A stretch of 64,000 nucleotides of DNA from an uncultured bacterium (lineage in GTDB: Bacteria; UBP4; UBA4092), in the NCBI GenBank assembly GCA_964644695.1, contig CAZXWN010000002.1, positions 310,001 to 374,000 of the forward strand, in the 5' to 3' direction. The translations under genes and the position numbers were made by a program. Every line of letters begins with the position of its first letter. Position 1 is the stretch's first letter. Shown piece after piece: positions 1-64,000 of this stretch. The notes beneath the pieces are model-generated. The model did not search any database, was not told where the DNA came from, and saw nothing but the letters and a program-made list of their open reading frames with translations.

Positions 1-696
1 TCCAAGAGGTGTATCAATCCTGTAAGGAGTTAACAGGTCCATGATAATGTTGTCGTCATTCCCTGTATAAAGGGTGATATCTTCTTCTCGGCCAGACATA
101 GCAACAGCGCGGACAACATCAAGTGTCTGATAACGATTAAAAGGAGCCATTTTAATCGCTACTACATTTTCGATTTCTGAGAATTGACGCCAGAATTCAT
201 AGGGGAGTATCCGCCCACCCACTGCTGGTTGGAGATAAAAACCAATTAAAGGCATAACATTGGATACTTCTTTGCAGTGCTGAATCAGTGTTGCATCGTC
301 GGCATTTTTTAATGCCGCCAGACTCAGAAGGACGACATCATAACCTAGCTCTTTAGCTATTTGAGCTTCTTTGACGGCTTGTTCAGTTTTGCCGCAGACA
401 CCCACAACTTTTATGATAGGTCGATTGTATTGATTCTCGAGTTCTTTTAATTCAATTGCTGCCAGTTCAAGTAAAGGTTGGAATAAACCATGTTTACTGT
501 CACGGATCTCAAACTGAGTTGTGTGAACTCCGACAGCAACACCACCCGCTCCGGCTGCTACATAATAACGATAAACAAGTTTCTGATATTCGATATCCCA
601 TTGACGGTTTGCATTCAGAGCCAATGGTGATGCTGGGATAGCTGTGCCTTCTCTGAGAAGAGTGAGTTTATCGGATGATGGCATGATAAATGACAT
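1..696 (-). CDS. Dihydrodipicolinate synthase-family (class I aldolase) protein, partial; 3' end runs off the window
   Basis: Not in the ORF track. Manual translation from ATG 696 (AGGAG RBS upstream) gives MSFIMPSSDKLTLLREGTAIPASPLAL...AGAGGVAVGVHTTQFEIR...VAIKMAPFNRYQT...YTGNDDNII, typical of this DHDPS-like subfamily. Confidence 0.85.
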   Translation of the reverse strand, partial: MSFIMPSSDKLTLLREGTAIPASPLALNANRQWDIEYQKLVYRYYVAAGAGGVAVGVHTTQFEIRDSKHGLFQPLLELAAIELKELENQYNRPIIKVVGVCGKTEQAVKEAQIAKELGYDVVLLSLAALKNADDATLIQHCKEVSNVMPLIGFYLQPAVGGRILPYEFWRQFSEIENVVAIKMAPFNRYQTLDVVRAVAMSGREEDITLYTGNDDNIIMDLLTPYRIDTPLG

Positions 697-708
697 TTAT
701 GTCTCCTG

Positions 709-1737
709 TTAATCTAAGAACTGACCATTAGTGACTTCAAAATGGGTAGGCTTGTCTAACAAATTTCCACCTTGATTGATCCAATCGGCCACCCATTGAA
801 TCATTTGTTCGGGTTTGATTTTTGGGAGACCGTATAATTCTATAGAGCGGGAAGCGTTGCTCAGGTAATATGCCCCATTGTCTTTTCCTGTGAAATGGAC
901 TTCCTTACCCAGGAGTTTCCCAAATTGTTCAGCAATATCCTTTATATGTAACAGTTCTGGCCCCGTGATGTTTAAAATTGTGGCTGGAGTTCCTGTATGT
1001 TCAAGGCCTAACAATGCACGATTACAAGCATCCCCCTGCCAAATAATATTGACATAACTGACACCCAAGTCGATTGGCTGGTTTGATATAATTTTTCGTG
1101 CGACATCAACGAGTACTCCATATCGGCAATCAATTGAATAATTCAGTCGATATAATTGTACTTTGGTCCCATGTTTTTCTGAATAATACTGGAAGATTCT
1201 TTCCCGTCCCAGACAGGAATTAGCATACTCTCCCACAGGTTCTGGAAAGTCAGATTCTTTGCTTCCACCCGATTCTGGTGTGGAAAGTGAGTAAACACAT
1301 CCCGTGGAGAATACCAGTAGATTACTCTTCTGATATCGTTCTGCAACGATGCCGGGTACAATAACATTCATCATCCATGTAAGGGGTTCAGAGCCCACAG
1401 AACCAAATTTTCTGCCTGCCATAAATATAACATTCTCAGCATCAGGAAGGGCCTGTACTTGTTGAGGGTCCATTAAATCGCAGCGGATCGTTTCAATGCC
1501 TGCATGATTTAGTTTCTCTCTGATTCCTGTTTCTGAAAAACGGGCAACCCCAATAATGCATTGGTGTGTCCCTGCTTCTTCCACGGCTCGTTTAGCCATC
1601 ATGGCTAAAGAAGGGCCCATCTTACCACCCACGCCAAGAATAAGGATGTCTCCCTTTAACCGTTTCATCATAGCAACGGTCTCAGGGTAAGGTTGAGACA
1701 AAGCGATATCTAACTCTTCTTCAGTACGAAAACTCAT
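709..1737 (-). CDS. NAD-dependent epimerase/dehydratase family protein
   Basis: Rossmann motif LGVGGKMG, MAGRKFG, FSTGCVY and YANSCLGRE. Confidence 0.88.
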   Translation of the reverse strand: MSFRTEEELDIALSQPYPETVAMMKRLKGDILILGVGGKMGPSLAMMAKRAVEEAGTHQCIIGVARFSETGIREKLNHAGIETIRCDLMDPQQVQALPDAENVIFMAGRKFGSVGSEPLTWMMNVIVPGIVAERYQKSNLLVFSTGCVYSLSTPESGGSKESDFPEPVGEYANSCLGRERIFQYYSEKHGTKVQLYRLNYSIDCRYGVLVDVARKIISNQPIDLGVSYVNIIWQGDACNRALLGLEHTGTPATILNITGPELLHIKDIAEQFGKLLGKEVHFTGKDNGAYYLSNASRSIELYGLPKIKPEQMIQWVADWINQGGNLLDKPTHFEVTNGQFLD

Positions 1738-3539
1738 GACTTTTTACCTTTTTGTAATTCGATGGCTTTTTTAGCTTTTTTCCAACCGGTCCAGATCATC
1801 ATCAATGCAAAGAAGATAATGAATCCGGCGACAAAAAGAATATGCTGTCGTCCGGCCCAGGTGTTTGGCAAAAGTAATAATAACAACAGGAATAAACCAA
1901 TAGGAAGCGATACCCAGCCAACGAACTGCAGTTGTTTGGGGTCATTGGCATGGCCCACTTCTTTTTCGAAATCAACAGGTGTATGCATTCTCTTATAGAA
2001 TACATCGATTTCCGTCTTATCTGTTTCCGTTGTATCTTTCCAGAAGAGCATGCTGAATAAATACCCCAGGATTCCCATGATGGTAATAATAAATACCGTT
2101 TTAGGGTAAGGCCACTCCGTAACAAATTTTATAACACGGGGGTCGATGGTATAACCCATAATCGTATCCTGGAAGGGCCATTTTTTCATGAATGCCATAA
2201 CAGAAATGGGGATAGAGAACGCCATGGAACTGATAGCGGCCCAACGGGGAGCTTTTCTTACAAAGAGCATCATAAACAGTGGGATTGTCGTTGGTGTTCC
2301 AAAGATACTTCCATATTGGAGCATCTTGTCGAACAAGCCTGTTCCTTGTTGTTTAGAAAAATATAGAGCGAAGGCGATATAAGCAAATCCAATAAAGAAA
2401 CTGGTAATCTGTCCTACAAGGAAGATTTCTTTTTCATCAGATTTGGGACGGATAAAAGGCTTATAAAAATCCTGGGTCATAATGGCGGCAAACTGATTCA
2501 GGCCGGGAGCCAGAGAACTCATTGTGGCTGAGAACATGGCAATGACCAACATCCCGGTTAACCCCACCGGTAAAAGTTTCATAGCCAAGATGGCATAAGA
2601 TGCTTCCGCTGAATTTTTAATGCCGATGAAATGAGAACTGTCCACTATGCCTGCCATTTTTAAGCGGGCTACCATTGGAGGAATGAACCATAAGGCGGCA
2701 CCAGCAAACATTAGAATACAGGCCAGGAATGCAGCCTTGCGGGCTTCTTTTCCATCTTTGCAGGCAAAGTATTTAGTTGCGGAGCCGGCAGAATTGTAGG
2801 CCATCAAAACAAAGACAAACATGGCCAATGCCCACGGAAAGGTAAACTGTGAATTGGGAGTGTGACGGTCAATCATGTTCAATAAATCGGGTAAATTCTG
2901 ACGGTGGATTTCCATAACTAATCCACTCCATCCACCAATCAATTGAAGGCTAAGCCAGGTGACCAGAATACTCATGGGAATCAGGATCAATGCCTGAAGG
3001 AAGTCGTTTGCCATAACGCTCCAACTTCCACCCAGTACGGAATAAATCATAACGACTAAGCCAATGATGATAATCAGGGTTTGAAGGTTATAGCCAAAGA
3101 CTGCAGAAGTAAACAATGCCGTGGACCATAAAGTAAGGCTGGCGGTCATAATGCCGGGAATCATACCTACCCAGACATAGAATTGCTGGGTAAAGGTATT
3201 AAACCTCTGCCGGATAATCTCAGGTCCAGTGGTGGCGCGCATTTGCCGAAATATAGGCGCCGTAACTAAGGCATTGATTAAGTAACCTGTGGCATTAGCT
3301 AAAAATATAATGGCGACACTAATACCGGAGGTGTAGGCTGCCCCAGCCGCACCTGTGAAAGACCATGCTGTAAATGAGGCCATGAAAACACTGGCACCCA
3401 CCATCCACCAGGTACCACGACAACCACTGCGGAAATAATCACTGAAATTACGATTGAAGCGCCGAAACAAGACCCCTGTTGCAATCATGAAAACAAAATA
3501 GAGCAGAATAACAATGTACTCAATGTAGGAAGTGTGCAT
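1734..3539 (-). CDS. Sodium:solute symporter (SSS) family transporter
   Basis: Polytopic membrane protein with SSS motifs DYFRSG, YSVLGGSWSVMANDFLQ and GMLVIAMFSATMSS; 4-bp overlap with the epimerase. Confidence 0.9.
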   Translation of the reverse strand: MHTSYIEYIVILLYFVFMIATGVLFRRFNRNFSDYFRSGCRGTWWMVGASVFMASFTAWSFTGAAGAAYTSGISVAIIFLANATGYLINALVTAPIFRQMRATTGPEIIRQRFNTFTQQFYVWVGMIPGIMTASLTLWSTALFTSAVFGYNLQTLIIIIGLVVMIYSVLGGSWSVMANDFLQALILIPMSILVTWLSLQLIGGWSGLVMEIHRQNLPDLLNMIDRHTPNSQFTFPWALAMFVFVLMAYNSAGSATKYFACKDGKEARKAAFLACILMFAGAALWFIPPMVARLKMAGIVDSSHFIGIKNSAEASYAILAMKLLPVGLTGMLVIAMFSATMSSLAPGLNQFAAIMTQDFYKPFIRPKSDEKEIFLVGQITSFFIGFAYIAFALYFSKQQGTGLFDKMLQYGSIFGTPTTIPLFMMLFVRKAPRWAAISSMAFSIPISVMAFMKKWPFQDTIMGYTIDPRVIKFVTEWPYPKTVFIITIMGILGYLFSMLFWKDTTETDKTEIDVFYKRMHTPVDFEKEVGHANDPKQLQFVGWVSLPIGLFLLLLLLLPNTWAGRQHILFVAGFIIFFALMMIWTGWKKAKKAIELQKGKKS

Positions 3540-3616
3540 AAACTAACTGTCCTTGAATATGGTTTTACTGGTCATGAAGATAATTGTGTTGTCTTTTAGA
3601 CTTCACTAAATTAACC

Positions 3617-6427
3617 TTATGACTCAGTTACTCCCGTGACAGCCAGTACTAAGAGGGCTGTTTCGGTATTCTCCGATTGAAATACCAATTCACTGATTCG
3701 TTTGGAGCTATGCGGTAAATAACAAATCCATTCATTCAATGCCGCTAATTGGCCGGACTGTGTCTTACCTGTCCAGGCTAACCGGGTATTTCTTGAACAG
3801 CGAATGTCACTAAACGCAAAAACATCCTTCCCGTAAATCAGGGGATGCAGGTATTCCGTCCCGTCACAATATCTAAACAATACACTTGCGACCTTACGAT
3901 TATCCCCAGCAGGGAAACTACAGGTCAGCAGAAAATGCCATTCCTGGCAATAAATACCATTTAATTTTAATATAACTTGCCCCGGATAGTCTCCTTTTGG
4001 ATTAAATTGACCTTCCAACATGATTGCTGCCGGGAGTCCATTCAGTTCTGAAATCCGAAAAAGGGTCTCACTCTCCAGGTCTGAAGAGCCATTAAAATGC
4101 CTTAAATCCAATTCAGGCCCTAATCCTACCCACTGATTTTGTTGTATTGTATCCTGTAAAGGTGTATTTACCAGTGGATCCAAATTTATATGAAATCCGG
4201 GCTGACTTTGGCGTAATACTGGTTTTTCAAACCATTGGTCGAGGAATAATTGCCGAGCATTATAGGGTAATTCCTGTGGTATTTCTCTTCTGCCGGACCA
4301 GGCATAATCAGCGGCCCATATATAAGCCCAGTATTGGTTCCAAGCCTTTTCGTTGCTTTCGACACTGAAAGTGAACCCAGCCCATGTGGTCTGGATGAAT
4401 CCAAGAGCTTTGTTTTGGATACAGGCGAGGGCCAGATTCCGAATGTTCCCGGGTTGGTCCCATGCCGCGCCGATGACAGGAAATCCTTCCTTTTTCAAAA
4501 TACCGATTGATGAATATTTTTCAGGTTCCACCGTAGCATAATGCCAATCCGTAGCAATGATATCCTTGGGTAATTTCTTCCGTCGATAAAGGGCTTCTTC
4601 CATAGACGGTGCATTGGTGGCATCGGGGGCCTCACCCCGCATAATATACATATCAAACCACATCATGATTTGAACTTGATGGGATTTAAACCAGTTGTAA
4701 AGGATTTCGATATCACCGAGGACTAATTCCGTGATTGATTTGCCAGTATCTTTGCTTCGCCAGGGAAATCGTCCCTCTGTGGTTACTTCATCGTGTCCAA
4801 TATGGAAATATCGTGGTTTAAAGAGGTCCAGGGCTTCTCGATAGACTTCAAAAATAAAGTCATAAGATTTTGGGTTTGTAGGATTATATGCATATGGATG
4901 CTCAGGATCTTCGGCCAAATCCAGATTATATCCATTACTGAAAATCCATTCTGAATGTCCCAGAGATTGAACCAGGGGGACTATTTCTACTTGATTATGT
5001 TGACAGGTCTGGATCACCTGTTGAGCGTCCTTTTTTGTCATGGCATACTCTGGATGCGCTAATTCTGGATGGCAGTCCCAGACCAGATATTCACACTCCC
5101 AGATGAGGGTATTTATTTTGTATCTGGCCAAAACATTTCTGACCATATGTGTTATTTCACTTGGATTATCCTTGCCTGTAAATAAATGAACCCCTCTGAA
5201 ATCCAATGAAGGCCAATCATTAATAACAACCCCTTTGTAGTAACATCGAACAAGATCGATCTTGTTCGATTGTGCCAGGGTGGTGATTCCATAGAAAAAA
5301 CCTTTTGGATGATTCGCTTTTAGTTTTACGGCAAGAGTGTCTGTTAATAAACTGTATCCTTCCTTATGATTTTGTATTTCAGGGAGTTGGATGGAGTTTA
5401 TTGATTGCTTATCCGTAATAACCATTGTCCAGGGTGGAAGCTCATTGTGCCCGCAGATGGGTAATGTTTTTCCGTAGTATTTACTCAACTCTTGATTAAG
5501 GAAATCCAAAGAGGACTTAATGTCTTTATTATCAGGATCTTTGACCCAAATTAGGGAATTATCTCCAATCGGGTAATCTTCTCCGGTAAATTTCCATTGT
5601 TTGGGTTCCGGAATAAAATACTGGGGATCATGTCGAGGAACTCTGGCTGTTGGAGTGTAGATAATTTCTTCATCTGATTCCCATGTTGGGTGGACAGTCA
5701 TATCCTGTTTTATGGATTGTGTAAACTGGATTGAAAGGCTATATCTAAAGGGTTGATTGCCAGGTAGGGGTGTTTCCGTCATTCCCAGCCAGAATACAGG
5801 TTTTCCTTCAACAGCCCACTGATTCTTTCGAAAATCAAAGAAGATGAGGTTGGGATTGAGAGATGATTCGATTGTTATTTCGCCCAGGCGGGAATCTGTC
5901 CTGATGGTTTGGAAACCTTTGGCAAAAGTAGATTCATTGACGGAGCTTCCTCTCGCATTTAATGGGAACTCTATCGAACTTCCCGAGCCGTCTGGGTATT
6001 GTACCTGGGCGTTTTTATTAAGAAATAGATATGGATTCAGACCTCCGACCAACCATTCCATTACAAAAGCGGGTCGGTTTTTGACCTGACCTTCCAATGT
6101 GATACGATAGGATGAGTTGGGCCTGAGTTGATATACTTCTTTTCCGGTAAAGGGGCTTTCGTTAACAGGGTTTGTATGATGGTGGATGATTAAATCATAT
6201 CCGCCATCCACAGTTAAAATCTCTGCATCTTCCAGTAAACCAGGCCGGTCTGGTACCCCATAAATTCGGCTTACCCAACCGGGATTCATTATCCATAATG
6301 AAGACCCCTGAAGGACCGGGATTCCCTTATAAAACAGTTCTACCCCACCATTTACCCGATAAGTAAACTGGAGGTCTCCACAATGTAGAATAATCTCTGT
6401 TTTATGTGCAGATTTATCTGTTGGCAT
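3617..6427 (-). CDS. Glycoside hydrolase family 20-like protein (beta-N-acetylhexosaminidase-like), no evident signal peptide
   Basis: GH20b-type EGYSL and DWPSLDFRGVHL, PLVQSLGH, catalytic HIGHDE motif. Confidence 0.85.
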   Translation of the reverse strand: MPTDKSAHKTEIILHCGDLQFTYRVNGGVELFYKGIPVLQGSSLWIMNPGWVSRIYGVPDRPGLLEDAEILTVDGGYDLIIHHHTNPVNESPFTGKEVYQLRPNSSYRITLEGQVKNRPAFVMEWLVGGLNPYLFLNKNAQVQYPDGSGSSIEFPLNARGSSVNESTFAKGFQTIRTDSRLGEITIESSLNPNLIFFDFRKNQWAVEGKPVFWLGMTETPLPGNQPFRYSLSIQFTQSIKQDMTVHPTWESDEEIIYTPTARVPRHDPQYFIPEPKQWKFTGEDYPIGDNSLIWVKDPDNKDIKSSLDFLNQELSKYYGKTLPICGHNELPPWTMVITDKQSINSIQLPEIQNHKEGYSLLTDTLAVKLKANHPKGFFYGITTLAQSNKIDLVRCYYKGVVINDWPSLDFRGVHLFTGKDNPSEITHMVRNVLARYKINTLIWECEYLVWDCHPELAHPEYAMTKKDAQQVIQTCQHNQVEIVPLVQSLGHSEWIFSNGYNLDLAEDPEHPYAYNPTNPKSYDFIFEVYREALDLFKPRYFHIGHDEVTTEGRFPWRSKDTGKSITELVLGDIEILYNWFKSHQVQIMMWFDMYIMRGEAPDATNAPSMEEALYRRKKLPKDIIATDWHYATVEPEKYSSIGILKKEGFPVIGAAWDQPGNIRNLALACIQNKALGFIQTTWAGFTFSVESNEKAWNQYWAYIWAADYAWSGRREIPQELPYNARQLFLDQWFEKPVLRQSQPGFHINLDPLVNTPLQDTIQQNQWVGLGPELDLRHFNGSSDLESETLFRISELNGLPAAIMLEGQFNPKGDYPGQVILKLNGIYCQEWHFLLTCSFPAGDNRKVASVLFRYCDGTEYLHPLIYGKDVFAFSDIRCSRNTRLAWTGKTQSGQLAALNEWICYLPHSSKRISELVFQSENTETALLVLAVTGVTES

Positions 6428-6446
6428 GATTCATTATTATATAAAG

Positions 6447-6480
6447 AAAAAGACCGTTCATTTGAATGAACGGTCTTTTT
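6447..6480. terminator. Intrinsic terminator-like hairpin after pilin gene 6500-7078
   Basis: AAAAAGACCGTTCATT-tg-AATGAACGGTCTTTTT, a perfect 16-bp stem including the A/T tracts. Confidence 0.8.
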
Positions 6481-6499
6481 ATGTCGTAATGTTTGAAGG

Positions 6500-7078
6500 T
6501 TATGGGCAGTGAACCCAGATATCACCTGTACTAACGGTACCATTAGATGGGTCGTAATTGTAACTTCCACCAATGAAACCCCAAGCTGTTGGAGGATTAT
6601 AAATGGGGCGGATTTCTTCTTCATTTTCTAGTACTTTGCGGGGTAAATAGTACCAGATGGAATGGTAAGTATCCGGACCATTGGACCAAATTAAACAGTT
6701 TTGAGGCAATTTACCCGAAGTTAGATTACCATCAGAATAGGTAATATACCAACCTTCACCACCAAAGGAAGTTCCACCAGCCCAACTTCCTCCCTTATAT
6801 TTAAACGGATCGCGGGGAATGCTGCTGACATAAGCAATCGGAGTGCTTAAACGAGCAAGATTCAAATTTCCCCAGTTACCCGCATTCCAAATAGGATAAC
6901 AATTCTCATCCACAAAATAGGACTCACAGCCGGCGTTAAGCGTGCGCAGTTCACTCTTTGCGCGGGAGACTTTTGCTCTTACTTGGGCAGCCAGGAAATT
7001 TGGGATAGCTATGGCGGCCAGGATGGCGATAATAGCGACAACGATCAATAACTCAATTAATGTAAACCCTTTTTTCAT
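6500..7078 (-). CDS. Prepilin-type N-terminal cleavage/methylation protein (GspG-like pilin), paralog P4
   Basis: MKKG|FTLIELLIVVAIIAILAAIAIPNF class III signal; C-terminal YDPSNGTVSTGDI. Confidence 0.92.
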   Translation of the reverse strand: MKKGFTLIELLIVVAIIAILAAIAIPNFLAAQVRAKVSRAKSELRTLNAGCESYFVDENCYPIWNAGNWGNLNLARLSTPIAYVSSIPRDPFKYKGGSWAGGTSFGGEGWYITYSDGNLTSGKLPQNCLIWSNGPDTYHSIWYYLPRKVLENEEEIRPIYNPPTAWGFIGGSYNYDPSNGTVSTGDIWVHCP

Positions 7079-7186
7079 AACCCTTCCTTTTCTTTCATAA
7101 GATTAAAAAAATAAACATTACAGGTAAATAATATAAAAAAATAACAGAACTATCAATTATCTTTTTATAATGGTCCATAAAATAAG

Positions 7187-7221
7187 AAAACTCCCTATCC
7201 AGTGAAGGTAAGGGAGTTTTT
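7187..7221. terminator. Intrinsic terminator-like hairpin after pilin P3
   Basis: AAAACTCCCT...AGGGAGTTTT inverted repeat. Confidence 0.7.
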
Positions 7222-7236
7222 GTTACTGAAATTTAG

Positions 7237-7806
7237 TTAGTTGCTGCTACCACCGGGTAAGAGTCTATAAATATAACCAGCAGATACTGTTCCGTTGGTT
7301 GGGTCATAAGTCCCAAAGCCTACACCATTGGTGCCTGAAACTGTTCTGTATGAGGGCCCAATGGAGATCAAAATGGCAGACCATTCACCCCAATACCAAG
7401 GATCCCAACCATAGTTCTTTAGATTGATTGGATTACCATATCGAGCTTGCCAGTTGTAATACCAATAATATGGATTATTAACATAGCTTGTGCCATCGCG
7501 CATTCCTGATTTGAAAGGATCAACCGGAATGGATGTCATGTAGCCAATAGGTGTGGTTAGTTGTTCGTAAACTTTTGCTTCCCGGGTCTGTTCATCGGGA
7601 TAGACTCCCAAGAATTCGTAAGGATAAGCATTATTATCGACATAATAACTTTCCATACCATTATTGATCATCCGTAACTCACCTTTGACTCGGGAGACTT
7701 TTGCACGGACTTGGGCCGCCAGGAAATTGGGAATGGCGATAGCGGCCAGAATAGCAATAATTGCGACAACAATTAACAATTCGATTAATGTAAAACCTTT
7801 TTTCAT
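7237..7806 (-). CDS. Prepilin-type protein, paralog P3
   Basis: MKKG|FTLIE signal and YDPTNGTVSAGYI. Start moved to ATG 7806 because the GGAGGTG RBS overlaps the track's GTG at 7818. Confidence 0.92.
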   Translation of the reverse strand: MKKGFTLIELLIVVAIIAILAAIAIPNFLAAQVRAKVSRVKGELRMINNGMESYYVDNNAYPYEFLGVYPDEQTREAKVYEQLTTPIGYMTSIPVDPFKSGMRDGTSYVNNPYYWYYNWQARYGNPINLKNYGWDPWYWGEWSAILISIGPSYRTVSGTNGVGFGTYDPTNGTVSAGYIYRLLPGGSSN

Positions 7807-7911
7807 GCGAAAATTCACCTCCAGTATTTAAAATAGTATTATTTGTGTATCAATAAGTTCTTCAATAATAATATTAGTTTATAAATAAGAAATCAAGCCA
7901 TAAAATAGTGC

Positions 7912-7924
7912 TAATACAGTATTA
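7912..7924. promoter_or_regulatory. Putative operator palindrome TAATAC-A-GTATTA upstream of pilin pair P3/P4
   Basis: Perfect dyad; a 12/13-identical copy lies at 15437-15449 upstream of the other pilin pair. Confidence 0.55.
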
Positions 7925-8036
7925 AAACAATAGTAATTATATAAAACTACATTCTTAAAGTATTATAATTGTATATAGACTGGATTTATATTTGAATAAA
8001 AAAGACCCTTGATGGGAGCTTCTTCTTTTGTATAGA

Positions 8037-10916
8037 TTAATAAACGCCTGTAATCGCGTAAAAGACAGGAGTGGAATCTGCTTTTGAAGAAATCAGTTCA
8101 ATTGATTTGACAGGTTTATTGGGAGTTGGATTTTTCCAGATGATATCCCAGACGGCAATTGGATTTTGTGCGGAATTTTTACCCTTCCAGGCGATAACTG
8201 TAGAGTCACCATTTCGCAGGTCTTTATAATAAAAGATGTTATTTCCATAATTGAGCGTTTGGGTTATAGAAGAACCATCTTTGTAATGAATCATAATGGA
8301 TCCAATTTCCTGATCTTCCTTGCCAGGAAGGGTTGCATTGGCCAGGAAATGTAATTCTCTGACCTTTTGAGGCGGAAATTTTAAATGCACATTTGCAGGG
8401 TAATTACCGGTAGGATTCAGTTTTCCATAAAGTGCAAGAGCCCTTTCACCGGAACTCTTTTCCGTCAAATTATAATGACACTCATTTAGTATAAGACTTC
8501 CAACGGGAAGAGATGCTATATCATCTTGAGGATCAAAACTGATCCAGCCTGTATTATCTGCGGTGGCTTTTATATTTTGATTCAATACTGGAGTGAGATT
8601 GACTTGAAATCCGGAAGATTCCCCTTGATGCGGATATCGGTCAAACCAGTATTCCAGGAAAACTTGTTTAGCTTCAAAGGGAAGCTGGTCTAATTCTGTG
8701 GGTTTGCCAGACCATGAATATTCCGCAGCCAGGATGTAGGCCCAGTAATGTTTCCATAAATCCTTATTATTGTTGATTCTGAAATTAAACCCGGCCCAAG
8801 TTGTCTGGAGATATCCATCAGCTCCATAACGAGCTGCCGCTGTAGCATGGGTGCGAATATTTTGTGGGACATCCCATCCAGCACCTACGACTTGATGTCC
8901 GCCATCTTTCCATATTTTTAGGGAAGGATAGTCGGCCTTCTTATCTGTTGTGTAGTGCCAGTCTGTGATAAAGATGTCACTGGGTAACATGGCACGGCGT
9001 TCCTGAGATTCTGCTGTAGAGGCAGCAAAGGCAGCATCAGGAGCCTCAGGACGGTGCAAGAACATATCACCCCACATCATGACTTTTACATTGCGTTCTT
9101 TGAACCAGGCATGGAGTTTATGAATATCACTTAGAATTAATTGTGTCGTTGTAAGCCCACTATCTTTGCTTCGGTAGGGGTAACGAGCTGCAGTATTAGC
9201 ATTCACTTCATCATGGCCAATATGGAAATACCTGGGATGGAATAAATCCAAGGCTTCCTGATAGACGGAAAAGATGAAGTCATAAGTTCGAGGATTGGTG
9301 ACCATGTAGGCATAGGGTTTGTCAGGGTCTTCTGCGAGGTCCATATTATGGCCGTTTTGGAATATCCAGGCAGAATGTCCTAATGACTGCACCAGAGGGG
9401 TTATCTCAATAAAGTTTTCCTGAGCCGTCTTGATGACCTTTCGGGCTTCATTCTTAGTCATCCCGTATTCAGGGTGTTCCAGTTCTTTGTGACCATCCCA
9501 GATGATATATTCACATTCCCATACCATGTTGTTCATCTTGAACCGGGCCATCAGGTCACGGATCCCTTTAGAGATTTCTCCACTACCATCTTTTGAGGTC
9601 AGGCAATGGACCCCTCTAAAACCAACAGCCGGATAGTCTCGAATCTTGACGCCCTTAAATGCCATTTGATTGGGGATGATTTTGACTGTCTGAACGAGAC
9701 TGGTAAATCCATAATACAAACCCTGTTCGGTAGAAGCTGTAACATAGGTATTCTTTCCATCAGTATAGAGGCAATATCCTTCCGGATTGTCAGGGAGTGA
9801 TAGACCTGCTTCGGAGCAAGCTTTTGCGGCTTGGGGATAGACCGTATTGGTTCCGGCAAGAATTGCACCTGTAGCATCCTTTGGGGCCTCTTGTTTAATG
9901 ACTTGAACATTAATTCCATACCGAGAGGACATGTCGTTTACCAGGAAGTTAACTGCCTTTTGAGTGTCAGCCGTTGGATTTGCCCCTAAATAAAGATTGA
10001 TTGATTTATTCAATATCACAGGCGTATTCGTCCATTGCAGACTTTTGGGAGTGGGAATGATATAGTCCCGATCTCTCCAGGGAGAAATGGCATTTTTTAT
10101 TGGCAGGATTTTCGAATCCAGTGTTATAGGTTTAGAAACCTTCGAATCAAAATTCACTTTTTTAGGAAAACAAAGGGTAATACTGACGGTCTCTTTTTTC
10201 CCTTTAACCAGATTCCTTTCTGCAGTGCCCAACCAAAAAAGAGGATTCGATGTATCAGCCCAGCGGTTTCCACGGTAATCATATAAAATCAGGTCATCTT
10301 TTGGATCAGCTTTGAATTGGATGGGGCCCAGTTTGGAATTGATAGTAATTTCTTTGAAGCCCCGGGCAACTTGGGATTCATCAGATGTGATACCCATGGG
10401 TTGAATTGGAATAACTCCATTGATTGTCTGATTGTTGCCCGTAATGGCTGTATAACTTTGATTGATTATCAGATTTGAATTGAATCGGCCTAAAGTCAGT
10501 TCAACAAAGCCAGGAGAATCAACGGACCATGTGTATTCAAGAGAGTTTATATAAGTATTGTTGGGAAGGAGAATAAATGACTCTGTTCCTGAAAACCAGC
10601 TTGTTCCCTTGGGTCCTTCATGGATCAGAGTGATTATTTTTCCACCTTTATAGGAAATGATTTTAGCTGTTTTTACAATGTCAGCATTCATCTGATTCCC
10701 ATAATACTGTCCATTGTATTGAGGCCTCACAGCCCAGAGAGAGCTTCCTTTTAGTACCGTCACTCCATGGACATTTAATTGGATACCTTTAAGATGAGTA
10801 TATTCAAAGGTCATGTCCCCAACTTCCTCATAAATACGGGCAGGGGCCTTGGTGGCAGCTAAACTTATACTCAATAACAGTATCCATAACCCAAATATCA
10901 ATACAATACGCTTCAT
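8037..10916 (-). CDS. Secreted GH20-like glycoside hydrolase
   Basis: Sec signal MKRIVLIFGLWILLLSISLA; DYPAVGFRGVH, PLVQSLGH, HIGHDE. Confidence 0.88.
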   Translation of the reverse strand: MKRIVLIFGLWILLLSISLAATKAPARIYEEVGDMTFEYTHLKGIQLNVHGVTVLKGSSLWAVRPQYNGQYYGNQMNADIVKTAKIISYKGGKIITLIHEGPKGTSWFSGTESFILLPNNTYINSLEYTWSVDSPGFVELTLGRFNSNLIINQSYTAITGNNQTINGVIPIQPMGITSDESQVARGFKEITINSKLGPIQFKADPKDDLILYDYRGNRWADTSNPLFWLGTAERNLVKGKKETVSITLCFPKKVNFDSKVSKPITLDSKILPIKNAISPWRDRDYIIPTPKSLQWTNTPVILNKSINLYLGANPTADTQKAVNFLVNDMSSRYGINVQVIKQEAPKDATGAILAGTNTVYPQAAKACSEAGLSLPDNPEGYCLYTDGKNTYVTASTEQGLYYGFTSLVQTVKIIPNQMAFKGVKIRDYPAVGFRGVHCLTSKDGSGEISKGIRDLMARFKMNNMVWECEYIIWDGHKELEHPEYGMTKNEARKVIKTAQENFIEITPLVQSLGHSAWIFQNGHNMDLAEDPDKPYAYMVTNPRTYDFIFSVYQEALDLFHPRYFHIGHDEVNANTAARYPYRSKDSGLTTTQLILSDIHKLHAWFKERNVKVMMWGDMFLHRPEAPDAAFAASTAESQERRAMLPSDIFITDWHYTTDKKADYPSLKIWKDGGHQVVGAGWDVPQNIRTHATAAARYGADGYLQTTWAGFNFRINNNKDLWKHYWAYILAAEYSWSGKPTELDQLPFEAKQVFLEYWFDRYPHQGESSGFQVNLTPVLNQNIKATADNTGWISFDPQDDIASLPVGSLILNECHYNLTEKSSGERALALYGKLNPTGNYPANVHLKFPPQKVRELHFLANATLPGKEDQEIGSIMIHYKDGSSITQTLNYGNNIFYYKDLRNGDSTVIAWKGKNSAQNPIAVWDIIWKNPTPNKPVKSIELISSKADSTPVFYAITGVY
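9373..9562. repeat. 190-bp exact direct repeat shared with 12362-12551 (GH20 catalytic-barrel coding region)
   Basis: Base-by-base comparison shows identity, including synonymous sites, at offset 2989. Confidence 0.9.
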
Positions 10917-10970
10917 TAAAATACCCTTTCGTACAAGAATTTATGGATTAAATTATAACTCTGTATAAAT

Positions 10971-11009
10971 AAAAAAATGGAGACCACTTATTCATGTGAT
11001 CTCCATTTT
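10971..11009 (-). terminator. Terminator-like hairpin between the two secreted GH20 genes
   Basis: AAAATGGAGA...TCTCCATTTT stem with a T-run on the minus strand. Confidence 0.65.
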
Positions 11010-11025
11010 GTTTAGTTCAGCTTAT

Positions 11026-13902
11026 TTACCGAACACCCGTGATTGCATAGAAAATAGGGCTGGTTTCCGTTTTATTAGAAATCAGTTCCATAGACTTGAT
11101 AAGTTTATCTGGATTTGGATTCTTCCAGACAAAATCCCAGACTGCGACAGGATTTCCTTTTGAATTTTTACCTTTCCATGCAATCGAAGCAATATCACTG
11201 TTTCGAAGATCATTGAAACTGAATATTTGCGTCCCATAAACAAGGGGCTGTGTGACAGACGATCCATCAGTATAGTGCACTTTGATAGAGCCGACTTGAG
11301 CACCTTCGCGAGCCCGGAAAGAGGCATTTAAAAGGAAGTGCACTTCCTCAGCAGATTGAGGTTTCAGATCAATAATTGCCGATACAGGATAACTACCGGC
11401 TGGATTAAAGGTGCTGTACAGGACAAGTGCTCCTTCACCGGTATCTTTTCGTGTCAAATCAAAAGTACATTCATTAAACATGGCTTTCCCGGTAGGGAAG
11501 CTTGCCATATCATCATAGGGATCAAAACCAACCCAACCTTGTTGTGGGCCGGAGGCCTTGAGATTTCTATTAAATTGAGAGGATAGATTGATCTGGAATC
11601 CTGGGGCATCCTGCTTTCTGGGATAATGATCAAACCAGTATTCCAGGAAAACTTGCTTAGCTTCAAAGGGGAGTTTATCTAACTCTGTGGAATCTCCAGA
11701 CCAAGCATATTCTGCTGCCAGAATATAGGCCCAATACTGATGCCAGGCTTCGCGATTATTATTGATCTTGAAATTGAAGCCAGCCCAGGTGGTCTGGAGA
11801 TAACCATTTACTCCATACCGAGCTGCCGCTGCAGCATGGGTGCGAATATTTTCAGGACGATACCATCCAGCACCTACAACATCAAAACCAGCGTCTTTCC
11901 ATGTCTTCAGTGAAGGATAGCTAGATGCCTTATCCGCGACATAATGCCAATCTGTGATGAAAATATCTTTGGGCAATAAATCCCGCCGTTCTTTTGCTTC
12001 AGTGGTTGATGAAGCAAACGCAGCATCGGGAGCTTCTGAGAGATGTAGGAACATATCACCCCACATCATGACTCGGACGTTGCGTTCTTTGAACCAGGCA
12101 TGGAGTTTATTAATATCACCCATAATCAATTCGGTTTCTGAAAGGCCGCTAGCTTTGCTTCGATAGGGGTATCTTGCTCCGGCATCCGTATTTACTTCAT
12201 CGTGTCCAATATGGAAGTACTTGGGATGGAATAAATCCAAGGCTTCCTGATAGACCGAAAAGATGAAGTCATAAGTTCGAGGATTGGTGACCATGTAGGC
12301 ATAGGGTTTATCCGGATCTTCTGCAAGGTCCATATTATGGCCGTTTTGGAATATCCAGGCCGAATGTCCTAATGACTGCACCAGAGGGGTTATCTCAATA
12401 AAGTTTTCCTGAGCCGTCTTGATGACCTTTCGGGCTTCATTCTTAGTCATCCCGTATTCAGGGTGTTCCAGTTCTTTGTGACCATCCCAGATGATATATT
12501 CACATTCCCATACCATGTTGTTCATCTTGAACCGGGCCATCAGGTCACGGACACCCTTTGAAATCTCATCACCGCCATTTTTCGCAGAAAGACAATGAAC
12601 GCCTCGGAATGGCATGGCGGGGTAATCTTGAATTTTGACGCCCTTAAATGCCATTTGATTGGGAGTGATTTTGACTGTCTGTACGAGACTGGTAAATCCA
12701 TAATACAAGCCCTGTTCGGTAGAAGCGGCTACATAGGTGTTCTTTCCATCAGTATAGAGGCAATATCCTTCCGGATTGTCAGGAAGTGATACACCTGCTT
12801 CCGTACAAACTCGGGTGGCCCGTGGATAAACAGTATTAACCCCTGCAATAATAGCCCCCTGTACGTTAATTGGGGCTTCCTGCTGTATCACCTTTACAGT
12901 AATTCCATACCGAACAGATAAATCTTTTACCAGGAAGTTGACTGCTTTCAGTGTGTCTGCAGTTACCTTTTTTCCCAGATAAAGATCAATAGATTTATTG
13001 AGGGGAATTGATGCGTCTGTCCATTGAAGGCTCTTGGGGGTAGGAATGATATAGTTTCTATCTCTCCAAGGAGTCAGGGCATCCTTGATTATTTGAGGTT
13101 CGGTTTTTAGAATTACAGGTTCGGAAATTTTGGCCTGGGGATTTATCTTTTTGGGAAAAGATATTGTTATGCTCAGGGTTTCCTTTTTATTCTTGATCAG
13201 AGGGCGTTCTAAAGCACCTAGCCAGAAAAAAGGGTTGTTTTCATCTGCCCAGCGGTTGCCTCGGTAATCAAACATGATTAATTTATCTTTGGGATTAGCC
13301 GTTAACTTGATTGGGCCGAGCTTGGAATTTAATGAAATCTCTTTGAAGTCTCGGGCAACTTTGGATTCATCATAAGTGACACCCATGGGTTTCATAGAGA
13401 TGTTGCCCTTGATAGTTTGGTTGCCGTTAGTAATGGCAGAATAGGTTTGATTCAATATCAGATAGGGATTAAATTCTCCCATTGTCCATTCGATTGAAGC
13501 GGGTACATCGCTTGTCCATACATACTCAAGGCTGTTTGTGTAGGTATTATCAGGAAGTAATATAAAGGTTTCAACTCCATGAAACGACTGGTTTCCCTTT
13601 GAATTCTTATGTACCAAAGTTATTTTCTTTCCGCCTTTATAAGAAACTACTTTAGATGACAGAAGGAGGTCTGGATTATTTTGATTTCCATAAAATTGTC
13701 CAATGAAGTTGGGTTTAACAGCCCAAAGGGCACTTCCTTTTAAGGCCGTGGCGCCATGAACATTCAATACAACCCCTTTTTTGGGGGTATATTCAAAGGT
13801 CATATTTCCGACTTTTTCGTAAATGCGAGTGGGTGCTTCAGCGGCCCAGGTGATGCCTAAGCAAAGTAAACACAACCACAATGTCCATAGTACGCGTTTC
13901 AT
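11026..13902 (-). CDS. Secreted GH20-like glycoside hydrolase (paralog of 8037-10916)
   Basis: Likely start ATG 13902 (GGAAGGA RBS; signal MKRVLWTLWLCLLCLGITWA); DYPAMPFRGVH, HIGHDE. Confidence 0.88.
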   Translation of the reverse strand: MKRVLWTLWLCLLCLGITWAAEAPTRIYEKVGNMTFEYTPKKGVVLNVHGATALKGSALWAVKPNFIGQFYGNQNNPDLLLSSKVVSYKGGKKITLVHKNSKGNQSFHGVETFILLPDNTYTNSLEYVWTSDVPASIEWTMGEFNPYLILNQTYSAITNGNQTIKGNISMKPMGVTYDESKVARDFKEISLNSKLGPIKLTANPKDKLIMFDYRGNRWADENNPFFWLGALERPLIKNKKETLSITISFPKKINPQAKISEPVILKTEPQIIKDALTPWRDRNYIIPTPKSLQWTDASIPLNKSIDLYLGKKVTADTLKAVNFLVKDLSVRYGITVKVIQQEAPINVQGAIIAGVNTVYPRATRVCTEAGVSLPDNPEGYCLYTDGKNTYVAASTEQGLYYGFTSLVQTVKITPNQMAFKGVKIQDYPAMPFRGVHCLSAKNGGDEISKGVRDLMARFKMNNMVWECEYIIWDGHKELEHPEYGMTKNEARKVIKTAQENFIEITPLVQSLGHSAWIFQNGHNMDLAEDPDKPYAYMVTNPRTYDFIFSVYQEALDLFHPKYFHIGHDEVNTDAGARYPYRSKASGLSETELIMGDINKLHAWFKERNVRVMMWGDMFLHLSEAPDAAFASSTTEAKERRDLLPKDIFITDWHYVADKASSYPSLKTWKDAGFDVVGAGWYRPENIRTHAAAAARYGVNGYLQTTWAGFNFKINNNREAWHQYWAYILAAEYAWSGDSTELDKLPFEAKQVFLEYWFDHYPRKQDAPGFQINLSSQFNRNLKASGPQQGWVGFDPYDDMASFPTGKAMFNECTFDLTRKDTGEGALVLYSTFNPAGSYPVSAIIDLKPQSAEEVHFLLNASFRAREGAQVGSIKVHYTDGSSVTQPLVYGTQIFSFNDLRNSDIASIAWKGKNSKGNPVAVWDFVWKNPNPDKLIKSMELISNKTETSPIFYAITGVR

Positions 13903-13990
13903 AATGATAAATTCCTTCCGTGTGCTAAATAATTGGTTTTCATTATATCTTGATTTAAGGATTATTTGTTTATCAGTAATATTTATAAAC

Positions 13991-14023
13991 AAAAAAACTC
14001 CCTGATTAGATAATCAGGGAGTT
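13991..14023 (-). terminator. Intrinsic terminator after pilin P2
   Basis: AACTCCCTGATTA-ga-TAATCAGGGAGTT with a poly-T tail on the minus strand. Confidence 0.8.
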
Positions 14024-14042
14024 GATAAGTAAATCTTATAAT

Positions 14043-14663
14043 TTATATCTGGGGACCACTTGGGAACAGACGGTTGATATAACCAGGAGAAACTGTTCCA
14101 TTGGAAGGATCATAGGTTTCAAATCCACCGTATCCCTCACTGGCACCAAAAGTCTTAAAGCTGGGTCCGATAGAAATGGTAATTCCAGCCCATTCACCGC
14201 TAAACCATGGAGCCCAATTGGAGGCTTTTACAACATTAAATAACTGTCCGTACGGCTTATTTCCAATAACACGACCCTGCCAGTTGTAATACCAGTAATA
14301 AGGATTAGCCAGGTGGGATGACCCATCACGACCACCTTGTTTAAATGGATCCACTGGGATGGAGGTCAGGTAAGCAATCGGAGTTGTTAAAAGTTTGTAA
14401 GCATATTCATGGCGTTTATATTCAAAAGTACGGGTGTCGCTGGAGGGCCATGGATAAGGTTCAAATAAATACTCCAGAGGATAGTCATTATTATCTACAT
14501 AATAACTTTCCAATCCAGTGTTGATTATGCGTAATTCACTTTTAACGCGTGAGACTTTGGATCTGACCTGTGCAGCCAGGAAGTTTGGTATGGCAATAGC
14601 AGCAAGAATAGCAATAATTGCGACAACGATTAATAACTCAATTAATGTAAACCCTTTTTTCAT
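14043..14663 (-). CDS. Prepilin-type protein, paralog P2
   Basis: MKKG|FTLIE signal and YDPSNGTVSPGYI. Confidence 0.92.
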   Translation of the reverse strand: MKKGFTLIELLIVVAIIAILAAIAIPNFLAAQVRSKVSRVKSELRIINTGLESYYVDNNDYPLEYLFEPYPWPSSDTRTFEYKRHEYAYKLLTTPIAYLTSIPVDPFKQGGRDGSSHLANPYYWYYNWQGRVIGNKPYGQLFNVVKASNWAPWFSGEWAGITISIGPSFKTFGASEGYGGFETYDPSNGTVSPGYINRLFPSGPQI

Positions 14664-14704
14664 AAGAAAACTCCCTTATTCAATATAGAAATTAACTGAT
14701 TAAT

Positions 14705-14742
14705 AAAAAAAACTCCCCCGCCTTTTAAATGCGGGGGAGTTT
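14705..14742 (-). terminator. Intrinsic terminator after pilin P1
   Basis: AAACTCCCCCGC-N9-GCGGGGGAGTTT with poly-T on the minus strand. Confidence 0.8.
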
Positions 14743-14750
14743 GCTGAAGA

Positions 14751-15317
14751 TTAATTACCAATTTGAGAACCAGGGAATGCACGGATAATGTATCCAATGG
14801 AGATTGTTCCATTCGTTGGATCGTAAGTGTCCCATCCATTTGTATGAGTTTCACCGAAAGGACCAACGGACATGACAATTCCTGACATATCCATATTCCA
14901 CCAGGGACGACCGGCAGCAAAACTAAACAGTTGTGCTGGGTTGACCTGTTTTTGATACCGTTCATGCCAGTTATAATACCAATACATCGGTGGATCAGAC
15001 CAACGACCACTTGTTTTAAAAGGATCACGAGGGAAAGAAGTGATGTATGCTACCGGAGTAGTTAAATGGGTATAGGCTTTGGCGATTCGAAGCATTTCAA
15101 CACCAGGATTACCAGCTAACAAATATTCCGGGGGATATGCATTTTCATCAACATAATAGGTTTCTAAGCCTGTACCTAAAGTACGCAATTCACTTTTAAC
15201 GCGTGAGACTTTAGCCCTGACTTGTGCAGCCAGGAAGTTTGGAATGGCAATAGCTGCAAGAATAGCAATAATTGCGACAACGATTAATAATTCGATAAGA
15301 GTAAACCCTTTTTTCAT
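14751..15317 (-). CDS. Prepilin-type protein, paralog P1
   Basis: MKKG|FTLIE signal and YDPTNGTISIGYI; ATG 15317 is preceded by AAGGTGA. Confidence 0.92.
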   Translation of the reverse strand: MKKGFTLIELLIVVAIIAILAAIAIPNFLAAQVRAKVSRVKSELRTLGTGLETYYVDENAYPPEYLLAGNPGVEMLRIAKAYTHLTTPVAYITSFPRDPFKTSGRWSDPPMYWYYNWHERYQKQVNPAQLFSFAAGRPWWNMDMSGIVMSVGPFGETHTNGWDTYDPTNGTISIGYIIRAFPGSQIGN

Positions 15318-15423
15318 TTCGAAAATCACCTTCTTTCCTGTTGAAAATATGTTTTACACAATATAAGAAAATACACTCATAGAAACCCTAATCAATTAAA
15401 CATCACAATACAATTTAAACTGT

Positions 15424-15452
15424 ATTTTAATGGAGATAATACAGTATTGCAA
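15424..15452 (-). promoter_or_regulatory. Putative sigma70 promoter TTGCAA-N17-TAAAAT overlapped by the TAATACAGTATTG operator-like dyad
   Basis: On the minus strand, -35 at 15447-15452 and -10 at 15424-15429 with a 17-nt spacer; dyad at 15437-15449. AT-rich context makes chance matches possible. Confidence 0.5.
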
Positions 15453-15684
15453 CAAATAAGTAATAGATATGTATTATTTGGCTGTCCAAAATACAAATAA
15501 TCGGGATATGAATGTTGTTTGTATTGGTTTTCCTATAATACATGTGAACACGGGTGCAACTATTGTATTGGTATAAAAAGGATGTCTAGTAGCGAAAAAA
15601 TCAACAAAAATTGACTCAGGTATATCATTCAAAATGGGATATCTAACTGAATATAACGGGCAGATTTAATAAAGCCAGGATGCT

Positions 15685-17115
15685 TTATATTTTTTTATCA
15701 AGAAGCCGGTCATAAGTATATTTCCATGCGCCTTTATGAAAGACATACCACAATCCACCGGCACGAGCCATCCAATCTAAGGTGGTTGCCCACCAGACAC
15801 CCGGTAACCCCCAATTGAAGACAACAGCAAATAAATACACCACACCAAACCGGAAAACAGCCAGACATATCAACATGACATAGAGTGGACTGCGAGTATC
15901 ACCCGCACCCCGAAGACATCCGGACAAAACCGCAAAAAAGGCAATAAAGGGGAACTCTACAGCGGCTATTTTTAATACAATGCCGGCTTGCCGTAATACC
16001 TCTGGAGTAGCACCGAAGATTTGTACAAATTGATGTGAGAACAGAAGGAAAGCGACGGATAGAAAAGCCATCCCAATTCCTATCCACTGAAGTCCTTTTT
16101 TTACTGTGAGTTCGGCAAATTGAGTTTGGCGTGCACCCAAGGCCTGTCCCACAATGGTTGCGACCGCTACATTGACACCCCAGGGTGGTTGGAAGGCGAT
16201 GGATTCTACTCGCAGGGCAACATTATGGGCTGCCAGGGCGGTTGTTCCCAACCGGGTGATGATGCCATAGAAAACAACCTGAGCACTGGTAGTAATAAAT
16301 CGTTCAATCATCACTGGATAAGCAATGATCCAAATTTGATAAATAATACTCTTGTTCCATGTAAAGAGGCCCCATATTGGGATTCGAAGATTGGACCATC
16401 CCTGGACAAGAATAGTCAGGGCAATCATACCCCCCACAGATTGGGCAATCATTGTCCCCCAAGCCACACCCATAAGCCCCATTTTGGGGAAAGGTCCAAT
16501 TCCAAAAGCAAGGACCCAGCTGATGAGAACATTAAGGACATTTATAATCCCGGTAATGTACATAGGGGTTCGTGTATCACCTGATCCGCGAAATATTCCA
16601 CTGCAGATAAACATGGGGATTTGAAATGGTAGAGACAGAATGATGATACGCATAAAACTTCCGCCGGCTTGAATGACATCCGGAGCGGCTTTCATCCAGT
16701 GAATCATTTGAAAGGCAAACAGGAAACCCACGATTGCCAGTACCAGAGATAAAATCCAGGCGATGGATATAGATTGTCGGGCATATCGGCGCGCTTTGGA
16801 GATATCTTGTTCTCCCCAGGAACGTGCCACCAGTGAGATAGTTGCCACCCCCATTGCTTGAAAGGGCGTTTGAATCAACATCATGATAGTCCCGGATAGT
16901 ACGGTACCTGCCAATGCGCTCTCACTATGGAGGTGTCCGACTAAAATGGCATCAATAATATAGACAGACAGGGACAATATGTTTTCCACTACTGCCGGCA
17001 GGGCAAGAGTGAAGAGGGTCCGGGAAAGCCGGGTTTGGTCAAAATTTATAGTCCGGTGACTGGTTTTCTTCTCCGGCTGAGGTGATGAATTATTTTTTGA
17101 AGTGGTATTACTCAT
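15685..17115 (-). CDS. MATE family efflux transporter
   Basis: About 12 TM helices with duplicated RGSGDTRTP / RGAGDTRSP motifs; LALPAVVEN; VGQALGA. Confidence 0.92.
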   Translation of the reverse strand: MSNTTSKNNSSPQPEKKTSHRTINFDQTRLSRTLFTLALPAVVENILSLSVYIIDAILVGHLHSESALAGTVLSGTIMMLIQTPFQAMGVATISLVARSWGEQDISKARRYARQSISIAWILSLVLAIVGFLFAFQMIHWMKAAPDVIQAGGSFMRIIILSLPFQIPMFICSGIFRGSGDTRTPMYITGIINVLNVLISWVLAFGIGPFPKMGLMGVAWGTMIAQSVGGMIALTILVQGWSNLRIPIWGLFTWNKSIIYQIWIIAYPVMIERFITTSAQVVFYGIITRLGTTALAAHNVALRVESIAFQPPWGVNVAVATIVGQALGARQTQFAELTVKKGLQWIGIGMAFLSVAFLLFSHQFVQIFGATPEVLRQAGIVLKIAAVEFPFIAFFAVLSGCLRGAGDTRSPLYVMLICLAVFRFGVVYLFAVVFNWGLPGVWWATTLDWMARAGGLWYVFHKGAWKYTYDRLLDKKI

Positions 17116-17205
17116 ACTTTATTTAGTCCTGTCTTTCTTGATACACCGGCATGACTAATGCTTACTATTTCTTTGAGATTCTATTCTCTACTGTTCTTTG
17201 CTTTT

Positions 17206-17232
17206 TGGATTCCTGCTTTCGCAGGAATGACA
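17206..17232. repeat. Palindromic REP/dRS3-like unit TGGATTCCTGCTTTCGCAGGAATGACA
   Basis: Exact reverse complement of 17427-17453; internal ATTCCTGC/GCAGGAAT hairpin. Confidence 0.85.
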
Positions 17233-17426
17233 CATTGGGGACTAGTTTTATAAATTCTGACTTTGTTTCTTGGAAACGCATCTCTTTATTTTCAATATAG
17301 AGTTTATTTATCTACATAAATTTTACTTTCTGGCAATGAAACTGTGATTATAGGACTTTAACTAATTATCTATTTAAAAACAGTAGTATATGTATAATTT
17401 TCTGGATAAAGTTTTCTTTTCTATGC

Positions 17427-17792
17427 TGTCATTCCTGCGAAAGCAGGAATCCATGTATTAATCCTGTCCGCCCAATTGATAATATAAATCTGTCCATTCC
17501 GGGTTTGAGTCCTCAATGAGTTTTATTTTCCAAGCTCTCTTCCATTTTTTAAGTTGTTTTTCTTTCTCAATGGCCGATTGTATGTTGGGGGTTGTTTCAT
17601 AATAAACTAATTGTTTAATACCATATCGTTTTGTGAAACCAACGATAAGGCCTTTTTTATGTTGATGTACTCTTCTTAGCAAATCGTTTGTGACACCAAT
17701 ATAAAGAGTCCCATTCTTATGGCTGGCCATGATGTATACATAATATTCTCGAATCATAATATTTCAGGTTTCCTGGTTTATCAGGAATGACG
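17427..17792 (-). mobile_element. Putative mini-element: GIY-YIG gene enclosed by inverted palindromic repeats (17427-17453 and degenerate 17766-17792)
   Basis: Left TGTCATTCCTGCGAAAGCAGGAATCCA; right AGGTTTCCTGGTTTATCAGGAATGACG (21/27 match to its reverse complement). The repeats abut the stop and start of the gene. Confidence 0.5.
17458..17757 (-). CDS. Small GIY-YIG nuclease family protein
   Basis: YYVYIMAS...TLYIGVTNDLLRRV...AIEKEKQLKKWKRAWKIKLIE..NPEWTDL. Confidence 0.93.
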   Translation of the reverse strand: MIREYYVYIMASHKNGTLYIGVTNDLLRRVHQHKKGLIVGFTKRYGIKQLVYYETTPNIQSAIEKEKQLKKWKRAWKIKLIEDSNPEWTDLYYQLGGQD

Positions 17793-17965
17793 GTTCATAG
17801 ATCGTGATATTTCAGAACATAAATATTCTTAGACTGATTATGAAAGAACAGACCTGAAATCCCCTGATGAAGAAAAAACAATAAAGTATAAAGAAATTAA
17901 ACAATACATCAATTATAAACGAGACGGGTAAAAGTTTAGAGCATGTTAGAATTGACACCAGACTC

Positions 17966-19330
17966 ATGCGTACCGATAACACCGACATATTTCGTTCTGT
18001 CAGTTCTGAAGGGATAGAAATCAATCCTCAGTTTCAGACGGCTCTGGATATCCTGGAAAATTCTCGTCACCATCTTCTGGTGACGGGAAAGGCTGGAACT
18101 GGGAAATCTACTTTCTTGGATTATTTTCGGAAAAAAACGGATAAGAATGTCGCGGTACTGGCACCGACGGGTGTTGCCGCAGTCAATGTGCGTGGTGAGA
18201 CGATTCATTCCTTCTTCCGATTTCGTCCTGATATCACTCCTGAGAAAGTCAAACGACTCCGATTCAAAGATCCTATGGTGGAAAACATCTATAAATTGGT
18301 GGATGTTATTGTCATTGATGAGATATCTATGGTTCGTGCCGATTTATTGGATTGTGTAGACAGGGCGTTAAGATTATATCGAGGACGGAGAACGATTCCC
18401 TTTGGTGGATGTCAGATGGTGTTTATTGGAGACCTCCATCAATTACCACCGGTTGTGGCGAATGACGAGCGACAGATATTCTCAACACGATACAGTAGTG
18501 AATATTTCTTCTCTGCTGATGTGATGACTCAGATAAATCTGGATTTTGTTGAATTGGACCGAGTCTATCGTCAAACCGATGAAACTTTTATCCAGTTATT
18601 AAATGGTATCAGGAACAATTGTCTGACTGAAAATGAACTGGAACGAATCAACGCCCGATACCAGCCGGGTCTGGGAGACCTGTCCGGTTCGTGGAATATT
18701 CATCTCACAACCACCAATATTCATGCACAAAATATAAATAATCGCAGGTTAGTTGAGTTGAAAGGGACTACTCAATCTTTTCCGGGTGAGGTCGAAGGTG
18801 ATTTTAATGCCAAAGCACTTCCCACGGAAACCATGTTGTATTTGAAAGAGGGAGCGCAGGTCATGCTCCTCAACAATGATATTTCAGGGCGTTGGGTGAA
18901 TGGTACTTTGGGCCGAGTCCATGGGTATGATAAAGAAGATATCCTTATTCAATTGTCCAATGGGTCTTTATATTCTGTTGCACCTCATACCTGGGAATTA
19001 TTCCGATTTAAGTGGAATCAGGAAGAAGAAAAACTCGAATCGGAATCCGTAGGGAAGTTTAAACAATACCCCCTTAGATTAGCTTGGGCTGTTACGGTTC
19101 ATAAAGCCCAGGGGAAAACTTTTGATCAGGTTGTCATTGATTTGACGGGAGGGGTGTTTGCTCCCGGACAAGCCTATGTAGCATTTTCTCGATGCCGAAG
19201 CCTGGAAGGTATTCACTTGAAGAAGCCACTACGATATCATCATATTATGGTGGATGACAGAATTAATGAATTTATGCGGGAAGCCAGAACTGGCGGACTT
19301 AAGGGTAAATCCCTTTTTATGATGGAGTAA
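17966..19330 (+). CDS. Pif1-like SF1B DNA helicase
   Basis: GKAGTGKST, APTGVAAVNV, IDEISMV, GDLHQLPPV, QYPLRLAWAVTVHKAQGKT, GQAYVAFSR. Confidence 0.92.
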   Translation: MRTDNTDIFRSVSSEGIEINPQFQTALDILENSRHHLLVTGKAGTGKSTFLDYFRKKTDKNVAVLAPTGVAAVNVRGETIHSFFRFRPDITPEKVKRLRFKDPMVENIYKLVDVIVIDEISMVRADLLDCVDRALRLYRGRRTIPFGGCQMVFIGDLHQLPPVVANDERQIFSTRYSSEYFFSADVMTQINLDFVELDRVYRQTDETFIQLLNGIRNNCLTENELERINARYQPGLGDLSGSWNIHLTTTNIHAQNINNRRLVELKGTTQSFPGEVEGDFNAKALPTETMLYLKEGAQVMLLNNDISGRWVNGTLGRVHGYDKEDILIQLSNGSLYSVAPHTWELFRFKWNQEEEKLESESVGKFKQYPLRLAWAVTVHKAQGKTFDQVVIDLTGGVFAPGQAYVAFSRCRSLEGIHLKKPLRYHHIMVDDRINEFMREARTGGLKGKSLFMME

Positions 19331-19512
19331 ATGATGGGAGTCGCCTTATTTTTCCTCTTATTTTTTACCACTATCTTTGCTTTTATTGATTATCCATAAC
19401 ATTCTTAATATTATCTTTCTCTCCCTTGAAACAGCCTTATCCTCTCTGTATAGAAAACTCCTTAAAATAATAGATACAACTTATTATTTATCAATTGGAT
19501 ATGTTGTTGGTA

Positions 19513-19561
19513 AACGAATCATCCACGGAGCTGTTCCGAGCTGCTCCGTGGATGATTCGTT
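19513..19561. repeat. Dispersed palindromic (REP-like) element, copy A
   Basis: AACGAATCATCCACGGAGC-N11-GCTCCGTGGATGATTCGTT, a perfect 19-bp stem; homologous copies at 46496 and 61264. Confidence 0.85.
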
Positions 19562-19572
19562 ATAGAGACAGA

Positions 19573-20115
19573 TTAGGGGGAAGCTGGACTCAGGAGTAAA
19601 TCACTGTAGGAAACAGTAATTAAGTCACTTTCAGAAATCTTGAGTTGGGACTGATAGTAACGGCATTGGACCAGAAGTTGGTCCCGGGTCAGAGTTCCAT
19701 CATGACAAGTGGCCTCTATTTCCATAAAAGAACCTAATCCGTTTACCTGGTCAATGTGAAATTTAACATTATTGATGTAATAAATCTCCCGAACCTTGTC
19801 CACAACAATTAATATTCCAATGGCCTCCGTCAGAAGGGTTTTAAGACTACTATCTTTATCAACAGGATGAAGGATATACTCACAAGTCTTGGGGCCTGCT
19901 TGATCGGGACGGCGGTAATAAATCAGATTATTTTCAATCCAGCCTTCTCTTAATTTCAAACGCCCCTGAGGTACCCGAAAATAAGTATCAACCTGATGAT
20001 CCACCCCTTTGAAAGAAGCCCCATTATCTTGTAGATATTTACGGATGGGTTCCGGGTCTGAACAATGGGCTTTAATTTCTACATTGATTAAGGGTAATCC
20101 TGCCGTTTCTGCCAT
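19573..20115 (-). CDS. CYTH-domain protein (class IV adenylate cyclase-like)
   Basis: NVEIKA, QVDTYF, RLKLRE, GLGSFMEIE, SYSDLL. Confidence 0.9.
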   Translation of the reverse strand: MAETAGLPLINVEIKAHCSDPEPIRKYLQDNGASFKGVDHQVDTYFRVPQGRLKLREGWIENNLIYYRRPDQAGPKTCEYILHPVDKDSSLKTLLTEAIGILIVVDKVREIYYINNVKFHIDQVNGLGSFMEIEATCHDGTLTRDQLLVQCRYYQSQLKISESDLITVSYSDLLLSPASP

Positions 20116-20132
20116 GAAATAAACTCTCTCAT

Positions 20133-20957
20133 TTATTTAGATTTTCGTGTCATACTGCGGATAACGGACATAAATATCCTGTCGGGTAATAAGCGGCGTA
20201 AGATAAGTGACATCTTTGCCATCGGATCGGCTGGATATCTTAAACGATTGGAGTTATCGGTAGCTGCCTTATAGATAACTTTAGCGACTATTTCGGGAGG
20301 ATATCCGTTCTGAGCGGTTGCCATAATTGTTTTATTCACCCGATTTACATAGTCGAAGTAAGGGCTGTCACTGGGCACTTGGGGTGAATCCATGGATCGG
20401 TCATAGAAGTCAGTTTTGATGGGGCCTGGTTCAATGAGTTTGACTCGAATGTTAAAGGGTTCTAGTTCATAACTGAGAGATTCTGTAAAACCTTCGACTG
20501 CCCATTTGGTTGCATGATAGGGGCTGTATGTTGGGATGGCGGTTCGGCCTGCTACAGAGGCAAGATTGACAATGACTCCACCCCCTTGAAATCTGAAATG
20601 GGGGAGAATGGCTCTGGTGACTGCCATTAATCCAAAGACATTGGTTTCAAATTGGCGGCGGATTTGGGCTTCACTCATTTCCTCAAAGGGACCGGTGAGA
20701 GCATATCCCGCATTGTTGACGAGAACATCAATCTTGCCAAAGTCAGCAATCGCCTTATCCAGGGCAGATTGAATGGAAGCCGGGTCGGTAACATCGAGTT
20801 TATATAACTTTACTTTGTCCCATTCGTTTAGTTCTGTTTCTTTTTCAGGTGTGCGCATGGTGGCAGCGACCTGCCATCCATGTTCCAGAAAGATTCGGGC
20901 TGTGGCTTTCCCAATTCCGCTTGAAGTTCCTGTGATAAATACCGTAGGTTCCATCAT
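20133..20957 (-). CDS. SDR family oxidoreductase
   Basis: TGTSSGIG, NNAG, YHATK. Confidence 0.93.
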   Translation of the reverse strand: MMEPTVFITGTSSGIGKATARIFLEHGWQVAATMRTPEKETELNEWDKVKLYKLDVTDPASIQSALDKAIADFGKIDVLVNNAGYALTGPFEEMSEAQIRRQFETNVFGLMAVTRAILPHFRFQGGGVIVNLASVAGRTAIPTYSPYHATKWAVEGFTESLSYELEPFNIRVKLIEPGPIKTDFYDRSMDSPQVPSDSPYFDYVNRVNKTIMATAQNGYPPEIVAKVIYKAATDNSNRLRYPADPMAKMSLILRRLLPDRIFMSVIRSMTRKSK

Positions 20958-20970
20958 AATTCTCCAGTTG

Positions 20971-21744
20971 TCAGGGTTTGCGTAATTTGAAAATCATAAA
21001 TAAAGGAATATGTCTGGTTCTGTTCCAGAAATCCGGAAATTTGGTTCGGCAGGCGGGAACAGGTTGGGGTTCAACAAAGTCTTCAATCATCATCCCGGAT
21101 TCCCTGATTTCCCGAAGAATCACTTCAAGAGGTTTGTGCCAGTATCTGACAGTGAAATCCCCAAACCAGAGGTCCGTCTGTTTCCGGATTTTAAAGTAAT
21201 CTCCATAGATTTTGGGTGGTTGTCCCTCAGAACCGTTGATATATCCCATCAGCCAGGATTTACGGCCATGAATCATGACCATATTCGTACCCCAATGGAG
21301 AGGGTGATGCGTAGAGAAAAGGAAAGTCCCTTTCTTTTTAAGGACTCGTTTGACTTCTTGGAGTGGTTTGGACCAGTCCTTAATGTAATGAAGAACCAGA
21401 CTGGAATAAACCAGGTCAAAACTACTATCAGGATAATTCAGGGATTCCATACTCATAATCTGGAAATCAATATGGGGGTATTCTTTTTTGGCTTCTGTAA
21501 TCATCCCTTTGGAGACATCCATACCTAAGACTTCTTTGGCACCCCGGTCCAGGATAGACTGACATTCTTCACCTGTCCCACAACCTAAACATAAAACTCG
21601 TTTCCCTTTCAGGTCAGGAAGAAGTTTATACATGGCCGGCTTCTCTAGATATTCATGGGCGGCATTATTTCCAGATCGCATACCTTCCGCCCATCGTTGG
21701 GCGTACTGGTTATAGGATTGCAGAGTCTTCTTATCTGTGGTCAT
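20971..21744 (-). CDS. Class I SAM-dependent methyltransferase
   Basis: VLCLGCGTG; FDLVYSSLVLHY. Confidence 0.9.
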   Translation of the reverse strand: MTTDKKTLQSYNQYAQRWAEGMRSGNNAAHEYLEKPAMYKLLPDLKGKRVLCLGCGTGEECQSILDRGAKEVLGMDVSKGMITEAKKEYPHIDFQIMSMESLNYPDSSFDLVYSSLVLHYIKDWSKPLQEVKRVLKKKGTFLFSTHHPLHWGTNMVMIHGRKSWLMGYINGSEGQPPKIYGDYFKIRKQTDLWFGDFTVRYWHKPLEVILREIRESGMMIEDFVEPQPVPACRTKFPDFWNRTRHIPLFMIFKLRKP

Positions 21745-21818
21745 ATTTCATCATCACATTCATTGAAATAGGAGCAGAAGAATCACTCCTTCTGATTTCA
21801 TTATCTATCGGAGAGAAT

Positions 21819-22553
21819 TTAATCGCAATCGGTGGTAGGGTCAATCGGTTCCAGTTTTAGCAGGGTATCGTCATAAGTCGGAGAAATCTTATACCCGGGA
21901 GGGACAGTGATAAAGCGGTCATCATCCCAGTGTCCGCATAGAAAATCTTTCATTAATTGGGTGTCACCGACTTGGGATAAAAATTTCCATCCAAAATCCT
22001 GGGCTGTTTTACGGGTAAATTCTTTATAGGACTCGACAAAATCCATACCCCAATCAATCCAGATGGCCTGATTGTAATTTCTGAGTCCCTGCCATTCCAT
22101 ATCCATCAGGTAGTCAGCATTATCTTTTCCGAACTTCTCCAGGAAATCTTTTCTTTTTTGTTCCATCGCCTCAAGGGAGGGGACATATCCAGTCTCTATC
22201 CAGCCAGGACTATACCAGTAAGTTCCAGGATTCTTCTCAAAAATATCCAAATACTGTTGGTGGGAACCCAGAAGAAAGGTAATACAGTCATGTCCCCGCA
22301 TCAGGACCAGGGGAATTGACCGTGATTCAATACCCAGAATTCCGTTACTGCATAATCCATATCCAATCAGAATGGCATCATAATCTTCAGAGACCGTATC
22401 AATGGTTTCCTGGACTTTTTTCCGCAGAACCTCTGGGGTATTGTGAAGTCCTTGAGGTAAGAAGGTGAAATTATAAATATTGGATTGTTGGCTGGCCAGC
22501 GCCGTTAACTCACGCCATAGTACATGGCAGGCTATGATGTAATACTTTTTCAT
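21819..22553 (-). CDS. DUF1638-domain protein
   Basis: IACHVL, GLHNTP, GYGLCSNG, HDCITFLLGS, YWYSPGW. Confidence 0.8.
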   Translation of the reverse strand: MKKYYIIACHVLWRELTALASQQSNIYNFTFLPQGLHNTPEVLRKKVQETIDTVSEDYDAILIGYGLCSNGILGIESRSIPLVLMRGHDCITFLLGSHQQYLDIFEKNPGTYWYSPGWIETGYVPSLEAMEQKRKDFLEKFGKDNADYLMDMEWQGLRNYNQAIWIDWGMDFVESYKEFTRKTAQDFGWKFLSQVGDTQLMKDFLCGHWDDDRFITVPPGYKISPTYDDTLLKLEPIDPTTDCD

Positions 22554-22572
22554 GCTTATTATTTTACAGGAA

Positions 22573-23394
22573 TCAGCATTCCTGCATCTTCAGGTAATAG
22601 TACGGCCCTTCTTTTTCAAGGCAAACGGGAAGTCCAAAGAGTGTTTCCAGATTCGATGAATTCAGAACTTCTTCCTTGGGTCCATCGGAAAAAATCCGGC
22701 CGTCTTTAATAAGTAATACCCGGTTGATTTCGGGAATAATATCCAGAAGATTATGAGTTACCAGAATAACGCTTTTCCCGGATTGGGCGATTTTTTGTAC
22801 TGTCGCCCGGAATTGATGTACGGCTCTGAAATCCAGGCTGTTGGTGGGTTCGTCTAATATCATGGCCTCGGGGTTATGTATGAGGGCTTTCCCAATCATG
22901 ACCAACCGTTCTTCTCCGGCAGACAAGGTGACCATGGTTTTCTTTTCCAGGTGAGAGATTCCTAAAAAATCCATGATTTCATCCGTTTTGATTTCCATTT
23001 CCGGAGTTACTAAATGATTTCTGAAAAGTCCTACGGACTGGAAGAAGCCAGATAAGATAATTTCACGAACAGTGATATTTCGATGCAGGAAGTTTTGCAT
23101 ATCAGCGGAGACAATCCCCAGTTTGGAACGGAGTGAAAAAACATTCCAGTTTGCCTGGCCAAAGATTTTTACAGGGTCGCGGTCAAAATTCTGATTCGGA
23201 TAATAATCCCGGGTGATCGTTTTGATAATGGAAGATTTTCCTGAGCCATTGGGTCCAAGTAAGGCCACATTTTCTCCTGGCCGAATGGTGAAGGTGATAT
23301 CATCCAGAACTTTGGCATCTCCTTTGATGACAGTAGCCCGGTCAAATTCAACTAAATATGAATATTCAGAATGGTTTGGGTTGGAATACGGCAT
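22573..23394 (-). CDS. ABC transporter ATP-binding protein (ModF-like, no adjacent permease)
   Basis: GPNGSGKS, LSAGE, ILDEPT, VTH. Confidence 0.9.
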   Translation of the reverse strand: MPYSNPNHSEYSYLVEFDRATVIKGDAKVLDDITFTIRPGENVALLGPNGSGKSSIIKTITRDYYPNQNFDRDPVKIFGQANWNVFSLRSKLGIVSADMQNFLHRNITVREIILSGFFQSVGLFRNHLVTPEMEIKTDEIMDFLGISHLEKKTMVTLSAGEERLVMIGKALIHNPEAMILDEPTNSLDFRAVHQFRATVQKIAQSGKSVILVTHNLLDIIPEINRVLLIKDGRIFSDGPKEEVLNSSNLETLFGLPVCLEKEGPYYYLKMQEC

Positions 23395-23453
23395 GATTCT
23401 TCTCTTAAAGTACTTTTTAATTGGATCAATAATTTACAGAACTGTTCTTGATA

Positions 23454-23918
23454 TTATAGCGATTTTTTCAGGTTGAGCAGGTGTTGATATTGCCAATGCT
23501 GTTCTGTATCAGCGTTAATATCCACTTCTGCAAGGCTGGAAACGGCTCGAATGGCTTTGATGGCGTATCTAGAGGCATGGACAGCATGACCTGCAACATG
23601 AGCTGTTCCCAATGCCTGGCCCGCAGCACGCGCAGCAAAACAAGCCTCTGGAATATTTCCGGCACTTCGGGCCGCGGCATGAGCTGCCAGTGCAATTTTG
23701 CGAACTTCTGGAATCTTTATTTTTCCACACAGCCAGTCATTCACAGCCTCAATTGCCATACGGGGACGATTATCTTCCGGAAACTGGTTTTCAAAACAGG
23801 GGAGTACTCGACGGGCACAGTCAGCTGCCCAGACAGCCAATGTCCTCTGGTCGCTCATTACCGTCAATTCTTTGATTAACAGGTCGATTTTATGATGGTC
23901 TAGTTGTGATCTTTTCAT
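23454..23918 (-). CDS. Imm5-like putative immunity protein
   Basis: WAADCARRVL..FE...PEDNRPR.AI...AARAAGQA..TAHV..HA helical family pattern. Confidence 0.7.
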   Translation of the reverse strand: MKRSQLDHHKIDLLIKELTVMSDQRTLAVWAADCARRVLPCFENQFPEDNRPRMAIEAVNDWLCGKIKIPEVRKIALAAHAAARSAGNIPEACFAARAAGQALGTAHVAGHAVHASRYAIKAIRAVSSLAEVDINADTEQHWQYQHLLNLKKSL

Positions 23919-23972
23919 ATGGAAATTATTCGGCTGTTTATTAGTTCTTATTGCTACATGTATAAAAGCTAG

Positions 23973-25005
23973 TTATGTTATATGTTCTGCGAGTTTCAAG
24001 ATTAACAGGCTTCTGAATGTTAAATCATAAGTTTTTGCTTCTTTACATTTCCAATTATTTTCTAATGCCAATCCATGATACTGAGTCCATTTGTTGAAAT
24101 AGAAATGGGATAGTGGCAAAGTGAATTTATACTCATTCTGCAAGATAATGATGTAGATAGTCAATTTGTTGTTTTAAAGAAGCAATATTATTTGCGATTC
24201 CGAGGCGTGTTATCATTTCCGTTCTGTGGAACCACATCATCCATTCTTTTGCAGTAAGTTCTTCCATATTCTTTGAGAAATTATTCATAAAAGCTGATGC
24301 TGGAGATATTATTTGATTTGCATACAGAAGCTTTATGGGTGGTATTGGGGATAAATTAAATAGTTTGTTGAAAGCTGAAGATAGCATTTTTATTGTGTTG
24401 CTATTTTTCCAACTCTTAGTATGTGCTAATAACCTTAAATGATAAATGCTTGGCCATTTTGTACCATCATTAAAGACATTAACTGTGTTTTTATGCACAT
24501 GGTATATATCATTAAGATCATTAATGCTCAATAAATATTCAAAACCTGAAAGAGCTTCAATTATTTGTTTTTTTATAAAGTCATACTCTTCATGTCCAGC
24601 ATATGCAAAAACGCAAGCTTTTATCATTTGCGATCCGCCCATGTGGCAAAAATCAAGAGGTTTTCCTACATTTTCCATACTTCCTTTATCAAAGGCATCT
24701 CCACGATTGATTAACGCGTTTAAAGCTCCAATAATTGTGGGGTTATTACCTTCAATACCCTTTTCACACAAATACCTTATTCCACTTTCAGGTTCCTTGT
24801 TACCATGAAAGTACCCACCAAGCCAACCATCTTCCTGACACCATGAAAAGACTTCCATTACTTTATCATCTTGAAGAATCATCTCCTGCAGATCCTGCAT
24901 GAATTGACTGGTAATAGATTCGCCTAATATTTCTTTTCTTGTTCTATATTGAATTGAAGGGCAAGCATTGTTTTTGAGTAGTTCAATTGTGGAATTTATA
25001 CTCAT
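23973..25005 (-). pseudogene. Hypothetical protein apparently split by a frameshift near 24135 (ORFs 24133-25005 and 23973-24164)
   Basis: The upstream frame ends ...YLHHYLAE*. The overlapping frame continues NEYKFTLPLSHFYFNKWTQYHGLALENNWK...DLTFRSLLIL, which reads like a natural C-terminus. The region is AT-rich. Confidence 0.6.
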
Positions 25006-25059
25006 GATTTTACTATCCCAATATGGAGATTTTGATTAACATAATATTATTCCATATAA

Positions 25060-25100
25060 AAAAAACGCATACAGGCTATTATTCCCTGTATGCGTTTTTT
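25060..25100. terminator. Intrinsic terminator downstream of tRNA-Ser
   Basis: AAAAAACGCATACAGG-N9-CCTGTATGCGTTTTTT. Confidence 0.85.
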
Positions 25101-25105
25101 AATAA

Positions 25106-25196
25106 TGGCGGAGAGGGTGGGATTCGAACCCACGAAGCCGTTTCCAGCTTACACGCTTTCGAGGCGCGCTCCTTCAACCAACTCGGACACCTCTCC
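25106..25196 (-). tRNA. tRNA-Ser(CGA)
   Basis: GGAGAGGTGTCCGAGTTGGTTGAAGGAGCGCGC-CTCGAAA-GCGTG, long variable arm, GGTTCGAATCC T-arm and an encoded GCCA end. Confidence 0.96.
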
Positions 25197-25245
25197 GTGA
25201 AATAGCAGATTAGAATATATATTATACGGAAGATTGGGAGATTCG

Positions 25246-25719
25246 TCAGTCGGAAGGTTTACGGCGGGCCTGAAAAAAGACCTGCAGTTGATGACGAGTC
25301 TCCTCTTCCAGAACTCCGGAAACCACTTCCATCTGGTGATTAAAGGCTTTGTTTTGGACCAGATTTTCCACTGTTCCTGCACAACCCATTTTTATATCTG
25401 AACACCCATAAACAAGTCTTTCAATATGAGCCAGGACTAATGCTCCGGCACACATCGGGCAGGGTTCTTTGGTGACATAAATCCATGCACCATCCAACCG
25501 TTTTACATTTAATATTTCACAGGCCTTTCTCAGACAGAGTATTTCCGCATGAGCTGTCGTGTCTTTTAAGCTGATATTTCGATTATGATTTTGAGTGATA
25601 ATCTGACCGTTATAGACTAAAACCGCACCGACCGGAACTTCTTCTTCCTGTGCGGCCATGGCAGCTTCGTTTAATGCCAGTCGCATTATTTGTTCATCGA
25701 AAGTGGTATATTGTGGCAT
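25246..25719 (-). CDS. tadA: tRNA adenosine(34) deaminase
   Basis: EVPVGAV, HAE, EPCPMCAGA, FNH, FFQARR. Confidence 0.92.
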   Translation of the reverse strand: MPQYTTFDEQIMRLALNEAAMAAQEEEVPVGAVLVYNGQIITQNHNRNISLKDTTAHAEILCLRKACEILNVKRLDGAWIYVTKEPCPMCAGALVLAHIERLVYGCSDIKMGCAGTVENLVQNKAFNHQMEVVSGVLEEETRHQLQVFFQARRKPSD

Positions 25720-25813
25720 TTGAATATTATACCTGTATAAGGAAATATCCTGGTTTTTGTGAGAGTCACACTCCCGTTAACCCTGTTGGCCGTGTTATTA
25801 TTTGATGATTATT

Positions 25814-26983
25814 ATGAGTAAAAAACGAATAGCCATCTTAGGTTCCTCGGGAACTATTGGTGTAAACACCCTAAAAGTATGTAAACATTTATCTTCTGAG
25901 TTGGAAGTTGTTGGACTTTCTGTCCGTAATTCAATCAATATTTTGGAAGATCAGATTCGTCGTTTTCATCCAAAAGTAGTCTCTGTAGCTGACGTTGAAT
26001 CCGCGGAAGTTCTTCGTTCTGCACTGGCGGATATGGTTAATCCTCCTGAAATATTGTCAGGTTCGCAGGGACTGGTGAATGTTGCCATCCATCCGGATGT
26101 TGATATTGTTGTTGTCGCCACCGTAGGGTCTATTGGATTATTGCCTACACTGGAGGCAATACGGGCAGGTAAAACTATTGCACTGGCCAATAAAGAAGTC
26201 TTGGTAATGGCCGGTGAGCTTGTAATGCAAGCCGCCTATGATAATAAAACGGTCATTTTGCCGGTTGACAGCGAACATAATGCTATCTTCCAGTGTTTAT
26301 CCAATCAACTTGATAAACGTGTTCGGCGCATATTATTAACGGCTTCTGGTGGGCCTTTTAGAACTTATATGGGTGATTTTAAGGATATTACTCTTGAAAT
26401 GGCTTTAAAGCATCCTACCTGGACCATGGGCAAGAAGATAACCATTGACTCGGCCACCCTCATGAATAAAGGTTTTGAACTGATTGAGGCAACGCATTTG
26501 TTTGATGTTACAGCCGATATGATTGAAGTCGTTATCCATCCACAAAGTATTGTTCATTCATTAGTGGAGTTTGTAGATGGGTCTATCCTCGCTCAAATGG
26601 GGATTACAGATATGTTTATGCCCATCCAGTATGCTCTGACGTATCCGAAACGAATGGAAACTCCTTTTCCTCCCCTGGATTTGACCTCCAAAGGCCAGTT
26701 AACATTTGAAAAGCCAAACTTGGATAAATTTCCTTGCCTTCGATTTGCCTATGAGGTTAGTCAGGCAGGTGGCACTTTCCCCGCAGTTTTGAATGCTGCC
26801 AATGAAGTAGCAGTCGCTCGTTTACTTGACCAAACTTTGAAGTTTTATCAAGTTCCGGCTGTGATTGAGGAGACCTTACAACAACATTTATCCGTCATGA
26901 GTCCTCAACTGGATACAATCCTTGACGCTGATAAATGGGCACGCCGGACTGCCCAATCTATTGTGGAGAAATTCCTGAGATAA
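25814..26983 (+). CDS. dxr: 1-deoxy-D-xylulose-5-phosphate reductoisomerase
   Basis: LGSSGTIG, LANKE, PVDSEH, HPTWTMGKKITIDSATLMNKG, NAANE; ATG at 25814. Confidence 0.96.
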   Translation: MSKKRIAILGSSGTIGVNTLKVCKHLSSELEVVGLSVRNSINILEDQIRRFHPKVVSVADVESAEVLRSALADMVNPPEILSGSQGLVNVAIHPDVDIVVVATVGSIGLLPTLEAIRAGKTIALANKEVLVMAGELVMQAAYDNKTVILPVDSEHNAIFQCLSNQLDKRVRRILLTASGGPFRTYMGDFKDITLEMALKHPTWTMGKKITIDSATLMNKGFELIEATHLFDVTADMIEVVIHPQSIVHSLVEFVDGSILAQMGITDMFMPIQYALTYPKRMETPFPPLDLTSKGQLTFEKPNLDKFPCLRFAYEVSQAGGTFPAVLNAANEVAVARLLDQTLKFYQVPAVIEETLQQHLSVMSPQLDTILDADKWARRTAQSIVEKFLR

Positions 26984-26986
26984 CCT

Positions 26987-27673
26987 ATGAAAGGTTTTCT
27001 TAAGAGCAGCTTTGGAATTTGGTTAATCTCAACTCTTGCTTTTATCATCACCCGTGGAATTACCCTTACTCTTCGAATGACCATTCGAGGTGAAGATAAG
27101 GTCCATGATGTTGTTATGTCAGGGACTCCTGTTATCCTTTCTCTCTGGCATGGTCGAATGTTTATCCTGATTGATAAACTTCGGCTGAATTATCCTGATC
27201 GGTTAAAAGTTGCCACTATTGCCAGTCAAAGCCAGGATGGGGAACTTATTAGTCAAACACTGCATAAACTGGGTTTCTATGTTGCTCGGGGTTCATCCAC
27301 TCGCGGTGGTATCAGAGCATCATTACAACTGTTAAAGGTAATGAAAGATGGATACAATATTGCGATAACTGTGGATGGTCCAAAGGGTCCTCGATACGAA
27401 GTTAAGCCTGGAATTATTTTATTGGCTAAGAAAACTGGATATCCCATTCTACCTGTTTCAGCCAGTGCCTATCATGCATGGGTATTTAAGTCATGGGATC
27501 GGTTTCTTCTTCCGAAACCTTTCTCAAAAGTGGTGGTCACAGCAGGTTCTCCCCTTTTTATTCCCTCTGATGCAACGTCTGAAGAATTAGAAGGTTACAG
27601 GAATACTCTTGAAAAAGAAATGAATGAAATAACATTAGAAGCTGACAAACAGTGTCATTTTCGGTTAAATTAA
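26987..27673 (+). CDS. DUF374 / lysophospholipid acyltransferase family protein
   Basis: WHGR, SQSQDGE, RGSSTRGG, DGPKGP, SWDRFLLPKPFS. Confidence 0.88.
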   Translation: MKGFLKSSFGIWLISTLAFIITRGITLTLRMTIRGEDKVHDVVMSGTPVILSLWHGRMFILIDKLRLNYPDRLKVATIASQSQDGELISQTLHKLGFYVARGSSTRGGIRASLQLLKVMKDGYNIAITVDGPKGPRYEVKPGIILLAKKTGYPILPVSASAYHAWVFKSWDRFLLPKPFSKVVVTAGSPLFIPSDATSEELEGYRNTLEKEMNEITLEADKQCHFRLN

Positions 27674-27677
27674 TGGC

Positions 27678-28079
27678 ATGACGTATCAGGATGGTGGAGA
27701 GACCAAATATCCAACTGCAGTACAAGCAGCTGCGGGTAATTATCAAAAAGCCTTGTTTCTTAAAAGCAAAAGGCAATATTCTGAGGCTATTGATTATCTT
27801 CGGCTTGCCATCAAACTGAATCCCTGGGATGTTAAATATCCAATCGAAATTGCCTATTGTTATTTACACTTAAAACAACCCCGAGAAGCTTTAGATATTC
27901 TTGCTCCGCTTTATAAAAAAAATCCGCAAGATTCCAATATATTGAAACCCTATTGTTATGCTCTGTTGGAATTGGGGCGATTGTTTGAAGTCAACAATTT
28001 ATTGGAATCTTCTGCACCACTGATTGAAAAAGATATCGTCTTACAGCAGTTAAAAGAAAAAGTGAAAAGCCTGATTTGA
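27678..28079 (+). CDS. Small tetratricopeptide-repeat protein
   Basis: EAIDYLRLAIKLNP and AYCY..LKQPREAL helical repeats. Confidence 0.7.
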   Translation: MTYQDGGETKYPTAVQAAAGNYQKALFLKSKRQYSEAIDYLRLAIKLNPWDVKYPIEIAYCYLHLKQPREALDILAPLYKKNPQDSNILKPYCYALLELGRLFEVNNLLESSAPLIEKDIVLQQLKEKVKSLI

Positions 28080-28514
28080 TTATTCCTGCCCCGAAGGCCT
28101 GATTCCCGTTTTTCGATAATTCAAATAATCCAAAATGATATTTCTGTGGTCGAATGCTATTTGTTCTGGGAGGTTGTTTTCCTGGAAAACCCCAATTTCT
28201 GCGGCATCATCTGCAGCATGTGGAATCCCTTTTGCTTTTGCGATAAATACTGTGGATATAGTGTGGAGTCGAGCATCTCGTCTGGGGTCTGAATAAGTGT
28301 GAAACTGTTCCAATAAAATGACATCCAATGAAGTTTCCTCTTTTGCTTCCCGTATGGCAGCCTGTTCAAGGGTTTCTCCATAATCAACAAATCCTCCAGG
28401 GATTGCCCATCCAGGAGGAGGGTTCTTCCGAAGGATTAGAACGAGACCTTCAGTGTTTTCTAATTCAATTAGAATATCTACAGTTGGGACAGGGTTTCGC
28501 CATGTCTGTGTCAT
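28080..28514 (-). CDS. NUDIX hydrolase
   Basis: [23 protein letters not shown] Nudix box. Confidence 0.93.
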
Positions 28515-28515
28515 T

Positions 28516-29820
28516 TTATTTAACTCGTTCTCCTACTAATGAATGAGTTTTTGCTTTAGTGATTTTTACAGGAATAGTATCACCTGGTTTGAGGTCAGAA
28601 TCTTTATGGAAAGCGATATGATGATTACTTCGTGATCGTCCTACCCATTGATTGTCTCGGAGTCCAGAAGGGCCATCAATCATGACATCAAATACTTTAC
28701 CCACCTGTTCTTTCATTCGTTCAAACATAATCTTGTTTTGAAGGTCAATTAATTCCGCAATTCTTCTTTGACGAGTTTCCAGCGGCAGCTGATTTTTCAT
28801 CGTTGCTGCCTCGGTACCCGTCCGTGGAGAAAACATGAAACAATAGGCATTATCAAACCGCAAATCTTGAACAAGATGTAATGTTTCTTGGAAATCCTCT
28901 TCAGTTTCACCTGGGAATCCAACGACAAAATCTGTGGTTATACCGGCTTCTGGCCAATGAGATCTTATTTGTGCCACTAGTTCTCTAAAGGCTTCTTTTG
29001 TATAAACTCTTTTCATTAATTTGAGAATCCGATTTGAACCAGATTGTACTGGAAGATGAAACCATTCACAGACCTTTTGGGCATTTTTTATGGATTCAAT
29101 CACTTTGGGACTGATGTGGCTGGGGTGAGGGCTGGTAAATCGTATCCGTTCTATCCCATCTAATTCATTGATTTGACATAATAAATCACCGAAATGTTCT
29201 TTTTGTTGACGCCATGCATCCACATTCTGGCCCAGAAGAGTTATCTCTTTATATCCTTTATCAGCCAGTTTCCGGCATTGTTCAACAATCTCAGAAGAAG
29301 GTCTATTTACTTGTGGACCCCTTGTTAATGGGACAATACAGAAAGAACAATGATGATTGCACCCCTCCATGATACTGACATAAGCTCGAACCGTATCTTT
29401 TCTCAGGACCACATCTTCATGGGTATAGGGGTCATCGAAACCTGTTTTTACGAGAGGTTTTTTTGTTTGTTGGATAGTATGTATGAAAGATCCAATCTCA
29501 GGAATTTGCCTTGGCCCCATAACTAAATCCAGATAGGGAACTTTTTTTAAAAAAGCCTGCCCATGCTGTTGCCCCATGCATCCACATATACCAATAATTA
29601 AATTGGGATTTTGTTTTTTTATGGGTTTGAGTTTGGACAGATGCCCCATTAAACGAGTTTCTGCCGTCTCTCGTACTGAACAAGTGTTAAAAAGGACTAT
29701 ATCCGCGGCTTCCAACTCTTCAGTAAAAGCATAACCTTCACGTTCCAAAAAACCAGCCAAGCGCTGACTGTCATACTCATTCATTTGGCAACCAAAAGTA
29801 ACAATGTGAACCAGAGGCAT
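28516..29820 (-). CDS. miaB: tRNA-2-methylthio-N6-dimethylallyladenosine synthase
   Basis: [29 protein letters not shown]-like C-terminus. Confidence 0.95.
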
Positions 29821-29914
29821 TAATGATGTCCTTAAAAATAATGGATTCTATTAAAATTGTAACTTACCGCTCTGACATGGACAATCTTGGTGGACCGGAA
29901 TCAAGCCCAAATAG

Positions 29915-29957
29915 ATAACCGGATTATTATCTAAAAAATTGATAATAATCCGGTTAT
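29915..29957. terminator. Perfect 17-bp inverted repeat downstream of the mannose-6-phosphate isomerase gene
   Basis: ATAACCGGATTATTATC-N9-GATAATAATCCGGTTAT; no strong U-tract. Confidence 0.5.
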
Positions 29958-29975
29958 GGTTCTTTTTGAAGGTAA

Positions 29976-30989
29976 CTATTGAACGAGGGGGATATCCTTT
30001 GCTCCGATTAAAATGATTGAATTATTCTCTTCTCTCGGTTTTAATGTGATTTCACCAATATCAGCTGGAAGGATAACTGCATCTCCATCATGTATTGAGA
30101 ATGACTCACCTTTGGCATGTAATATATATTGGCCTTCCATAGCAAAAAATACCTGAACTGACCGTGGATCAACCGTCCATTTATGAGCATCGATCAATGA
30201 TAGTCGTTCAATACGATGGGATGACGTATTCACCAATAATTCGTGTTTTCCCCAAGAAGTATTGGTGGCATTTGTTTTGACTGGGCCGGGATTTGTATTA
30301 TTAAATTTAATGGCCTTTCGGGATTCATCTAAATGAAGCATTCTTGGTTTTCCATTATTTCCTAACCGGTCATAGTCATAAATTCTGAATGTTGAATCAG
30401 AAGGTTCTTGAATCTCCAGAAGGAGGACTCCTTTACACAAAGCATGGACTGTTCCTGGCGGGATTCTATATACATCACCTGGCTGAACCGGATATCTTTG
30501 CAGGCAATCAAGAATGGTGCCATTTTTTAAAGACTGCTCATACTGTTCGGAAGTAATTTCTGGTTTAAATCCCTGCAGAATTGATCCTTCAGGATCTGAT
30601 TGAATTATTATCCATGATTCGTCTTTAGAATGATCTTTTGGGAAGTATTGTTGGCATGCTTCATGGTCAGGATGAACTTGAACTGAAAGGTCATCTGTGG
30701 CGTCAAGAAGTTTTATTAATAACGGAAACTTGCCGGAAGTGTAATGTCCTTTCCAAGTCGTTCCAATCAACTGTTCTCCCATGATACGGGTCACATCAGT
30801 TAATGATCTTCCAGCATAAGGACCATTGCTGATTTTGGATGATCCTTCCGGCAAATCTGCCGTAATCCATGCTTCCCCAATTTTGATTCCGTGTGGTAAT
30901 AAATAATCAAAATGCTCCTGCAGTTTACGCCCCCCCCATATTTTAGCTTTCATCAGGGGTTCACATAGTAAGGGATAGGATTCCGGCAT
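29976..30989 (-). CDS. manA: Type I mannose-6-phosphate isomerase
   Basis: IWGG, FPLLIKLLDA, LSVQVHP, KDESW, PGTVHAL, EIQ..SDSTFRIYDY. Confidence 0.88.
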   Translation of the reverse strand: MPESYPLLCEPLMKAKIWGGRKLQEHFDYLLPHGIKIGEAWITADLPEGSSKISNGPYAGRSLTDVTRIMGEQLIGTTWKGHYTSGKFPLLIKLLDATDDLSVQVHPDHEACQQYFPKDHSKDESWIIIQSDPEGSILQGFKPEITSEQYEQSLKNGTILDCLQRYPVQPGDVYRIPPGTVHALCKGVLLLEIQEPSDSTFRIYDYDRLGNNGKPRMLHLDESRKAIKFNNTNPGPVKTNATNTSWGKHELLVNTSSHRIERLSLIDAHKWTVDPRSVQVFFAMEGQYILHAKGESFSIHDGDAVILPADIGEITLKPREENNSIILIGAKDIPLVQ

Positions 30990-31183
30990 AATCTGTTACT
31001 CCTTATAATTTTGATATTATCCAAACCTGATAGAGTAAGCTCCGTGGGTATTCACCGAAGTTGCACTCATTCTAAGTCAATTTAAGAAAAAATTAAACTA
31101 ATTCATGTCATCGATAATGAGTCCATATTTTTAACTCAGTCATGTGACAGTGATAGAATATTCAAGATTTAGTTGGAACTCAA

Positions 31184-31603
31184 TTGAAAAGACTGCTAAA
31201 AAAAATAGATATATGGACAAATCAGTATCCACAGACCCTTTATTGGGGGCCAGTGGTGTTTATCTGTATATTAATATTTTGGTTGTCGAACCAATCTAAA
31301 TTACCTGATGTTCCTGTCCGTATTCCACATTTAGACAAAGTTGAGCATTTTCTTACATACAGTTTGTTGGGCTTTTTTGTGCGGCGTGCCTTTACCCACA
31401 GAACACCACATTGGAATTCTATTTTCTCTGCCATTGTATTTTGCCTTTTATTCGGAATATCAGATGAATTTCATCAAGTCTTTGTTCCTAACCGTCAAGC
31501 AGATATTTTTGATCTTTTTGCTGATATTCTGGGTGGGATTCATGGCCAATGGTGGTATGCTCAATGGGTGGAATATGCAAAGAAATGGTCATGGTATGAA
31601 TAA
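31184..31603 (+). CDS. VanZ family membrane protein
   Basis: DKVEHF..Y..LG; DEFHQVFVPNR..DIFDLFAD. Confidence 0.85.
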   Translation: MKRLLKKIDIWTNQYPQTLYWGPVVFICILIFWLSNQSKLPDVPVRIPHLDKVEHFLTYSLLGFFVRRAFTHRTPHWNSIFSAIVFCLLFGISDEFHQVFVPNRQADIFDLFADILGGIHGQWWYAQWVEYAKKWSWYE

Positions 31604-33590
31604 GAAAATAATGAATAATCAAACATCTAATATTGAATCTGGCTGCAATGTGAAAGCTAAGTCTTTATTGACTGCTCTGATGTATGGTGGTTTTGCTGTT
31701 TTATTAGCCCTTGCACCTCTACTGATTTCTGCTTTATTTTACAGTGGTGCAGTAACGACTAAAATAATCTGGTGTAGATTGGGTGTGTCAGTTTTATTAG
31801 GGCTGTTTGGTGTTAACTTATTATTCTGCAAGAAAATCCAATATAACCGGTTTGGGATGACTCCTGCGTTTTTAGGATTGGCAATCTGGTGGATATTTAC
31901 TTCTATGACTCATGGTGACGGGCTATGGGGCTGGACTGATGCCTTGAGTGGGCTGCTCTGGATTCTTGCCGCCTTAATTTTGGCTCAGCTTCCCTGTCAT
32001 AAAAAAGGCATTATTTGGATTATATATGGGATTGTTTTAGGCGGTTTTCTTGCTGCTTTATATGGTCTTCTCCAGTACATGAATATGGATATCCTTAACC
32101 TGCAATGGTTTGGCCGGAAAATGGTCGGAAAAGATATTATGATATCCACTTTTGGCAATGCAAACTATTTTACATCTTACCTGCCCCCTATATTTATTCT
32201 AGTTTTATCGTGGATCATTATTACTGGAGCGAAAATATGGGAGAAAGTTGTTGGACTGGTAATTTTAGTTGTACTGAGTTGTTGTATTGCTCTTTCTGGA
32301 GTGCGAACCGTTTGGATAGCTTTGCCCATATCTTTGACAATATGGAGTTGCCTGGCATGGTTTATAAACAGGAAAAAGCAACATGATATCCACGAATCAG
32401 GTAAGACTCGTTCAATTATTTGGAAAAATCCTTGGATTTGGGGCAGTGTCGTTGGTGTAATTGTATTCATTTTTACACTTCAACAATTTAAAGCCTATGA
32501 TTCCGACTGGCTACGATTGCGAATTAAATCACTCAGTAATATTCATGAATTGGAAGAACGCTTTTTGGTTTGGCAAGTAACAATGCAAATCATCAGAGAC
32601 AATCCAATTCAAGGTATAGGTGCAGAACAGTTTCCTGCTTCCTATTTTCCTGAATTAGCAAAATTTCTTAGTAAAGAAAATGCCAATCAAGAATATAAAG
32701 CAGTCTTGACCTTTATCAATGGTCGCAATGCCAATCATACCCACAATGATTATTTGCAATTAGCTGCTGAAGGTGGGTTGGTTTATATCGCCATATTTTT
32801 CTGGTTGTTGGCATCGTTTTTTTATTTGAATATCAAGGCTTTGTTTATAAGTCAAAGCCGATTATGGCAAATACGGCATCTGGGATTGATTGTGGCTGTT
32901 ATTCCATTTTTGTTTGATATGATGGTCAATTTTCCCCTGTATCTTCCCGCAAATAGCCTTCTTTTGGGGGCATTAATTGGAATTACTTTGCTTCATCTAC
33001 GATATTCAGATATCGAAAGTATTGAAAAGGAGCTAGCTCTCAAACCTGCTTTAAGATGGGTAGTTATCACAATATTAACAGTTGTTGTGGGATTGGGATT
33101 ATATGGTACAACACGATATGCCTTATCACAGTTCTATTTGAAACAAGGAATAACTGCAATGCAGTCATTAAAAGGATCAGAAGCCTTATATTCTCTGCAA
33201 AAGTCTATTTATTATGACAGAACAAACGCTCAAGCCCATATGATGATGGGAAAATTGCTTGGTGTTGCTGGGTATGTACAACCAGCTTTGGAAGAGTATA
33301 TGTTGGCTGAAAAATATGGTGTTGATGATTTTGAAGTTTATTCAGACCAGGCAATATTTTTGTACCAACAACATAATTACCAAGCCGCAGTTAATTGTCT
33401 TCAAAAAATGGTTTTATACTCCCCTAATCATCCTCTTGCACATAAAATGCTGGCATTGATTTATTCTCAATACTTACCTGACAAAGACAAAGCCATTGTA
33501 CACATTGAGAAATATCTTGCTTCAGGGCCTGATATTAAGGAAAAGAAATGGTTTCAGGACAAACTGACAGAACTGCAAGCCGCACCTTAG
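31596..33590 (+). CDS. O-antigen ligase/O-oligosaccharyltransferase-like (Wzy_C) membrane protein with C-terminal TPRs
   Basis: STFGNANY, ERFLVW, PIQGIG, HTHNDYLQ and a TPR tail. Start moved to ATG 31596, overlapping the vanZ-family stop. Confidence 0.82.
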   Translation: MNKKIMNNQTSNIESGCNVKAKSLLTALMYGGFAVLLALAPLLISALFYSGAVTTKIIWCRLGVSVLLGLFGVNLLFCKKIQYNRFGMTPAFLGLAIWWIFTSMTHGDGLWGWTDALSGLLWILAALILAQLPCHKKGIIWIIYGIVLGGFLAALYGLLQYMNMDILNLQWFGRKMVGKDIMISTFGNANYFTSYLPPIFILVLSWIIITGAKIWEKVVGLVILVVLSCCIALSGVRTVWIALPISLTIWSCLAWFINRKKQHDIHESGKTRSIIWKNPWIWGSVVGVIVFIFTLQQFKAYDSDWLRLRIKSLSNIHELEERFLVWQVTMQIIRDNPIQGIGAEQFPASYFPELAKFLSKENANQEYKAVLTFINGRNANHTHNDYLQLAAEGGLVYIAIFFWLLASFFYLNIKALFISQSRLWQIRHLGLIVAVIPFLFDMMVNFPLYLPANSLLLGALIGITLLHLRYSDIESIEKELALKPALRWVVITILTVVVGLGLYGTTRYALSQFYLKQGITAMQSLKGSEALYSLQKSIYYDRTNAQAHMMMGKLLGVAGYVQPALEEYMLAEKYGVDDFEVYSDQAIFLYQQHNYQAAVNCLQKMVLYSPNHPLAHKMLALIYSQYLPDKDKAIVHIEKYLASGPDIKEKKWFQDKLTELQAAP

Positions 33591-35455
33591 AATATATATA
33601 TAAATCTATATTAGTATTTCTTCTGGTTGGGACACCCATGGTTATATATCGGCCTGTTTATTTAGCGCCGATTAATAGTAAGTTATTCTATTTATTGTTT
33701 GTTATTTTGCTTACATTTATTTTATGGTCTGGCAGAGCTTTGTGGAGAGGTTTACGTTTTCATTGGCATCCCATTCAATACCCAATAATAGGTTGGATTT
33801 TGTATCTATTGGGGAGGATTGTTACTCATCAATATCCTGATCTTGGGTTCAATCAAAGTTTCATGTGGCTTGTTCTTGGTTGTTGGGCACTTTTATTATC
33901 TTCGGTGCTAAAGGAATATAATCTAAAAAATTGGGTACTTAACTGTCTACTAGTTGGAAGTCTATTTGTTTCAATACATGCCATCCTTCAGTATTATGGA
34001 TATGAATTTCCATTTCTTCCTTGGAAAGGTTTACCTCCGCAATTGAAAGTAATGGATACTATGGGGAATCCAAATTACTTGGCTGAGTTTCTTCTTATGA
34101 TGGTTCCATTGGGATTTTTTTCAACGTTTTCATCCCATTCAAACTATACTCGATATTTGCATGGAATTATTACTGTCATAATGGCCTTTGCATTATGGTT
34201 AACTGGATCCTATGAAATATGGGTTGTAATACCTGTTCTGATTACGGGGGTAATCGTTGGCTTGTTTTTTCTGATTTATGTGGAATCTTCAAGGTGGATT
34301 ACTCGTCTTAAAAAGAGTTGTTTTATATTTGGAGGCATAATCCTTCTGATTATTGCTGGAAATTTTGTTTCGAGATATTCCGATCAATGGCAGTACTTGA
34401 AACAACAACCGAAACTGACATTTGAGATGTCCCATTATCTTGAACGTTTTTTAATATGGGAAGTAGCACAATCAATGATTGTACAAAAACCGATTTTGGG
34501 GTGGGGTGCTGGTAGTTTTCGAACCCACTATTTTGACCAATTAGCTTTATTTATGCGAGACCCTTCTCACAATGCTTATCGAACTTCAGCTATCTCAACT
34601 GCCGGCAGTAATGCTAATCAAGCACATAATGATTATCTGCAAATTGCAGTGGATTGGGGATTAATAGGTTTTGGTCTTTATTTGATGATTTGGGTGGCTT
34701 GTTTTTATTACCTTATTTGTACATTGTGGAAATCTCAATCAATCGAGAAAAAAGGTTTAATTCTTGGACTCATGGTTTCTTTTTTGATGGTATTGTCTGA
34801 TGGTATGGTGAATTTTCCTATATACCTTCCAACTAATGCTCTTTATATATGGACACTCATTGCATTAACTATGAATATAACAGCAGATGATGTTCCATTG
34901 TATTCAAGTAAGATGAATCCATATTTGGCTTTGGGAGTATTTGGGATCTCATTGTGGGCTGCCATTGTTTTTATTCCAAATTTATATAAAGCTAATGTTA
35001 TTTATAAATCAGGGACAAAACTAATGGCCTCAGGCAAAATCAATGATGCCAGTCAACAATTTATAAAAGCATTAAGTTACGATCAAACTCTGGGTGTTGC
35101 TCACCTTCGATTAGCACAATGTCAACTCCAATTGAGGAAGCCCAATGAAGCTTTTCAGCAAGCCTTTCTCTCATTTCGCTATGGAAGTGATGATGTGGAA
35201 CGATACTATACTGCCGCAGAATCCTGTCTGGCATTAGGTGAACCGCAACGCGCTTATGAAATACTGGATTCAGCTTTGATGATATATCCTCGTTATATTG
35301 AAGCGATACGGTTGCAGGCGGTGATTTTAACCGATTATTGGAGGCATCCTGACTGGGCAATTCAAAAATGGACAGAGTATCAACATGTTGCTGGTACGGA
35401 TGAGGCAACATCTGAATCGTTGAACAATATCAAAACACTTCAGAAAATAAAATAA
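33548..35455 (+). CDS. Second Wzy_C-TPR membrane protein (tandem paralog)
   Basis: TMGNPNYLA, ERFLIW, PILGWG, QAHNDYLQ and a TPR tail. Confidence 0.82.
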   Translation: MVSGQTDRTASRTLEYIYKSILVFLLVGTPMVIYRPVYLAPINSKLFYLLFVILLTFILWSGRALWRGLRFHWHPIQYPIIGWILYLLGRIVTHQYPDLGFNQSFMWLVLGCWALLLSSVLKEYNLKNWVLNCLLVGSLFVSIHAILQYYGYEFPFLPWKGLPPQLKVMDTMGNPNYLAEFLLMMVPLGFFSTFSSHSNYTRYLHGIITVIMAFALWLTGSYEIWVVIPVLITGVIVGLFFLIYVESSRWITRLKKSCFIFGGIILLIIAGNFVSRYSDQWQYLKQQPKLTFEMSHYLERFLIWEVAQSMIVQKPILGWGAGSFRTHYFDQLALFMRDPSHNAYRTSAISTAGSNANQAHNDYLQIAVDWGLIGFGLYLMIWVACFYYLICTLWKSQSIEKKGLILGLMVSFLMVLSDGMVNFPIYLPTNALYIWTLIALTMNITADDVPLYSSKMNPYLALGVFGISLWAAIVFIPNLYKANVIYKSGTKLMASGKINDASQQFIKALSYDQTLGVAHLRLAQCQLQLRKPNEAFQQAFLSFRYGSDDVERYYTAAESCLALGEPQRAYEILDSALMIYPRYIEAIRLQAVILTDYWRHPDWAIQKWTEYQHVAGTDEATSESLNNIKTLQKIK

Positions 35456-35465
35456 GAAGATTTAC

Positions 35466-37193
35466 TTATTCCCTCTTCTTAAGTCTGTTTAATCCAACAA
35501 TCACTGGTGCTGCAGAGCAGAATAAATTCAACAACACAAGCACAACCAATGGAAGAATAAAGCTTTTCCAGTTAGAAATGGTGATGATGCCTTTATTCAT
35601 ATAATAAGCAATCATTGGTTGAGCGGTCAGAACAACAGCAGCCAAAAGATATACCAGACCCGCAACAACGGTAATTATGGCTCCCGTTCCGGTAGCCAGT
35701 TGCATGGGATTTTCAACATTGAAGGTAGGAAACATTCCTCCAAAACCTGTTGCCATGGCTGTCAGTGATATGGCCATCATCAAAACAGAAATAAAAGTAA
35801 TCCAACCTAAAAAACTGTCCACGACTAATAGATGATTTGCTAATAATATGAGACTGGTACCTACAGACAGCATTGTTATTAATGCTAGTCCAAATTTGGT
35901 CCAGAATAATTTATCCAGACTAAAGGGTGAACTTCTGATGACCCATATAATCCTGCCTTCCAAAGATATCATTGTGAATACAAACCTCATCGCCAAATTT
36001 GACAAGACGAACCCTACTAAAGCTAGATTAAATATTCCCAGCAAACATTTCAAGGGTAATCCAAATACTTCTTGCTTCATGAAGCCAGCAGCACCGTTGT
36101 TAATGATACTTCTTGTATTGTATAAATATATCCCGACAAGAGCTATTAATAATGTGAATTGTCCCCATTGGGTCAAGTCTCTCCAGAATATTTTAAAATC
36201 CTTTATGATTACAGAACGGACCGCAGGGCTGAAAAATCTTAGTGGAAAGAAAAGAATTTGATCATAATTAAACACCTTACGAGATATTGTACCTTGAACA
36301 GATTCGCAGGTTTTGGTCCATCCCGGGAAATAAAATACGGAAGCTAATTGGCAGGATAACTGAATCGTCAGTGCTGCTGTTGTGTATAAGAGTCCAAGAT
36401 TGAATACCAAATCGGGAATATTCCTATTAACGGCAGCAATAAAAACCTGGTTAATCCAGTAATTTGGTAAATATGGATTTGTTGTTAATGTCAGATTAAA
36501 CAATATTTTCTCAACACTCATCATGGTGGCATTCCATGTTAATCCAGATGTTTGCTGAATCATTTTTATGAAAAACATGATTCCAACGAAGGATAATCCA
36601 TATAATGCCGCAATCATGGTCCTGGCCCTATTGGCGGGAAGAAAGTATGCCAGTATTTGTGTAATCAAAACTGCAGAAGCAGCACAGATTATTAAAAAAG
36701 GAATACTACTTATGATGACCAGCGGATAAAAATACCAAGGTGCTTTTAAAGCAGTCCCGTATGCAAAAAATATCGGCATACCAAAGACAATGACAGCCCA
36801 TGACCCATAGTAAACGGTCAGGATAAATTTATCAAAGAATATGGATACAGGTGAAATTGGGCGAGCATGTAAACTGGGGAGATCTTTTGATAAATAAAGA
36901 GTGGATAATGCGGTTATTAAGTCACTAAATGTTGTTAACATGAAAAGAGCCAGGAATAAGAAAGCCATAATGCGTTGAATAAGGATAGTACCTACAGTTT
37001 CGATAGATAAAAAGAATCCTGCAAGATATCGGAAGAAATAATATCCACCTATCCAGAAAAAAAATAATAGGCCCAACATAAATATAAAAGAAAACCAGTT
37101 TTCGGATGTGAATGACTTAAACCAATTTCTCCAAATTCTAAATCGGATAAAGTGTAATGAAATAATGTTGGAGATGAGTGAAGATGAAATCAT
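35466..37193 (-). CDS. Putative ABC transporter permease subunit
   Basis: Polytopic with duplicated halves (LYLSKDL..L...P; KDFKIFWRD; SLEGR..W...SSP); coupled to the adjacent ATPase. Confidence 0.8.
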   Translation of the reverse strand: MISSSLISNIISLHFIRFRIWRNWFKSFTSENWFSFIFMLGLLFFFWIGGYYFFRYLAGFFLSIETVGTILIQRIMAFLFLALFMLTTFSDLITALSTLYLSKDLPSLHARPISPVSIFFDKFILTVYYGSWAVIVFGMPIFFAYGTALKAPWYFYPLVIISSIPFLIICAASAVLITQILAYFLPANRARTMIAALYGLSFVGIMFFIKMIQQTSGLTWNATMMSVEKILFNLTLTTNPYLPNYWINQVFIAAVNRNIPDLVFNLGLLYTTAALTIQLSCQLASVFYFPGWTKTCESVQGTISRKVFNYDQILFFPLRFFSPAVRSVIIKDFKIFWRDLTQWGQFTLLIALVGIYLYNTRSIINNGAAGFMKQEVFGLPLKCLLGIFNLALVGFVLSNLAMRFVFTMISLEGRIIWVIRSSPFSLDKLFWTKFGLALITMLSVGTSLILLANHLLVVDSFLGWITFISVLMMAISLTAMATGFGGMFPTFNVENPMQLATGTGAIITVVAGLVYLLAAVVLTAQPMIAYYMNKGIITISNWKSFILPLVVLVLLNLFCSAAPVIVGLNRLKKRE

Positions 37194-37948
37194 AATTCCG
37201 TTTCTTTCAATTCATGTTCTTCTTCAGTTAATTTCAGGAAGATGGATTCAAGTGAAACATTCTGTGCAGATTGAGATTTCTGCTTTATTTCATTCAAAGT
37301 TCCGGTAATAAGCAACTCACCCCGATGGATAATGCCAACACGATCACATAATTCTTCAGCAACACCCAGAATATGCGTGCAAAGAAATACAGTAACACCT
37401 TCTCTTGTTTTTTCTCTCATTAGATCTTTTACTTTACGGGTACTCTTAGGGTCTAATCCAACCATGGGTTCGTCAATAATCAGTAACTGTGGATGGTGTA
37501 ACATCGATGCACTCATGACCAATTTCTGCTTGGTTCCATGCGAATATCCTTCTGTTAACCGGTCTATGAAGGATTCCATGGCAAAGAAGGTGGTCCAATA
37601 TTCAATTTCCTGACTCAGGGTTTTCTCACTTAATCCATACAATCCCCCGACGAAATAAAGGAATTCTCTTCCCGTGAGTTTGTCATATATGAAGGCGTCT
37701 TCTGGAACATAACCGGTCATGGCTTTTGCTTCACGAGGTTGATGGGTGATATCATATCCACCAATCCGAACTTGGCCTGATGTCGGTTTTAATAGGCCAT
37801 TCAAGATTTTAATGGTGGTTGTTTTTCCTGCACCGTTAGGTCCAAGGAATCCGAATATTTCTCCATTTTTAACTTCAAGATTGAGATCTAATACCGCCGC
37901 TTTTGTATCAAATTTTTTAGTCAAATGTTCTATCTCAATTACGGCCAT
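37190..37948 (-). CDS. ABC transporter ATP-binding protein
   Basis: GPNGAGKTT, YSHGTKQK, IIDEPMVGLDP. Confidence 0.93.
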   Translation of the reverse strand: MAVIEIEHLTKKFDTKAAVLDLNLEVKNGEIFGFLGPNGAGKTTTIKILNGLLKPTSGQVRIGGYDITHQPREAKAMTGYVPEDAFIYDKLTGREFLYFVGGLYGLSEKTLSQEIEYWTTFFAMESFIDRLTEGYSHGTKQKLVMSASMLHHPQLLIIDEPMVGLDPKSTRKVKDLMREKTREGVTVFLCTHILGVAEELCDRVGIIHRGELLITGTLNEIKQKSQSAQNVSLESIFLKLTEEEHELKETEL

Positions 37949-39476
37949 GGGGAAGATCCTCTTTAGTTTCCAAGATGGTAATCTGCATTTTACCCAGATA
38001 CTCGAATAATCTATTCATTTGGTCCAAATCACCTTCATACAGTTTTACATGAGTGGCATCCGCAACTTTTTGCCCAAAGGTGGGATCGACAGCAATCCAA
38101 TGTCCTATCCACACTTCATTCCAGGCATGATAATAAAAACCATTATTAACATAAACGACTCCAATGGCGATGCGAGTTGGAATACCTAATGACCTTGCTA
38201 ATCCTGCATAAAGAACGGCATGTTCATTACAGTCACCCTGACGAGTCTTAGCTACATCAATGGCTGTTGGCATTCCAACTACGTACTTTTTCTGAATGTT
38301 TTTGTAGAGCCAATCTGTTAATAAGTCTGCCTGCTTTGCTGGGGTTTTCTCGTTACCAGTAATCTGTCGAGCCAAATTCGTTATATCCTTAGCATCCACT
38401 TGCACCAGAATGCTGCCTGATGTGTAAATTGAGAGGTGACCCGAGGAATCAGATTCTTTAGGCTTATTCAAAGAATCAATTAGAAGCGTTGTTGTTAGCA
38501 GGTTTGGATTACGACTTAGTACGATTTGCCGTGGTTTGCTATCCTGGATTGTACTTGGATTTATCCCGGTTAATTGGAGTTTTAACAACCGAGTATTTCT
38601 TGGATAAGGAATTATCCCTGTAACACTAACTTTCGATTGATTAATTATGTCTGTATGTTTTTTGGACTTTTCATTTTTAAGGATGGCTGTTGCTTCAGAT
38701 TCTGATTCACTCATAGATTCTAATTGGAGCCCTGCCAGATTGAAAGATTCCTTAAGTAATTCTCCCTTATCATTGATCCATGCTAACTGGGTATATCCAG
38801 CAAATCGTTCCTCAATTTTATAGGCTTCTTCTTTACGATTGCCAAAAGCAACACTTTCTTTACCGACAATCTCAATCTCCAAATCAGATAAGCTCATGGT
38901 ACTGGGATCAAAAACGGGGACCCTGAAGATTTTCTTGACCGGAAACTTCTCCTGAAGTAGTAACAAATTAACAGCATTAGGTGAAAATGGGGGTTCTTTC
39001 AGGGTAATTGCTTGGTTTTGATTATTCAGTGCGCCCGATATATTAAGACGTAATAAATTCCTGTTATAGGTACCCACCAATTGAACAGAGCCGGAATTGG
39101 AATCCATTTTATACCGAATCAATACCACTCTCAGGTCTTTGTTTAAAATAGTCTGGTCGTTCACGAAAATACGTTGGACCGTTCCACCCATATTCAAATT
39201 TATAAATGCTTCACTGGTGATGTCATACTTGGTTTGGACATAATTGGCACCACTTTTGACCACTGTTCGTGAATATCCAATCTTTTCGCCATTCAGATAT
39301 AATCCACGCCATTCTTCTCTAAGGATTACTTGAGAGGGATCTGTAATTGATATCTTGGGGTCCATCTCCAATATAGAACGGGAGGAATGCCGATAATACA
39401 GAATCCCCATGAGAGTCAGCCATATGGCTGGAATAATCAAACTGATTATTATGTAATGCCATTTTATTTTTCTCAT
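37935..39476 (-). CDS. Membrane-anchored transglutaminase-like domain protein
   Basis: N-terminal TM helix; catalytic triad motifs GDCNEH, YHAWNEV, VDPTF. Confidence 0.88.
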   Translation of the reverse strand: MRKIKWHYIIISLIIPAIWLTLMGILYYRHSSRSILEMDPKISITDPSQVILREEWRGLYLNGEKIGYSRTVVKSGANYVQTKYDITSEAFINLNMGGTVQRIFVNDQTILNKDLRVVLIRYKMDSNSGSVQLVGTYNRNLLRLNISGALNNQNQAITLKEPPFSPNAVNLLLLQEKFPVKKIFRVPVFDPSTMSLSDLEIEIVGKESVAFGNRKEEAYKIEERFAGYTQLAWINDKGELLKESFNLAGLQLESMSESESEATAILKNEKSKKHTDIINQSKVSVTGIIPYPRNTRLLKLQLTGINPSTIQDSKPRQIVLSRNPNLLTTTLLIDSLNKPKESDSSGHLSIYTSGSILVQVDAKDITNLARQITGNEKTPAKQADLLTDWLYKNIQKKYVVGMPTAIDVAKTRQGDCNEHAVLYAGLARSLGIPTRIAIGVVYVNNGFYYHAWNEVWIGHWIAVDPTFGQKVADATHVKLYEGDLDQMNRLFEYLGKMQITILETKEDLPHGRN

Positions 39477-39592
39477 ATAAATGTGATCCGTTCGGCTCTG
39501 GAGTCTGATGGTGAGTATATCTGAATCCTAATTCATGAACAAGTGCCAAATCATAAATCAAAAACATCTATAATCTTAATAATAGGTTTTAT

Positions 39593-40954
39593 ATGAAATC
39601 GACTCCAAACATATTATTGATTAATCCCTGGATTTGTGACTTTGCTGCTTATGATCTGTGGATGAAACCCTTGGGGCTTCTGTATCTTGGCGGTCTGCTC
39701 ATTAAAAATGGGTATTCGGTCCGGTTAGTCGACTGTCTTAACATGGATCATCCTGGGATGAAGAGTCAGGTGGCATATTCTTCTTCTTCAGAGCATGATT
39801 ATTTTGGTGCACGGAAACTGTACAAAGAAATTCTCCCTGTTCCTTCCGTATATGGAAATATTCATCGTCATTTCGGTCGTTATGGAATTACTGAAAAAAT
39901 ATTCAGGGAGATGGTTGTTGATGGTCCTAAACCAAAAGTGATTCTAGTTACTTCAATGATGACTTACTGGTATCCAGGTGTATTTGATGCAATTCGGATT
40001 ATAAAAGAAATCTGGCCGGATGTGCCTGTTGTTTTAGGAGGGATTTATGCCACACTGTGTTCTGAGCATGCAAAATCATATTCTGGTGCTGATCATGTAA
40101 TAACAGGTGAAGGGGAAACACAGATTCTTACCTTGTGTGACCATATCACAGGACACATGTCATCCTGTTTTGTTGACCCGCAGGATTTGGAAAGTTTTCC
40201 AAGACCTGCCTGGGAATTAATGTCTCCATCAACTTATGCCTGCCTCTTAACCTCAAGAGGGTGTCCCTTCCATTGTAATTACTGTGCACATGATATGTTG
40301 GCGCCTGGATACAGGCGCCGCAGCTGGATGGATGTTTTTAATGAAATGGAATATTCCTATAAAAAGGGTATAAGGACCTTTGTTTTTTATGATGATGCAC
40401 TTCTAATTACTCCAGAAAAGATGATTATCCCACTAATGGAGGAAGTGATAAAACGAAACTGGGAAATCACCTTCCATACACCCAATGGTCTCCATGTAAG
40501 GGAAATTACGCCTGATGTGGCGTCTCTGATGTATAGAAGTGGGTTTAAAACAATTCGGATCAGTCTTGAATCTAACAGGATAGATATTCAGAAGGCTTCC
40601 GACTTAAAAGCAACCAATACTCAATTTATCATGGCTTGCCAGGCTTTGCACCAGGCAGGCTTTTCCACAAAAGATATTGGTGTTTATCTGCTGGCAATGC
40701 TTCCGGGACAACATTTTCGTGAAGTAGAAGAAGCAATTCGATTTGTTATATCCAACGGTGCTTACCCCTATCTATGTGAATATACTCCCATACCGGGAAC
40801 TCCCATGTTTAACGAGGCCTTAAAATATCAACCATTGCTTTCTGAGGAGCCTTTATTACAGAATAATTCTGCATTCCCGTGTTCCTGGGATTGTTTTACT
40901 AAAGAAGATTTGGACCGATTGAAACATCTAAGGAGAGACCTTATCAATGCCTGA
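39593..40954 (+). CDS. B12-binding domain radical SAM protein
   Basis: PLGLLYL, VVLGGIYAT, SRGCPFHCNYC, YDD. Confidence 0.9.
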   Translation: MKSTPNILLINPWICDFAAYDLWMKPLGLLYLGGLLIKNGYSVRLVDCLNMDHPGMKSQVAYSSSSEHDYFGARKLYKEILPVPSVYGNIHRHFGRYGITEKIFREMVVDGPKPKVILVTSMMTYWYPGVFDAIRIIKEIWPDVPVVLGGIYATLCSEHAKSYSGADHVITGEGETQILTLCDHITGHMSSCFVDPQDLESFPRPAWELMSPSTYACLLTSRGCPFHCNYCAHDMLAPGYRRRSWMDVFNEMEYSYKKGIRTFVFYDDALLITPEKMIIPLMEEVIKRNWEITFHTPNGLHVREITPDVASLMYRSGFKTIRISLESNRIDIQKASDLKATNTQFIMACQALHQAGFSTKDIGVYLLAMLPGQHFREVEEAIRFVISNGAYPYLCEYTPIPGTPMFNEALKYQPLLSEEPLLQNNSAFPCSWDCFTKEDLDRLKHLRRDLINA

Positions 40955-42719
40955 TATAACAAAACTGCCCCGTATGCTGATAATGCTGGTCCCGTTGTTG
41001 TTGGTTCTATGTTTTACCAAGTCGGATGTGGGCAGCCCTAATGATGCAGCGCGAATGGCTACTATTCAGGCACTAGGTGAACACTTTACCTTTAATCTGG
41101 ACAATTCAATTCTGAAATATGATGTGGATATCCAGATGAGGAATGGGCATCGAATTTCTGATAAACCACCCATGCTCCAATTCCTGGGGGCTGTTTTGTA
41201 TCGGCCTTTATATCTCATGGGGATTACTTTCAATCATCACTATTCGTGGGTTTATTGGATACTTACTTTTTTATTATCAGGCGTTCCTTTTATTTTTCTG
41301 TGTTATTTGATCAATAAATGGTTGGTATATTGTGGCTGTTTATCTGATAAATATATGCAATGGGTTGTGATTTGGTTAGGGACCTTGCTGCTTCCCTGGG
41401 CAGTAACTTTTAATAATCATGTACTGACAGCGACATTGATTGCCAGTGGACTTACTTTGTTTCTGTATGATGCAAAGGTAGAAAAGGTCAAAGATGTTCA
41501 GTTTCTATGGTCTGGATTCTTACTTGCATTTGCTATTACCTTAGAATTGCCAACAGGTGGATTATCCTGGTTTTGTGGTTTGCTTTGGTTAGGTGTTATG
41601 AATCGGCGGCGACTGGGATATTTCCTTGTGGGTTCATTGGTTCCTTTATTAATCCACGCTGCATTGAACATGACTCAAACAGGTGATTTGATTCCTGCCT
41701 ATTTGCATAAAGAATATTATCAGTTTGCCGGATCGTATTGGGGTAGTCCACAAGCTTACCAGAGATTGTTTGGGAAGAACATCTTAACGCAGTATTTCCA
41801 TATGTTATTTGGATATCGGGGTTTATTTTTATTTTGCCCGGTATTAATTTTAGGTGGAATTGAAATTATCAGGGCGTGGAGAAACCGGGATGTCTTCTGG
41901 AGTATTTGGGGAATAATAGCTGTTTTTACTTTGACAGGGACACTAACTTCTTATGCAATCCAAATCAGTGATTTTGGTGGAGGAAGTTATGGACTGCGTT
42001 GGGTGGTTGCTCTGATACCCTTATGGTTATTGCCTTCTCTTTGTTGGTTCTCGCGGCCGCATCAGAAAATTTACCAATCTGTTGCTTACGGTTTGGTGGG
42101 GCTCTCTATTTTCTTTTCTATGATTGGTCTGTATAATCCCTGGCCACAAAATGCTCTGACTCCCAGTCCAATTCTGGAAAATATTTCATATATGACTTTT
42201 GTTCCTAACAGTTCTATGCAGGGAATTGCAGAAGGAATCATTGAAACAACATCTCTGGATAAAGGCTTGGCCTATTACGAACTGGGTCGAGAATGTTGGA
42301 AAAGGGAAGAGTTTACAGAGGCTGTTCGTTATATGGATTTAGCCCTGATACATAAACCTGGAGACACCCAATATCTTTATCAATTGGGAATATTACTGGA
42401 TATGAGTAGTCAATTCAATCGTGCCAGTGAGGTTTTTGAGGCCCTTTTGAAGAAGGAACCTGATAATGTGGGTGCCATGAATAATTATGCTGCTATGAAG
42501 ATCAAACAGGGACAATATGATGAAGCTATCAAATTATATGAAAAAGCCTTGTCTTACGACCCGGAGCGTTTTGTCAGTTTGACGGGATTAGCCCAAATCT
42601 ATTTGAAAATGAATCAGCCGGAGAAAGCCGCTCCTCTGATCCATAAAGCGGCCAGGCTCCGGCCTGATGATGCTCAAGCCCAGAGCCTGGATGTTTATCT
42701 TCAAAATACGGTTAAATAA
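40947..42719 (+). CDS. Polytopic membrane protein (GT-C-like by inference) with C-terminal TPRs
   Basis: About 11 TM segments, loop motifs ND..R, SDKPP and GGGSYGLRW; several TPRs (YDEAIKLYEKALSYDP). Confidence 0.65.
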   Translation: MPDITKLPRMLIMLVPLLLVLCFTKSDVGSPNDAARMATIQALGEHFTFNLDNSILKYDVDIQMRNGHRISDKPPMLQFLGAVLYRPLYLMGITFNHHYSWVYWILTFLLSGVPFIFLCYLINKWLVYCGCLSDKYMQWVVIWLGTLLLPWAVTFNNHVLTATLIASGLTLFLYDAKVEKVKDVQFLWSGFLLAFAITLELPTGGLSWFCGLLWLGVMNRRRLGYFLVGSLVPLLIHAALNMTQTGDLIPAYLHKEYYQFAGSYWGSPQAYQRLFGKNILTQYFHMLFGYRGLFLFCPVLILGGIEIIRAWRNRDVFWSIWGIIAVFTLTGTLTSYAIQISDFGGGSYGLRWVVALIPLWLLPSLCWFSRPHQKIYQSVAYGLVGLSIFFSMIGLYNPWPQNALTPSPILENISYMTFVPNSSMQGIAEGIIETTSLDKGLAYYELGRECWKREEFTEAVRYMDLALIHKPGDTQYLYQLGILLDMSSQFNRASEVFEALLKKEPDNVGAMNNYAAMKIKQGQYDEAIKLYEKALSYDPERFVSLTGLAQIYLKMNQPEKAAPLIHKAARLRPDDAQAQSLDVYLQNTVK

Positions 42720-42725
42720 AAGAAC

Positions 42726-45578
42726 TTACAGATTAACACCTGTGAGTCCCAGTAGTACCGGAGCTGCCTCGGTATTGTAAGACTTAATGGTTACAGATTT
42801 TATGGGTTTTTCAGGGGAGGGATTTGTCCAGATTAACTCCCGAACACCTACCGGCATTCCAGCCCGACTGAATCCTTTCCATACCACTCGTGTATCTCTG
42901 CTTCCAAATACATCGTCGAAAGACCAGAGGTTTTCCCAGTAAATCAACTTTTTAACGGCACTGGAACCATCCTGATATTGAATTTGGATTTCACCGCATT
43001 CCTTATTTTTCTGAGTTGGATAAATAGAGTTGATCAGAAATCTGAGTTCAGAAGCTTTCTGGTTATTTAACGGAATATCGACTGTTGCCGGGAAGTTTCC
43101 CTTGGGGTTAAATAATCCGGACAATAAAACAGCGGATTGTCCTTTTTTATTTCTGGAAATCTTGAAGCAAGTTTCACCAAACCGATTTTGTTTAATGGGG
43201 AAAGCCGATAAATCATGTTGTGGTCCATAGCCAGCCCAACCTGACAGTTTTGTGTTATCTGCCAACGAACGATTCACCAGTGAGCTTAAATCCACCATAA
43301 AACCACTGTGTGTGTCTTGTCTCGGTTTTTTCTGGAACCAGACATCAATAAACTCCTGTGACGGAGTCCAGTCTAAATCTTTGATTTGCTTATCCTCACC
43401 TGTCCAGGCATAATGCCCGGCGATAATGAAATTCCACCACTGGTGCCAGGTACTTGGATATTTTTCCTGGAAGGTCAGGGAATGACCGGCCCAAGTACTC
43501 TGAAGATGTCCCATAGTATTGAAAATATAATTAGCACGGGCCAGATTCCGAATATCATTGGGCATGTACCATGAACATCCAATGACTCTGAAGCCTTCAT
43601 TTTTCCAGACAGTTAATGAAGAATAGAGTTCAGGTTTAACCGGAGCATAATGCCAGTCGGTAATAATAATCTCTTTGGAAAGTCCATCCCGGCGTTTTTT
43701 CGATTCTTCAAGGGAGGGTGCATTGGCAGCATCTGGGGCTTCACCCTTAGCTAGAAAAACATCTGACCACATCATTGTTTCAATTCCGCGATCTTTCAGC
43801 CAGGCATGATAAGTACTGGCTTCACCTAAAATAATGTCGGTATCTGACTTGCCGGGTTGATGGCGGCAGAGAGGTCCACCACCTTTCAGTTCAATTTCAT
43901 CCATATTGATGTGGAAATATTTAGGTTTGAATAGTTTGATGGCCTCATCCATGACGTTAAAGATAAACTCGTGTGCTTTAGGATTTGCAGCACAGTAGAG
44001 GTTGATATCTTTAACGGTTGAATCTTCAGCAAAATCCATATTTTGATTGTTTGTGAAAAGCCATTCTCCATGACCATAAGTTTGTAAACAGGGGATAATC
44101 TCGACAAAGTGTTTTTGTGCAACTTCGGCGACTGCCATACCCTCTTTCAACGCCATTGACTTCTCAGGATGGGCATTTGCTGTTGCAGAGTCCCATATCA
44201 GAAAATCTGTTTGCCATACCCAATAGTTGAGTTTATATCGACCCCAAATATCTTCAGCAAATTTCAACATTGCCTTGTTATCATCATGACTGGTGAAGGT
44301 GTGATATCCACGGAAATCCATTGAAGGGTAATCTGTAATTTCAGCTCCCTTAATAAAGGCACCCTTTGGATTGACTTTGATCATTTGAAGTAAGCTGGTC
44401 AAACCATAAAATACACCTTTACTGTCGTGCCCGCTGACTCGAACCAAGTTCTTCCCTGAAGATATGCGGTAACCTTCTTTATGGGGAGGAATTGGAACAG
44501 ATGGTGGGTTCTCTAAAATAATGATGTTGTCTCGGGTCTTGAGAGGAGGGGTGTCCCAGACGACCTGAGGGGTGATGTTATAAATTGTGTTCAGGTCGCG
44601 TAGGAAAAAATTAACGGCATTTTCCATATTGGAGTCAGATTTTTTTCCAGCATAGATGACAGTTTTGGAATTAAGTGGAAATAAAGTTTGGGTCCATACT
44701 ATCTTCTTGGGTGTAGGAACGATGGCTGATTTCTCATAATTGGGGGCCAATATGTCCGATTGGGTGGTTAGTTTTGTTTTTCCCGTTAAAGTGGATTGAG
44801 AGAGTTGGGTACTTAATTTCTCAGGAAATTGAATGGTCATCTTGTAGGAAAGATGTTTTCCTTCCTCAATATCTCTTTCCAGACGGCCTAACCAGAACCA
44901 GGGTTCCCCATATTGTGACCACTGGGCTTTCCGGTGATCAAAAAGAATAAAATCATCTTCCGTATCGGTTGATAGAGTGATTGGACCTAATGCTGAGTAA
45001 ATAGTCATTGATTTAAAGGCTCGGCCATAAGTGCTTTCAGCAATATCAGCAATGCCACCTGGATCTTTACAGGGTGCATCTACGGGAATAATGCCATTAA
45101 AGGTGGATATCCCATCATAAACACTGTATTTCCGTCCGATAAATGCAATTGCATTTAAGCTTCCGATAGACCATTCATACACACCGGGATCACTTTTCGG
45201 GATGATGAACTCTAATTCAGTTCTGTAGGTATTGTTGGGAAGCAGGATAAATACTTCTGTTCCTTTGATATAGTCTTGTTTTGGACTGGGTAACTCATGA
45301 TGCAGTGTGATTTTCTTACCGCCCTGATAGTCTTCAATCGTAGCGTTTTTTATTAAATCTGGCTGATAAATTGCTCCATAATGATGTCCGGCCCACATGG
45401 GTTTGGCAACCCAGAATGCGGAGTCCTTCATCATTGGAACTCCAAAAACAGTCAGACTGGCACCATTTTCTTTGGTGTAGACAAACTCCATTTGTCCTAC
45501 TTTCTGGACAATTCGGTCATTTGCAGCATTCGCCAGGGTCAGGCAGCCCATTAATAAGAAAATTATAAGTACGCGCAT
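42726..45578 (-). CDS. Secreted GH20-like glycoside hydrolase (fourth, distant paralog)
   Basis: Signal MRVLIIFLLMGCLTLANA; DYPSMDFRGYH, PCLQTYGH, HINMDE; same overall architecture as the 3.6-13.9 kb enzymes. Confidence 0.85.
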   Translation of the reverse strand: MRVLIIFLLMGCLTLANAANDRIVQKVGQMEFVYTKENGASLTVFGVPMMKDSAFWVAKPMWAGHHYGAIYQPDLIKNATIEDYQGGKKITLHHELPSPKQDYIKGTEVFILLPNNTYRTELEFIIPKSDPGVYEWSIGSLNAIAFIGRKYSVYDGISTFNGIIPVDAPCKDPGGIADIAESTYGRAFKSMTIYSALGPITLSTDTEDDFILFDHRKAQWSQYGEPWFWLGRLERDIEEGKHLSYKMTIQFPEKLSTQLSQSTLTGKTKLTTQSDILAPNYEKSAIVPTPKKIVWTQTLFPLNSKTVIYAGKKSDSNMENAVNFFLRDLNTIYNITPQVVWDTPPLKTRDNIIILENPPSVPIPPHKEGYRISSGKNLVRVSGHDSKGVFYGLTSLLQMIKVNPKGAFIKGAEITDYPSMDFRGYHTFTSHDDNKAMLKFAEDIWGRYKLNYWVWQTDFLIWDSATANAHPEKSMALKEGMAVAEVAQKHFVEIIPCLQTYGHGEWLFTNNQNMDFAEDSTVKDINLYCAANPKAHEFIFNVMDEAIKLFKPKYFHINMDEIELKGGGPLCRHQPGKSDTDIILGEASTYHAWLKDRGIETMMWSDVFLAKGEAPDAANAPSLEESKKRRDGLSKEIIITDWHYAPVKPELYSSLTVWKNEGFRVIGCSWYMPNDIRNLARANYIFNTMGHLQSTWAGHSLTFQEKYPSTWHQWWNFIIAGHYAWTGEDKQIKDLDWTPSQEFIDVWFQKKPRQDTHSGFMVDLSSLVNRSLADNTKLSGWAGYGPQHDLSAFPIKQNRFGETCFKISRNKKGQSAVLLSGLFNPKGNFPATVDIPLNNQKASELRFLINSIYPTQKNKECGEIQIQYQDGSSAVKKLIYWENLWSFDDVFGSRDTRVVWKGFSRAGMPVGVRELIWTNPSPEKPIKSVTIKSYNTEAAPVLLGLTGVNL

Positions 45579-45769
45579 GAAATCCTTCCCTTTCTTTTAC
45601 CCATAACAGTTTGTTGTAGAAATTATAAATTACTTTGCACTCGAGTGCACTAAAATTAAAAGCTAGCAATGGGTGTTCATAAAACAGGGACGGAATATAT
45701 CATTGAGGATACTGAAGTAAGGTAAAATCCTTTTCAGAAAAAGATTGTTATGATGACTCGTAAAAGGGT

Positions 45770-46468
45770 ATGATTACTTTCATGGGTAAAAAAGCTATAA
45801 ACATATTTGGATATGTCGTTCTTATTGTCAGTTGCATTGGTATTGCCATTGGAATGGTATTGGATTGGGAACGATGGGTATGGTGGACAAAACCATGGAT
45901 TGCTCCCTCTATTATGTTGATTTTCTGGGCTGGGTGGAAACGATCCGAGGATTTGGTGTTTTGGCATATTATCATCGGACTGTTGTTTTCGTGGATGGGT
46001 GACTTATTCTTAATGATTCCAAAGGAATTCCTTAATGGGGAAATATTGGGAATCAGCAGTTTTAGTTTGGCCATGATAAATTACATTTCCGCCTTCTATT
46101 ATGATGGAGGATATTGGGGGAAGGATTGTGTTCTCTATCGTCAACCCCAATGGTTGATTGGAGTTGTAACGGCTGTTATTGTTGGTATTTTCTTGATTAG
46201 TAAGCATTTTACCGGTTTACTGGGAATTCTGGTGCCGATGTATGCCGTTCTTTTACCCGGAATGATGTTGATTGCCGTTAATCGAAGGGGCAGGGTTCCT
46301 GATATCGGTTATTTTAGAGTGGCTCGAGGTGCGATGCTATTTGTTGTGGCGGATGTTTTTCTGGCTTTTCTGGAGATTTATTGTCCTATCCGATATGGGC
46401 ATATACCCATGATGGCTGGTTATGTGGCGGCACAATATATGATTGCAACAGGTCTGTTAAAACGGTAA
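45770..46468 (+). CDS. YhhN-like lysoplasmalogenase family membrane protein
   Basis: TKP, GLLFSWMGDLFL, GAMLFVVAD, YVAAQYMI. Confidence 0.82.
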   Translation: MITFMGKKAINIFGYVVLIVSCIGIAIGMVLDWERWVWWTKPWIAPSIMLIFWAGWKRSEDLVFWHIIIGLLFSWMGDLFLMIPKEFLNGEILGISSFSLAMINYISAFYYDGGYWGKDCVLYRQPQWLIGVVTAVIVGIFLISKHFTGLLGILVPMYAVLLPGMMLIAVNRRGRVPDIGYFRVARGAMLFVVADVFLAFLEIYCPIRYGHIPMMAGYVAAQYMIATGLLKR

Positions 46469-46495
46469 TTATTTCCATTCAAACCCACCTGATTT

Positions 46496-46542
46496 ACGAA
46501 TCATCCACGGAGCTGTTCCGAGCAACTCCGTGGATGATTCGT
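46496..46542. repeat. Dispersed palindromic element, copy B
   Basis: ACGAATCATCCACGGAG-N13-CTCCGTGGATGATTCGT, nearly identical to copy A. Confidence 0.85.
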
Positions 46543-46575
46543 TTTCGGATAGGACTCTTAAATTAATGGATATAC

Positions 46576-46605
46576 AAAAAAAAGGCTGCCTGAAGGCAGC
46601 CTTTT
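46576..46605. terminator. Bidirectional intrinsic terminator
   Basis: AAAAGGCTGCC-tgaa-GGCAGCCTTTT between convergent genes. Confidence 0.8.
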
Positions 46606-46633
46606 CAATAATTTTTATAAATATCGGGGAATC

Positions 46634-48325
46634 TTATCGGGTTAATCCGGGAAGTAATGAGTGAGTTCTCTGGGTTCCCATCTCCACCCCGAGTAAATAT
46701 GCGATTGATGGGGCGATATCTTCCATATTGACCGGTTCAGTCCGGATACTCTGGGAGATTCCATTTCCATAAAAGATAATTGGGATATGGGTATCATATG
46801 GATAAGGTGAACCATGTTCCGTCCCGCCTTTATCGTAATTTCCAAATGCCCAGTAAGGTTTAAGTTGCAAGTATAAATCTCCGGAATTACGAGGAAATAT
46901 ACTATGTTGGATTAGCTGGACTTTATCACCATCCGGATACTGATTATGAAGCAACCTGTTTACCACATAAGCTTTAGATATTCCCTGTACCGATTCCGCT
47001 GCAGATGAAGCGGTTTCCAGGACCTCATCAACATTAAGTTTTTTATCTTTTATTTTTTGAATATCCAGATAAATATAAGGTTGATTCAATGAAAGAACAA
47101 CTGAATCGATATTGTAGGTTGTTTTAACCATTTCATTGATGCTATTGATAACGGCTTGTCCACTGACCCCTCCACCCAGGTCGTATTGAGCCATAAATCC
47201 GGGCATTGGAGGTGCACCGTGGTCAGCAGTATAAACAATGAGTGTATTGTTCAAACCGACCTCGGTATCAACAAATTTAAGGAAATCACTTAATGCCATG
47301 TCATATCGCATGACGGCATCCTGTGTGGCTTTTCCAAACGGTCCGTAGGTGTGTCCTATAACATCTGAAGGTGAAAAACTGACCATCAATAGGTCAGGAG
47401 TAGTGCTCTTACCTAACTTCTCATATCGGATACAAAATTTAGCCAATTCAAAGAGGTGGTCATTGGCATACGGTGTTCCCGCAAACTGTGCATAGAACTG
47501 ACTATCGGGTTTACCCGAAGTGCTGGTCAATGTGACGGGAAAGGGTACTCCAAACCCAGTTTCTTCGGCGGTTCGTTCTGGATGCGATAGTTGATAGTTT
47601 TTCTCATCAAACAGTAAGGTCCATTTCAGTCCATAATACTGGTCAACGGGGTACTTCTCATTAAAACTGCTCACCCAATCAGGTAACGTTTTACCGTAGT
47701 AAGTGCTGGATGTAAATTTTCCACTCTTACTGTCATACCAGATTGATGCATTCGGCAGATTTCCCCCCATAAGAATAGCTGAACGGTCTTTAAAAGATAG
47801 AGAGTATGCTCGTGAATGAAAATTATTAGATATCCTGAGACTGTCAGCAAGCGTCGTTACCTGGAGTTTTTTGGGCGACCTGCCAGAACTCAGGTCTGCA
47901 GGTGTTAACTTTCGCCCCTCCGCATCCGCTTCCTGTAATCGGGCCAGGACGGGGTATCTGGAATCTTCGGCACAATATACAGATTTCTTTGCATTTCGGT
48001 CATACCAGTAATTGGCGACGATACCATGTTCATCAGGAGATTGTCCGGTTCCAATTGTGGCGTGTCCGACTCCTGTATGAGAGGTCCCATAATTCAGGTG
48101 GGCATTGGTATAGAAGGTCCCTTTAGTTGAAATGGTTTTGAGTCCGCCGGTCAATTGATTTTCATACCGGGTGAGATAGTCATAACGGAATTGGTCATTT
48201 ACCAACACAATGACCAGGTTGGGGCGGGCTACAACCAGAGAGCAAATGAAAATAAACAACAGCATAAACATTAAACTCATTCTGGTTGACTTTGCAGAGT
48301 AGAAATGTGACATGGATAACCTCAC
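46634..48325 (-). CDS. Secreted PafA-type alkaline phosphatase superfamily protein
   Basis: VNDQFRYDYL, HTGVGHATIGTG (Thr nucleophile position), D..GH..GP, TADHG, HGSPYPYDTHIP. The true start is probably a few codons downstream. Confidence 0.88.
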   Translation of the reverse strand: MRLSMSHFYSAKSTRMSLMFMLLFIFICSLVVARPNLVIVLVNDQFRYDYLTRYENQLTGGLKTISTKGTFYTNAHLNYGTSHTGVGHATIGTGQSPDEHGIVANYWYDRNAKKSVYCAEDSRYPVLARLQEADAEGRKLTPADLSSGRSPKKLQVTTLADSLRISNNFHSRAYSLSFKDRSAILMGGNLPNASIWYDSKSGKFTSSTYYGKTLPDWVSSFNEKYPVDQYYGLKWTLLFDEKNYQLSHPERTAEETGFGVPFPVTLTSTSGKPDSQFYAQFAGTPYANDHLFELAKFCIRYEKLGKSTTPDLLMVSFSPSDVIGHTYGPFGKATQDAVMRYDMALSDFLKFVDTEVGLNNTLIVYTADHGAPPMPGFMAQYDLGGGVSGQAVINSINEMVKTTYNIDSVVLSLNQPYIYLDIQKIKDKKLNVDEVLETASSAAESVQGISKAYVVNRLLHNQYPDGDKVQLIQHSIFPRNSGDLYLQLKPYWAFGNYDKGGTEHGSPYPYDTHIPIIFYGNGISQSIRTEPVNMEDIAPSIAYLLGVEMGTQRTHSLLPGLTR

Positions 48326-48426
48326 TTATAGAAACAATAATTAAAGATATTGTAACCCTCTTTGAATCGATTATTATGACAATTCTTATCAATATAAATT
48401 ACATTTCAATGAAATATCTGTATTTC

Positions 48427-48455
48427 TTGACTTGCCCGACACAATCGGTTATAGT
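48427..48455 (+). promoter_or_regulatory. Putative sigma70 promoter for the 48550-52109 operon
   Basis: TTGACT-N17-TATAGT. Confidence 0.6.
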
Positions 48456-48549
48456 CTCAAAAATATACATACCCTGTCAGTTTCTATGTGTATTTTTGTA
48501 TTATTATTGACTGACAGTCAGAATATTTATTGATGTGGAGGATATAGAT

Positions 48550-49266
48550 ATGAGTGGAATAATTCCCTGTGTTTTTCTAGTCGCCCGGCCTGCCGCCGGT
48601 AAAAGTGAAGTGATTGATTATCTCAAAAAATCTTCAGATGAAGAACGATTAAGCCGGTTCCATATTGGGAAAGTTCAGGAAATTGATGACTTTCCGTATA
48701 TTTGGGATTGGTTTGAAGAAGATGATATTCTCTCCAAACTTGGCAAGCCCCGTCTGCATAGTAAAGAAGACTATTACTTTATTGACGAGATCTACTGGGA
48801 TGTTTGTCTTTATAAAATAAACAATGCCTTCCAGAAACTGCAACGAGATAACCCCAATTTAGGTGTAGATACTACGGCCGTTATCGAATTTGCCCGTGGG
48901 GGAGACAATGCTTTTGCCCATGCTTTCTCCATTATGGAAGACCAGATGTTGAAGATGGGTGGTATTTGTTATATCAAGGTCAGTTATGAAGAATCAAGCC
49001 GGAAGAACCAACGCCGCAAACGCAAAGGTTTAGAAGATTCCGTATTGTTCCATTCACTCCCACAGGAGAAAATGGATTATTATTACAAGACCAATGACTG
49101 GGATCAAATTGCCCCTGATTTGGATGGTTATTTGAATGTAAAAGGCATCAATGTCCCTTATGCGGTATTACCGAATGAACCTGAAGTGACCGATACTAAG
49201 GAAAAACTGGGACCCGCGCTTGAAGATGTTTTTACACGTTTGTATAAACGCTATTCAGAACGGTAA
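48550..49266 (+). CDS. Uncharacterised P-loop NTPase (NMP/small-molecule kinase-like fold)
   Basis: N-terminal Walker A-like FLVARPAAGKSE, VIEFARG and a lid-like SRKNQRR segment; ATG 48550 follows a GGAGGA RBS. Confidence 0.65.
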   Translation: MSGIIPCVFLVARPAAGKSEVIDYLKKSSDEERLSRFHIGKVQEIDDFPYIWDWFEEDDILSKLGKPRLHSKEDYYFIDEIYWDVCLYKINNAFQKLQRDNPNLGVDTTAVIEFARGGDNAFAHAFSIMEDQMLKMGGICYIKVSYEESSRKNQRRKRKGLEDSVLFHSLPQEKMDYYYKTNDWDQIAPDLDGYLNVKGINVPYAVLPNEPEVTDTKEKLGPALEDVFTRLYKRYSER

Positions 49267-49268
49267 AT

Positions 49269-50645
49269 ATGATGAAATCGAATTTGATTCGTTTAACTTT
49301 ATGTAGCCTCATCCTGGCAGCACTTGCCGGATGGGGCTTCACTTTCCAATCTGGTTCATTAGTTCTTGGTGAGTATACTGTCAACCGGGTCGTGGATGGT
49401 GATACTCTGGGTGTTGATGGTTTACCGAAAACTGTCCGTTTTCTTAACATTGATACCGAAGAATCCGAAAAGGGGCCTGATGCAGAGGCTCTGACTCAGG
49501 AAATTATTAAGAATTTTACTCAAATCATGGCGCAAGCTACCGCCAAAGATCCTTATCCGAAAACAAATACTCCCCTCGGTTGGGAAGGAACTCTATTTGC
49601 CAAAAAATGTTTTCCTGTTGGAAGTGTAGTGAAGATTGAGTTTGATGAGCCTGGTCGTGAGTGGGATTATTATGGTCGAGTCTTAGGGTATGTCTTTTAT
49701 AAAAAAGATGGTAAATGGATAAACTATAATGTTGAGTGTGTCAGGCAGGGTATGAGCCCGTATTCCGATAAATATGGACCCTCCACACGATTCGAGTTGG
49801 CATTTCTGGAAGCAGAACGAGAAGCTCGCATCAATCAACGCGGTATTTGGGCTCCTGGAGCCATGGCTTATCCCGATTATGATGGGCGATTACGGTGGTG
49901 GAATCAACGAGGTAAAGCCTACAAGAATTTCCATACACAGTATAAAGGTAAACCTGGAGTCGTCGATATTCTCAATGATGTGGATTGGAATAAGATGGAG
50001 TCTCTCACAGGTACCGATGTGACTCTTTTTGGTTCTTTCAGTTTTTCTGGATATGATGGGTCCACGGCATGGTTGCAGTTGAATCATAATGACAAGCTGG
50101 CTATGGGAGTTTTTGTTGCTGACAGTGCTTTATGGGCGAAGGTGTCGCCTGATTTACGAGCGGCCGATGGTGAACTTGTTTATTTTAAAGGGAAGCTTCG
50201 TCCCGCTGTAGAATTGGGTCCCAAGAATTTCCTTTATACACTGTCCCTGGAATCCACCCCCCAATATTTCCATGATGTGTTTGTTCCTCGGAAAGCCAGA
50301 GAGTCCGGAGATATCCCCACAGTAAACACTTCCCGTAATGTGAAGCATCCTGAAGGAACTATTCCCTGGGAAGAAGCCACTAAATATATGGGTCAGGATG
50401 TTACTATTTCCGGTACAATTATTCTTACGAAAGATATTGGTTCCCGTACTTTCCTGAATTTTTCTAAGAATTTTCAGAATCAGATATCGCTTATGATTCC
50501 CAAAACTGCTTATGATAAATTCAAAGAATTACCCGCAACCCTTTTCTTAAATCGGACCGTGAAAGTCAAAGGGAAAGTCTCTGAATTCCAAGGGAAACCT
50601 CAAATTGTAGTGGAAGATTCATCTCAGATCGAAATTCTTGAATAA
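49269..50645 (+). CDS. Exported thermonuclease (SNase) with C-terminal OB-fold-like domain(s)
   Basis: Signal peptide; VVDGDTL, VRFLNIDTEE, DYYGRVLGYV, AEREAR..QRGIW. Confidence 0.85.
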   Translation: MMKSNLIRLTLCSLILAALAGWGFTFQSGSLVLGEYTVNRVVDGDTLGVDGLPKTVRFLNIDTEESEKGPDAEALTQEIIKNFTQIMAQATAKDPYPKTNTPLGWEGTLFAKKCFPVGSVVKIEFDEPGREWDYYGRVLGYVFYKKDGKWINYNVECVRQGMSPYSDKYGPSTRFELAFLEAEREARINQRGIWAPGAMAYPDYDGRLRWWNQRGKAYKNFHTQYKGKPGVVDILNDVDWNKMESLTGTDVTLFGSFSFSGYDGSTAWLQLNHNDKLAMGVFVADSALWAKVSPDLRAADGELVYFKGKLRPAVELGPKNFLYTLSLESTPQYFHDVFVPRKARESGDIPTVNTSRNVKHPEGTIPWEEATKYMGQDVTISGTIILTKDIGSRTFLNFSKNFQNQISLMIPKTAYDKFKELPATLFLNRTVKVKGKVSEFQGKPQIVVEDSSQIEILE

Positions 50646-50672
50646 CATATTGAGAAAGGCAGAGTAAAACAA

Positions 50673-52109
50673 ATGGCTCAAAAACATGAAGAAGGAAGTA
50701 CCGGGCAACTACTGAATTTGTGTTTCTGGTATTTTATCTTTTATATCCTTACGGGTATTTTTGTTAAGTTTTTTGTTCCCTTCAAGGTCAGTGAAATGGA
50801 ATGGTTGGTATGGAGTACATTAGGTAGTAATGTGCTTTGTATCGGAGTCGTATTTGCTTTAGGGTGGTTTAAGCTGAAATCCAGCAACTTGATCACCTGG
50901 GGTGGTATTACATTCCCGAAAGAATACCTATATATCATTCCATCTGGTATTTGTACTGCTGTAGTCATCCCTACCACAACTCTGATGTATTCCTTGCCCA
51001 TCACTGTCATGGTGGCAATGGTCATCATGCGGGGCAGTATCATTGTCCTTAGCCGGTTGATTGATGAAATACAGATTCGTCTGGGTATCCTGAAAAAGAA
51101 AGTCTATTGGCAAGAAAATGTAGGTGTTGTAATTGCCGTCCTGGCGGTCAGTACCCAATTGTTCCTGAATAAAAAGGTAGGAATGGACTTCTTTACATAC
51201 GGACCTGCCATGGTTATTCTTTCCAGTTATCTGGTTGCTTACTTCATTCGAATCTACATCATGAATTATTACAAGAATACTCGGCCTAAAGGTGCTGTTT
51301 ATGATACCAAGGGCTTTTTTGGTGTAGAACAGATATCCTCGACCATTACTATGATTACGGTATCTTTGCTGGTCTTCAATTTTGTAAATCCAGTTAAAGT
51401 TGTTACGGGAGCTCTTGATTGGAAAGAAGCTGGCAAACAAGTCAACCAAACTCAAACATTTATGGGTGAAGTCGTTGATATTAAAAAAACGGATGAGGGG
51501 ACTTTTTTAACCTTTTCTAAAGAAGACTCAACGGCATTACGAATTATAATTCCCAAAGATCTGGATAAGAAGTTTACCGTGGACACTGAAAAACTGTTCA
51601 AAGGTAGAATTGTCAGTGTTACAGGTTCTGTAAATCAAGTCAATAATTCTCCTGAATTATTGGTGCAAACGAAAAACGATATCAAAATTCAGGATTTCAA
51701 ACAGGTCCGCGATTTCAAGAAAGCCTTCACGGATACTCACTCTAACTGGCCCTGGCAAATGATTTTTGGTAGTTTCTTTGGAGCCGTTGCATTCTTCTCT
51801 GTATTTATCTTTATGTTTAAAGGGCGGACGGCGACTTTTGCCGGTTTAGTGAACCGGTTAACTTCATTAATAGCGGGTACTGTATCTACTTTGATTGTTT
51901 GGTTTGTCGCCAGTGGTAAGGTTCCGGCAATCACTCAGTGGTTATCCAATGTCAGTGGAGTTGAATATTCATTGCTTGTTGAAAAAGTGGCAAAATTTCC
52001 CAAAAACGCTGACTGGGTGACGCTGGTCCTGATTTTTGTTGCCGTCTGGTTCTTGGGACTTGCTGAAAACAGGCGAGTTGCTGAGTTAAAGAAAGAAAAA
52101 GAATTATAA
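50673..52109 (+). CDS. Polytopic membrane protein (DMT/EamA-like by inference) with an inserted OB-fold-like soluble domain
   Basis: About 10 hydrophobic helices; the soluble insert at 51411-51695 is homologous to the C-terminal domain of the upstream nuclease. Confidence 0.65.
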   Translation: MAQKHEEGSTGQLLNLCFWYFIFYILTGIFVKFFVPFKVSEMEWLVWSTLGSNVLCIGVVFALGWFKLKSSNLITWGGITFPKEYLYIIPSGICTAVVIPTTTLMYSLPITVMVAMVIMRGSIIVLSRLIDEIQIRLGILKKKVYWQENVGVVIAVLAVSTQLFLNKKVGMDFFTYGPAMVILSSYLVAYFIRIYIMNYYKNTRPKGAVYDTKGFFGVEQISSTITMITVSLLVFNFVNPVKVVTGALDWKEAGKQVNQTQTFMGEVVDIKKTDEGTFLTFSKEDSTALRIIIPKDLDKKFTVDTEKLFKGRIVSVTGSVNQVNNSPELLVQTKNDIKIQDFKQVRDFKKAFTDTHSNWPWQMIFGSFFGAVAFFSVFIFMFKGRTATFAGLVNRLTSLIAGTVSTLIVWFVASGKVPAITQWLSNVSGVEYSLLVEKVAKFPKNADWVTLVLIFVAVWFLGLAENRRVAELKKEKEL

Positions 52110-52132
52110 TTAAAAAGATAACCTTGATAGAT

Positions 52133-52162
52133 AAAGAGCCTTTCTAATCAGAAAGGCTCTTT
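52133..52162. terminator. Bidirectional intrinsic terminator
   Basis: AAAGAGCCTTTCT-aatc-AGAAAGGCTCTTT between convergent operons. Confidence 0.8.
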
Positions 52163-52165
52163 TTA

Positions 52166-53173
52166 TTATGCATATTTTTCAGCCGCTTTACGGACAGCCT
52201 GACGTAAGGTGTCCCAAGCTAAATCAGGATCTCCACAGCGGGTGTAAGAGATATGATGGCAACAGTTATAACCCCAGAAAGAGATGTTTCGGATGCTAGA
52301 TTGGATAGTCAGTTCAAGAGCCCTCTCCATTTCCCATTCTTGCCCTGAGGGTATCATCATTCCTTGTAGCCATATTTGTGGCTCCCAGTGGTTTCTATGG
52401 GCGATATCGAGGGTCTTTTGACTAAAGTCGGATACATAGGATTCCAAAGGTTGTTTGTCCCATATCCAATATGGATCCGTACCAAATACATCAACCTTTT
52501 TAATGTGATGAATATCCTCCCAGGGAATACTTCCTGCCTTACTGGGGTGATTGGGCAATAATATTAGGGCATTTTTCTTGTTTAATGTGGAATTTATCTG
52601 GCATAGGTCTGAAAGAAACTCTATCAATATGCTGGATTTCCAATGACTTATTTGGGGAAATGTGTGGAGGGGTAGGGTAACTCCATACTGATTAAGGTGA
52701 TTTTGCTGGCATCGTGGACAATGGCATGCCCAAGTTCCTTTGGAGGGCGCAGCCCAACCGGGAATGTAAAAATGGGGTTCATCCCAAAGAACATAATCGG
52801 TTTCACTGTGCCCAACCCCATCAAGCCATTGATAGAGGTAATCTCTAAATCCAGTACTTAGTGGGCAGGCATGAGGAACTCGGGTCCCATCTTCCAGTAT
52901 TTGACATTCAGAAGGGTATTTGGCGACAAACCAGGAGTACGCTTCTCCTCCAAATACTTTTCCAACACCCCAAGGGTCAGTGTATACTTCGAACCCGAAG
53001 TCTTTAGCCAGTGAAATAATATCGAATACGGTTTGTTTCCAGAATTGGAAATCATTTTCAGAAAGCGGGATGGTGAGGGTATTGAACCCATCCCGCTTCA
53101 ACTCTTCAAAATCAGTTTTTACATGGCGGAGATGATAGTTACCAAAATAACTGCATCCCAGCTTTATGGACAT
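52166..53173 (-). CDS. Hypothetical glycoside hydrolase-like TIM-barrel protein
   Basis: DPWGVGKVFGGE, WDEPH, CHCPRC metal motif reminiscent of GH42-type barrels, GTDPYW; family uncertain. Confidence 0.5.
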   Translation of the reverse strand: MSIKLGCSYFGNYHLRHVKTDFEELKRDGFNTLTIPLSENDFQFWKQTVFDIISLAKDFGFEVYTDPWGVGKVFGGEAYSWFVAKYPSECQILEDGTRVPHACPLSTGFRDYLYQWLDGVGHSETDYVLWDEPHFYIPGWAAPSKGTWACHCPRCQQNHLNQYGVTLPLHTFPQISHWKSSILIEFLSDLCQINSTLNKKNALILLPNHPSKAGSIPWEDIHHIKKVDVFGTDPYWIWDKQPLESYVSDFSQKTLDIAHRNHWEPQIWLQGMMIPSGQEWEMERALELTIQSSIRNISFWGYNCCHHISYTRCGDPDLAWDTLRQAVRKAAEKYA

Positions 53174-53925
53174 TACTTCTCACCAAATACCTGAGGTTTG
53201 TAAAAATTTGCCAGAGCTGTGTAGCCAGCCTCAGTCAGATGTAATCCATCTTTACTATATTCCTCTTTCAACTCTCCCTTGGAATCTTTTAACTGGGAGT
53301 GGGCATCCAGATAGATTGCGTTATTACGCTTGGCTGCACGTTGAATGTGTTCATTGAGAATGATAATGTTTCTGTTTGCAAAGGCCCATTTATCTCGGGT
53401 CGGAAGCACTGAGACAAAAAATAACTTCTTATTTGGAAGCCCTTTGCGAATGGCATTTGCCAGATTGTCATATTGATCAAGTTTGGTTCGGAAGGTAGTG
53501 TCTTGACGGAAGTAGGAGAGGTCATTTATGCCAATCATCATGACTACTTGATCCGGGTTTAAGTTATAAACACAGGAAGAAAGACGATCATAACATCCAC
53601 ACCGAAGAGCTCCACCCAGAGTGTCACCACTCATTCCCCGATTGATAGCTTTTTTCCCCGGGAAATACTTGTTTAAATCAAAGCCTTCAGTGAGAGAGTC
53701 CCCCAGAAATACCGTTCCGTTCTGCAAACTGGCCAAATTCTCTTGATTAAAGGCGGCAATTCTATTTTTGTGAAATTCCGAAATTGGCATCTTCCGGATA
53801 TCACCGACTTCTACTGTGGTGAAAGATTTCTTTTCGCTTGATGTGATTTGCTTTGAAGTCGTCACACAGCCAGAAATGACTAATGTTAATACGAGAAATA
53901 TGATGGTTGTTTTGATTTTATTCAT
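53173..53925 (-). CDS. SGNH/GDSL esterase lipoprotein
   Basis: Lipobox ISGC; GDSLTE, NRGMSGD, GIND, DGLH. Confidence 0.9.
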   Translation of the reverse strand: MNKIKTTIIFLVLTLVISGCVTTSKQITSSEKKSFTTVEVGDIRKMPISEFHKNRIAAFNQENLASLQNGTVFLGDSLTEGFDLNKYFPGKKAINRGMSGDTLGGALRCGCYDRLSSCVYNLNPDQVVMMIGINDLSYFRQDTTFRTKLDQYDNLANAIRKGLPNKKLFFVSVLPTRDKWAFANRNIIILNEHIQRAAKRNNAIYLDAHSQLKDSKGELKEEYSKDGLHLTEAGYTALANFYKPQVFGEK

Positions 53926-53930
53926 TTTAT

Positions 53931-54683
53931 TTATTTCTTATTCAAGATTTCTTTGTTGTAAACGGTAGTAATAAGTTCATAGCCTTTGGGGCTGAGATGA
54001 ATGTCATCTGCGGCCAAATCTTCTTTAAGCATACCCTTTTCATCTTTGAATAAATCATAGATATCAATATATTTGATGCCATATTTTTGAACGTGTGCTT
54101 TCATCCCAGCATTAAATTTGAGGGTTTGCTCATTGTATTTGGCATACTTTCCTTTGCAGGGAGTGCAAGAAACGACATAGATTTTGGTGTTGGGAAGGTT
54201 TTTTCGAAGAGTCCATAACAGGTAGTCATGACGGAGGATCTTATCTTCCACACTTTGAGAGGATACCCAGACAATATCATTTATTCCAATCATGAGGATA
54301 AGGGTTTTCGGATTTAAGTTATATACACAAGCATCCAGGCGGTCCATGAGCCCCCATCCGTTGGAGCCTCCCATGGTATCTCCACCGATTCCCCGGTTAG
54401 CAACTTTTTGACCCGGGAAATATTTCTCCACAGGAAAACGCTCAGTAATGGAGTCACCGACGAAAGCGATACAGCCCTGTAATTTTGCTACATCTTCTTT
54501 TTCAAACGCGGCCATACGCCCAGCAGCATAAGCACCCATCTTTCCTTTACCAGGCATTCCGACGGTTACAGGTTTAAAGTTTGGCTGTTCGGGAAGTGTA
54601 GCTTTGGAAAACTTAGTACTGGCACATCCGAGAGTGCCTAATATCATTGAGAGTGTTAAAACAATAGCTAGAAAACGAGTCAT
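53931..54683 (-). CDS. SGNH/GDSL esterase lipoprotein
   Basis: Lipobox TLGC; GDSITE, NRGIGGD, GIND, DDIH. Confidence 0.9.
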   Translation of the reverse strand: MTRFLAIVLTLSMILGTLGCASTKFSKATLPEQPNFKPVTVGMPGKGKMGAYAAGRMAAFEKEDVAKLQGCIAFVGDSITERFPVEKYFPGQKVANRGIGGDTMGGSNGWGLMDRLDACVYNLNPKTLILMIGINDIVWVSSQSVEDKILRHDYLLWTLRKNLPNTKIYVVSCTPCKGKYAKYNEQTLKFNAGMKAHVQKYGIKYIDIYDLFKDEKGMLKEDLAADDIHLSPKGYELITTVYNKEILNKK

Positions 54684-54819
54684 GGATGAATCCTCCGAAT
54701 AAATTCTGTTGAACGGGATTCATTTTACCACAGGGATTTGGTGCTTGGAATTCTAAATCTAAAAGCAATTTAAATATCTGTGTTCAGTGCAAATAAAGCT
54801 TTGTCTACACCCGTTAGAT

Positions 54820-55587
54820 TTATTTAACCTTAAAGATTTCCTTGTTGTAGATACGAGTTGTTAATTCGTAGCCTTTTTCAGTGAGATGAATATCATCAGA
54901 GGTTAACTCAGCTTTCAACAGGCCCTGTTCATCTGTGAATTGATCATACAAATCAACATATTTGAACCCATACTTGGGCGCATTTGTTTTTATCCCGTCA
55001 TTAAATAACCGGATTTGCTCATTAAATTTGCCGTATTTCCCTCTGCAGGGTGTTGCGGAAACGGTGTAAATCTCAGTGTTGGGGAGATTCTTATGGAGGG
55101 TCCATAAGAGGTAATCATAACGTCGTATTTTAGATTCCAAATCTTCTGTGGTGATCCAGATAATATCGTTTACTCCAATACAAAGGATTATCATTTTGGG
55201 ATGAAGATTATAAACAGAACTTTCCAGTCGATCCATCATTCCCCAAGGATACCAACCACCAATGGTATCTCCACCAATTCCACGATTAACTATTTTCAGA
55301 TTAGGGAAAAACTTGCCGATAGGATATCTCTCCTCAATAGAGGCACCAAGAAGGACAATTGACCCTTGTAGTTTGGATACATCCTCTTTTTCAAAGGCTG
55401 CCATTCGGCCGGCGGCATAAGAGCAGATATTCCCTTTCCCAGGCATTCCGACAGTGATAGGTTTAAAATCAGGAGGTTCGGGAAGTGTTTTTTTTGAGTA
55501 TTGGCTAGTGGTACATCCGATAGTACCAAGAATCATGGCTAGTGTTAGTATCATAATCAGTGCTCGCATCACGAAAAAATCTTTCAA
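54820..55587 (-). CDS. SGNH/GDSL esterase lipoprotein (GAS variant)
   Basis: Lipobox TIGC; GASIEE, NRGIGGD, GVND, DDIH. Confidence 0.88.
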   Translation of the reverse strand: MKDFFVMRALIMILTLAMILGTIGCTTSQYSKKTLPEPPDFKPITVGMPGKGNICSYAAGRMAAFEKEDVSKLQGSIVLLGASIEERYPIGKFFPNLKIVNRGIGGDTIGGWYPWGMMDRLESSVYNLHPKMIILCIGVNDIIWITTEDLESKIRRYDYLLWTLHKNLPNTEIYTVSATPCRGKYGKFNEQIRLFNDGIKTNAPKYGFKYVDLYDQFTDEQGLLKAELTSDDIHLTEKGYELTTRIYNKEIFKVK

Positions 55588-55664
55588 TTAAACTTTTCTG
55601 AATTGAATCAATTCTATCATATTGATTAGGGTTGTTTTTGATGTGATAAGGCTCAGAAATGGTT

Positions 55665-56417
55665 CTATTTCATACCAAAGATTTCTTTTTTATACACCCT
55701 GGTCATTATCTCGTAGCCAGCTGGTGTGAGATGGATATCATCAGCCGCTAATTCGGCTTTCAATTGCCCGTGTTCGTCTAAGAAAAGGTCATGTAAATCA
55801 ATAAATGGAATACCGTATTTTTGAGCATTTGATTTAATTCCTGCATTGAACTTGAGTATTTGGTCGTTATACTTACCTAATTTCCCTCTGCAAGGGGTGC
55901 AAGAGACAACGTAAATCTGGGTATCCGGGAGGTCTTTCTTAAGCTTCCATAATAAATATTCATGACAGAGAATTTTATCTTCAGTACTTTGGGTGGTAAT
56001 CCAGATGACATCATTGTTTCCGATTAAAAGCACCAGCTTTTTGGGATTTAAGTTATAGACAGAGCTTTCTAATCGATCTAATAGACCCCAGGAATACCAT
56101 CCGCCCATAGAATCCCCACCTATTCCCCTGTTCACTGTTTTGATGCCAGGGAAATATATGTCCAAAGAATAACGCTCGGTGCCGGAGGCTCCAACAAAAA
56201 CAGTACGCCCTTGTAGTTTAGAAATATCTTCCTTTGCAAAAGCAGCCATGCGACCTGCGGCATATGCGGGCATTTTACTTTTACCAGGCATGCCGAGTTT
56301 AACCGGTTCAAATTTTGGTTGTTCAGGGAGAGTCGTTTTGATGTGTTTAGTGCTGACACATCCAATGGATCCTAAAATTAGCGAACAGGAAAGTAGTACA
56401 AGTAGTGAGCCGTTCAT
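55665..56417 (-). CDS. SGNH/GDSL esterase lipoprotein (GAS variant)
   Basis: Lipobox SIGC; GASGTE, NRGIGGD, GNND, DDIH. Confidence 0.88.
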   Translation of the reverse strand: MNGSLLVLLSCSLILGSIGCVSTKHIKTTLPEQPKFEPVKLGMPGKSKMPAYAAGRMAAFAKEDISKLQGRTVFVGASGTERYSLDIYFPGIKTVNRGIGGDSMGGWYSWGLLDRLESSVYNLNPKKLVLLIGNNDVIWITTQSTEDKILCHEYLLWKLKKDLPDTQIYVVSCTPCRGKLGKYNDQILKFNAGIKSNAQKYGIPFIDLHDLFLDEHGQLKAELAADDIHLTPAGYEIMTRVYKKEIFGMK

Positions 56418-56481
56418 TGTTAAATCCTTTAGTCAAAGTTGTCAAAATTGGGTTCATTCTAACACATGACTTTGAGATTAA

Positions 56482-56901
56482 TTATCCTTCAGAGAGAGGG
56501 GGATTAGACCTCATGGCCTTCTTATCTGACTGATGCTTTTTATCCTGGAGGATTTTCTCTTTAGCTCTTTTGGATCTTTTGCGTTTTTGTCGCCGAATCT
56601 TTTCTATTTCCTGTTGTTTCCTGCTTTGTTCACCAAGAATCTCGGTTTCAATCTTTTCCACTAACAGGCGACGGGCATAGAACCTGTTCATAGCTTGAGA
56701 CCGTTCAGTTTGATATTTCACCGTGGTGCCGGTGGGTCGGTGAACTAATTGAACACAGGTAGAGGTTTTATTGACATGTTGGCCCCCTTTACCAGAGGAT
56801 CTAACATAAGATTCATCCAAATCTTCTTCGCGGATGTTGAGTTCTTCCATCCGTTGGAGAAGTTCCTGTTCTTTAGCCGGGGAGACGGGAAATCGGGGCA
56901 T
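56482..56901 (-). CDS. Peptide chain release factor-like ribosome rescue protein (ArfB-like)
   Basis: SSGKGGQHVNKT, ERSQ..NR and a highly basic C-terminal tail. Confidence 0.88.
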   Translation of the reverse strand: MPRFPVSPAKEQELLQRMEELNIREEDLDESYVRSSGKGGQHVNKTSTCVQLVHRPTGTTVKYQTERSQAMNRFYARRLLVEKIETEILGEQSRKQQEIEKIRRQKRKRSKRAKEKILQDKKHQSDKKAMRSNPPLSEG

Positions 56902-56906
56902 AAGAG

Positions 56907-58610
<1,704 letters not shown>

Positions 58611-58692
58611 TCATTGATACCCATGGCGTATTATCTTTTCTATTTTAGCCTAATAATTCAGAAATCAGAGTATTCCCTGACTTTAGGGAATG

Positions 58693-58726
58693 AAAAACCG
58701 GAAGGAGAATGAAACTCCCTCCGGTT
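58693..58726 (-). terminator. Intrinsic terminator after gspG
   Basis: Minus strand AACCGGAGGGAG...CTCCTTCCGGTTTTT. Confidence 0.7.
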
Positions 58727-58748
58727 GGAATAATTCTTCGGAAATTAG

Positions 58749-59198
58749 TTAGTTATTGGAGTTTGAGGTCTTTTCCCAGTTGGTAATATCATCTGCGGTA
58801 TTTTCGACGCCATCTTTACCGAGGGACCAAATGTCATATTCATCAGGATTATGTTCACCAGGGCATTTGTATTTATATTCAAGCCCCCAGGGGTCCATGG
58901 GGATTTTCTTCAGATAAGGGCCATTCCAGTTCTTGGGGACAGGATTTGAACTGGGTTTTTCCATAAGAGCTTTGAGTCCCTGATCCGTAGAGGGGTAATC
59001 GTTATTTTGCATATAGTAGGTATCAAGCACATTACTGATAGTTGCAATATCAGATGTGGCACGGCGATTTTGAACAAAGGGTACTTGTTTGACTAACTTA
59101 GGCATGACCGCTGCGGCCAGGATACCGATGATGACAACGACCAACATGATTTCCATCAAGGTGAAACCCTGACGGTTGGTAAATGACTTTAAGTTCAT
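58749..59198 (-). CDS. gspG: Type II secretion system major pseudopilin
   Basis: G|FTLMEIMLVVVIIGILAA, YPSTDQGLKAL, WNGPYL, DPWG..Y.Y..PG, DDITNW. Confidence 0.92.
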   Translation of the reverse strand: MNLKSFTNRQGFTLMEIMLVVVIIGILAAAVMPKLVKQVPFVQNRRATSDIATISNVLDTYYMQNNDYPSTDQGLKALMEKPSSNPVPKNWNGPYLKKIPMDPWGLEYKYKCPGEHNPDEYDIWSLGKDGVENTADDITNWEKTSNSNN

Positions 59199-59276
59199 AA
59201 AAACTCCTCAATGAGCAGATTCTCTTGAATTATATACCAGAATCTGATGGGGAAAGATGACAGTCCCCTGAATTGA

Positions 59277-60653
59277 TTAAACAGTTCCTTTGATTTGCTC
59301 AATCAGTTGTTGTACAACGCGTTTGAAGTTGGCATCCATTTCCATGTCTTCATTGACCTTTTCACAGGCATGCATGATGGTGGTATGGTCACGGCCTCCA
59401 AAGGCTTCACCTATTTCCGGGAAGGACTTTTGAGTCATTTGTCTGGATAAGAACATGGCTACCTGCCGGGGTTCAACAACGCCTTTGGTTCTTCGTTTTC
59501 CCAGAAGGTCATCTTGTGAAATCTGGTAGTAAGTACAAACAGCATCCTGGATGTAGGAAATATCAATGACTTTTTCTTTACGCATTTCCATCAGGTCAGC
59601 CAGGACTCGTTTAGCCAGGTCCAGATTCATATGGCTTCCGGTCAGACTGGCGTGTGCTGCGACTCGAATCAAACTGCCTTCCAATTGTCGGATGTTGGAC
59701 ACAACATTATCAGCAATGAACATCATGACATCATGGGGAACCAGTAACTTTTCCTGCTCAGCTTTTTTCTGAAGGATGGCTATACGGGTTTCCAAATCAG
59801 GAGCCTGTATGTCAGCAATCAAACCCCATTCAAACCTGGATAGTAATCGCTCCTGTAAAGTAGGTATTTCTTTTGGAGGCCGATCAGAACTGACTACGAT
59901 TTGTTTATGAGCCCCATGAAGAGCATTAAAGGTATGGAAGAATTCTTCTTGTGTTCCCTCTTTACCTGCGAGGAAATGGATATCATCAATCAGAAGAATA
60001 TCAATGTTCCGATAAATGGCTTGGAAATCCTGTCTCCGGGAATGTGTTACCGCGGTAATAAAAGCATTCATAAACTGCTCTGCCGAAGTATAAAGAACTC
60101 GGGAGGCTTTTCCACTTTTCATGGCCCCGTGACAGATGGCATGGAGCAGGTGAGTTTTTCCCAGACCGACTCCTCCATAGAGGAATAACGGATTATAAGC
60201 TTTTGCCGGATTTTCAGATACAGCGAGTGATGCTGCGTGAGCCAGGCGATTATTGCCACCGACCACGAAGGTATCAAAGGTATATTTGGGATTCAGATTG
60301 TTGGCTGCCGGGATGAAACCTGCCAAAGGATCATTTGAAGTTACTTCAACAGCCGGTTTACGATTTGGAACGGGTGTTGGTGCTGGTGCCGGTTCTGTCT
60401 CTGAACGCAAGGTGATTTGGCAGGCGTCCCCTGTGACTTCTTCCATGGCACGGAGGATATCTTCCATAAAATGCGCCGAGATAAAATCCTTGAAATAACG
60501 GTTTGGAACATTGAGAACTAAACCTTTCTCAATGGTTCCTGACAGTTTTACCGGGCGTAACCATTCTTGTACCAGTTCACTACTCAAGCGATTTTCTAAA
60601 AGTGCTAGAGTTTGTATCCAGGCTTCTGTTTCATCAATAACACGGGTATTCAT
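59277..60653 (-). CDS. dnaA: Chromosomal replication initiator protein
   Basis: YTFDTFV, YNPLFLYGGVGLGKTHL, QEEFFHTFN, FGGRDHTT. Confidence 0.97.
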   Translation of the reverse strand: MNTRVIDETEAWIQTLALLENRLSSELVQEWLRPVKLSGTIEKGLVLNVPNRYFKDFISAHFMEDILRAMEEVTGDACQITLRSETEPAPAPTPVPNRKPAVEVTSNDPLAGFIPAANNLNPKYTFDTFVVGGNNRLAHAASLAVSENPAKAYNPLFLYGGVGLGKTHLLHAICHGAMKSGKASRVLYTSAEQFMNAFITAVTHSRRQDFQAIYRNIDILLIDDIHFLAGKEGTQEEFFHTFNALHGAHKQIVVSSDRPPKEIPTLQERLLSRFEWGLIADIQAPDLETRIAILQKKAEQEKLLVPHDVMMFIADNVVSNIRQLEGSLIRVAAHASLTGSHMNLDLAKRVLADLMEMRKEKVIDISYIQDAVCTYYQISQDDLLGKRRTKGVVEPRQVAMFLSRQMTQKSFPEIGEAFGGRDHTTIMHACEKVNEDMEMDANFKRVVQQLIEQIKGTV

Positions 60654-61260
60654 TTATCTTTATCCTTCAGGTCGTACGAACCGTTAGAGTCGAGATATCT
60701 CCCTGCTATTTAGCAGAAGAGACACCTTTACCCTCTTGGATAAGACGTTGGCAAATCGTGATTTAGCCCGTTTGGGGGCTGGGAGGTTGCACGTCAGCCG
60801 GTTTATTCGCAATTTATGTATGAAGACAGGTAACTCAAGGCTGTTTTCATCGTTCAACCAGTTCTGACCCCAACGCGGGTTATCAGAGTCTCGCATCTGA
60901 TAACGCTATTCACGATATCCCAAAACCTTATCCAAGGTTGTAATGGGGAAGTCTAACATAGGAAAAATGGATATTTCAAGGTTTATTTTTCTGCAAAAGT
61001 GTGCTAATTCAGTTTCGAAAAATAAAAATATAACTATAATTATATCAATGATTTATAAAAATCCAACAAAAAATGAATGGTGGGGGGAGCGTGGGGAGTG
61101 ATTCCCATCATCTGGGGATAGTGAAACACCGATTATTCAAGGATTTAAGAAACTGCGGAGTACCTTCTTGGCTTTGGGATGGGTGTTTGCCCTGCTATGC
61201 AAAGAAAACACTAGTAAACACTATAATTCCAGTCTCTTAAATTTGTTTTTTCCTTGATAA
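60654..61260. promoter_or_regulatory. dnaA upstream region; possible oriC or dnaA autoregulatory region
   Basis: Non-coding ~600 bp with imperfect DnaA-box-like 9-mers (TTATCCAAG twice, TTATTCGCA, TTATTCAAG, CTATTCACG) and an AT-rich tract at about 61015-61075; no perfect TTATCCACA. Confidence 0.4.
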
Positions 61261-61263
61261 ATC

Positions 61264-61312
61264 AACGAATAACTCACGGAGCTGCTCCGAGCAAGTCCGT
61301 AGCTGATTCGTT
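61264..61312. repeat. Dispersed palindromic element, degenerate copy C
   Basis: AACGAATAACTCACGGAGCTGCTCCGAGCAAGTCCGTAGCTGATTCGTT aligns without gaps to copy A. Confidence 0.75.
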
Positions 61313-61339
61313 TCTTCTTCGTTCATTTGGGGGGTGAAA

Positions 61340-62755
61340 TCAGTCAACGATACGGAATCGATCAAAGTGGCTGATGTAGTCATACCAGGGTTGTACCGGT
61401 TCTGGTTTTTGAATGAATTCAGCTGCCGCCTGACCCATGAGGATTGAGTGGTCCAGGTTGTTGTGATGATACAAACCCTGACGCCCTGTGGTGGTCAGAT
61501 TATTGATGGTGCGCAGCCAGGAAAAAATCCGATTCAATCGATTACGATATTCGAGGTCATAGACGGGGTAGGCGTTAGGGACACGGTAAATGGCGTAATC
61601 TTCTAAATCAGTGATTTGAACTAAATCTGTAGTTAAGAGGTCATCCGACATCAGGTCATTTAATTCCAGGTCGGTAGATTTCCATCGGCCCTCCGCACCT
61701 GCGCAGGTTATCTCTGCCACAATGGACGATTTTCCCGGAGGACACATTGCGGGGCTGAAGTTACCCGGAAGATGAAGCCGGGTGAAATGATAAGACTCTT
61801 CCGGAAAATACAACCAGTGGTCATCACTGATGAAGGGTTTACGCAGCATATAACAACCCAGGATGAGATTTCGATGACGAAGATTTCTTGCGGATTGTAT
61901 GATTTCATCATCATCTGGTTTCAAAAGTTTCACCAGTTCTGGGAGCGGAATAGTGGAAACAATCCGGTCTGGTGTAAAAGTCGTCGTTCCATTAGGGGTA
62001 TCACAAATGACCTGACGAACATCTGTTCCATATAAAGTCCGGTCAATCACCATCTCGGTAACTCGACTATTTAGGTGGATTCTGACACCGGCTTTTTGAG
62101 CCTTTTCTGCAAGGGCTGTCGGGATAGCACCAATTCCATTTCGGGGATAATAAAAATCCGAGACATAATTTTTATCAGGTCCCTGACTATTTTTAATCAG
62201 GATGTTTTTTAATGTATCTTTCAGTCCCTTTTGCGAGATGCGAACTTTAACGATATCTGCAGAAATTTCCTGAGGGTCGATTCCCCAGACTTTTCGGGCA
62301 TAGGGTAGAAAGAAAAAGTCACAGACCCCTTTTCCGAATTTTTGTTGGAGATAACCGGCATAGGAATTGATATCCGGGTTGTTCTTCCCCATATTCTTTG
62401 AGACAAATCCCCACATGAACTTAAACCAGAGCGACATGGGGAGACCTTTTAATAATTCGGAAGCCTGAAGAGGATATTGGAAATACCGGTTTTTGAGTCT
62501 CATCCGGCTTTGTCTGTGGACCAGATTGGATTCATCGCCACCCAGCTCCCGCATGAATTTCTCCACTTCTGGGAAATCTGAGTAGACTCGATGAGGGCCA
62601 ATATCAAATGTGAAGCCATTTTTATGGAAATTCCGGGCTAATCCACCCGATTCCGGCAGGGCTTCAACGATATCAACTTGATAGTGATTTTGTGCCAGTT
62701 CCAGCCCGCAGGCCAGTCCCGCCACACCGCCACCTAAGATTAAAACTTGTTTCAT
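61340..62755 (-). CDS. FAD-dependent oxidoreductase (protoporphyrinogen oxidase/UDP-galactopyranose mutase-like)
   Basis: GGGVAGL, FDIGPHR, AYPVY, GRQGLY..NNLDHS. Confidence 0.85.
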   Translation of the reverse strand: MKQVLILGGGVAGLACGLELAQNHYQVDIVEALPESGGLARNFHKNGFTFDIGPHRVYSDFPEVEKFMRELGGDESNLVHRQSRMRLKNRYFQYPLQASELLKGLPMSLWFKFMWGFVSKNMGKNNPDINSYAGYLQQKFGKGVCDFFFLPYARKVWGIDPQEISADIVKVRISQKGLKDTLKNILIKNSQGPDKNYVSDFYYPRNGIGAIPTALAEKAQKAGVRIHLNSRVTEMVIDRTLYGTDVRQVICDTPNGTTTFTPDRIVSTIPLPELVKLLKPDDDEIIQSARNLRHRNLILGCYMLRKPFISDDHWLYFPEESYHFTRLHLPGNFSPAMCPPGKSSIVAEITCAGAEGRWKSTDLELNDLMSDDLLTTDLVQITDLEDYAIYRVPNAYPVYDLEYRNRLNRIFSWLRTINNLTTTGRQGLYHHNNLDHSILMGQAAAEFIQKPEPVQPWYDYISHFDRFRIVD

Positions 62756-62849
62756 AAGGAATTATTTATTATCGCTTGAAAACAAAGTGATTTGATATTC
62801 AAAATATCATTAATATTACAACGAAAGGGGGATAAAGGCGGATAATTAC

Positions 62850-63530
62850 TTAATCTTTGAAACGATATTTCAAAAGGATACTGACGGCTTGAAAGAAATC
62901 CTTCCAGCCGATTTTTTTTCCTTCTTCAAAAGTACGCGCTGAATAGGTGACCGGGACTTCAATGATGTGATAGCCATTTTTCAGTATTTTCGCTGTCACT
63001 TCAGGGCAAAATTCAAATCGGGTGCAGGTGAGGGGAATGGATTTAATCACTTCGGTTCGGAAGGCTTTATATGCGGTTGCTTCATCGGTGATTTTCTGGC
63101 CATACAACAGACTGACCATGTGTGCTAAGAGAAAATTAGCGACTCGGTTTGGTAAACGCATTCCCGTGACTTTTCCCATGAACCGGGATCCAAAAGCCAC
63201 TTGTGTTTCTCCCTTGAGAATGGGTTCCAGTACTTTGGGAATTTCATCACTGTTATATTCCAGGTCAGAATCCTGAATGATGACGATATCACCCGTCACT
63301 TCAGCCAGTCCCGTTCGGATACTGGCACCTTTTCCCTGATTGATTGAATGATATAGAACCTTTGTGTCCGGTTTTGCTTCTTCTTGTTTCAATATCGACA
63401 ATGTTCCGTCTTTTGACCCATCATCTACCAGGATGAGTTCTTTATCCAAGGGTAATCGCCTCAGATTCTCCAACACCCGGGGTAATAGGATTTCTTCGTT
63501 ATATATCGGAACAATGATAGATATTTTCAT
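62850..63530 (-). CDS. Glycosyltransferase family 2 (polyprenol-phosphate glycosyltransferase-like)
   Basis: IVPIYNEE, VDDGSKDGT, NQGKGA, QDSDLEY, GSRF, EVPVTY..R. Confidence 0.92.
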   Translation of the reverse strand: MKISIIVPIYNEEILLPRVLENLRRLPLDKELILVDDGSKDGTLSILKQEEAKPDTKVLYHSINQGKGASIRTGLAEVTGDIVIIQDSDLEYNSDEIPKVLEPILKGETQVAFGSRFMGKVTGMRLPNRVANFLLAHMVSLLYGQKITDEATAYKAFRTEVIKSIPLTCTRFEFCPEVTAKILKNGYHIIEVPVTYSARTFEEGKKIGWKDFFQAVSILLKYRFKD

Positions 63531-63675
63531 GTCTTATAAATATTAAAGTTATGTCATCCCTTTGTCAAAAGAACATTGGATTACAAAAGGCTGTATGTTC
63601 TATTTGATTCAGGATTGCTGTGGAACGTGGCTGATAAATGTAAATGATTTTAGAAAAAATGAGGCGCAATAGAGG

Positions 63676-64000
63676 TTATCTTTTTTTGATATCCGTTTGC
63701 CATTTCTGGATTTTCATTAAAGCTTCAACCGGGGGGAGAATTGTCAAATCCAGGTTTTTGATTTCCTCAACGATGGGGTCTGGAGCTGTTTCGAAGAAGG
63801 TCAACTGGACGGTGGAGACAGAAGGACGAACCTGGTCTGCCGCTGGAATGTGGGTTTTGGCCAGCTCACTCTGGGCAGATTGAGAATATTTCTCCAAATC
63901 TGCTAACACTTCCTTGGCGCGTTGAATTACGAGTTCAGGAAGTCCCGCCAATCGCCCGACAGCAATACCATAGGAACGGTCACAGGATCCTTCAATTATC
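63676..64000 (-). CDS. mutS: DNA mismatch repair protein MutS, 3' end (partial)
   Basis: [32 protein letters not shown]...QLTFF...LDL..L.PVEAL C-terminal signature. Confidence 0.9.

Follow-up and report, generated by a model that had tools for sequence, protein, structure and literature searches.

Pilin genes interleaved with a probable HexNAc-type glycan catabolic cluster in an uncultured sludge bacterium

An uncultured diderm from sludge very probably carries a catabolic cluster for a HexNAc-type glycan in which genes for pilins of the GspG fold are interleaved with those for the enzymes. As predicted from the sequences, two GH20-fold enzymes with signal peptides would work outside, an SGLT-like carrier would provide import, and a leaderless third enzyme, an SDR protein, a DHDPS-like protein and the products of six further genes would act inside. 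A more tentative proposal, possible rather than probable when its whole mechanism is considered, is that the alpha- and beta-type pilins of the locus are glycan-capture or uptake subunits of a shared fibre.

The gene cluster and its enzymes

Reading of the open reading frames and Pfam matches in the window (the whole 64,000-nucleotide stretch of DNA analysed) gives ten genes, all on the minus strand, in the order P1-P2-GH-A-GH-B-P3-P4-GH-C-SSS-SDR-DHDPS-like, the arrangement described in the first-pass annotation. They comprise four prepilin-type genes, three GH20-fold enzymes of about 950 residues, an SGLT-like Na+/solute symporter and the SDR and DHDPS-like genes. P1 (14751-15329) has 192 residues counted from a GTG, but its likelier start is the methionine of MKKG/FTLIELL; P2 (14043-14663) has 206 residues, P3 (7237-7818) has 193, and P4 (6500-7078) has 192, including four cysteines. 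All four match N_methyl (33.6-36.1 bits; 34.1, 33.6, 36.1 and 33.6 bits for P1 to P4) above the cut-off of 21.2 bits, whilst the T2SSG match of P1, at 19.9 bits, is below its cut-off.

The three enzymes, GH-A (11026-13992), GH-B (8037-10916, 959 residues) and GH-C (3617-6427, 936 residues), match the Pfam domains Glyco_hydro_20b (56.8-59.5 bits, cut-off 26.1) and Glyco_hydro_20 (37.6-47.4 bits, cut-off 22.3). GH-A (58.7 and 47.4 bits) has 988 residues from a TTG, though translation probably begins at the ATG at 13902, from which the protein has a Sec signal peptide; it is 69% identical to GH-B, which also carries a signal peptide. In GH-B an N-terminal beta domain, GH20b, a TIM barrel and a C-terminal beta sandwich follow one another; its AlphaFold model (pLDDT 89.5) has GH20 enzymes as its best Foldseek matches (E = 3.5e-24), and H565, D569 and E570 are invariant across 26 homologues. 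The GH20 fold and the D-E pair make a HexNAc-type substrate for the three enzymes a reasonable prediction, in keeping with the N-acyl-hexosamine-type glycan suggested at first pass. Judged by their predicted signal peptides, GH-A and GH-B would act outside the cytoplasm. GH-C can be aligned with GH-B from residue 27 on (38% identity) and its open reading frame is already of maximal length; since it lacks a signal peptide, GH-C is probably cytoplasmic.

The symporter (1734-3539, 601 residues, SSF 143.8 bits) has SGLT2 and vSGLT as its nearest solved chains (E ~2e-29), the sialic-acid-type 5nv9 reaching only 1.9e-19. The SDR 'epimerase/dehydratase' (709-1737, 342 residues) is divergent, with a weak Epimerase match of 35.3 bits, but it regularly accompanies the GH20-like gene, with orthologues 53-65% identical at the loci of three other genomes of the phylum (G001, G003 and G004). 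The DHDPS-family gene, truncated by the window edge (1-696), is likewise divergent (DHDPS 30.9 bits, weak). In the source genome (G000) the full gene encodes 357 residues (G000:C2:309623-310696); its best solved relatives are DapA proteins, weak at E = 5.7e-5, and orthologues in G001 and G003 are 64-66% identical. Six more co-oriented genes lie past the window edge, for GHL10, Zn-ADH, DUF4434, S9/esterase-like, PGI-like and aldose 1-epimerase proteins. Neither the ten locus genes nor these six include a TonB/SusC, ABC solute-binding or pilus-assembly gene; their absence, claimed earlier for the locus, thus extends beyond the window.

The ten genes are not a single plain operon, because terminator-like hairpins with U runs, all on the minus strand, follow P1 (14702-14742), P2 (13996-14023), GH-A (10974-11009, 14 pairs), P3 (7187-7220) and P4 (6447-6480). 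The hairpin after P1, a 12-bp GC-rich stem and U run, folds at -26.9 kcal/mol (z = -4.46) and is equalled by none of 200 shuffles; the one after P2 has 12 pairs (z = -6.17) and the one after P4 has 15 (z = -6.80), and P3 is followed by a 10-bp stem with a U-rich tail (region 7087-7236, z = -2.96). Folding of the locus found no terminator between GH-C and the symporter gene. Sequence and folding give each of P1-P4 its own terminator, so the pilins need not be co-regulated with the enzymes. Contigs of two metatranscriptome libraries (14761-15364 and 14788-15338) cover P1.

The pilin family and its assembly machinery

P1-P4 belong to a family counted at 27 copies in the source genome and at 28-56 copies per genome over the five phylum genomes, about 176 in total. 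Their class-III signals mark them as genuine pilins, and they share the fold of GspG, the major pseudopilin: the P3 model (pLDDT 81.2) fits best to EpsG (4lw9; Z 8.1, rmsd 2.3, 95 residues aligned) and PulG (5wda; Z 7.2), and a fold search with the head brought back pilins and pseudopilins alone, no lectin or CBM fold among them. The family combines a nearly invariant assembly helix with variable heads. Across 351 pairs of the 27 paralogues, identity in the N-terminal 36 residues is 94.6%, and the same codon is used at only 39% of the conserved residues, which rules out gene conversion as the cause and points to selection on the protein. In every one of the 27 paralogues the near-invariance extends to about residue 45, past the membrane-spanning part. 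W+Y make up 12.9-17.7% of the heads, a richness shared by those of canonical GspG (10.8-11.1%).

In the tree, P1, P2 and P3 belong to an alpha subfamily, whose heads are 61-73% identical, and P4 to a beta subfamily. The second member of the pilin pairs in G004 and G001 falls in the beta clade (support 100/99), and alpha as well as beta pilins have orthologues in two families of the phylum.

The earlier expectation that the pilins are assembled by a machine encoded elsewhere agrees with the gene content of the source genome, which outside the locus has six long GspE/PilB-type ATPases, six PilT-size ATPases, four secretins and one prepilin peptidase. One cluster of GspE, GspF and a small pilin is flanked by four family pilins; G001 has the same layout, with a GspE 81% identical at C3:8815 and three pilins at C3:13138-15121. 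A separate canonical T2SS (GspE/F/G with its own GspG, and a secretin) lies on contig C5. The canonical gspG noted at first pass near 58.7 kb is indeed present (58749-59198; TIGR01710 157.3 bits, cut-off 88.85), as an orphan between thiC and dnaA. The reported lack of SusCD also holds more widely: a profile search found no TonB-dependent receptor barrel above the cut-off in any of the five phylum genomes and no Plug domain in the source genome, although each phylum genome retains one TonB_C-domain protein.

Linkage at orthologous loci and neighbours of the pilin genes

Of the three other genera that have the orthologous locus, two keep pilin, GH20-like and SSS genes linked there, and the alpha/beta pair stays near the GH20-like/symporter genes at three of four relatives' loci. 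In G004 the pair lies immediately before the SSS gene, and in G001 an alpha pilin precedes GH20-like and SSS genes. The sequences indicate that the orthologous alpha/beta pair is locus-specific and old. In a genome of 3.07 Mb, four of the 27 family pilins are packed into 8.8 kb, and two other genera carry orthologues of them at the corresponding locus, so their clustering exceeds chance. The orthologous locus in G003, however, has neither pilin nor SSS gene but a secretin directly upstream; a metagenomic contig with GH-GH-C-like-SSS is pilin-free between these genes, and G002 lacks any GH20-like match despite its 30 pilins.

A wider association with carbohydrate-active enzymes, named at first pass as a test of the idea, did not emerge. 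Counting GH/CE/NAGPA neighbours, 4/16 pilin loci against 3/18 random loci had one in G000 (within four genes either side) and 2/19 against 0/19 in G003 (within two genes), which pooled is not significant (5/35 versus 3/37, p = 0.47). From the other side, three of 13 GH20-like clusters have a pilin within 5 kb (1.06 expected, P = 0.08), and of 35 GH20-like loci that the genome collection yielded, 33 belong to other phyla, only 3 of these having a pilin-like ORF no more than 7 kb away.

Importer parts lie within two genes of 8/35 pilin loci and 2/37 random loci (p = 0.043), a category chosen post hoc, for which the numbers are small and the E-value thresholds mixed. In G000 and G003, which represent two families of the phylum, a Peripla_BP_2-FecCD-ABC operon terminates in one or more family pilin genes, with the pilin start codon overlapping the preceding stop; these operons already encode their own periplasmic binding protein. 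Both genomes share NikR-pilin-ECF S-component synteny. G003 also has SSF-pilin-x-SBP_bac_1 on a single strand and an SBP_bac_5 gene near a pilin (L087), and G000 has an SBP/permease fusion near one (L008). Several pilins precede, on the same strand, genes for probable secreted products (Golvesin_C/NAGPA/GH26, S8 protease, Phosphodiest; CE4+Golvesin_C in G003). Other paralogue positions kept between G000 and G003 are beside NikR/FmdE, MetRS, ATP synthase epsilon and EPSP synthase.

Possible roles of the pilins

Of the first-pass interpretation, in which the pilins capture substrate, the pilin class, separate machinery, lack of SusCD, GH20 enzymes and kept linkage stand, but the neighbour counts lean against a general pilin-CAZyme link. 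In an uptake mechanism, the single prepilin peptidase would cut the pilins and one of six GspE/F-type machines, the best candidate being the GspE-GspF pair flanked by four family members, would polymerise them into a short, secretin-gated fibre. The alpha/beta pair would form locus-specific, head-bearing subunits of this shared fibre, catching the glycan or oligosaccharides and bringing them through the outer membrane. The absence of TonB-dependent receptors, the importer neighbours, the pilin in the Fec-type operons and a parallel in Verrucomicrobiota favour such a role. Against it are the non-significant CAZyme enrichment, the equally non-significant excess of GH20-like clusters near pilins, the scarcity of pilin-like ORFs at GH20-like loci outside the phylum, the pilin-free G003 locus and metagenomic contig, the GH20-free G002, a head fold that is not lectin or CBM and whose W+Y richness canonical GspG shares, the separate terminators, the post hoc nature of the importer link, the Fec operons' own binding protein and the retained TonB_C protein.

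Type II secretion is an established export route for large folded enzymes in diderms, and the pilins might instead be alternative major subunits of a T2SS pseudopilus, made together with the enzyme set and pushing GH-A, GH-B and other hydrolases through a secretin. This would suit their major-pseudopilin fold, the predicted signal peptides of GH-A and GH-B, the secretin upstream of the G003 enzyme set and the secreted products encoded after several pilins; export of alginases by a T2SS is also proposed by the authors describing Verruconatronum, in the part of their text available (PMC13274419). We nevertheless consider export unlikely: a canonical T2SS has its own GspG, with a further orphan gspG in the window; the neighbours of the alpha/beta pair are leaderless GH-C and the symporter, not GH-A/B, and in G004 the pair directly precedes the SSS gene; pilins are found too at the end of Fec-type importer operons and in the NikR/ECF locus, where nothing needs secreting; and CAZyme enrichment is not significant. 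That same lack of enrichment would be expected of general-purpose pili, in which adhesion, aggregation or motility subunits were scattered by duplication and have no glycan-specific meaning at the locus. Many paralogues do lie beside housekeeping genes (MetRS, ATP synthase, EPSP synthase, FtsH), G002 keeps its pilins without GH20-like genes, P1-P4 have separate terminators, and 19 of the 27 paralogues have a run of at least five T within 90 nt downstream; the available text on non-motile Armatimonadota interprets large PulG-type expansions as attachment pili (PMC4072686). Such an explanation is nonetheless improbable, given that in two families orthologous alpha/beta pilins remain at the corresponding GH20-like/SSS locus, that pilin starts overlap preceding stops in the Fec-type operons of two genomes, that alpha heads are more alike than in a freely varying repertoire, and that pseudopilin-SSF adjacency appears in another phylum (accessible text of PMC13274419).

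A third alternative, on balance quite unlikely, is that no fibre forms, the prepilin helix being only an inner-membrane anchor for heads that bind solutes in the periplasm and hand them to the neighbouring SSS, ABC or ECF importer. Importers are indeed nearby (SSS genes here, in G001, in G004 and at G003:C12; L008; L087), and 'SBP_bac_10' is the Pfam name of DUF1559, the prepilin-domain family of planctomycetes. SSS transporters, however, are not known to use binding proteins, and the ABC loci already encode their own; the helix, near-invariant to about residue 45, fits filament packing better than an anchor, and four paralogues flank the GspE/F machine.

An uptake fibre would differ from outer-membrane import in other diderms, which relies on TonB-dependent receptors such as SusC, missing here, and would resemble competence pili, by which DNA is brought in comparably. 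In two planctomycetes, according to the available part of one report, pili-like fibres bind gold-labelled dextran (PMC5394234). Another likeness, again from partial text, is with Verruconatronum alginivorum of the Verrucomicrobiota, a different phylum, where a pulG-like pseudopilin, one of 67 homologues, adjoins an SSF symporter in an alginate cluster; on alginate, 17 genes are over-expressed, 14 of them belonging to this cluster or to a second, and expression of another pseudopilin is raised too (PMC13274419). Pilin genes in sugar loci are an already known pattern, of which the present locus is a variant.

Gene content and conservation of the locus

The locus is real and, in part, conserved. 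In the source genome G000 (3.07 Mb in 28 contigs, 98.7% complete), ten minus-strand genes occupy the first 15.4 kb of the window in exactly the order that the first-pass annotation gave: pilins P1 and P2, two GH20-fold enzymes (GH-A, GH-B), pilins P3 and P4, a third such enzyme (GH-C), a Na+/solute symporter (SSS), an ‘epimerase’ (SDR) and a DHDPS-family gene (DHDPS-like). By Pfam, the four pilins (~190-206 aa) match N_methyl at 33.6-36.1 bits (cut-off 21.2), the three enzymes (936-988 aa) hit Glyco_hydro_20b and, over part of its length, the catalytic model Glyco_hydro_20, the symporter (601 aa) scores 143.8 bits for SSF, and the last two of the ten genes give weak Epimerase and weak DHDPS matches. 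The cluster extends past the window edge with six further co-oriented genes, reaching C2:302209 on the same contig and encoding GHL10, a Zn-dependent dehydrogenase, DUF4434, an S9/esterase-like hydrolase, a PGI-like protein and aldose 1-epimerase. The claimed lack of TonB/SusCD, ABC binding and pilus-assembly genes is upheld, with such products encoded by 0 of the 16 co-oriented genes.

Hairpins with a U run lie behind P1 (-26.9 kcal/mol, z = -4.5), P2 (z = -6.2), GH-A (14-bp stem), P3 (10-bp stem) and P4 (15-bp stem, z = -6.8); the hairpin 3' of GH-B is weak, and none was found in the intergenic stretch between GH-C and SSS. The locus is therefore not a single operon: it starts as a series of units, each with its own termination or attenuation, and ends in one long catabolic operon. 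Metatranscriptome contigs from two small libraries cover 604 nt (one mismatch) and 551 nt (no mismatches) of P1, and a 189-nt piece of P2 is also covered by such a contig. These contigs indicate presence in an RNA library, neither level nor absence, and the hydrolases, SSS and the rest of the stretch are uncovered.

Versions of the locus occur in relatives of the same phylum. In G001, from the same family, the order is PIF1, MatE, pilin, GH20-like, SSS, SDR, DHDPS-like and GHL10, and the flanking genes are those seen in the window. In G004, from another family, three NAGPA (phosphodiester glycosidase) genes precede a GH20-like gene, two CBM9/Big_2 proteins, two pilins, SSS and SDR, at which point the contig ends. 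The G003 locus comprises a secretin, three NAGPA genes, a GH20-like gene, SDR and DHDPS-like, with neither pilin nor SSS. SDR and DHDPS-like are divergent genes that accompany a GH20-like gene in every relative (53-66% identity). In a maximum likelihood tree of 46 pilins, P1, P2 and P3 group with the G001 locus pilin and with the first pilin of the G004 pair and of a pair on G001 contig C76 (alpha clade, 82/92), and P4 groups with the second pilin of each of these pairs (beta clade, 100/99). The alpha/beta pair is therefore ancestral, with alpha and hydrolase copies added in G000. A 5.3-kb metagenomic contig carries a GH20-like fragment, a GH-C-like gene and SSS with no pilin between them; a metagenome scan with an SSS alignment returned only two loci, too few for a neighbour count.

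The CBM9-like/Big_2 proteins of G004 (~650-680 aa) lie just upstream of its alpha/beta pair (locus L018, G004:C101, 11330-15484), and a G000 orthologue (49% identity) is found at L010 (G000:C8, 7080-9038), three genes from another pilin of the same family. A group of three family pilins at L006 (G000:C3:227893-240997) precedes three proteins, 461-610 aa long, that have no Pfam matches; those of 600 and 610 aa share a segment of ~80 residues with the CBM9/Big_2 proteins, and the 461-aa protein has a separate weak match to them (~26% over 165 residues). In the window, two adjoining large Wzy_C (O-antigen ligase-like) membrane proteins are encoded at 31341-35455 (+), the second with a TPR match, and a similar Wzy_C-TPR protein lies near the orthologous G003 locus (L019:3978-6308). 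At 52166-56417 (-), a 335-aa protein without a Pfam match is followed by four tandem paralogues of a ~250-aa GDSL lipase/acylhydrolase.

The assignment of the hydrolases to the GH20 fold rests on profiles, motif and model. GH-A, GH-B and GH-C score 56.8-59.5 bits for GH20b (cut-off 26.1) and, over a partial match, 37.6-47.4 bits for GH20 (cut-off 22.3). All three carry HIGHDE (H-x-G-x-D-E), in which H565, D569 and E570 are invariant among 26 homologues; in GH20 enzymes the Asp-Glu pair of this motif, placed after strand 4, is catalytic. The GH-B model (pLDDT 89.5) shows a signal helix, an N-terminal beta domain of ~250-260 aa, GH20b, a TIM barrel and a C-terminal beta sandwich, and its top Foldseek matches are all GH20 hexosaminidases, lacto-N-biosidases or sulfoglycosidases (E = 3.5e-24 and weaker). 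GH-A and GH-B are 69% identical and both have signal peptides. GH-C is 38% identical to GH-B and aligns with it only from residue 27 on, and so lacks a signal peptide. Matches to this GH20-like family number 19 in G000, 16 in G001, none in G002, three in G003 and four in G004. A fourth full-length paralogue in the window (42726-45578, minus strand, 950 aa, 38% identical to GH-B) adjoins a YhhN protein and a Phosphodiest/sulfatase-like gene and has no pilin neighbour, and a run of four GH20-like genes lies at G000 C4:111724-122496.

A reading of the cluster as a sialic-acid locus, with a NanA-type lyase and a SiaT-type symporter, was set aside: the nearest relatives of SSS are SGLT-type sugar symporters, nearer than 5nv9, DHDPS-like weakly matches DapA proteins only, and the hydrolases are GH20-fold enzymes rather than sialidases. 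The NAGPA genes, three at each of the G003 and G004 loci, hint that the substrate may be a polymer containing HexNAc-phosphate.

A GspG-like pilin family and its assembly machinery

P1-P4 all start MKKG/FTLIELLIVVAII, a class III signal with a short basic leader, G at -1, F at +1, E at +5 and a hydrophobic helix; their N-terminus reads MKKG/FTLIELLIVVAIIAILAAIAIPNFLAAQVRAKVSR. They score 37.5-38 bits for TIGR02532 (cut-off 16.3) and 46.1-59.4 bits for the GspG equivalog TIGR01710, under its cut-off of 88.85. Against Pfam T2SSG, P1 (19.9 bits) and P3 (20.1 bits) approach the cut-off of 21, and P2 and P4 give no match. None of the four matches the prepilin-domain families of PVC bacteria, DUF1559 (PF07596; Pfam, E <= 0.01) and H-X9-DG (TIGR04294; NCBIfam, E <= 0.001).

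The AlphaFold model of P3 (pLDDT 81.2, pTM 0.76, from an alignment of 46 sequences) has a pilin fold, with a long N-terminal helix against a beta sheet. Its nearest chains among 48,161 are EpsG (4lw9; Z 8.1, rmsd 2.3 Å, 95 of 119 residues aligned) and PulG (5wda; Z 7.2). Pilins, pseudopilins and pilus proteins account for 20 of the best 21 matches (Z 8.1 to 3.3); the class of the other, 3eoi, titled ‘putative protein PilM’, is unclear. No lectin or CBM fold came up in the 48,161-chain search. Foldseek of the same model against the PDB gave nothing at E <= 0.001, the best head matches being EpsG chains at E 0.12-0.21. P1-P4 are GspG-fold proteins, predicted subunits of a shared filament system, and are neither the GspG equivalog nor, by homology, an analogue of SusCD.

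A profile built from P1-P4 finds 27 paralogues in G000 above 139 bits, spread over 16 loci, and one more at 68.7 bits. All five species genomes of the phylum in the collection hold 28-56 matches at E <= 1e-15, some 176 family pilins in total, and outside the phylum 25 of 26 genomes have none at E <= 1e-20, the remaining one having a single match. The head has only 17 matches at E <= 1e-5 among 5.8 billion proteins; in the ESM Atlas the head lies nearest to T2SSG-domain clusters that are commonest in Omnitrophota, Sumerlaeota and Planctomycetota. Mature residues 1-36 are 94.6% identical across the 351 paralogue pairs, yet the same codon is used at only 39% of the conserved residues in this N-terminal segment of the 27 paralogues. 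This reflects purifying selection on a shared assembly helix, and gene conversion was rejected as the source of the invariant N-termini. The head scaffold (ESYYVDNNxYP, LTTPIAYxTSxPxDPF, SxGPD, YDPTNGTxSxGDI) is interrupted by variable inserts. Richness of the head in W and Y is not particular to the family, canonical GspG heads being nearly as rich. A regular-expression search of up to 500 nt upstream of the 27 genes found no stalling leaders of the RAPP/RAGP type. Downstream, a T run of at least five begins within 90 nt in 19 of the 27 (a count made without a shuffle control), and in 16 of these 19 it starts 36-65 nt past the stop codon.

That the pilins might be assembled by a machine encoded elsewhere, as first proposed, is borne out to the extent that G000 has the parts and the 16-gene cluster has no assembly gene. 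The genome gives 13 T2SSE matches, among them six long GspE/PilB-type ATPases and six of PilT size, together with T2SSF genes, four secretins and one prepilin peptidase (Peptidase_A24). Although the P1-P4 cluster has no assembly genes, four other family pilins flank a cluster of GspE, GspF and a small pilin in G000; the G001 orthologue of this cluster (81% identical) has three family pilins 2.6 kb away, and in G003 T2SSF and a T2SSE of 399 aa come after a family pilin, all on one strand. The canonical gspG reported at 58.7 kb is also genuine (58749-59198, 157.3 bits against a cut-off of 88.85). It is an orphan: within 58749-60653 (-) the 149-aa gene product is encoded between thiC and dnaA, with no other secretion gene nearby. 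L026 (G000:C5:7465-17949) is a canonical T2SS block of GspE, GspF, GspG and additional pilin-like ORFs, in which a secretin stands where the contig begins; its neighbours are an ECF sigma factor and a GH2 enzyme of 1349 aa.

BamA/Omp85 and LptF/G occur in G000-G004. The SusC side of the proposed non-SusCD system holds, with no PF00593 or PF07715 (Plug) match in G000. Across all five phylum genomes no TonB-dependent receptor barrel exceeds the cut-off, the single match being one of 20.8 bits in G003, and a SusD-like domain is absent from the Pfam matches of the locus genes. Each of the five genomes encodes one TonB_C-domain protein.

Genomic neighbours and the role of the pilins

The first-pass annotation looked to enrichment of pilin homologues next to CAZymes, and no significant enrichment was seen. 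At ±2 genes, 5/35 pilin loci and 3/37 random loci have a CAZyme neighbour when the genomes are pooled (p = 0.47), with G000 contributing 3/16 pilin loci. At ±4 genes in G000, strict GH/CE/NAGPA neighbours occur at 4/16 pilin loci, or 6/16 with CBM-only loci included, against 3/18 random loci. In G003, at ±2 genes, they occur at 2/19, or 3/19 if a beta-helix/ConA-like pair is counted, against 0/19 random loci, or 2/19 with CBM-only proteins. These neighbour counts use mixed Pfam E-value thresholds (1e-5, 1e-8, 1e-10) and small samples. Viewed from the hydrolases, 3 of 13 GH20-like clusters have a pilin within 5 kb, where 1.06 would be expected (P = 0.08, 20,000 permutations). The genome collection returned 35 GH20-like loci; a pilin-like ORF lies within 7 kb of five, and since the phylum accounts for two of these, the frequency outside it is 3/33. 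A family pilin within 3.5 kb accompanies 4 of the 22 SSF genes in the five genomes, three of the four being the orthologous locus. On these numbers a link to CAZymes is a property of the alpha and beta subfamilies and not of the whole pilin family.

Importers give a different count. Importer parts, meaning SSF, SBP, ABC importer permease, ECF S component, PTS or permease, lie within ±2 genes of 8/35 pilin loci and 2/37 random loci (p = 0.043), in a category that is post hoc, being fixed after the neighbour lists had been seen, and with G000 controls taken at ±4 genes, which is conservative. In G000 a Peripla_BP_2-FecCD-ABC operon ends in a family pilin (L120, G000:C1:258000-268200; record 259150-264614, minus strand), with two unknown genes in between and the pilin start overlapping the preceding stop. 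In G003 an operon of the same kind ends in two pilins, the first overlapping the stop of the ABC gene (L099, G003:C28:19764-24927). These Fec/Btu-type importer-pilin operons thus occur in both families of a phylum with no TonB-dependent receptor detected; in other diderms, importers of this type depend on such receptors. A synteny of NikR, pilin, ECF S component and FmdE is shared by L014 (G000:C15:37500-46837) and L092 (G003:C3:59718-69284).

What P1-P4 do can be weighed against this background. That they are fibre subunits on the uptake side is a tentative reading, held at rather less than even confidence, and they may serve in substrate capture. The missing TonB-dependent receptors and the importer contexts support such a role indirectly, and the negative CAZyme-enrichment test counts against it. 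A role as export pseudopilins is unlikely; T2SS export is what the authors of a study of Verruconatronum alginivorum suggest in the available part of their report (PMC13274419). It is about equally improbable that they form general pili, in the way that the 79 PulG-type genes of Fimbriimonas are read as attachment pili in the portion of that genome description consulted (PMC4072686). Slightly more doubtful again is that they are anchored binding proteins.

Substrate capture by the pilins of this locus could be one case of something wider, although the generalisation is itself unlikely: in a phylum without TonB-dependent receptors, GspG-fold pilins may provide a general outer-membrane-crossing capture module for import systems. 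Each conserved paralogue would then be the subunit that confers specificity on a shared fibre, retractile and gated by a secretin, and the fibre would pass each substrate on to a single inner-membrane transporter: SSS would receive a HexNAc glycan, the Fec-type ABC importer a metal chelate and the NikR-controlled ECF system Ni/Co. The pilins would functionally replace SusC and TonB-dependent transporters, in the manner of a DNA-uptake pilus.

Counts of very large PulG-like pilin families in Verrucomicrobiota, Planctomycetota, Armatimonadota and candidate phyla that degrade glycans go back over ten years, and the library searched held no study that tests the function of such pilins. The present locus is a compact, conserved case, in which an orthologous pilin pair is tied to a defined set of enzymes and a symporter, in a phylum without a detected TonB-dependent receptor where pilins are also the last genes of a Fec-type importer operon. 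Should the pilins prove to be uptake devices, they would offer polymers and chelates a third route across the diderm outer membrane, besides SusCD and porins, and ‘selfish’ polysaccharide uptake in PVC-type bacteria would have to be reread. The capture-module reading, if true, could also account for the PulG-type expansions of Verrucomicrobiota, Planctomycetota, Armatimonadota and related candidate phyla. If the pilins are secretion or adhesion subunits only, the locus amounts to an ordinary GH20 cluster that has pilin genes for neighbours.

Comparison with known systems

The closest structural relatives are GspG, PulG and EpsG. The family shares with them the class III signal (G/FTLIEL, E at +5) and short leader, the head fold (EpsG Z 8.1; PulG Z 7.2) in mostly cysteine-free heads, and a conserved C-terminal segment, SxGPD...YDPTNGTxSxGDI, which lies where GspG has its calcium-binding loop. 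The family pilins differ from GspG in falling below the TIGR01710 cut-off, in having heads 40-60 residues longer with variable inserts, and in their 27 copies over 16 loci of G000, outside the gsp operon and in addition to separate canonical GspG genes. Type IV pili and pseudopili of DNA uptake (competence) bind an extracellular polymer and pull it through a secretin by retraction. G000 has the parts needed for this, in its six PilT-size ATPases and four secretins, but the likeness is one of analogy only: the cargo would be a glycan or metal chelate rather than DNA, and the locus has no competence-type genes.

Like the SusC/SusD loci of Bacteroidota, the locus brings together secreted glycoside hydrolases and catabolic genes for one glycan, along with non-enzymatic proteins that could aid substrate acquisition. 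In contrast to those loci, there is no SusC-type transporter anywhere in G000, SSS provides inner-membrane import, and the extra proteins are pilins. The hydrolases resemble solved GH20 enzymes (BT0459, 6q63; Bt4394, 7dup; Vibrio harveyi, 6ezt) in combining GH20b with a TIM barrel and in HIGHDE, with D569 and E570 invariant. The similarity is low, however, with E = 2.2e-10 for the best chain and a match to the Pfam catalytic model that covers only positions 74-258 of its 348, and they carry extra beta domains at the N-terminus (~260 aa) and C-terminus (~190 aa) and belong to a family with 19 matches in G000.

In two planctomycetes, gold-labelled dextran binds pili-like fibres of the crateriform structures, and the part of the report available proposes a role for them in uptake (PMC5394234). 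These too are diderms, from the group of phyla with pilin expansions, with fibres that bind polysaccharide; there it is the fibres that are known, and in the P1-P4 system the genes. For V. alginivorum, the available part of the published analysis (PMC13274419) lists 67 homologues of a pulG-like pseudopilin. One of them, 000050, has the SSF symporter 000051 as its neighbour and stands between PL29 genes, in a cluster that alginate induces, and one further pseudopilin is over-expressed on alginate. As far as that account extends (PMC13274419), the differences are the phylum, alginate lyases there in place of GH20-fold enzymes here, TonB-dependent transport genes there and no receptor over the cut-off here, and the presence here of four pilins of two conserved subfamilies, the two families being likened by description rather than by sequence. 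The likenesses in the same account are the dozens of paralogues (67 there, 27 here) and a paralogue placed in a polysaccharide-degradation cluster, beside an SSF Na+ symporter and between secreted depolymerases (PMC13274419). At the level of genes, the present locus thus shows the same pattern of a pseudopilin in a polysaccharide cluster: a member of a multi-copy PulG-like family, in a depolymerase cluster, with an adjoining SSF symporter.

Follow-up and report, generated by a model that had tools for sequence, protein, structure and literature searches.

Several salvage routes follow a common logic, in which a phosphorylated compound is dephosphorylated outside the cell, the uncharged product is imported and that product is re-phosphorylated inside. 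Examples are UshA with NupC/NupG and nucleoside kinases, the LicB–LicA system and the NadN–PnuC–NadR route of Haemophilus, in which the periplasmic nucleotidase NadN, the transporter PnuC and the P-loop kinase NadR form a route for nicotinamide riboside.

Exported nucleases provide a second point of comparison. YhcR in B. subtilis, ExeM in S. oneidensis and SWAN in S. sanguinis each combine an exported nuclease with one or two OB folds of the kind that binds nucleic acid. Extracellular nucleases are accompanied by YhcR-type OB folds and, in ExeM, deletion of the OB-containing region nearly abolishes activity (PMC4118848, PMC6085458). A logic that runs from nuclease through nucleotidase to nucleoside import is set out in a further report (PMC8289736).

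The locus described here, from an uncultured sludge bacterium, encodes a nuclease of the same build (SNase) between a P-loop protein (PL) and a membrane protein (MEM). Whereas YhcR, ExeM and SWAN carry OB folds on the nuclease only, the adjacent putative transporter at this locus has another copy of the domain family inside one of its loops; full-text literature searching brought up no transporter of this architecture. Compared with the salvage routes above, PL and MEM belong to families without a named member and the module would start with a polymer-cutting nuclease. On the basis of domain homology, folds, insertion site, evolutionary distribution and gene contexts we favour, if only modestly, the view that the unit is an operon for scavenging nucleic acids and nucleosides, with PL and MEM as its older and widespread two-gene core.

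The three-gene unit and its exported nuclease

The window (the whole 64,000-nucleotide stretch of DNA analysed) contains three co-directional ORFs on the plus strand. The first (48550..49266) encodes PL, a 238 aa P-loop kinase-fold protein from a family without a name, for which the family alignment makes a start at 48550 (MSGIIP...) more probable than the GTG at 48535. This is followed after 2 nt by the gene for SNase (49269..50645), a 458 aa protein comprising a signal peptide, an SNase domain, a middle OB-like domain and a C-terminal OB domain, and after a further 27 nt by that for MEM (50673..52109), a 478 aa protein with a predicted 10-TM DMT fold from a highly conserved, likewise nameless family. 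The original prediction had these genes forming a promoter-to-terminator unit. The ORFs agree with this, as does a terminator-like hairpin with a 13-bp stem and a T run (52133..52162, plus strand) that lies 3' of MEM between convergent genes. The promoter-like site (TTGACT-17-TATAGT, 48427..48455, plus strand), which matches the consensus at 10 of 12 positions, is to be read as a consensus match only, since such sites are not enriched in the region over shuffled sequence (14 found against 10.2 ± 3.1 expected).

Divergent from the unit lies a gene (46634..48325, minus strand) for an exported protein of the type I phosphodiesterase/nucleotide pyrophosphatase (NPP) family (PF01663, 1.1e-36) with a hydrophobic N-terminus. 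It is possibly an accessory of the module; in sister genome G009 there is no NPP-family gene at this place.

SNase begins with a hydrophobic leader and matches PF00565 over residues 55-195 (46.7 bits against a cut-off of 21), its best phmmer match among 283 thermonuclease chains having an E value of 5.4e-12. The metal-binding and catalytic residues of thermonuclease are Asp, Asp-Thr, Arg, Glu and Arg. In SNase, the stretches DGDT, TVRFL (by its R), DTEE and YYGR align with matching thermonuclease stretches. These motif residues of the predicted nuclease are invariant across the 23 members (clusters) of a family with identical architecture. The middle domain (about aa 238-340; 49980..50288, plus strand) is a distant repeat of the C-terminal OB domain, to which it is similar with E 2e-4; a secondary phmmer match covers residues 238-284.

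The OB-type domain shared by nuclease and membrane protein

In the original prediction, the end of SNase had been aligned by hand and without gaps to a soluble insert in MEM, giving 30 identities over 95 residues. Pairwise BLASTP returns a slightly longer and better ungapped alignment of SNase 358-456 with MEM 241-339 (33/99 identical, 49/99 positives, E 3e-12), and at the level of sequence the similarity is far above chance.

A profile of the domain matched 3264 representative proteins at E ≤ 1e-3. Among the best 149 of these, PF01336 (taken at E ≤ 1e-3) was found in 105, an SNase domain in 13, PLDc_2 in 6 and an EEP nuclease domain in 4, and nucleases make up at least 23 of the 149. The SNase C-terminal domain (aa 351-458; 50319..50642, plus strand), recognised by its homology to MEM, itself matches PF01336 below the 27-bit cut-off (22.7 bits, E 9.7e-5), and the source's precomputed domains include PF01336 for 8 of the 23 aligned SNase clusters. 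Its counterpart in MEM (aa 234-345, 112 aa; 51372..51707, plus strand) has no Pfam match at E ≤ 0.1. The five nearest relatives of this insert, two SNases and one EEP nuclease among them, are all PF01336-positive over the aligned region (BLAST E of about 1e-15 to 1e-16, the database being small). These results support the assignment of both domains to the large PF01336-type OB family that is typical of secreted nucleases, in keeping with the shared OB fold originally proposed. By analogy with the nucleases that the family accompanies, the domain may bind nucleic acid.

For the MEM insert the OB fold is argued from sequence homology, because Pfam gives no match and the AF2 model is poor, with five strands but pLDDT below 50 over residues 241-341. 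A profile search against PDB sequences gave only non-significant matches (E 0.1-0.5), some to OB domains (of RPA32, LysRS and AspRS) and some to the FACT subunit Pob3, and in NCBIfam the insert weakly matches (E 0.022) the Asp-tRNA ligase N-terminal region.

The membrane protein and its variable loop

MEM has more than 1768 homologues, mostly of 350-400 aa. Its AF2 model has ten long helices with pLDDT of about 90 in the TM core, arranged as two 5-TM halves as in the DMT superfamily. In Foldseek, ranks 1-28 and every row with probability 1.00 are DMT transporters (TM scores of 0.55-0.69 on the target, E 1.9e-4 and weaker), including YddG-type chains, PfCRT (6ukj), TPT (5y78), Vrg4 (5oge), SLC35B1 (9i20) and LicB (7paf), and the CMP-sialic acid transporter (6oh3) has the same 10-TM fold. 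The DMT/SLC35-like character proposed for the membrane part is thus borne out by the predicted model. Sequence identity to the solved structures is only 8-12%, and no Pfam or NCBIfam family (EamA, TPT, NST or any other) matches MEM at E ≤ 0.1 beyond chance level; those of its language-model neighbours that have a family (GRP, EamA, EmrE) score only 0.78-0.80. Several of the solved relatives carry nucleotides or nucleotide-sugars, but the likeness of MEM to SLC35 and other nucleotide-sugar transporters is one of fold. The MEM stretches GLVNR and MNYYKN may resemble Vrg4 motifs. Many Arg, Asn and Thr residues in the helices are invariant, which could indicate a phosphorylated substrate instead of nucleosides.

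MEM also differs from the solved DMT transporters in its 112 aa soluble domain, located in the AF2 model between TM7 and TM8. K+R counts are 14.3 for loops assumed to be inside against 4.9 for those outside, the inside count being the larger in 50 of 50 insert-free homologues. Together with DMT precedent, this positive-inside pattern suggests that the insert faces outward, as had been predicted. A second, smaller lineage-specific expansion (aa 414-444; 51912..52004, plus strand) maps to the TM9-TM10 loop, which would also face outward, and is present only in OB-bearing forms (alignment columns 491-515; the window, P0002 and P0003).

Could the insert have come from the gene next door? The original prediction spoke of a duplicated domain. 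An AU test is compatible with a common origin of the two OB domains (not rejected, p 0.878), but the neighbouring SNase domain ranks only 28-30 of 222 among BLAST matches of the transporter domain, which resembles it no more closely than it does 22 OB domains from other proteins. The results neither demonstrate nor refute direct copying from the adjacent gene.

That low rank also fits a different explanation, namely that the loop is permissive and the insert a decoration that it tolerates, with no nucleic-acid role (neutral, a binder of envelope glycans or proteins, or a lid on the transporter) and similar to the neighbour's domain only through shared membership of a very common exported domain family. 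The loop does tolerate insertions, as other lineages hold unrelated sequences there: a helical insert of ~90 aa in 12 metagenome loci (L083-L090, L101, L105, L107, L116) and in the genome protein P0049, and a different insert of ~45 aa in P0008 and P0064. Moreover, the OB insert is fast-evolving, being 36-37% identical between the window and its relatives as against 76% for the TM core, and the Y/F of the family stretch YxGxPQI is replaced in the MEM copy. Even so, the domain is intact in all 4 sequence clusters that bear it, with the family core residues invariant, a second outward loop expanded along with it and, as set out below, it occurs only in a lineage whose operon already contains the nuclease. 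We regard the decoration explanation as unlikely, though not negligible.

MEM thus exists naturally in insert-free, OB-insert, helical-insert and 45-aa-insert forms, with or without the nuclease, and this variation makes the scavenging reading directly testable by ordinary assays.

Distribution, gene contexts and a possible scavenging role

PL and MEM are neighbours at 42 of 161 loci. Every one of the five genomes of the candidate phylum to which the sludge bacterium belongs has PL directly followed by MEM in gene order. In two of these five, SNase is placed between them, and these are the same two that bear the OB insert. The insert is confined to the lineage of the window (the genome of the window, that of UBP4 UBA6127 and two relatives from metagenomes), and the expectation that it would occur only with an adjacent nuclease holds: 2 of 2 insert-bearing loci for which DNA is available have the nuclease, whereas none of the 159 other loci and none of the 3 other phylum genomes has the insert. 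Linkage of SNase to the pair is broader than the insert. In 10 cases the longest contig of an SNase cluster with this architecture has exactly the length of that of a PL or MEM cluster, three of these cases involving insert-free MEM, and on this basis the nuclease probably accompanies the pair in 8 or more additional lineages. The original prediction would fail if the kinase–membrane pair were conserved elsewhere in an unrelated pathway, with the nuclease as a one-off neighbour. The pair is indeed widely conserved without the nuclease, but the nuclease is not a one-off and the contexts of the pair are nucleotide-related.

Nuclease, P-loop protein and membrane protein together make a common defence-system outline, and SNase matches the PADLOC candidate model C3a212 'SNc+LTD' (E 7.3e-13). 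A defence or DNA-uptake device, in which these would serve as nuclease, NTPase and membrane channel and not as a nutrient route, nevertheless seems very improbable. The PADLOC match covers the SNase domain only, and PL and MEM match no PADLOC model; the nuclease is exported, away from cytoplasmic phage DNA; and DMT transporters carry small solutes, not polymers. In all five phylum genomes MEM is single-copy and PL is found only beside MEM, and both proteins are 55-65% identical across phyla, unlike fast-turnover defence genes.

PL has 1831 homologues and no Pfam family, its best Pfam matches (E 0.005-0.07) lying below cut-offs and being weak and mixed across 37 members; a PL profile retrieved nothing significant from PDB sequences. 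In these 37 homologues the Walker A motif GRPAAGKS is invariant, strand 2 is followed by a conserved acidic pair and an Arg-rich stretch resembling a lid is likewise conserved, all three being elements with known roles in kinases. The AF2 model (pLDDT 90.6) matches gluconate, NMP and nucleoside kinases with Z of 12-12.7 over 166-189 aligned residues, upholding the P-loop kinase fold predicted for the first gene. More widely, gluconate kinase (1knq/3t61), UMP/CMP and adenylate kinases, deoxyguanosine kinase (2ocp) and NRK1 (2p0e) share this fold (Z 10.9-12.7), PL having no sequence-level membership of these known families. The matches do not single out a substrate because no more than 1 Z unit separates the top ones, which span at least eight kinase kinds, among them gluconate, NMP, nucleoside, tRNA-linked and antibiotic kinases.

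Elsewhere, PL adjoins exported 5'-nucleotidases and MFS or DMT transporters, which lends indirect support to a cut–import–phosphorylate logic. PL has an exported 5'-nucleotidase as a neighbour at 9 of 42 PL+MEM loci and at 5 of 20 loci with PL only; for one MFS transporter family the figures are 7 of 42 and 12 of 20, respectively. At locus L078 the row runs NPP, MFS, MEM, PL, 5'-nucleotidase. Such contexts fit the salvage logic outlined at the outset.

Alternatively, the core pair might handle another small molecule, such as nicotinamide riboside or a sugar acid, with SNase a later and loosely coupled addition that mainly frees phosphate or carbon and the MEM OB domain unrelated to the cargo. 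On the NadN C-terminal model, 5'-nucleotidases next to PL reach or come near the cut-off of 27 (27.2 and 22.9 bits), a cluster near PL in a language-model search is named 'putative NadR/Ttd14 AAA domain-containing protein' (score 0.98) and the fold matches include human nicotinamide riboside kinase. Gluconate kinases and a putative cytidylate kinase head the VIA matches. In most lineages, furthermore, the pair occurs without any nuclease. We consider this explanation rather unlikely, given that fold matches do not discriminate between substrates, that linkage of SNase to the pair recurs within the phylum and that the insert is of a nuclease-associated OB kind.

Under the scavenging reading, the core would pair PL, as a cytoplasmic kinase of small molecules, with MEM, as a 10-TM transporter of the DMT fold. 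In part of the candidate phylum the gene for an exported two-OB nuclease would have been placed between them and, in one sublineage, MEM would also have gained a PF01336-kind OB domain in its outward TM7-TM8 loop. The nuclease would cut DNA or RNA outside the cytoplasmic membrane, phosphoesterases (candidates being the NPP-family neighbour and the genome's single 5'-nucleotidase) would strip phosphates from the products, and MEM would import the resulting small molecules, most likely nucleosides, for PL to phosphorylate and so trap inside the cell. The MEM OB domain might keep the polymer or oligonucleotide at the transporter mouth, and cleavage products would then be set free at the site of uptake.

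Some observations weigh against this. SNases leave 3'-phosphates, so a further phosphatase would be needed. Most PL–MEM pairs are convergent and not co-transcribed. Nor are the two an obligate pair: among 151 genomes of one class, 30 have PL, 11 have MEM and five have both (one-sided Fisher p 0.043, with kin not independent), and only 2 of 5 MEM genomes without an adjacent PL have PL elsewhere.

A bolder version, which we put forward tentatively and regard as doubtful, makes MEM a receptor–transporter. Its OB domain would hold ssDNA or RNA at the outer face of the cytoplasmic membrane whilst the two-OB nuclease worked on the same strand or docked on the OB domain, a dock–cut–import machine. 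PL–MEM would be a widespread new means of taking up and trapping nucleosides, without a name in current databases and present in Ignavibacteria, Elusimicrobiota, Eisenbacteria, Myxococcota and this candidate phylum, with an MFS transporter replacing the DMT one elsewhere.

If the scavenging reading is right, it would give a first functional handle on two large conserved families, of about 1,800 or more clusters each as retrieved by single searches, that have no Pfam or NCBIfam name. A secondary transporter with a polymer-binding domain in an outward loop would be an economical coupling of digestion to uptake, and the unit would serve as a genetic marker for DNA/RNA foraging in uncultured anaerobic-digester and sludge bacteria. 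The DNA occurs in metagenome runs from sludge, wastewater and biogas.

An operon for a kinase-fold protein, a nuclease-family protein and a probable transporter

Three co-directional genes form the operon: PL, encoding a P-loop kinase-fold protein (ORF at 48535/48550-49266), SNase, encoding an exported protein of the staphylococcal nuclease family (458 aa, 49269-50645), and MEM, encoding a 478-aa membrane protein with ten transmembrane helices (50673-52109). The PL and SNase genes are separated by 2 nt and the SNase and MEM genes by 27 nt, and a strong terminator-like hairpin follows MEM at 52133-52162. A promoter-like match is present at 48427-48455; since such matches show no excess over shuffled sequence in this region, the terminator alone carries weight. 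The DNA is found in metagenome runs from sludge, wastewater and biogas, with no RNA runs among the 21 runs listed. A gene for an exported NPP-family phosphodiesterase is the divergent neighbour of the operon in the window and is absent at this place in the sister genome.

We consider it somewhat likelier than otherwise that these genes form a scavenging operon, acting by cutting, dephosphorylation, import and trapping. The exported nuclease would cut DNA or RNA, phosphoesterases would strip phosphates from the fragments, MEM would take up the product and the kinase would trap it inside the cell. An OB-fold-type domain inserted in MEM could tether the polymer or oligonucleotide at the place where uptake occurs. 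Of this picture, the domain homology, the protein folds, the site of the insert, its distribution and the gene contexts are demonstrated here, and topology, nucleic-acid binding, substrate, kinase activity and transport direction are inferred. Two points count against this reading at the outset. The many invariant Arg, Asn and Thr residues of MEM could signify a phosphorylated cargo, and staphylococcal nucleases leave 3'-phosphates.

The nuclease itself is an ordinary member of an OB-bearing kind. It matches PF00565 (46.7 bits), begins with a hydrophobic leader and, when aligned to thermonuclease, retains the motif residues, which are invariant across 23 family members. A further 22 full-length relatives (442-468 aa) share the same three-part build. 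In a set of 101 genomes (the window's own genome, four phylum-mates and 96 from other phyla) the family occurs only in the window's genome and its sister, a result that says little, the sample not having been aimed at the right clades.

The original prediction that nuclease and membrane protein share a domain is confirmed by BLASTP, which aligns SNase residues 358-456 with MEM residues 241-339 without gaps (33/99 identical, E 3e-12). SNase holds one more, distantly related repeat of this domain in its middle part, at about aa 238-340 (E 2e-4). Against Pfam, the SNase C-terminus matches PF01336, the OB-fold nucleic acid binding domain, below the 27-bit cut-off (22.7 bits, E 9.7e-5), and the MEM insert has no direct match. 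We used the four copies available, from the window and from L002 (a locus in a UBP4 MAG), as a profile to search 1.84 billion representative proteins. At E<=1e-3 the search identified 3264 proteins, of which 712 reach E<=1e-10; many of the matched proteins contain 2-7 tandem copies of the domain. Among the best 149 matches, PF01336 is found in 105, PF13742 in 30, an SNase domain in 13, a PLD-like domain in six and an EEP nuclease domain in four. Orthologues aside, the five sequences closest to the MEM insert, two SNases and one EEP nuclease among them, are all PF01336-positive across the aligned stretch. The Pfam content of these matches, together with the PF01336-positive nearest relatives, places both copies, as far as sequence comparison can do so, in a common OB family carried by secreted nucleases. 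In two published accounts, YhcR, SWAN and ExeM carry the same family on secreted nucleases, and the activity of ExeM is nearly abolished once its two-OB-fold region is removed (PMC4118848, PMC6085458). In the AF2 model of the whole membrane protein the insert has a pLDDT below 50, and a profile of the OB copies finds matches among PDB sequences at E 0.1-0.5 only.

Elsewhere in the genome the domain is clearly present in just one more place, on contig C1 (L165:1429-2166), where a 245-aa exported protein consisting of two tandem OB domains of this family alone adjoins ABC permease genes.

Fold and topology of the membrane protein

MEM matches no family in Pfam or NCBIfam, yet its homologues number more than 1768; almost all are 350-400 aa long, and identity between phyla is 55-65%. 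AF2 predicts a core of 10 helices with confidence, and for this model Foldseek returns DMT transporters at ranks 1-28 and in every row of probability 1.00, among them PfCRT, TPT, Vrg4, SLC35B1, the CMP-sialic acid transporter and LicB. The DMT/SLC35-like nature first proposed for the membrane part is thus borne out at the level of fold, but sequence membership fails for each of the named DMT families.

The insert (aa 234-345) is placed between helices 7 and 8. DMT transporters with ten transmembrane helices have both termini inside, and our topology count assumes the same of MEM. On this assumption, Lys plus Arg residues in 50 insert-free homologues average 14.3 in inside loops versus 4.9 in outside loops, with the inside total the higher in all 50; in the window's MEM, leaving aside the insert, the figures are 12 and 7. 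This bias indicates that the insert most likely faces outward, as had been predicted, to the side on which the exported nuclease is also expected. Enlargement of another outward loop (aa 414-444) is confined to the OB-bearing forms. An OB-type domain within a probable outward loop of a secondary transporter is a new architecture; full-text literature searches did not find it, which does not prove its absence.

In this DMT family the loop that joins helices 7 and 8 is especially prone to insertions. One clade, comprising 12 metagenome loci (L083-L090, L101, L105, L107 and L116) and the genome protein P0049, has an unrelated helical insert of ~90 aa, rich in Ala, Lys and Glu, at this point. In P0008 and P0064, from the sister clade of the window's lineage, the loop holds a different insert of 45 aa. 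That the loop tolerates unrelated inserts counts against the scavenging reading, and would suit an insert that is decoration with no nucleic-acid role; we regard such a role-free insert as unlikely. As to the P0008 insert, the idea that it is a decayed OB domain was ruled out (hhalign probability 1.1).

In a MAG labelled Coxiellaceae (L001:5995-8225) the DMT gene appears as two overlapping ORFs of 377 and 415 aa, both matching the entire family profile, which suggests that the gene was duplicated in tandem or that the pair is an artefact of assembly or frameshift.

Origin and distribution of the insert

The original prediction described the shared domain as duplicated. Sharing is established but copying from the neighbour is not. 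The neighbour's OB ranks only 28-30 of 222 among BLAST matches of the MEM insert, and with the SNase OB as query the MEM copies come 172-193 of 242. The MEM copies evolve fast: the window and its relatives share only 36-37% identity in the MEM insert, compared with about 55% in the SNase OB and 76% in the MEM core. Their placement differs among a FastTree and two quick ML trees. When the MEM copies are constrained to one clade with the SNase OB domains of the lineage, the resulting tree is 22.65 log-likelihood units better than that of the free quick search, with a p-AU of 0.878; a local origin from the neighbour's OB is thus allowed, and mildly favoured, by these trees.

To survey distribution, we used 161 MEM loci (80 from genomes, the window and 80 from metagenomes). 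The OB insert is found in two, the window and L002, and these are also the only two with SNase within the flanks, in keeping with the expectation that the insert occurs only where the nuclease adjoins. The window's phylum is represented by five species genomes in the collection, and in all five PL is followed directly by MEM on one strand. The window's genome and its sister (G009) have SNase between the two and the OB insert; neither feature is present in G006, G007 or G008, the last of which belongs to the same family. Within the phylum this co-occurrence counts as a single evolutionary event rather than as five independent observations. In the four genomes of the phylum other than the window's, no nucleotide enzyme recurs among the genes next to the pair.

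Further cases come from contig sizes. In ten instances the longest contig of an SNase cluster is exactly equal in size to that of a PL or MEM cluster. Two involve MEM with an OB insert: 18985 bp (SNase P0254, MEM P0001) and 18118 bp (SNase P0518, MEM P0003). Both partners are matched at 66853 bp (SNase P0391, PL P0122 and MEM P0008, with its 45-aa insert that is not OB) and at 5820 bp (SNase P0396, PL P0515 and MEM P0052, with no insert), and MEM without an insert at 14498 bp (SNase P0397, MEM P0057). The remainder pair SNase with PL: 95013 bp (P0517 and P0124), 24312 bp (P0398 and P0147), 75701 bp (P0394 and P0129), 5219 bp (P0393 and P0126) and 2139 bp (P0411 and P0148), the last contig being nearly filled by its two genes. 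From these identical sizes we infer that SNase adjoins PL or MEM on the contigs concerned. In three of the ten cases MEM lacks the OB insert (395, 361 and 365 aa). The nuclease is not, then, the one-off neighbour that the original prediction had allowed for.

In a tree of the MEM core, with insert columns dropped, the window, P0002 and P0003 (support 99) are sister to P0008 and P0064 (99). P0006 (taken as the MEM of G008), P0004 and P0005 join them in an eight-row clade with support 96, and P0052 and P0057 lie near P0099, taken as the MEM of G006. The simplest order of events is that the pair is old, that SNase joined it in parts of the phylum and that the OB insert came later, once. An operon for defence or DNA uptake is very improbable: there is a PADLOC match, but it is restricted to the nuclease domain, and this together with the conservation pattern led us to reject the defence reading.

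The kinase-fold protein and its gene contexts

PL has 1831 homologues, about 238 aa in length, but no family; its confident AF2 model (pLDDT 90.6) has the P-loop kinase fold. Gluconate, CMP/UMP, adenylate and deoxynucleoside kinases, Kti12 and PSTK are tied at Z 12-12.7, so that the substrate cannot be read from structure, and against PDB sequences the PL profile gives chance-level matches only (KIN17, Der). Fold matches that do not discriminate among substrates count against the scavenging reading, and PL and MEM might instead act on a different substrate, such as nicotinamide riboside. A near PL cluster is named NadR-like, NRK1 is among the PL fold matches, and 5'-nucleotidases beside PL reach or approach the cut-off of the NadN C-terminal model. 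We judge this alternative improbable, a shade more so than a purely decorative insert.

Weaker matches to the kinase profile (E about 1e-33), with no Pfam family, are seen in proteins of 550 aa (L047:1722-3374) and 443 aa (L058:6807-8138), which may be fused or paralogous kinase forms adjoining the DMT gene.

PL lies in the fetched flank of MEM at 42 of the 161 loci: the genes are convergent at 32, PL precedes MEM on one strand at seven and MEM precedes PL at three. Across 151 genomes of one class PL is present in 30, MEM in 11 and both in five (one-sided Fisher p 0.043, kin not being independent), and two of five MEM genomes without an adjacent PL have PL elsewhere. PL and MEM are therefore no obligate couple, and their loose coupling in other clades also counts against the scavenging reading. 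At L074 (3206-3775) and L141 the convergent DMT and kinase genes are separated by an IS200-like transposase gene (Y1_Tnp).

More informative are the neighbours of PL. An exported 5'-nucleotidase (Metallophos and 5_nucleotid_C domains, leader peptide) is found beside PL at 9 of the 42 PL-MEM loci and at 5 of 20 loci with PL only (L178-L197, from genomes of G002's class without MEM). One MFS transporter family is found at 7/42 and 12/20 respectively, and a TonB-dependent-receptor-like protein at five of the 20 PL-only loci. At L078 the gene row is NPP, MFS, MEM, PL and 5'-nucleotidase, and elsewhere the DMT protein, too, has neighbours from these MFS and 5'-nucleotidase families. The recurring set is thus an exported nucleotide phosphoesterase, a transporter of either kind and the PL kinase, which has the look of a modular system for uptake and phosphorylation in which one transporter can stand in for another. 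Its logic of dephosphorylation outside, import and re-phosphorylation inside is that of the general nucleoside salvage route, as outlined in PMC8289736. Many of the loci are related by descent, so that independent contexts of PL are few, roughly three to four. The proposed link to nucleotide scavenging is new for these two unnamed and very widespread families.

Beyond the operon, the minus strand of the window at 52166-56417 encodes a 335-aa protein without a Pfam family and then four tandem paralogues of an exported GDSL-type lipase/acylhydrolase (~250 aa each), a block also found 3' of the transporter in a UBP4 relative (L002/L175). The cumulative GC skew climbs across nearly the entire window with no turn, and dnaA (DnaA N, ATPase and C domains), at 59277-60653 on the minus strand, places the window near a replication origin.
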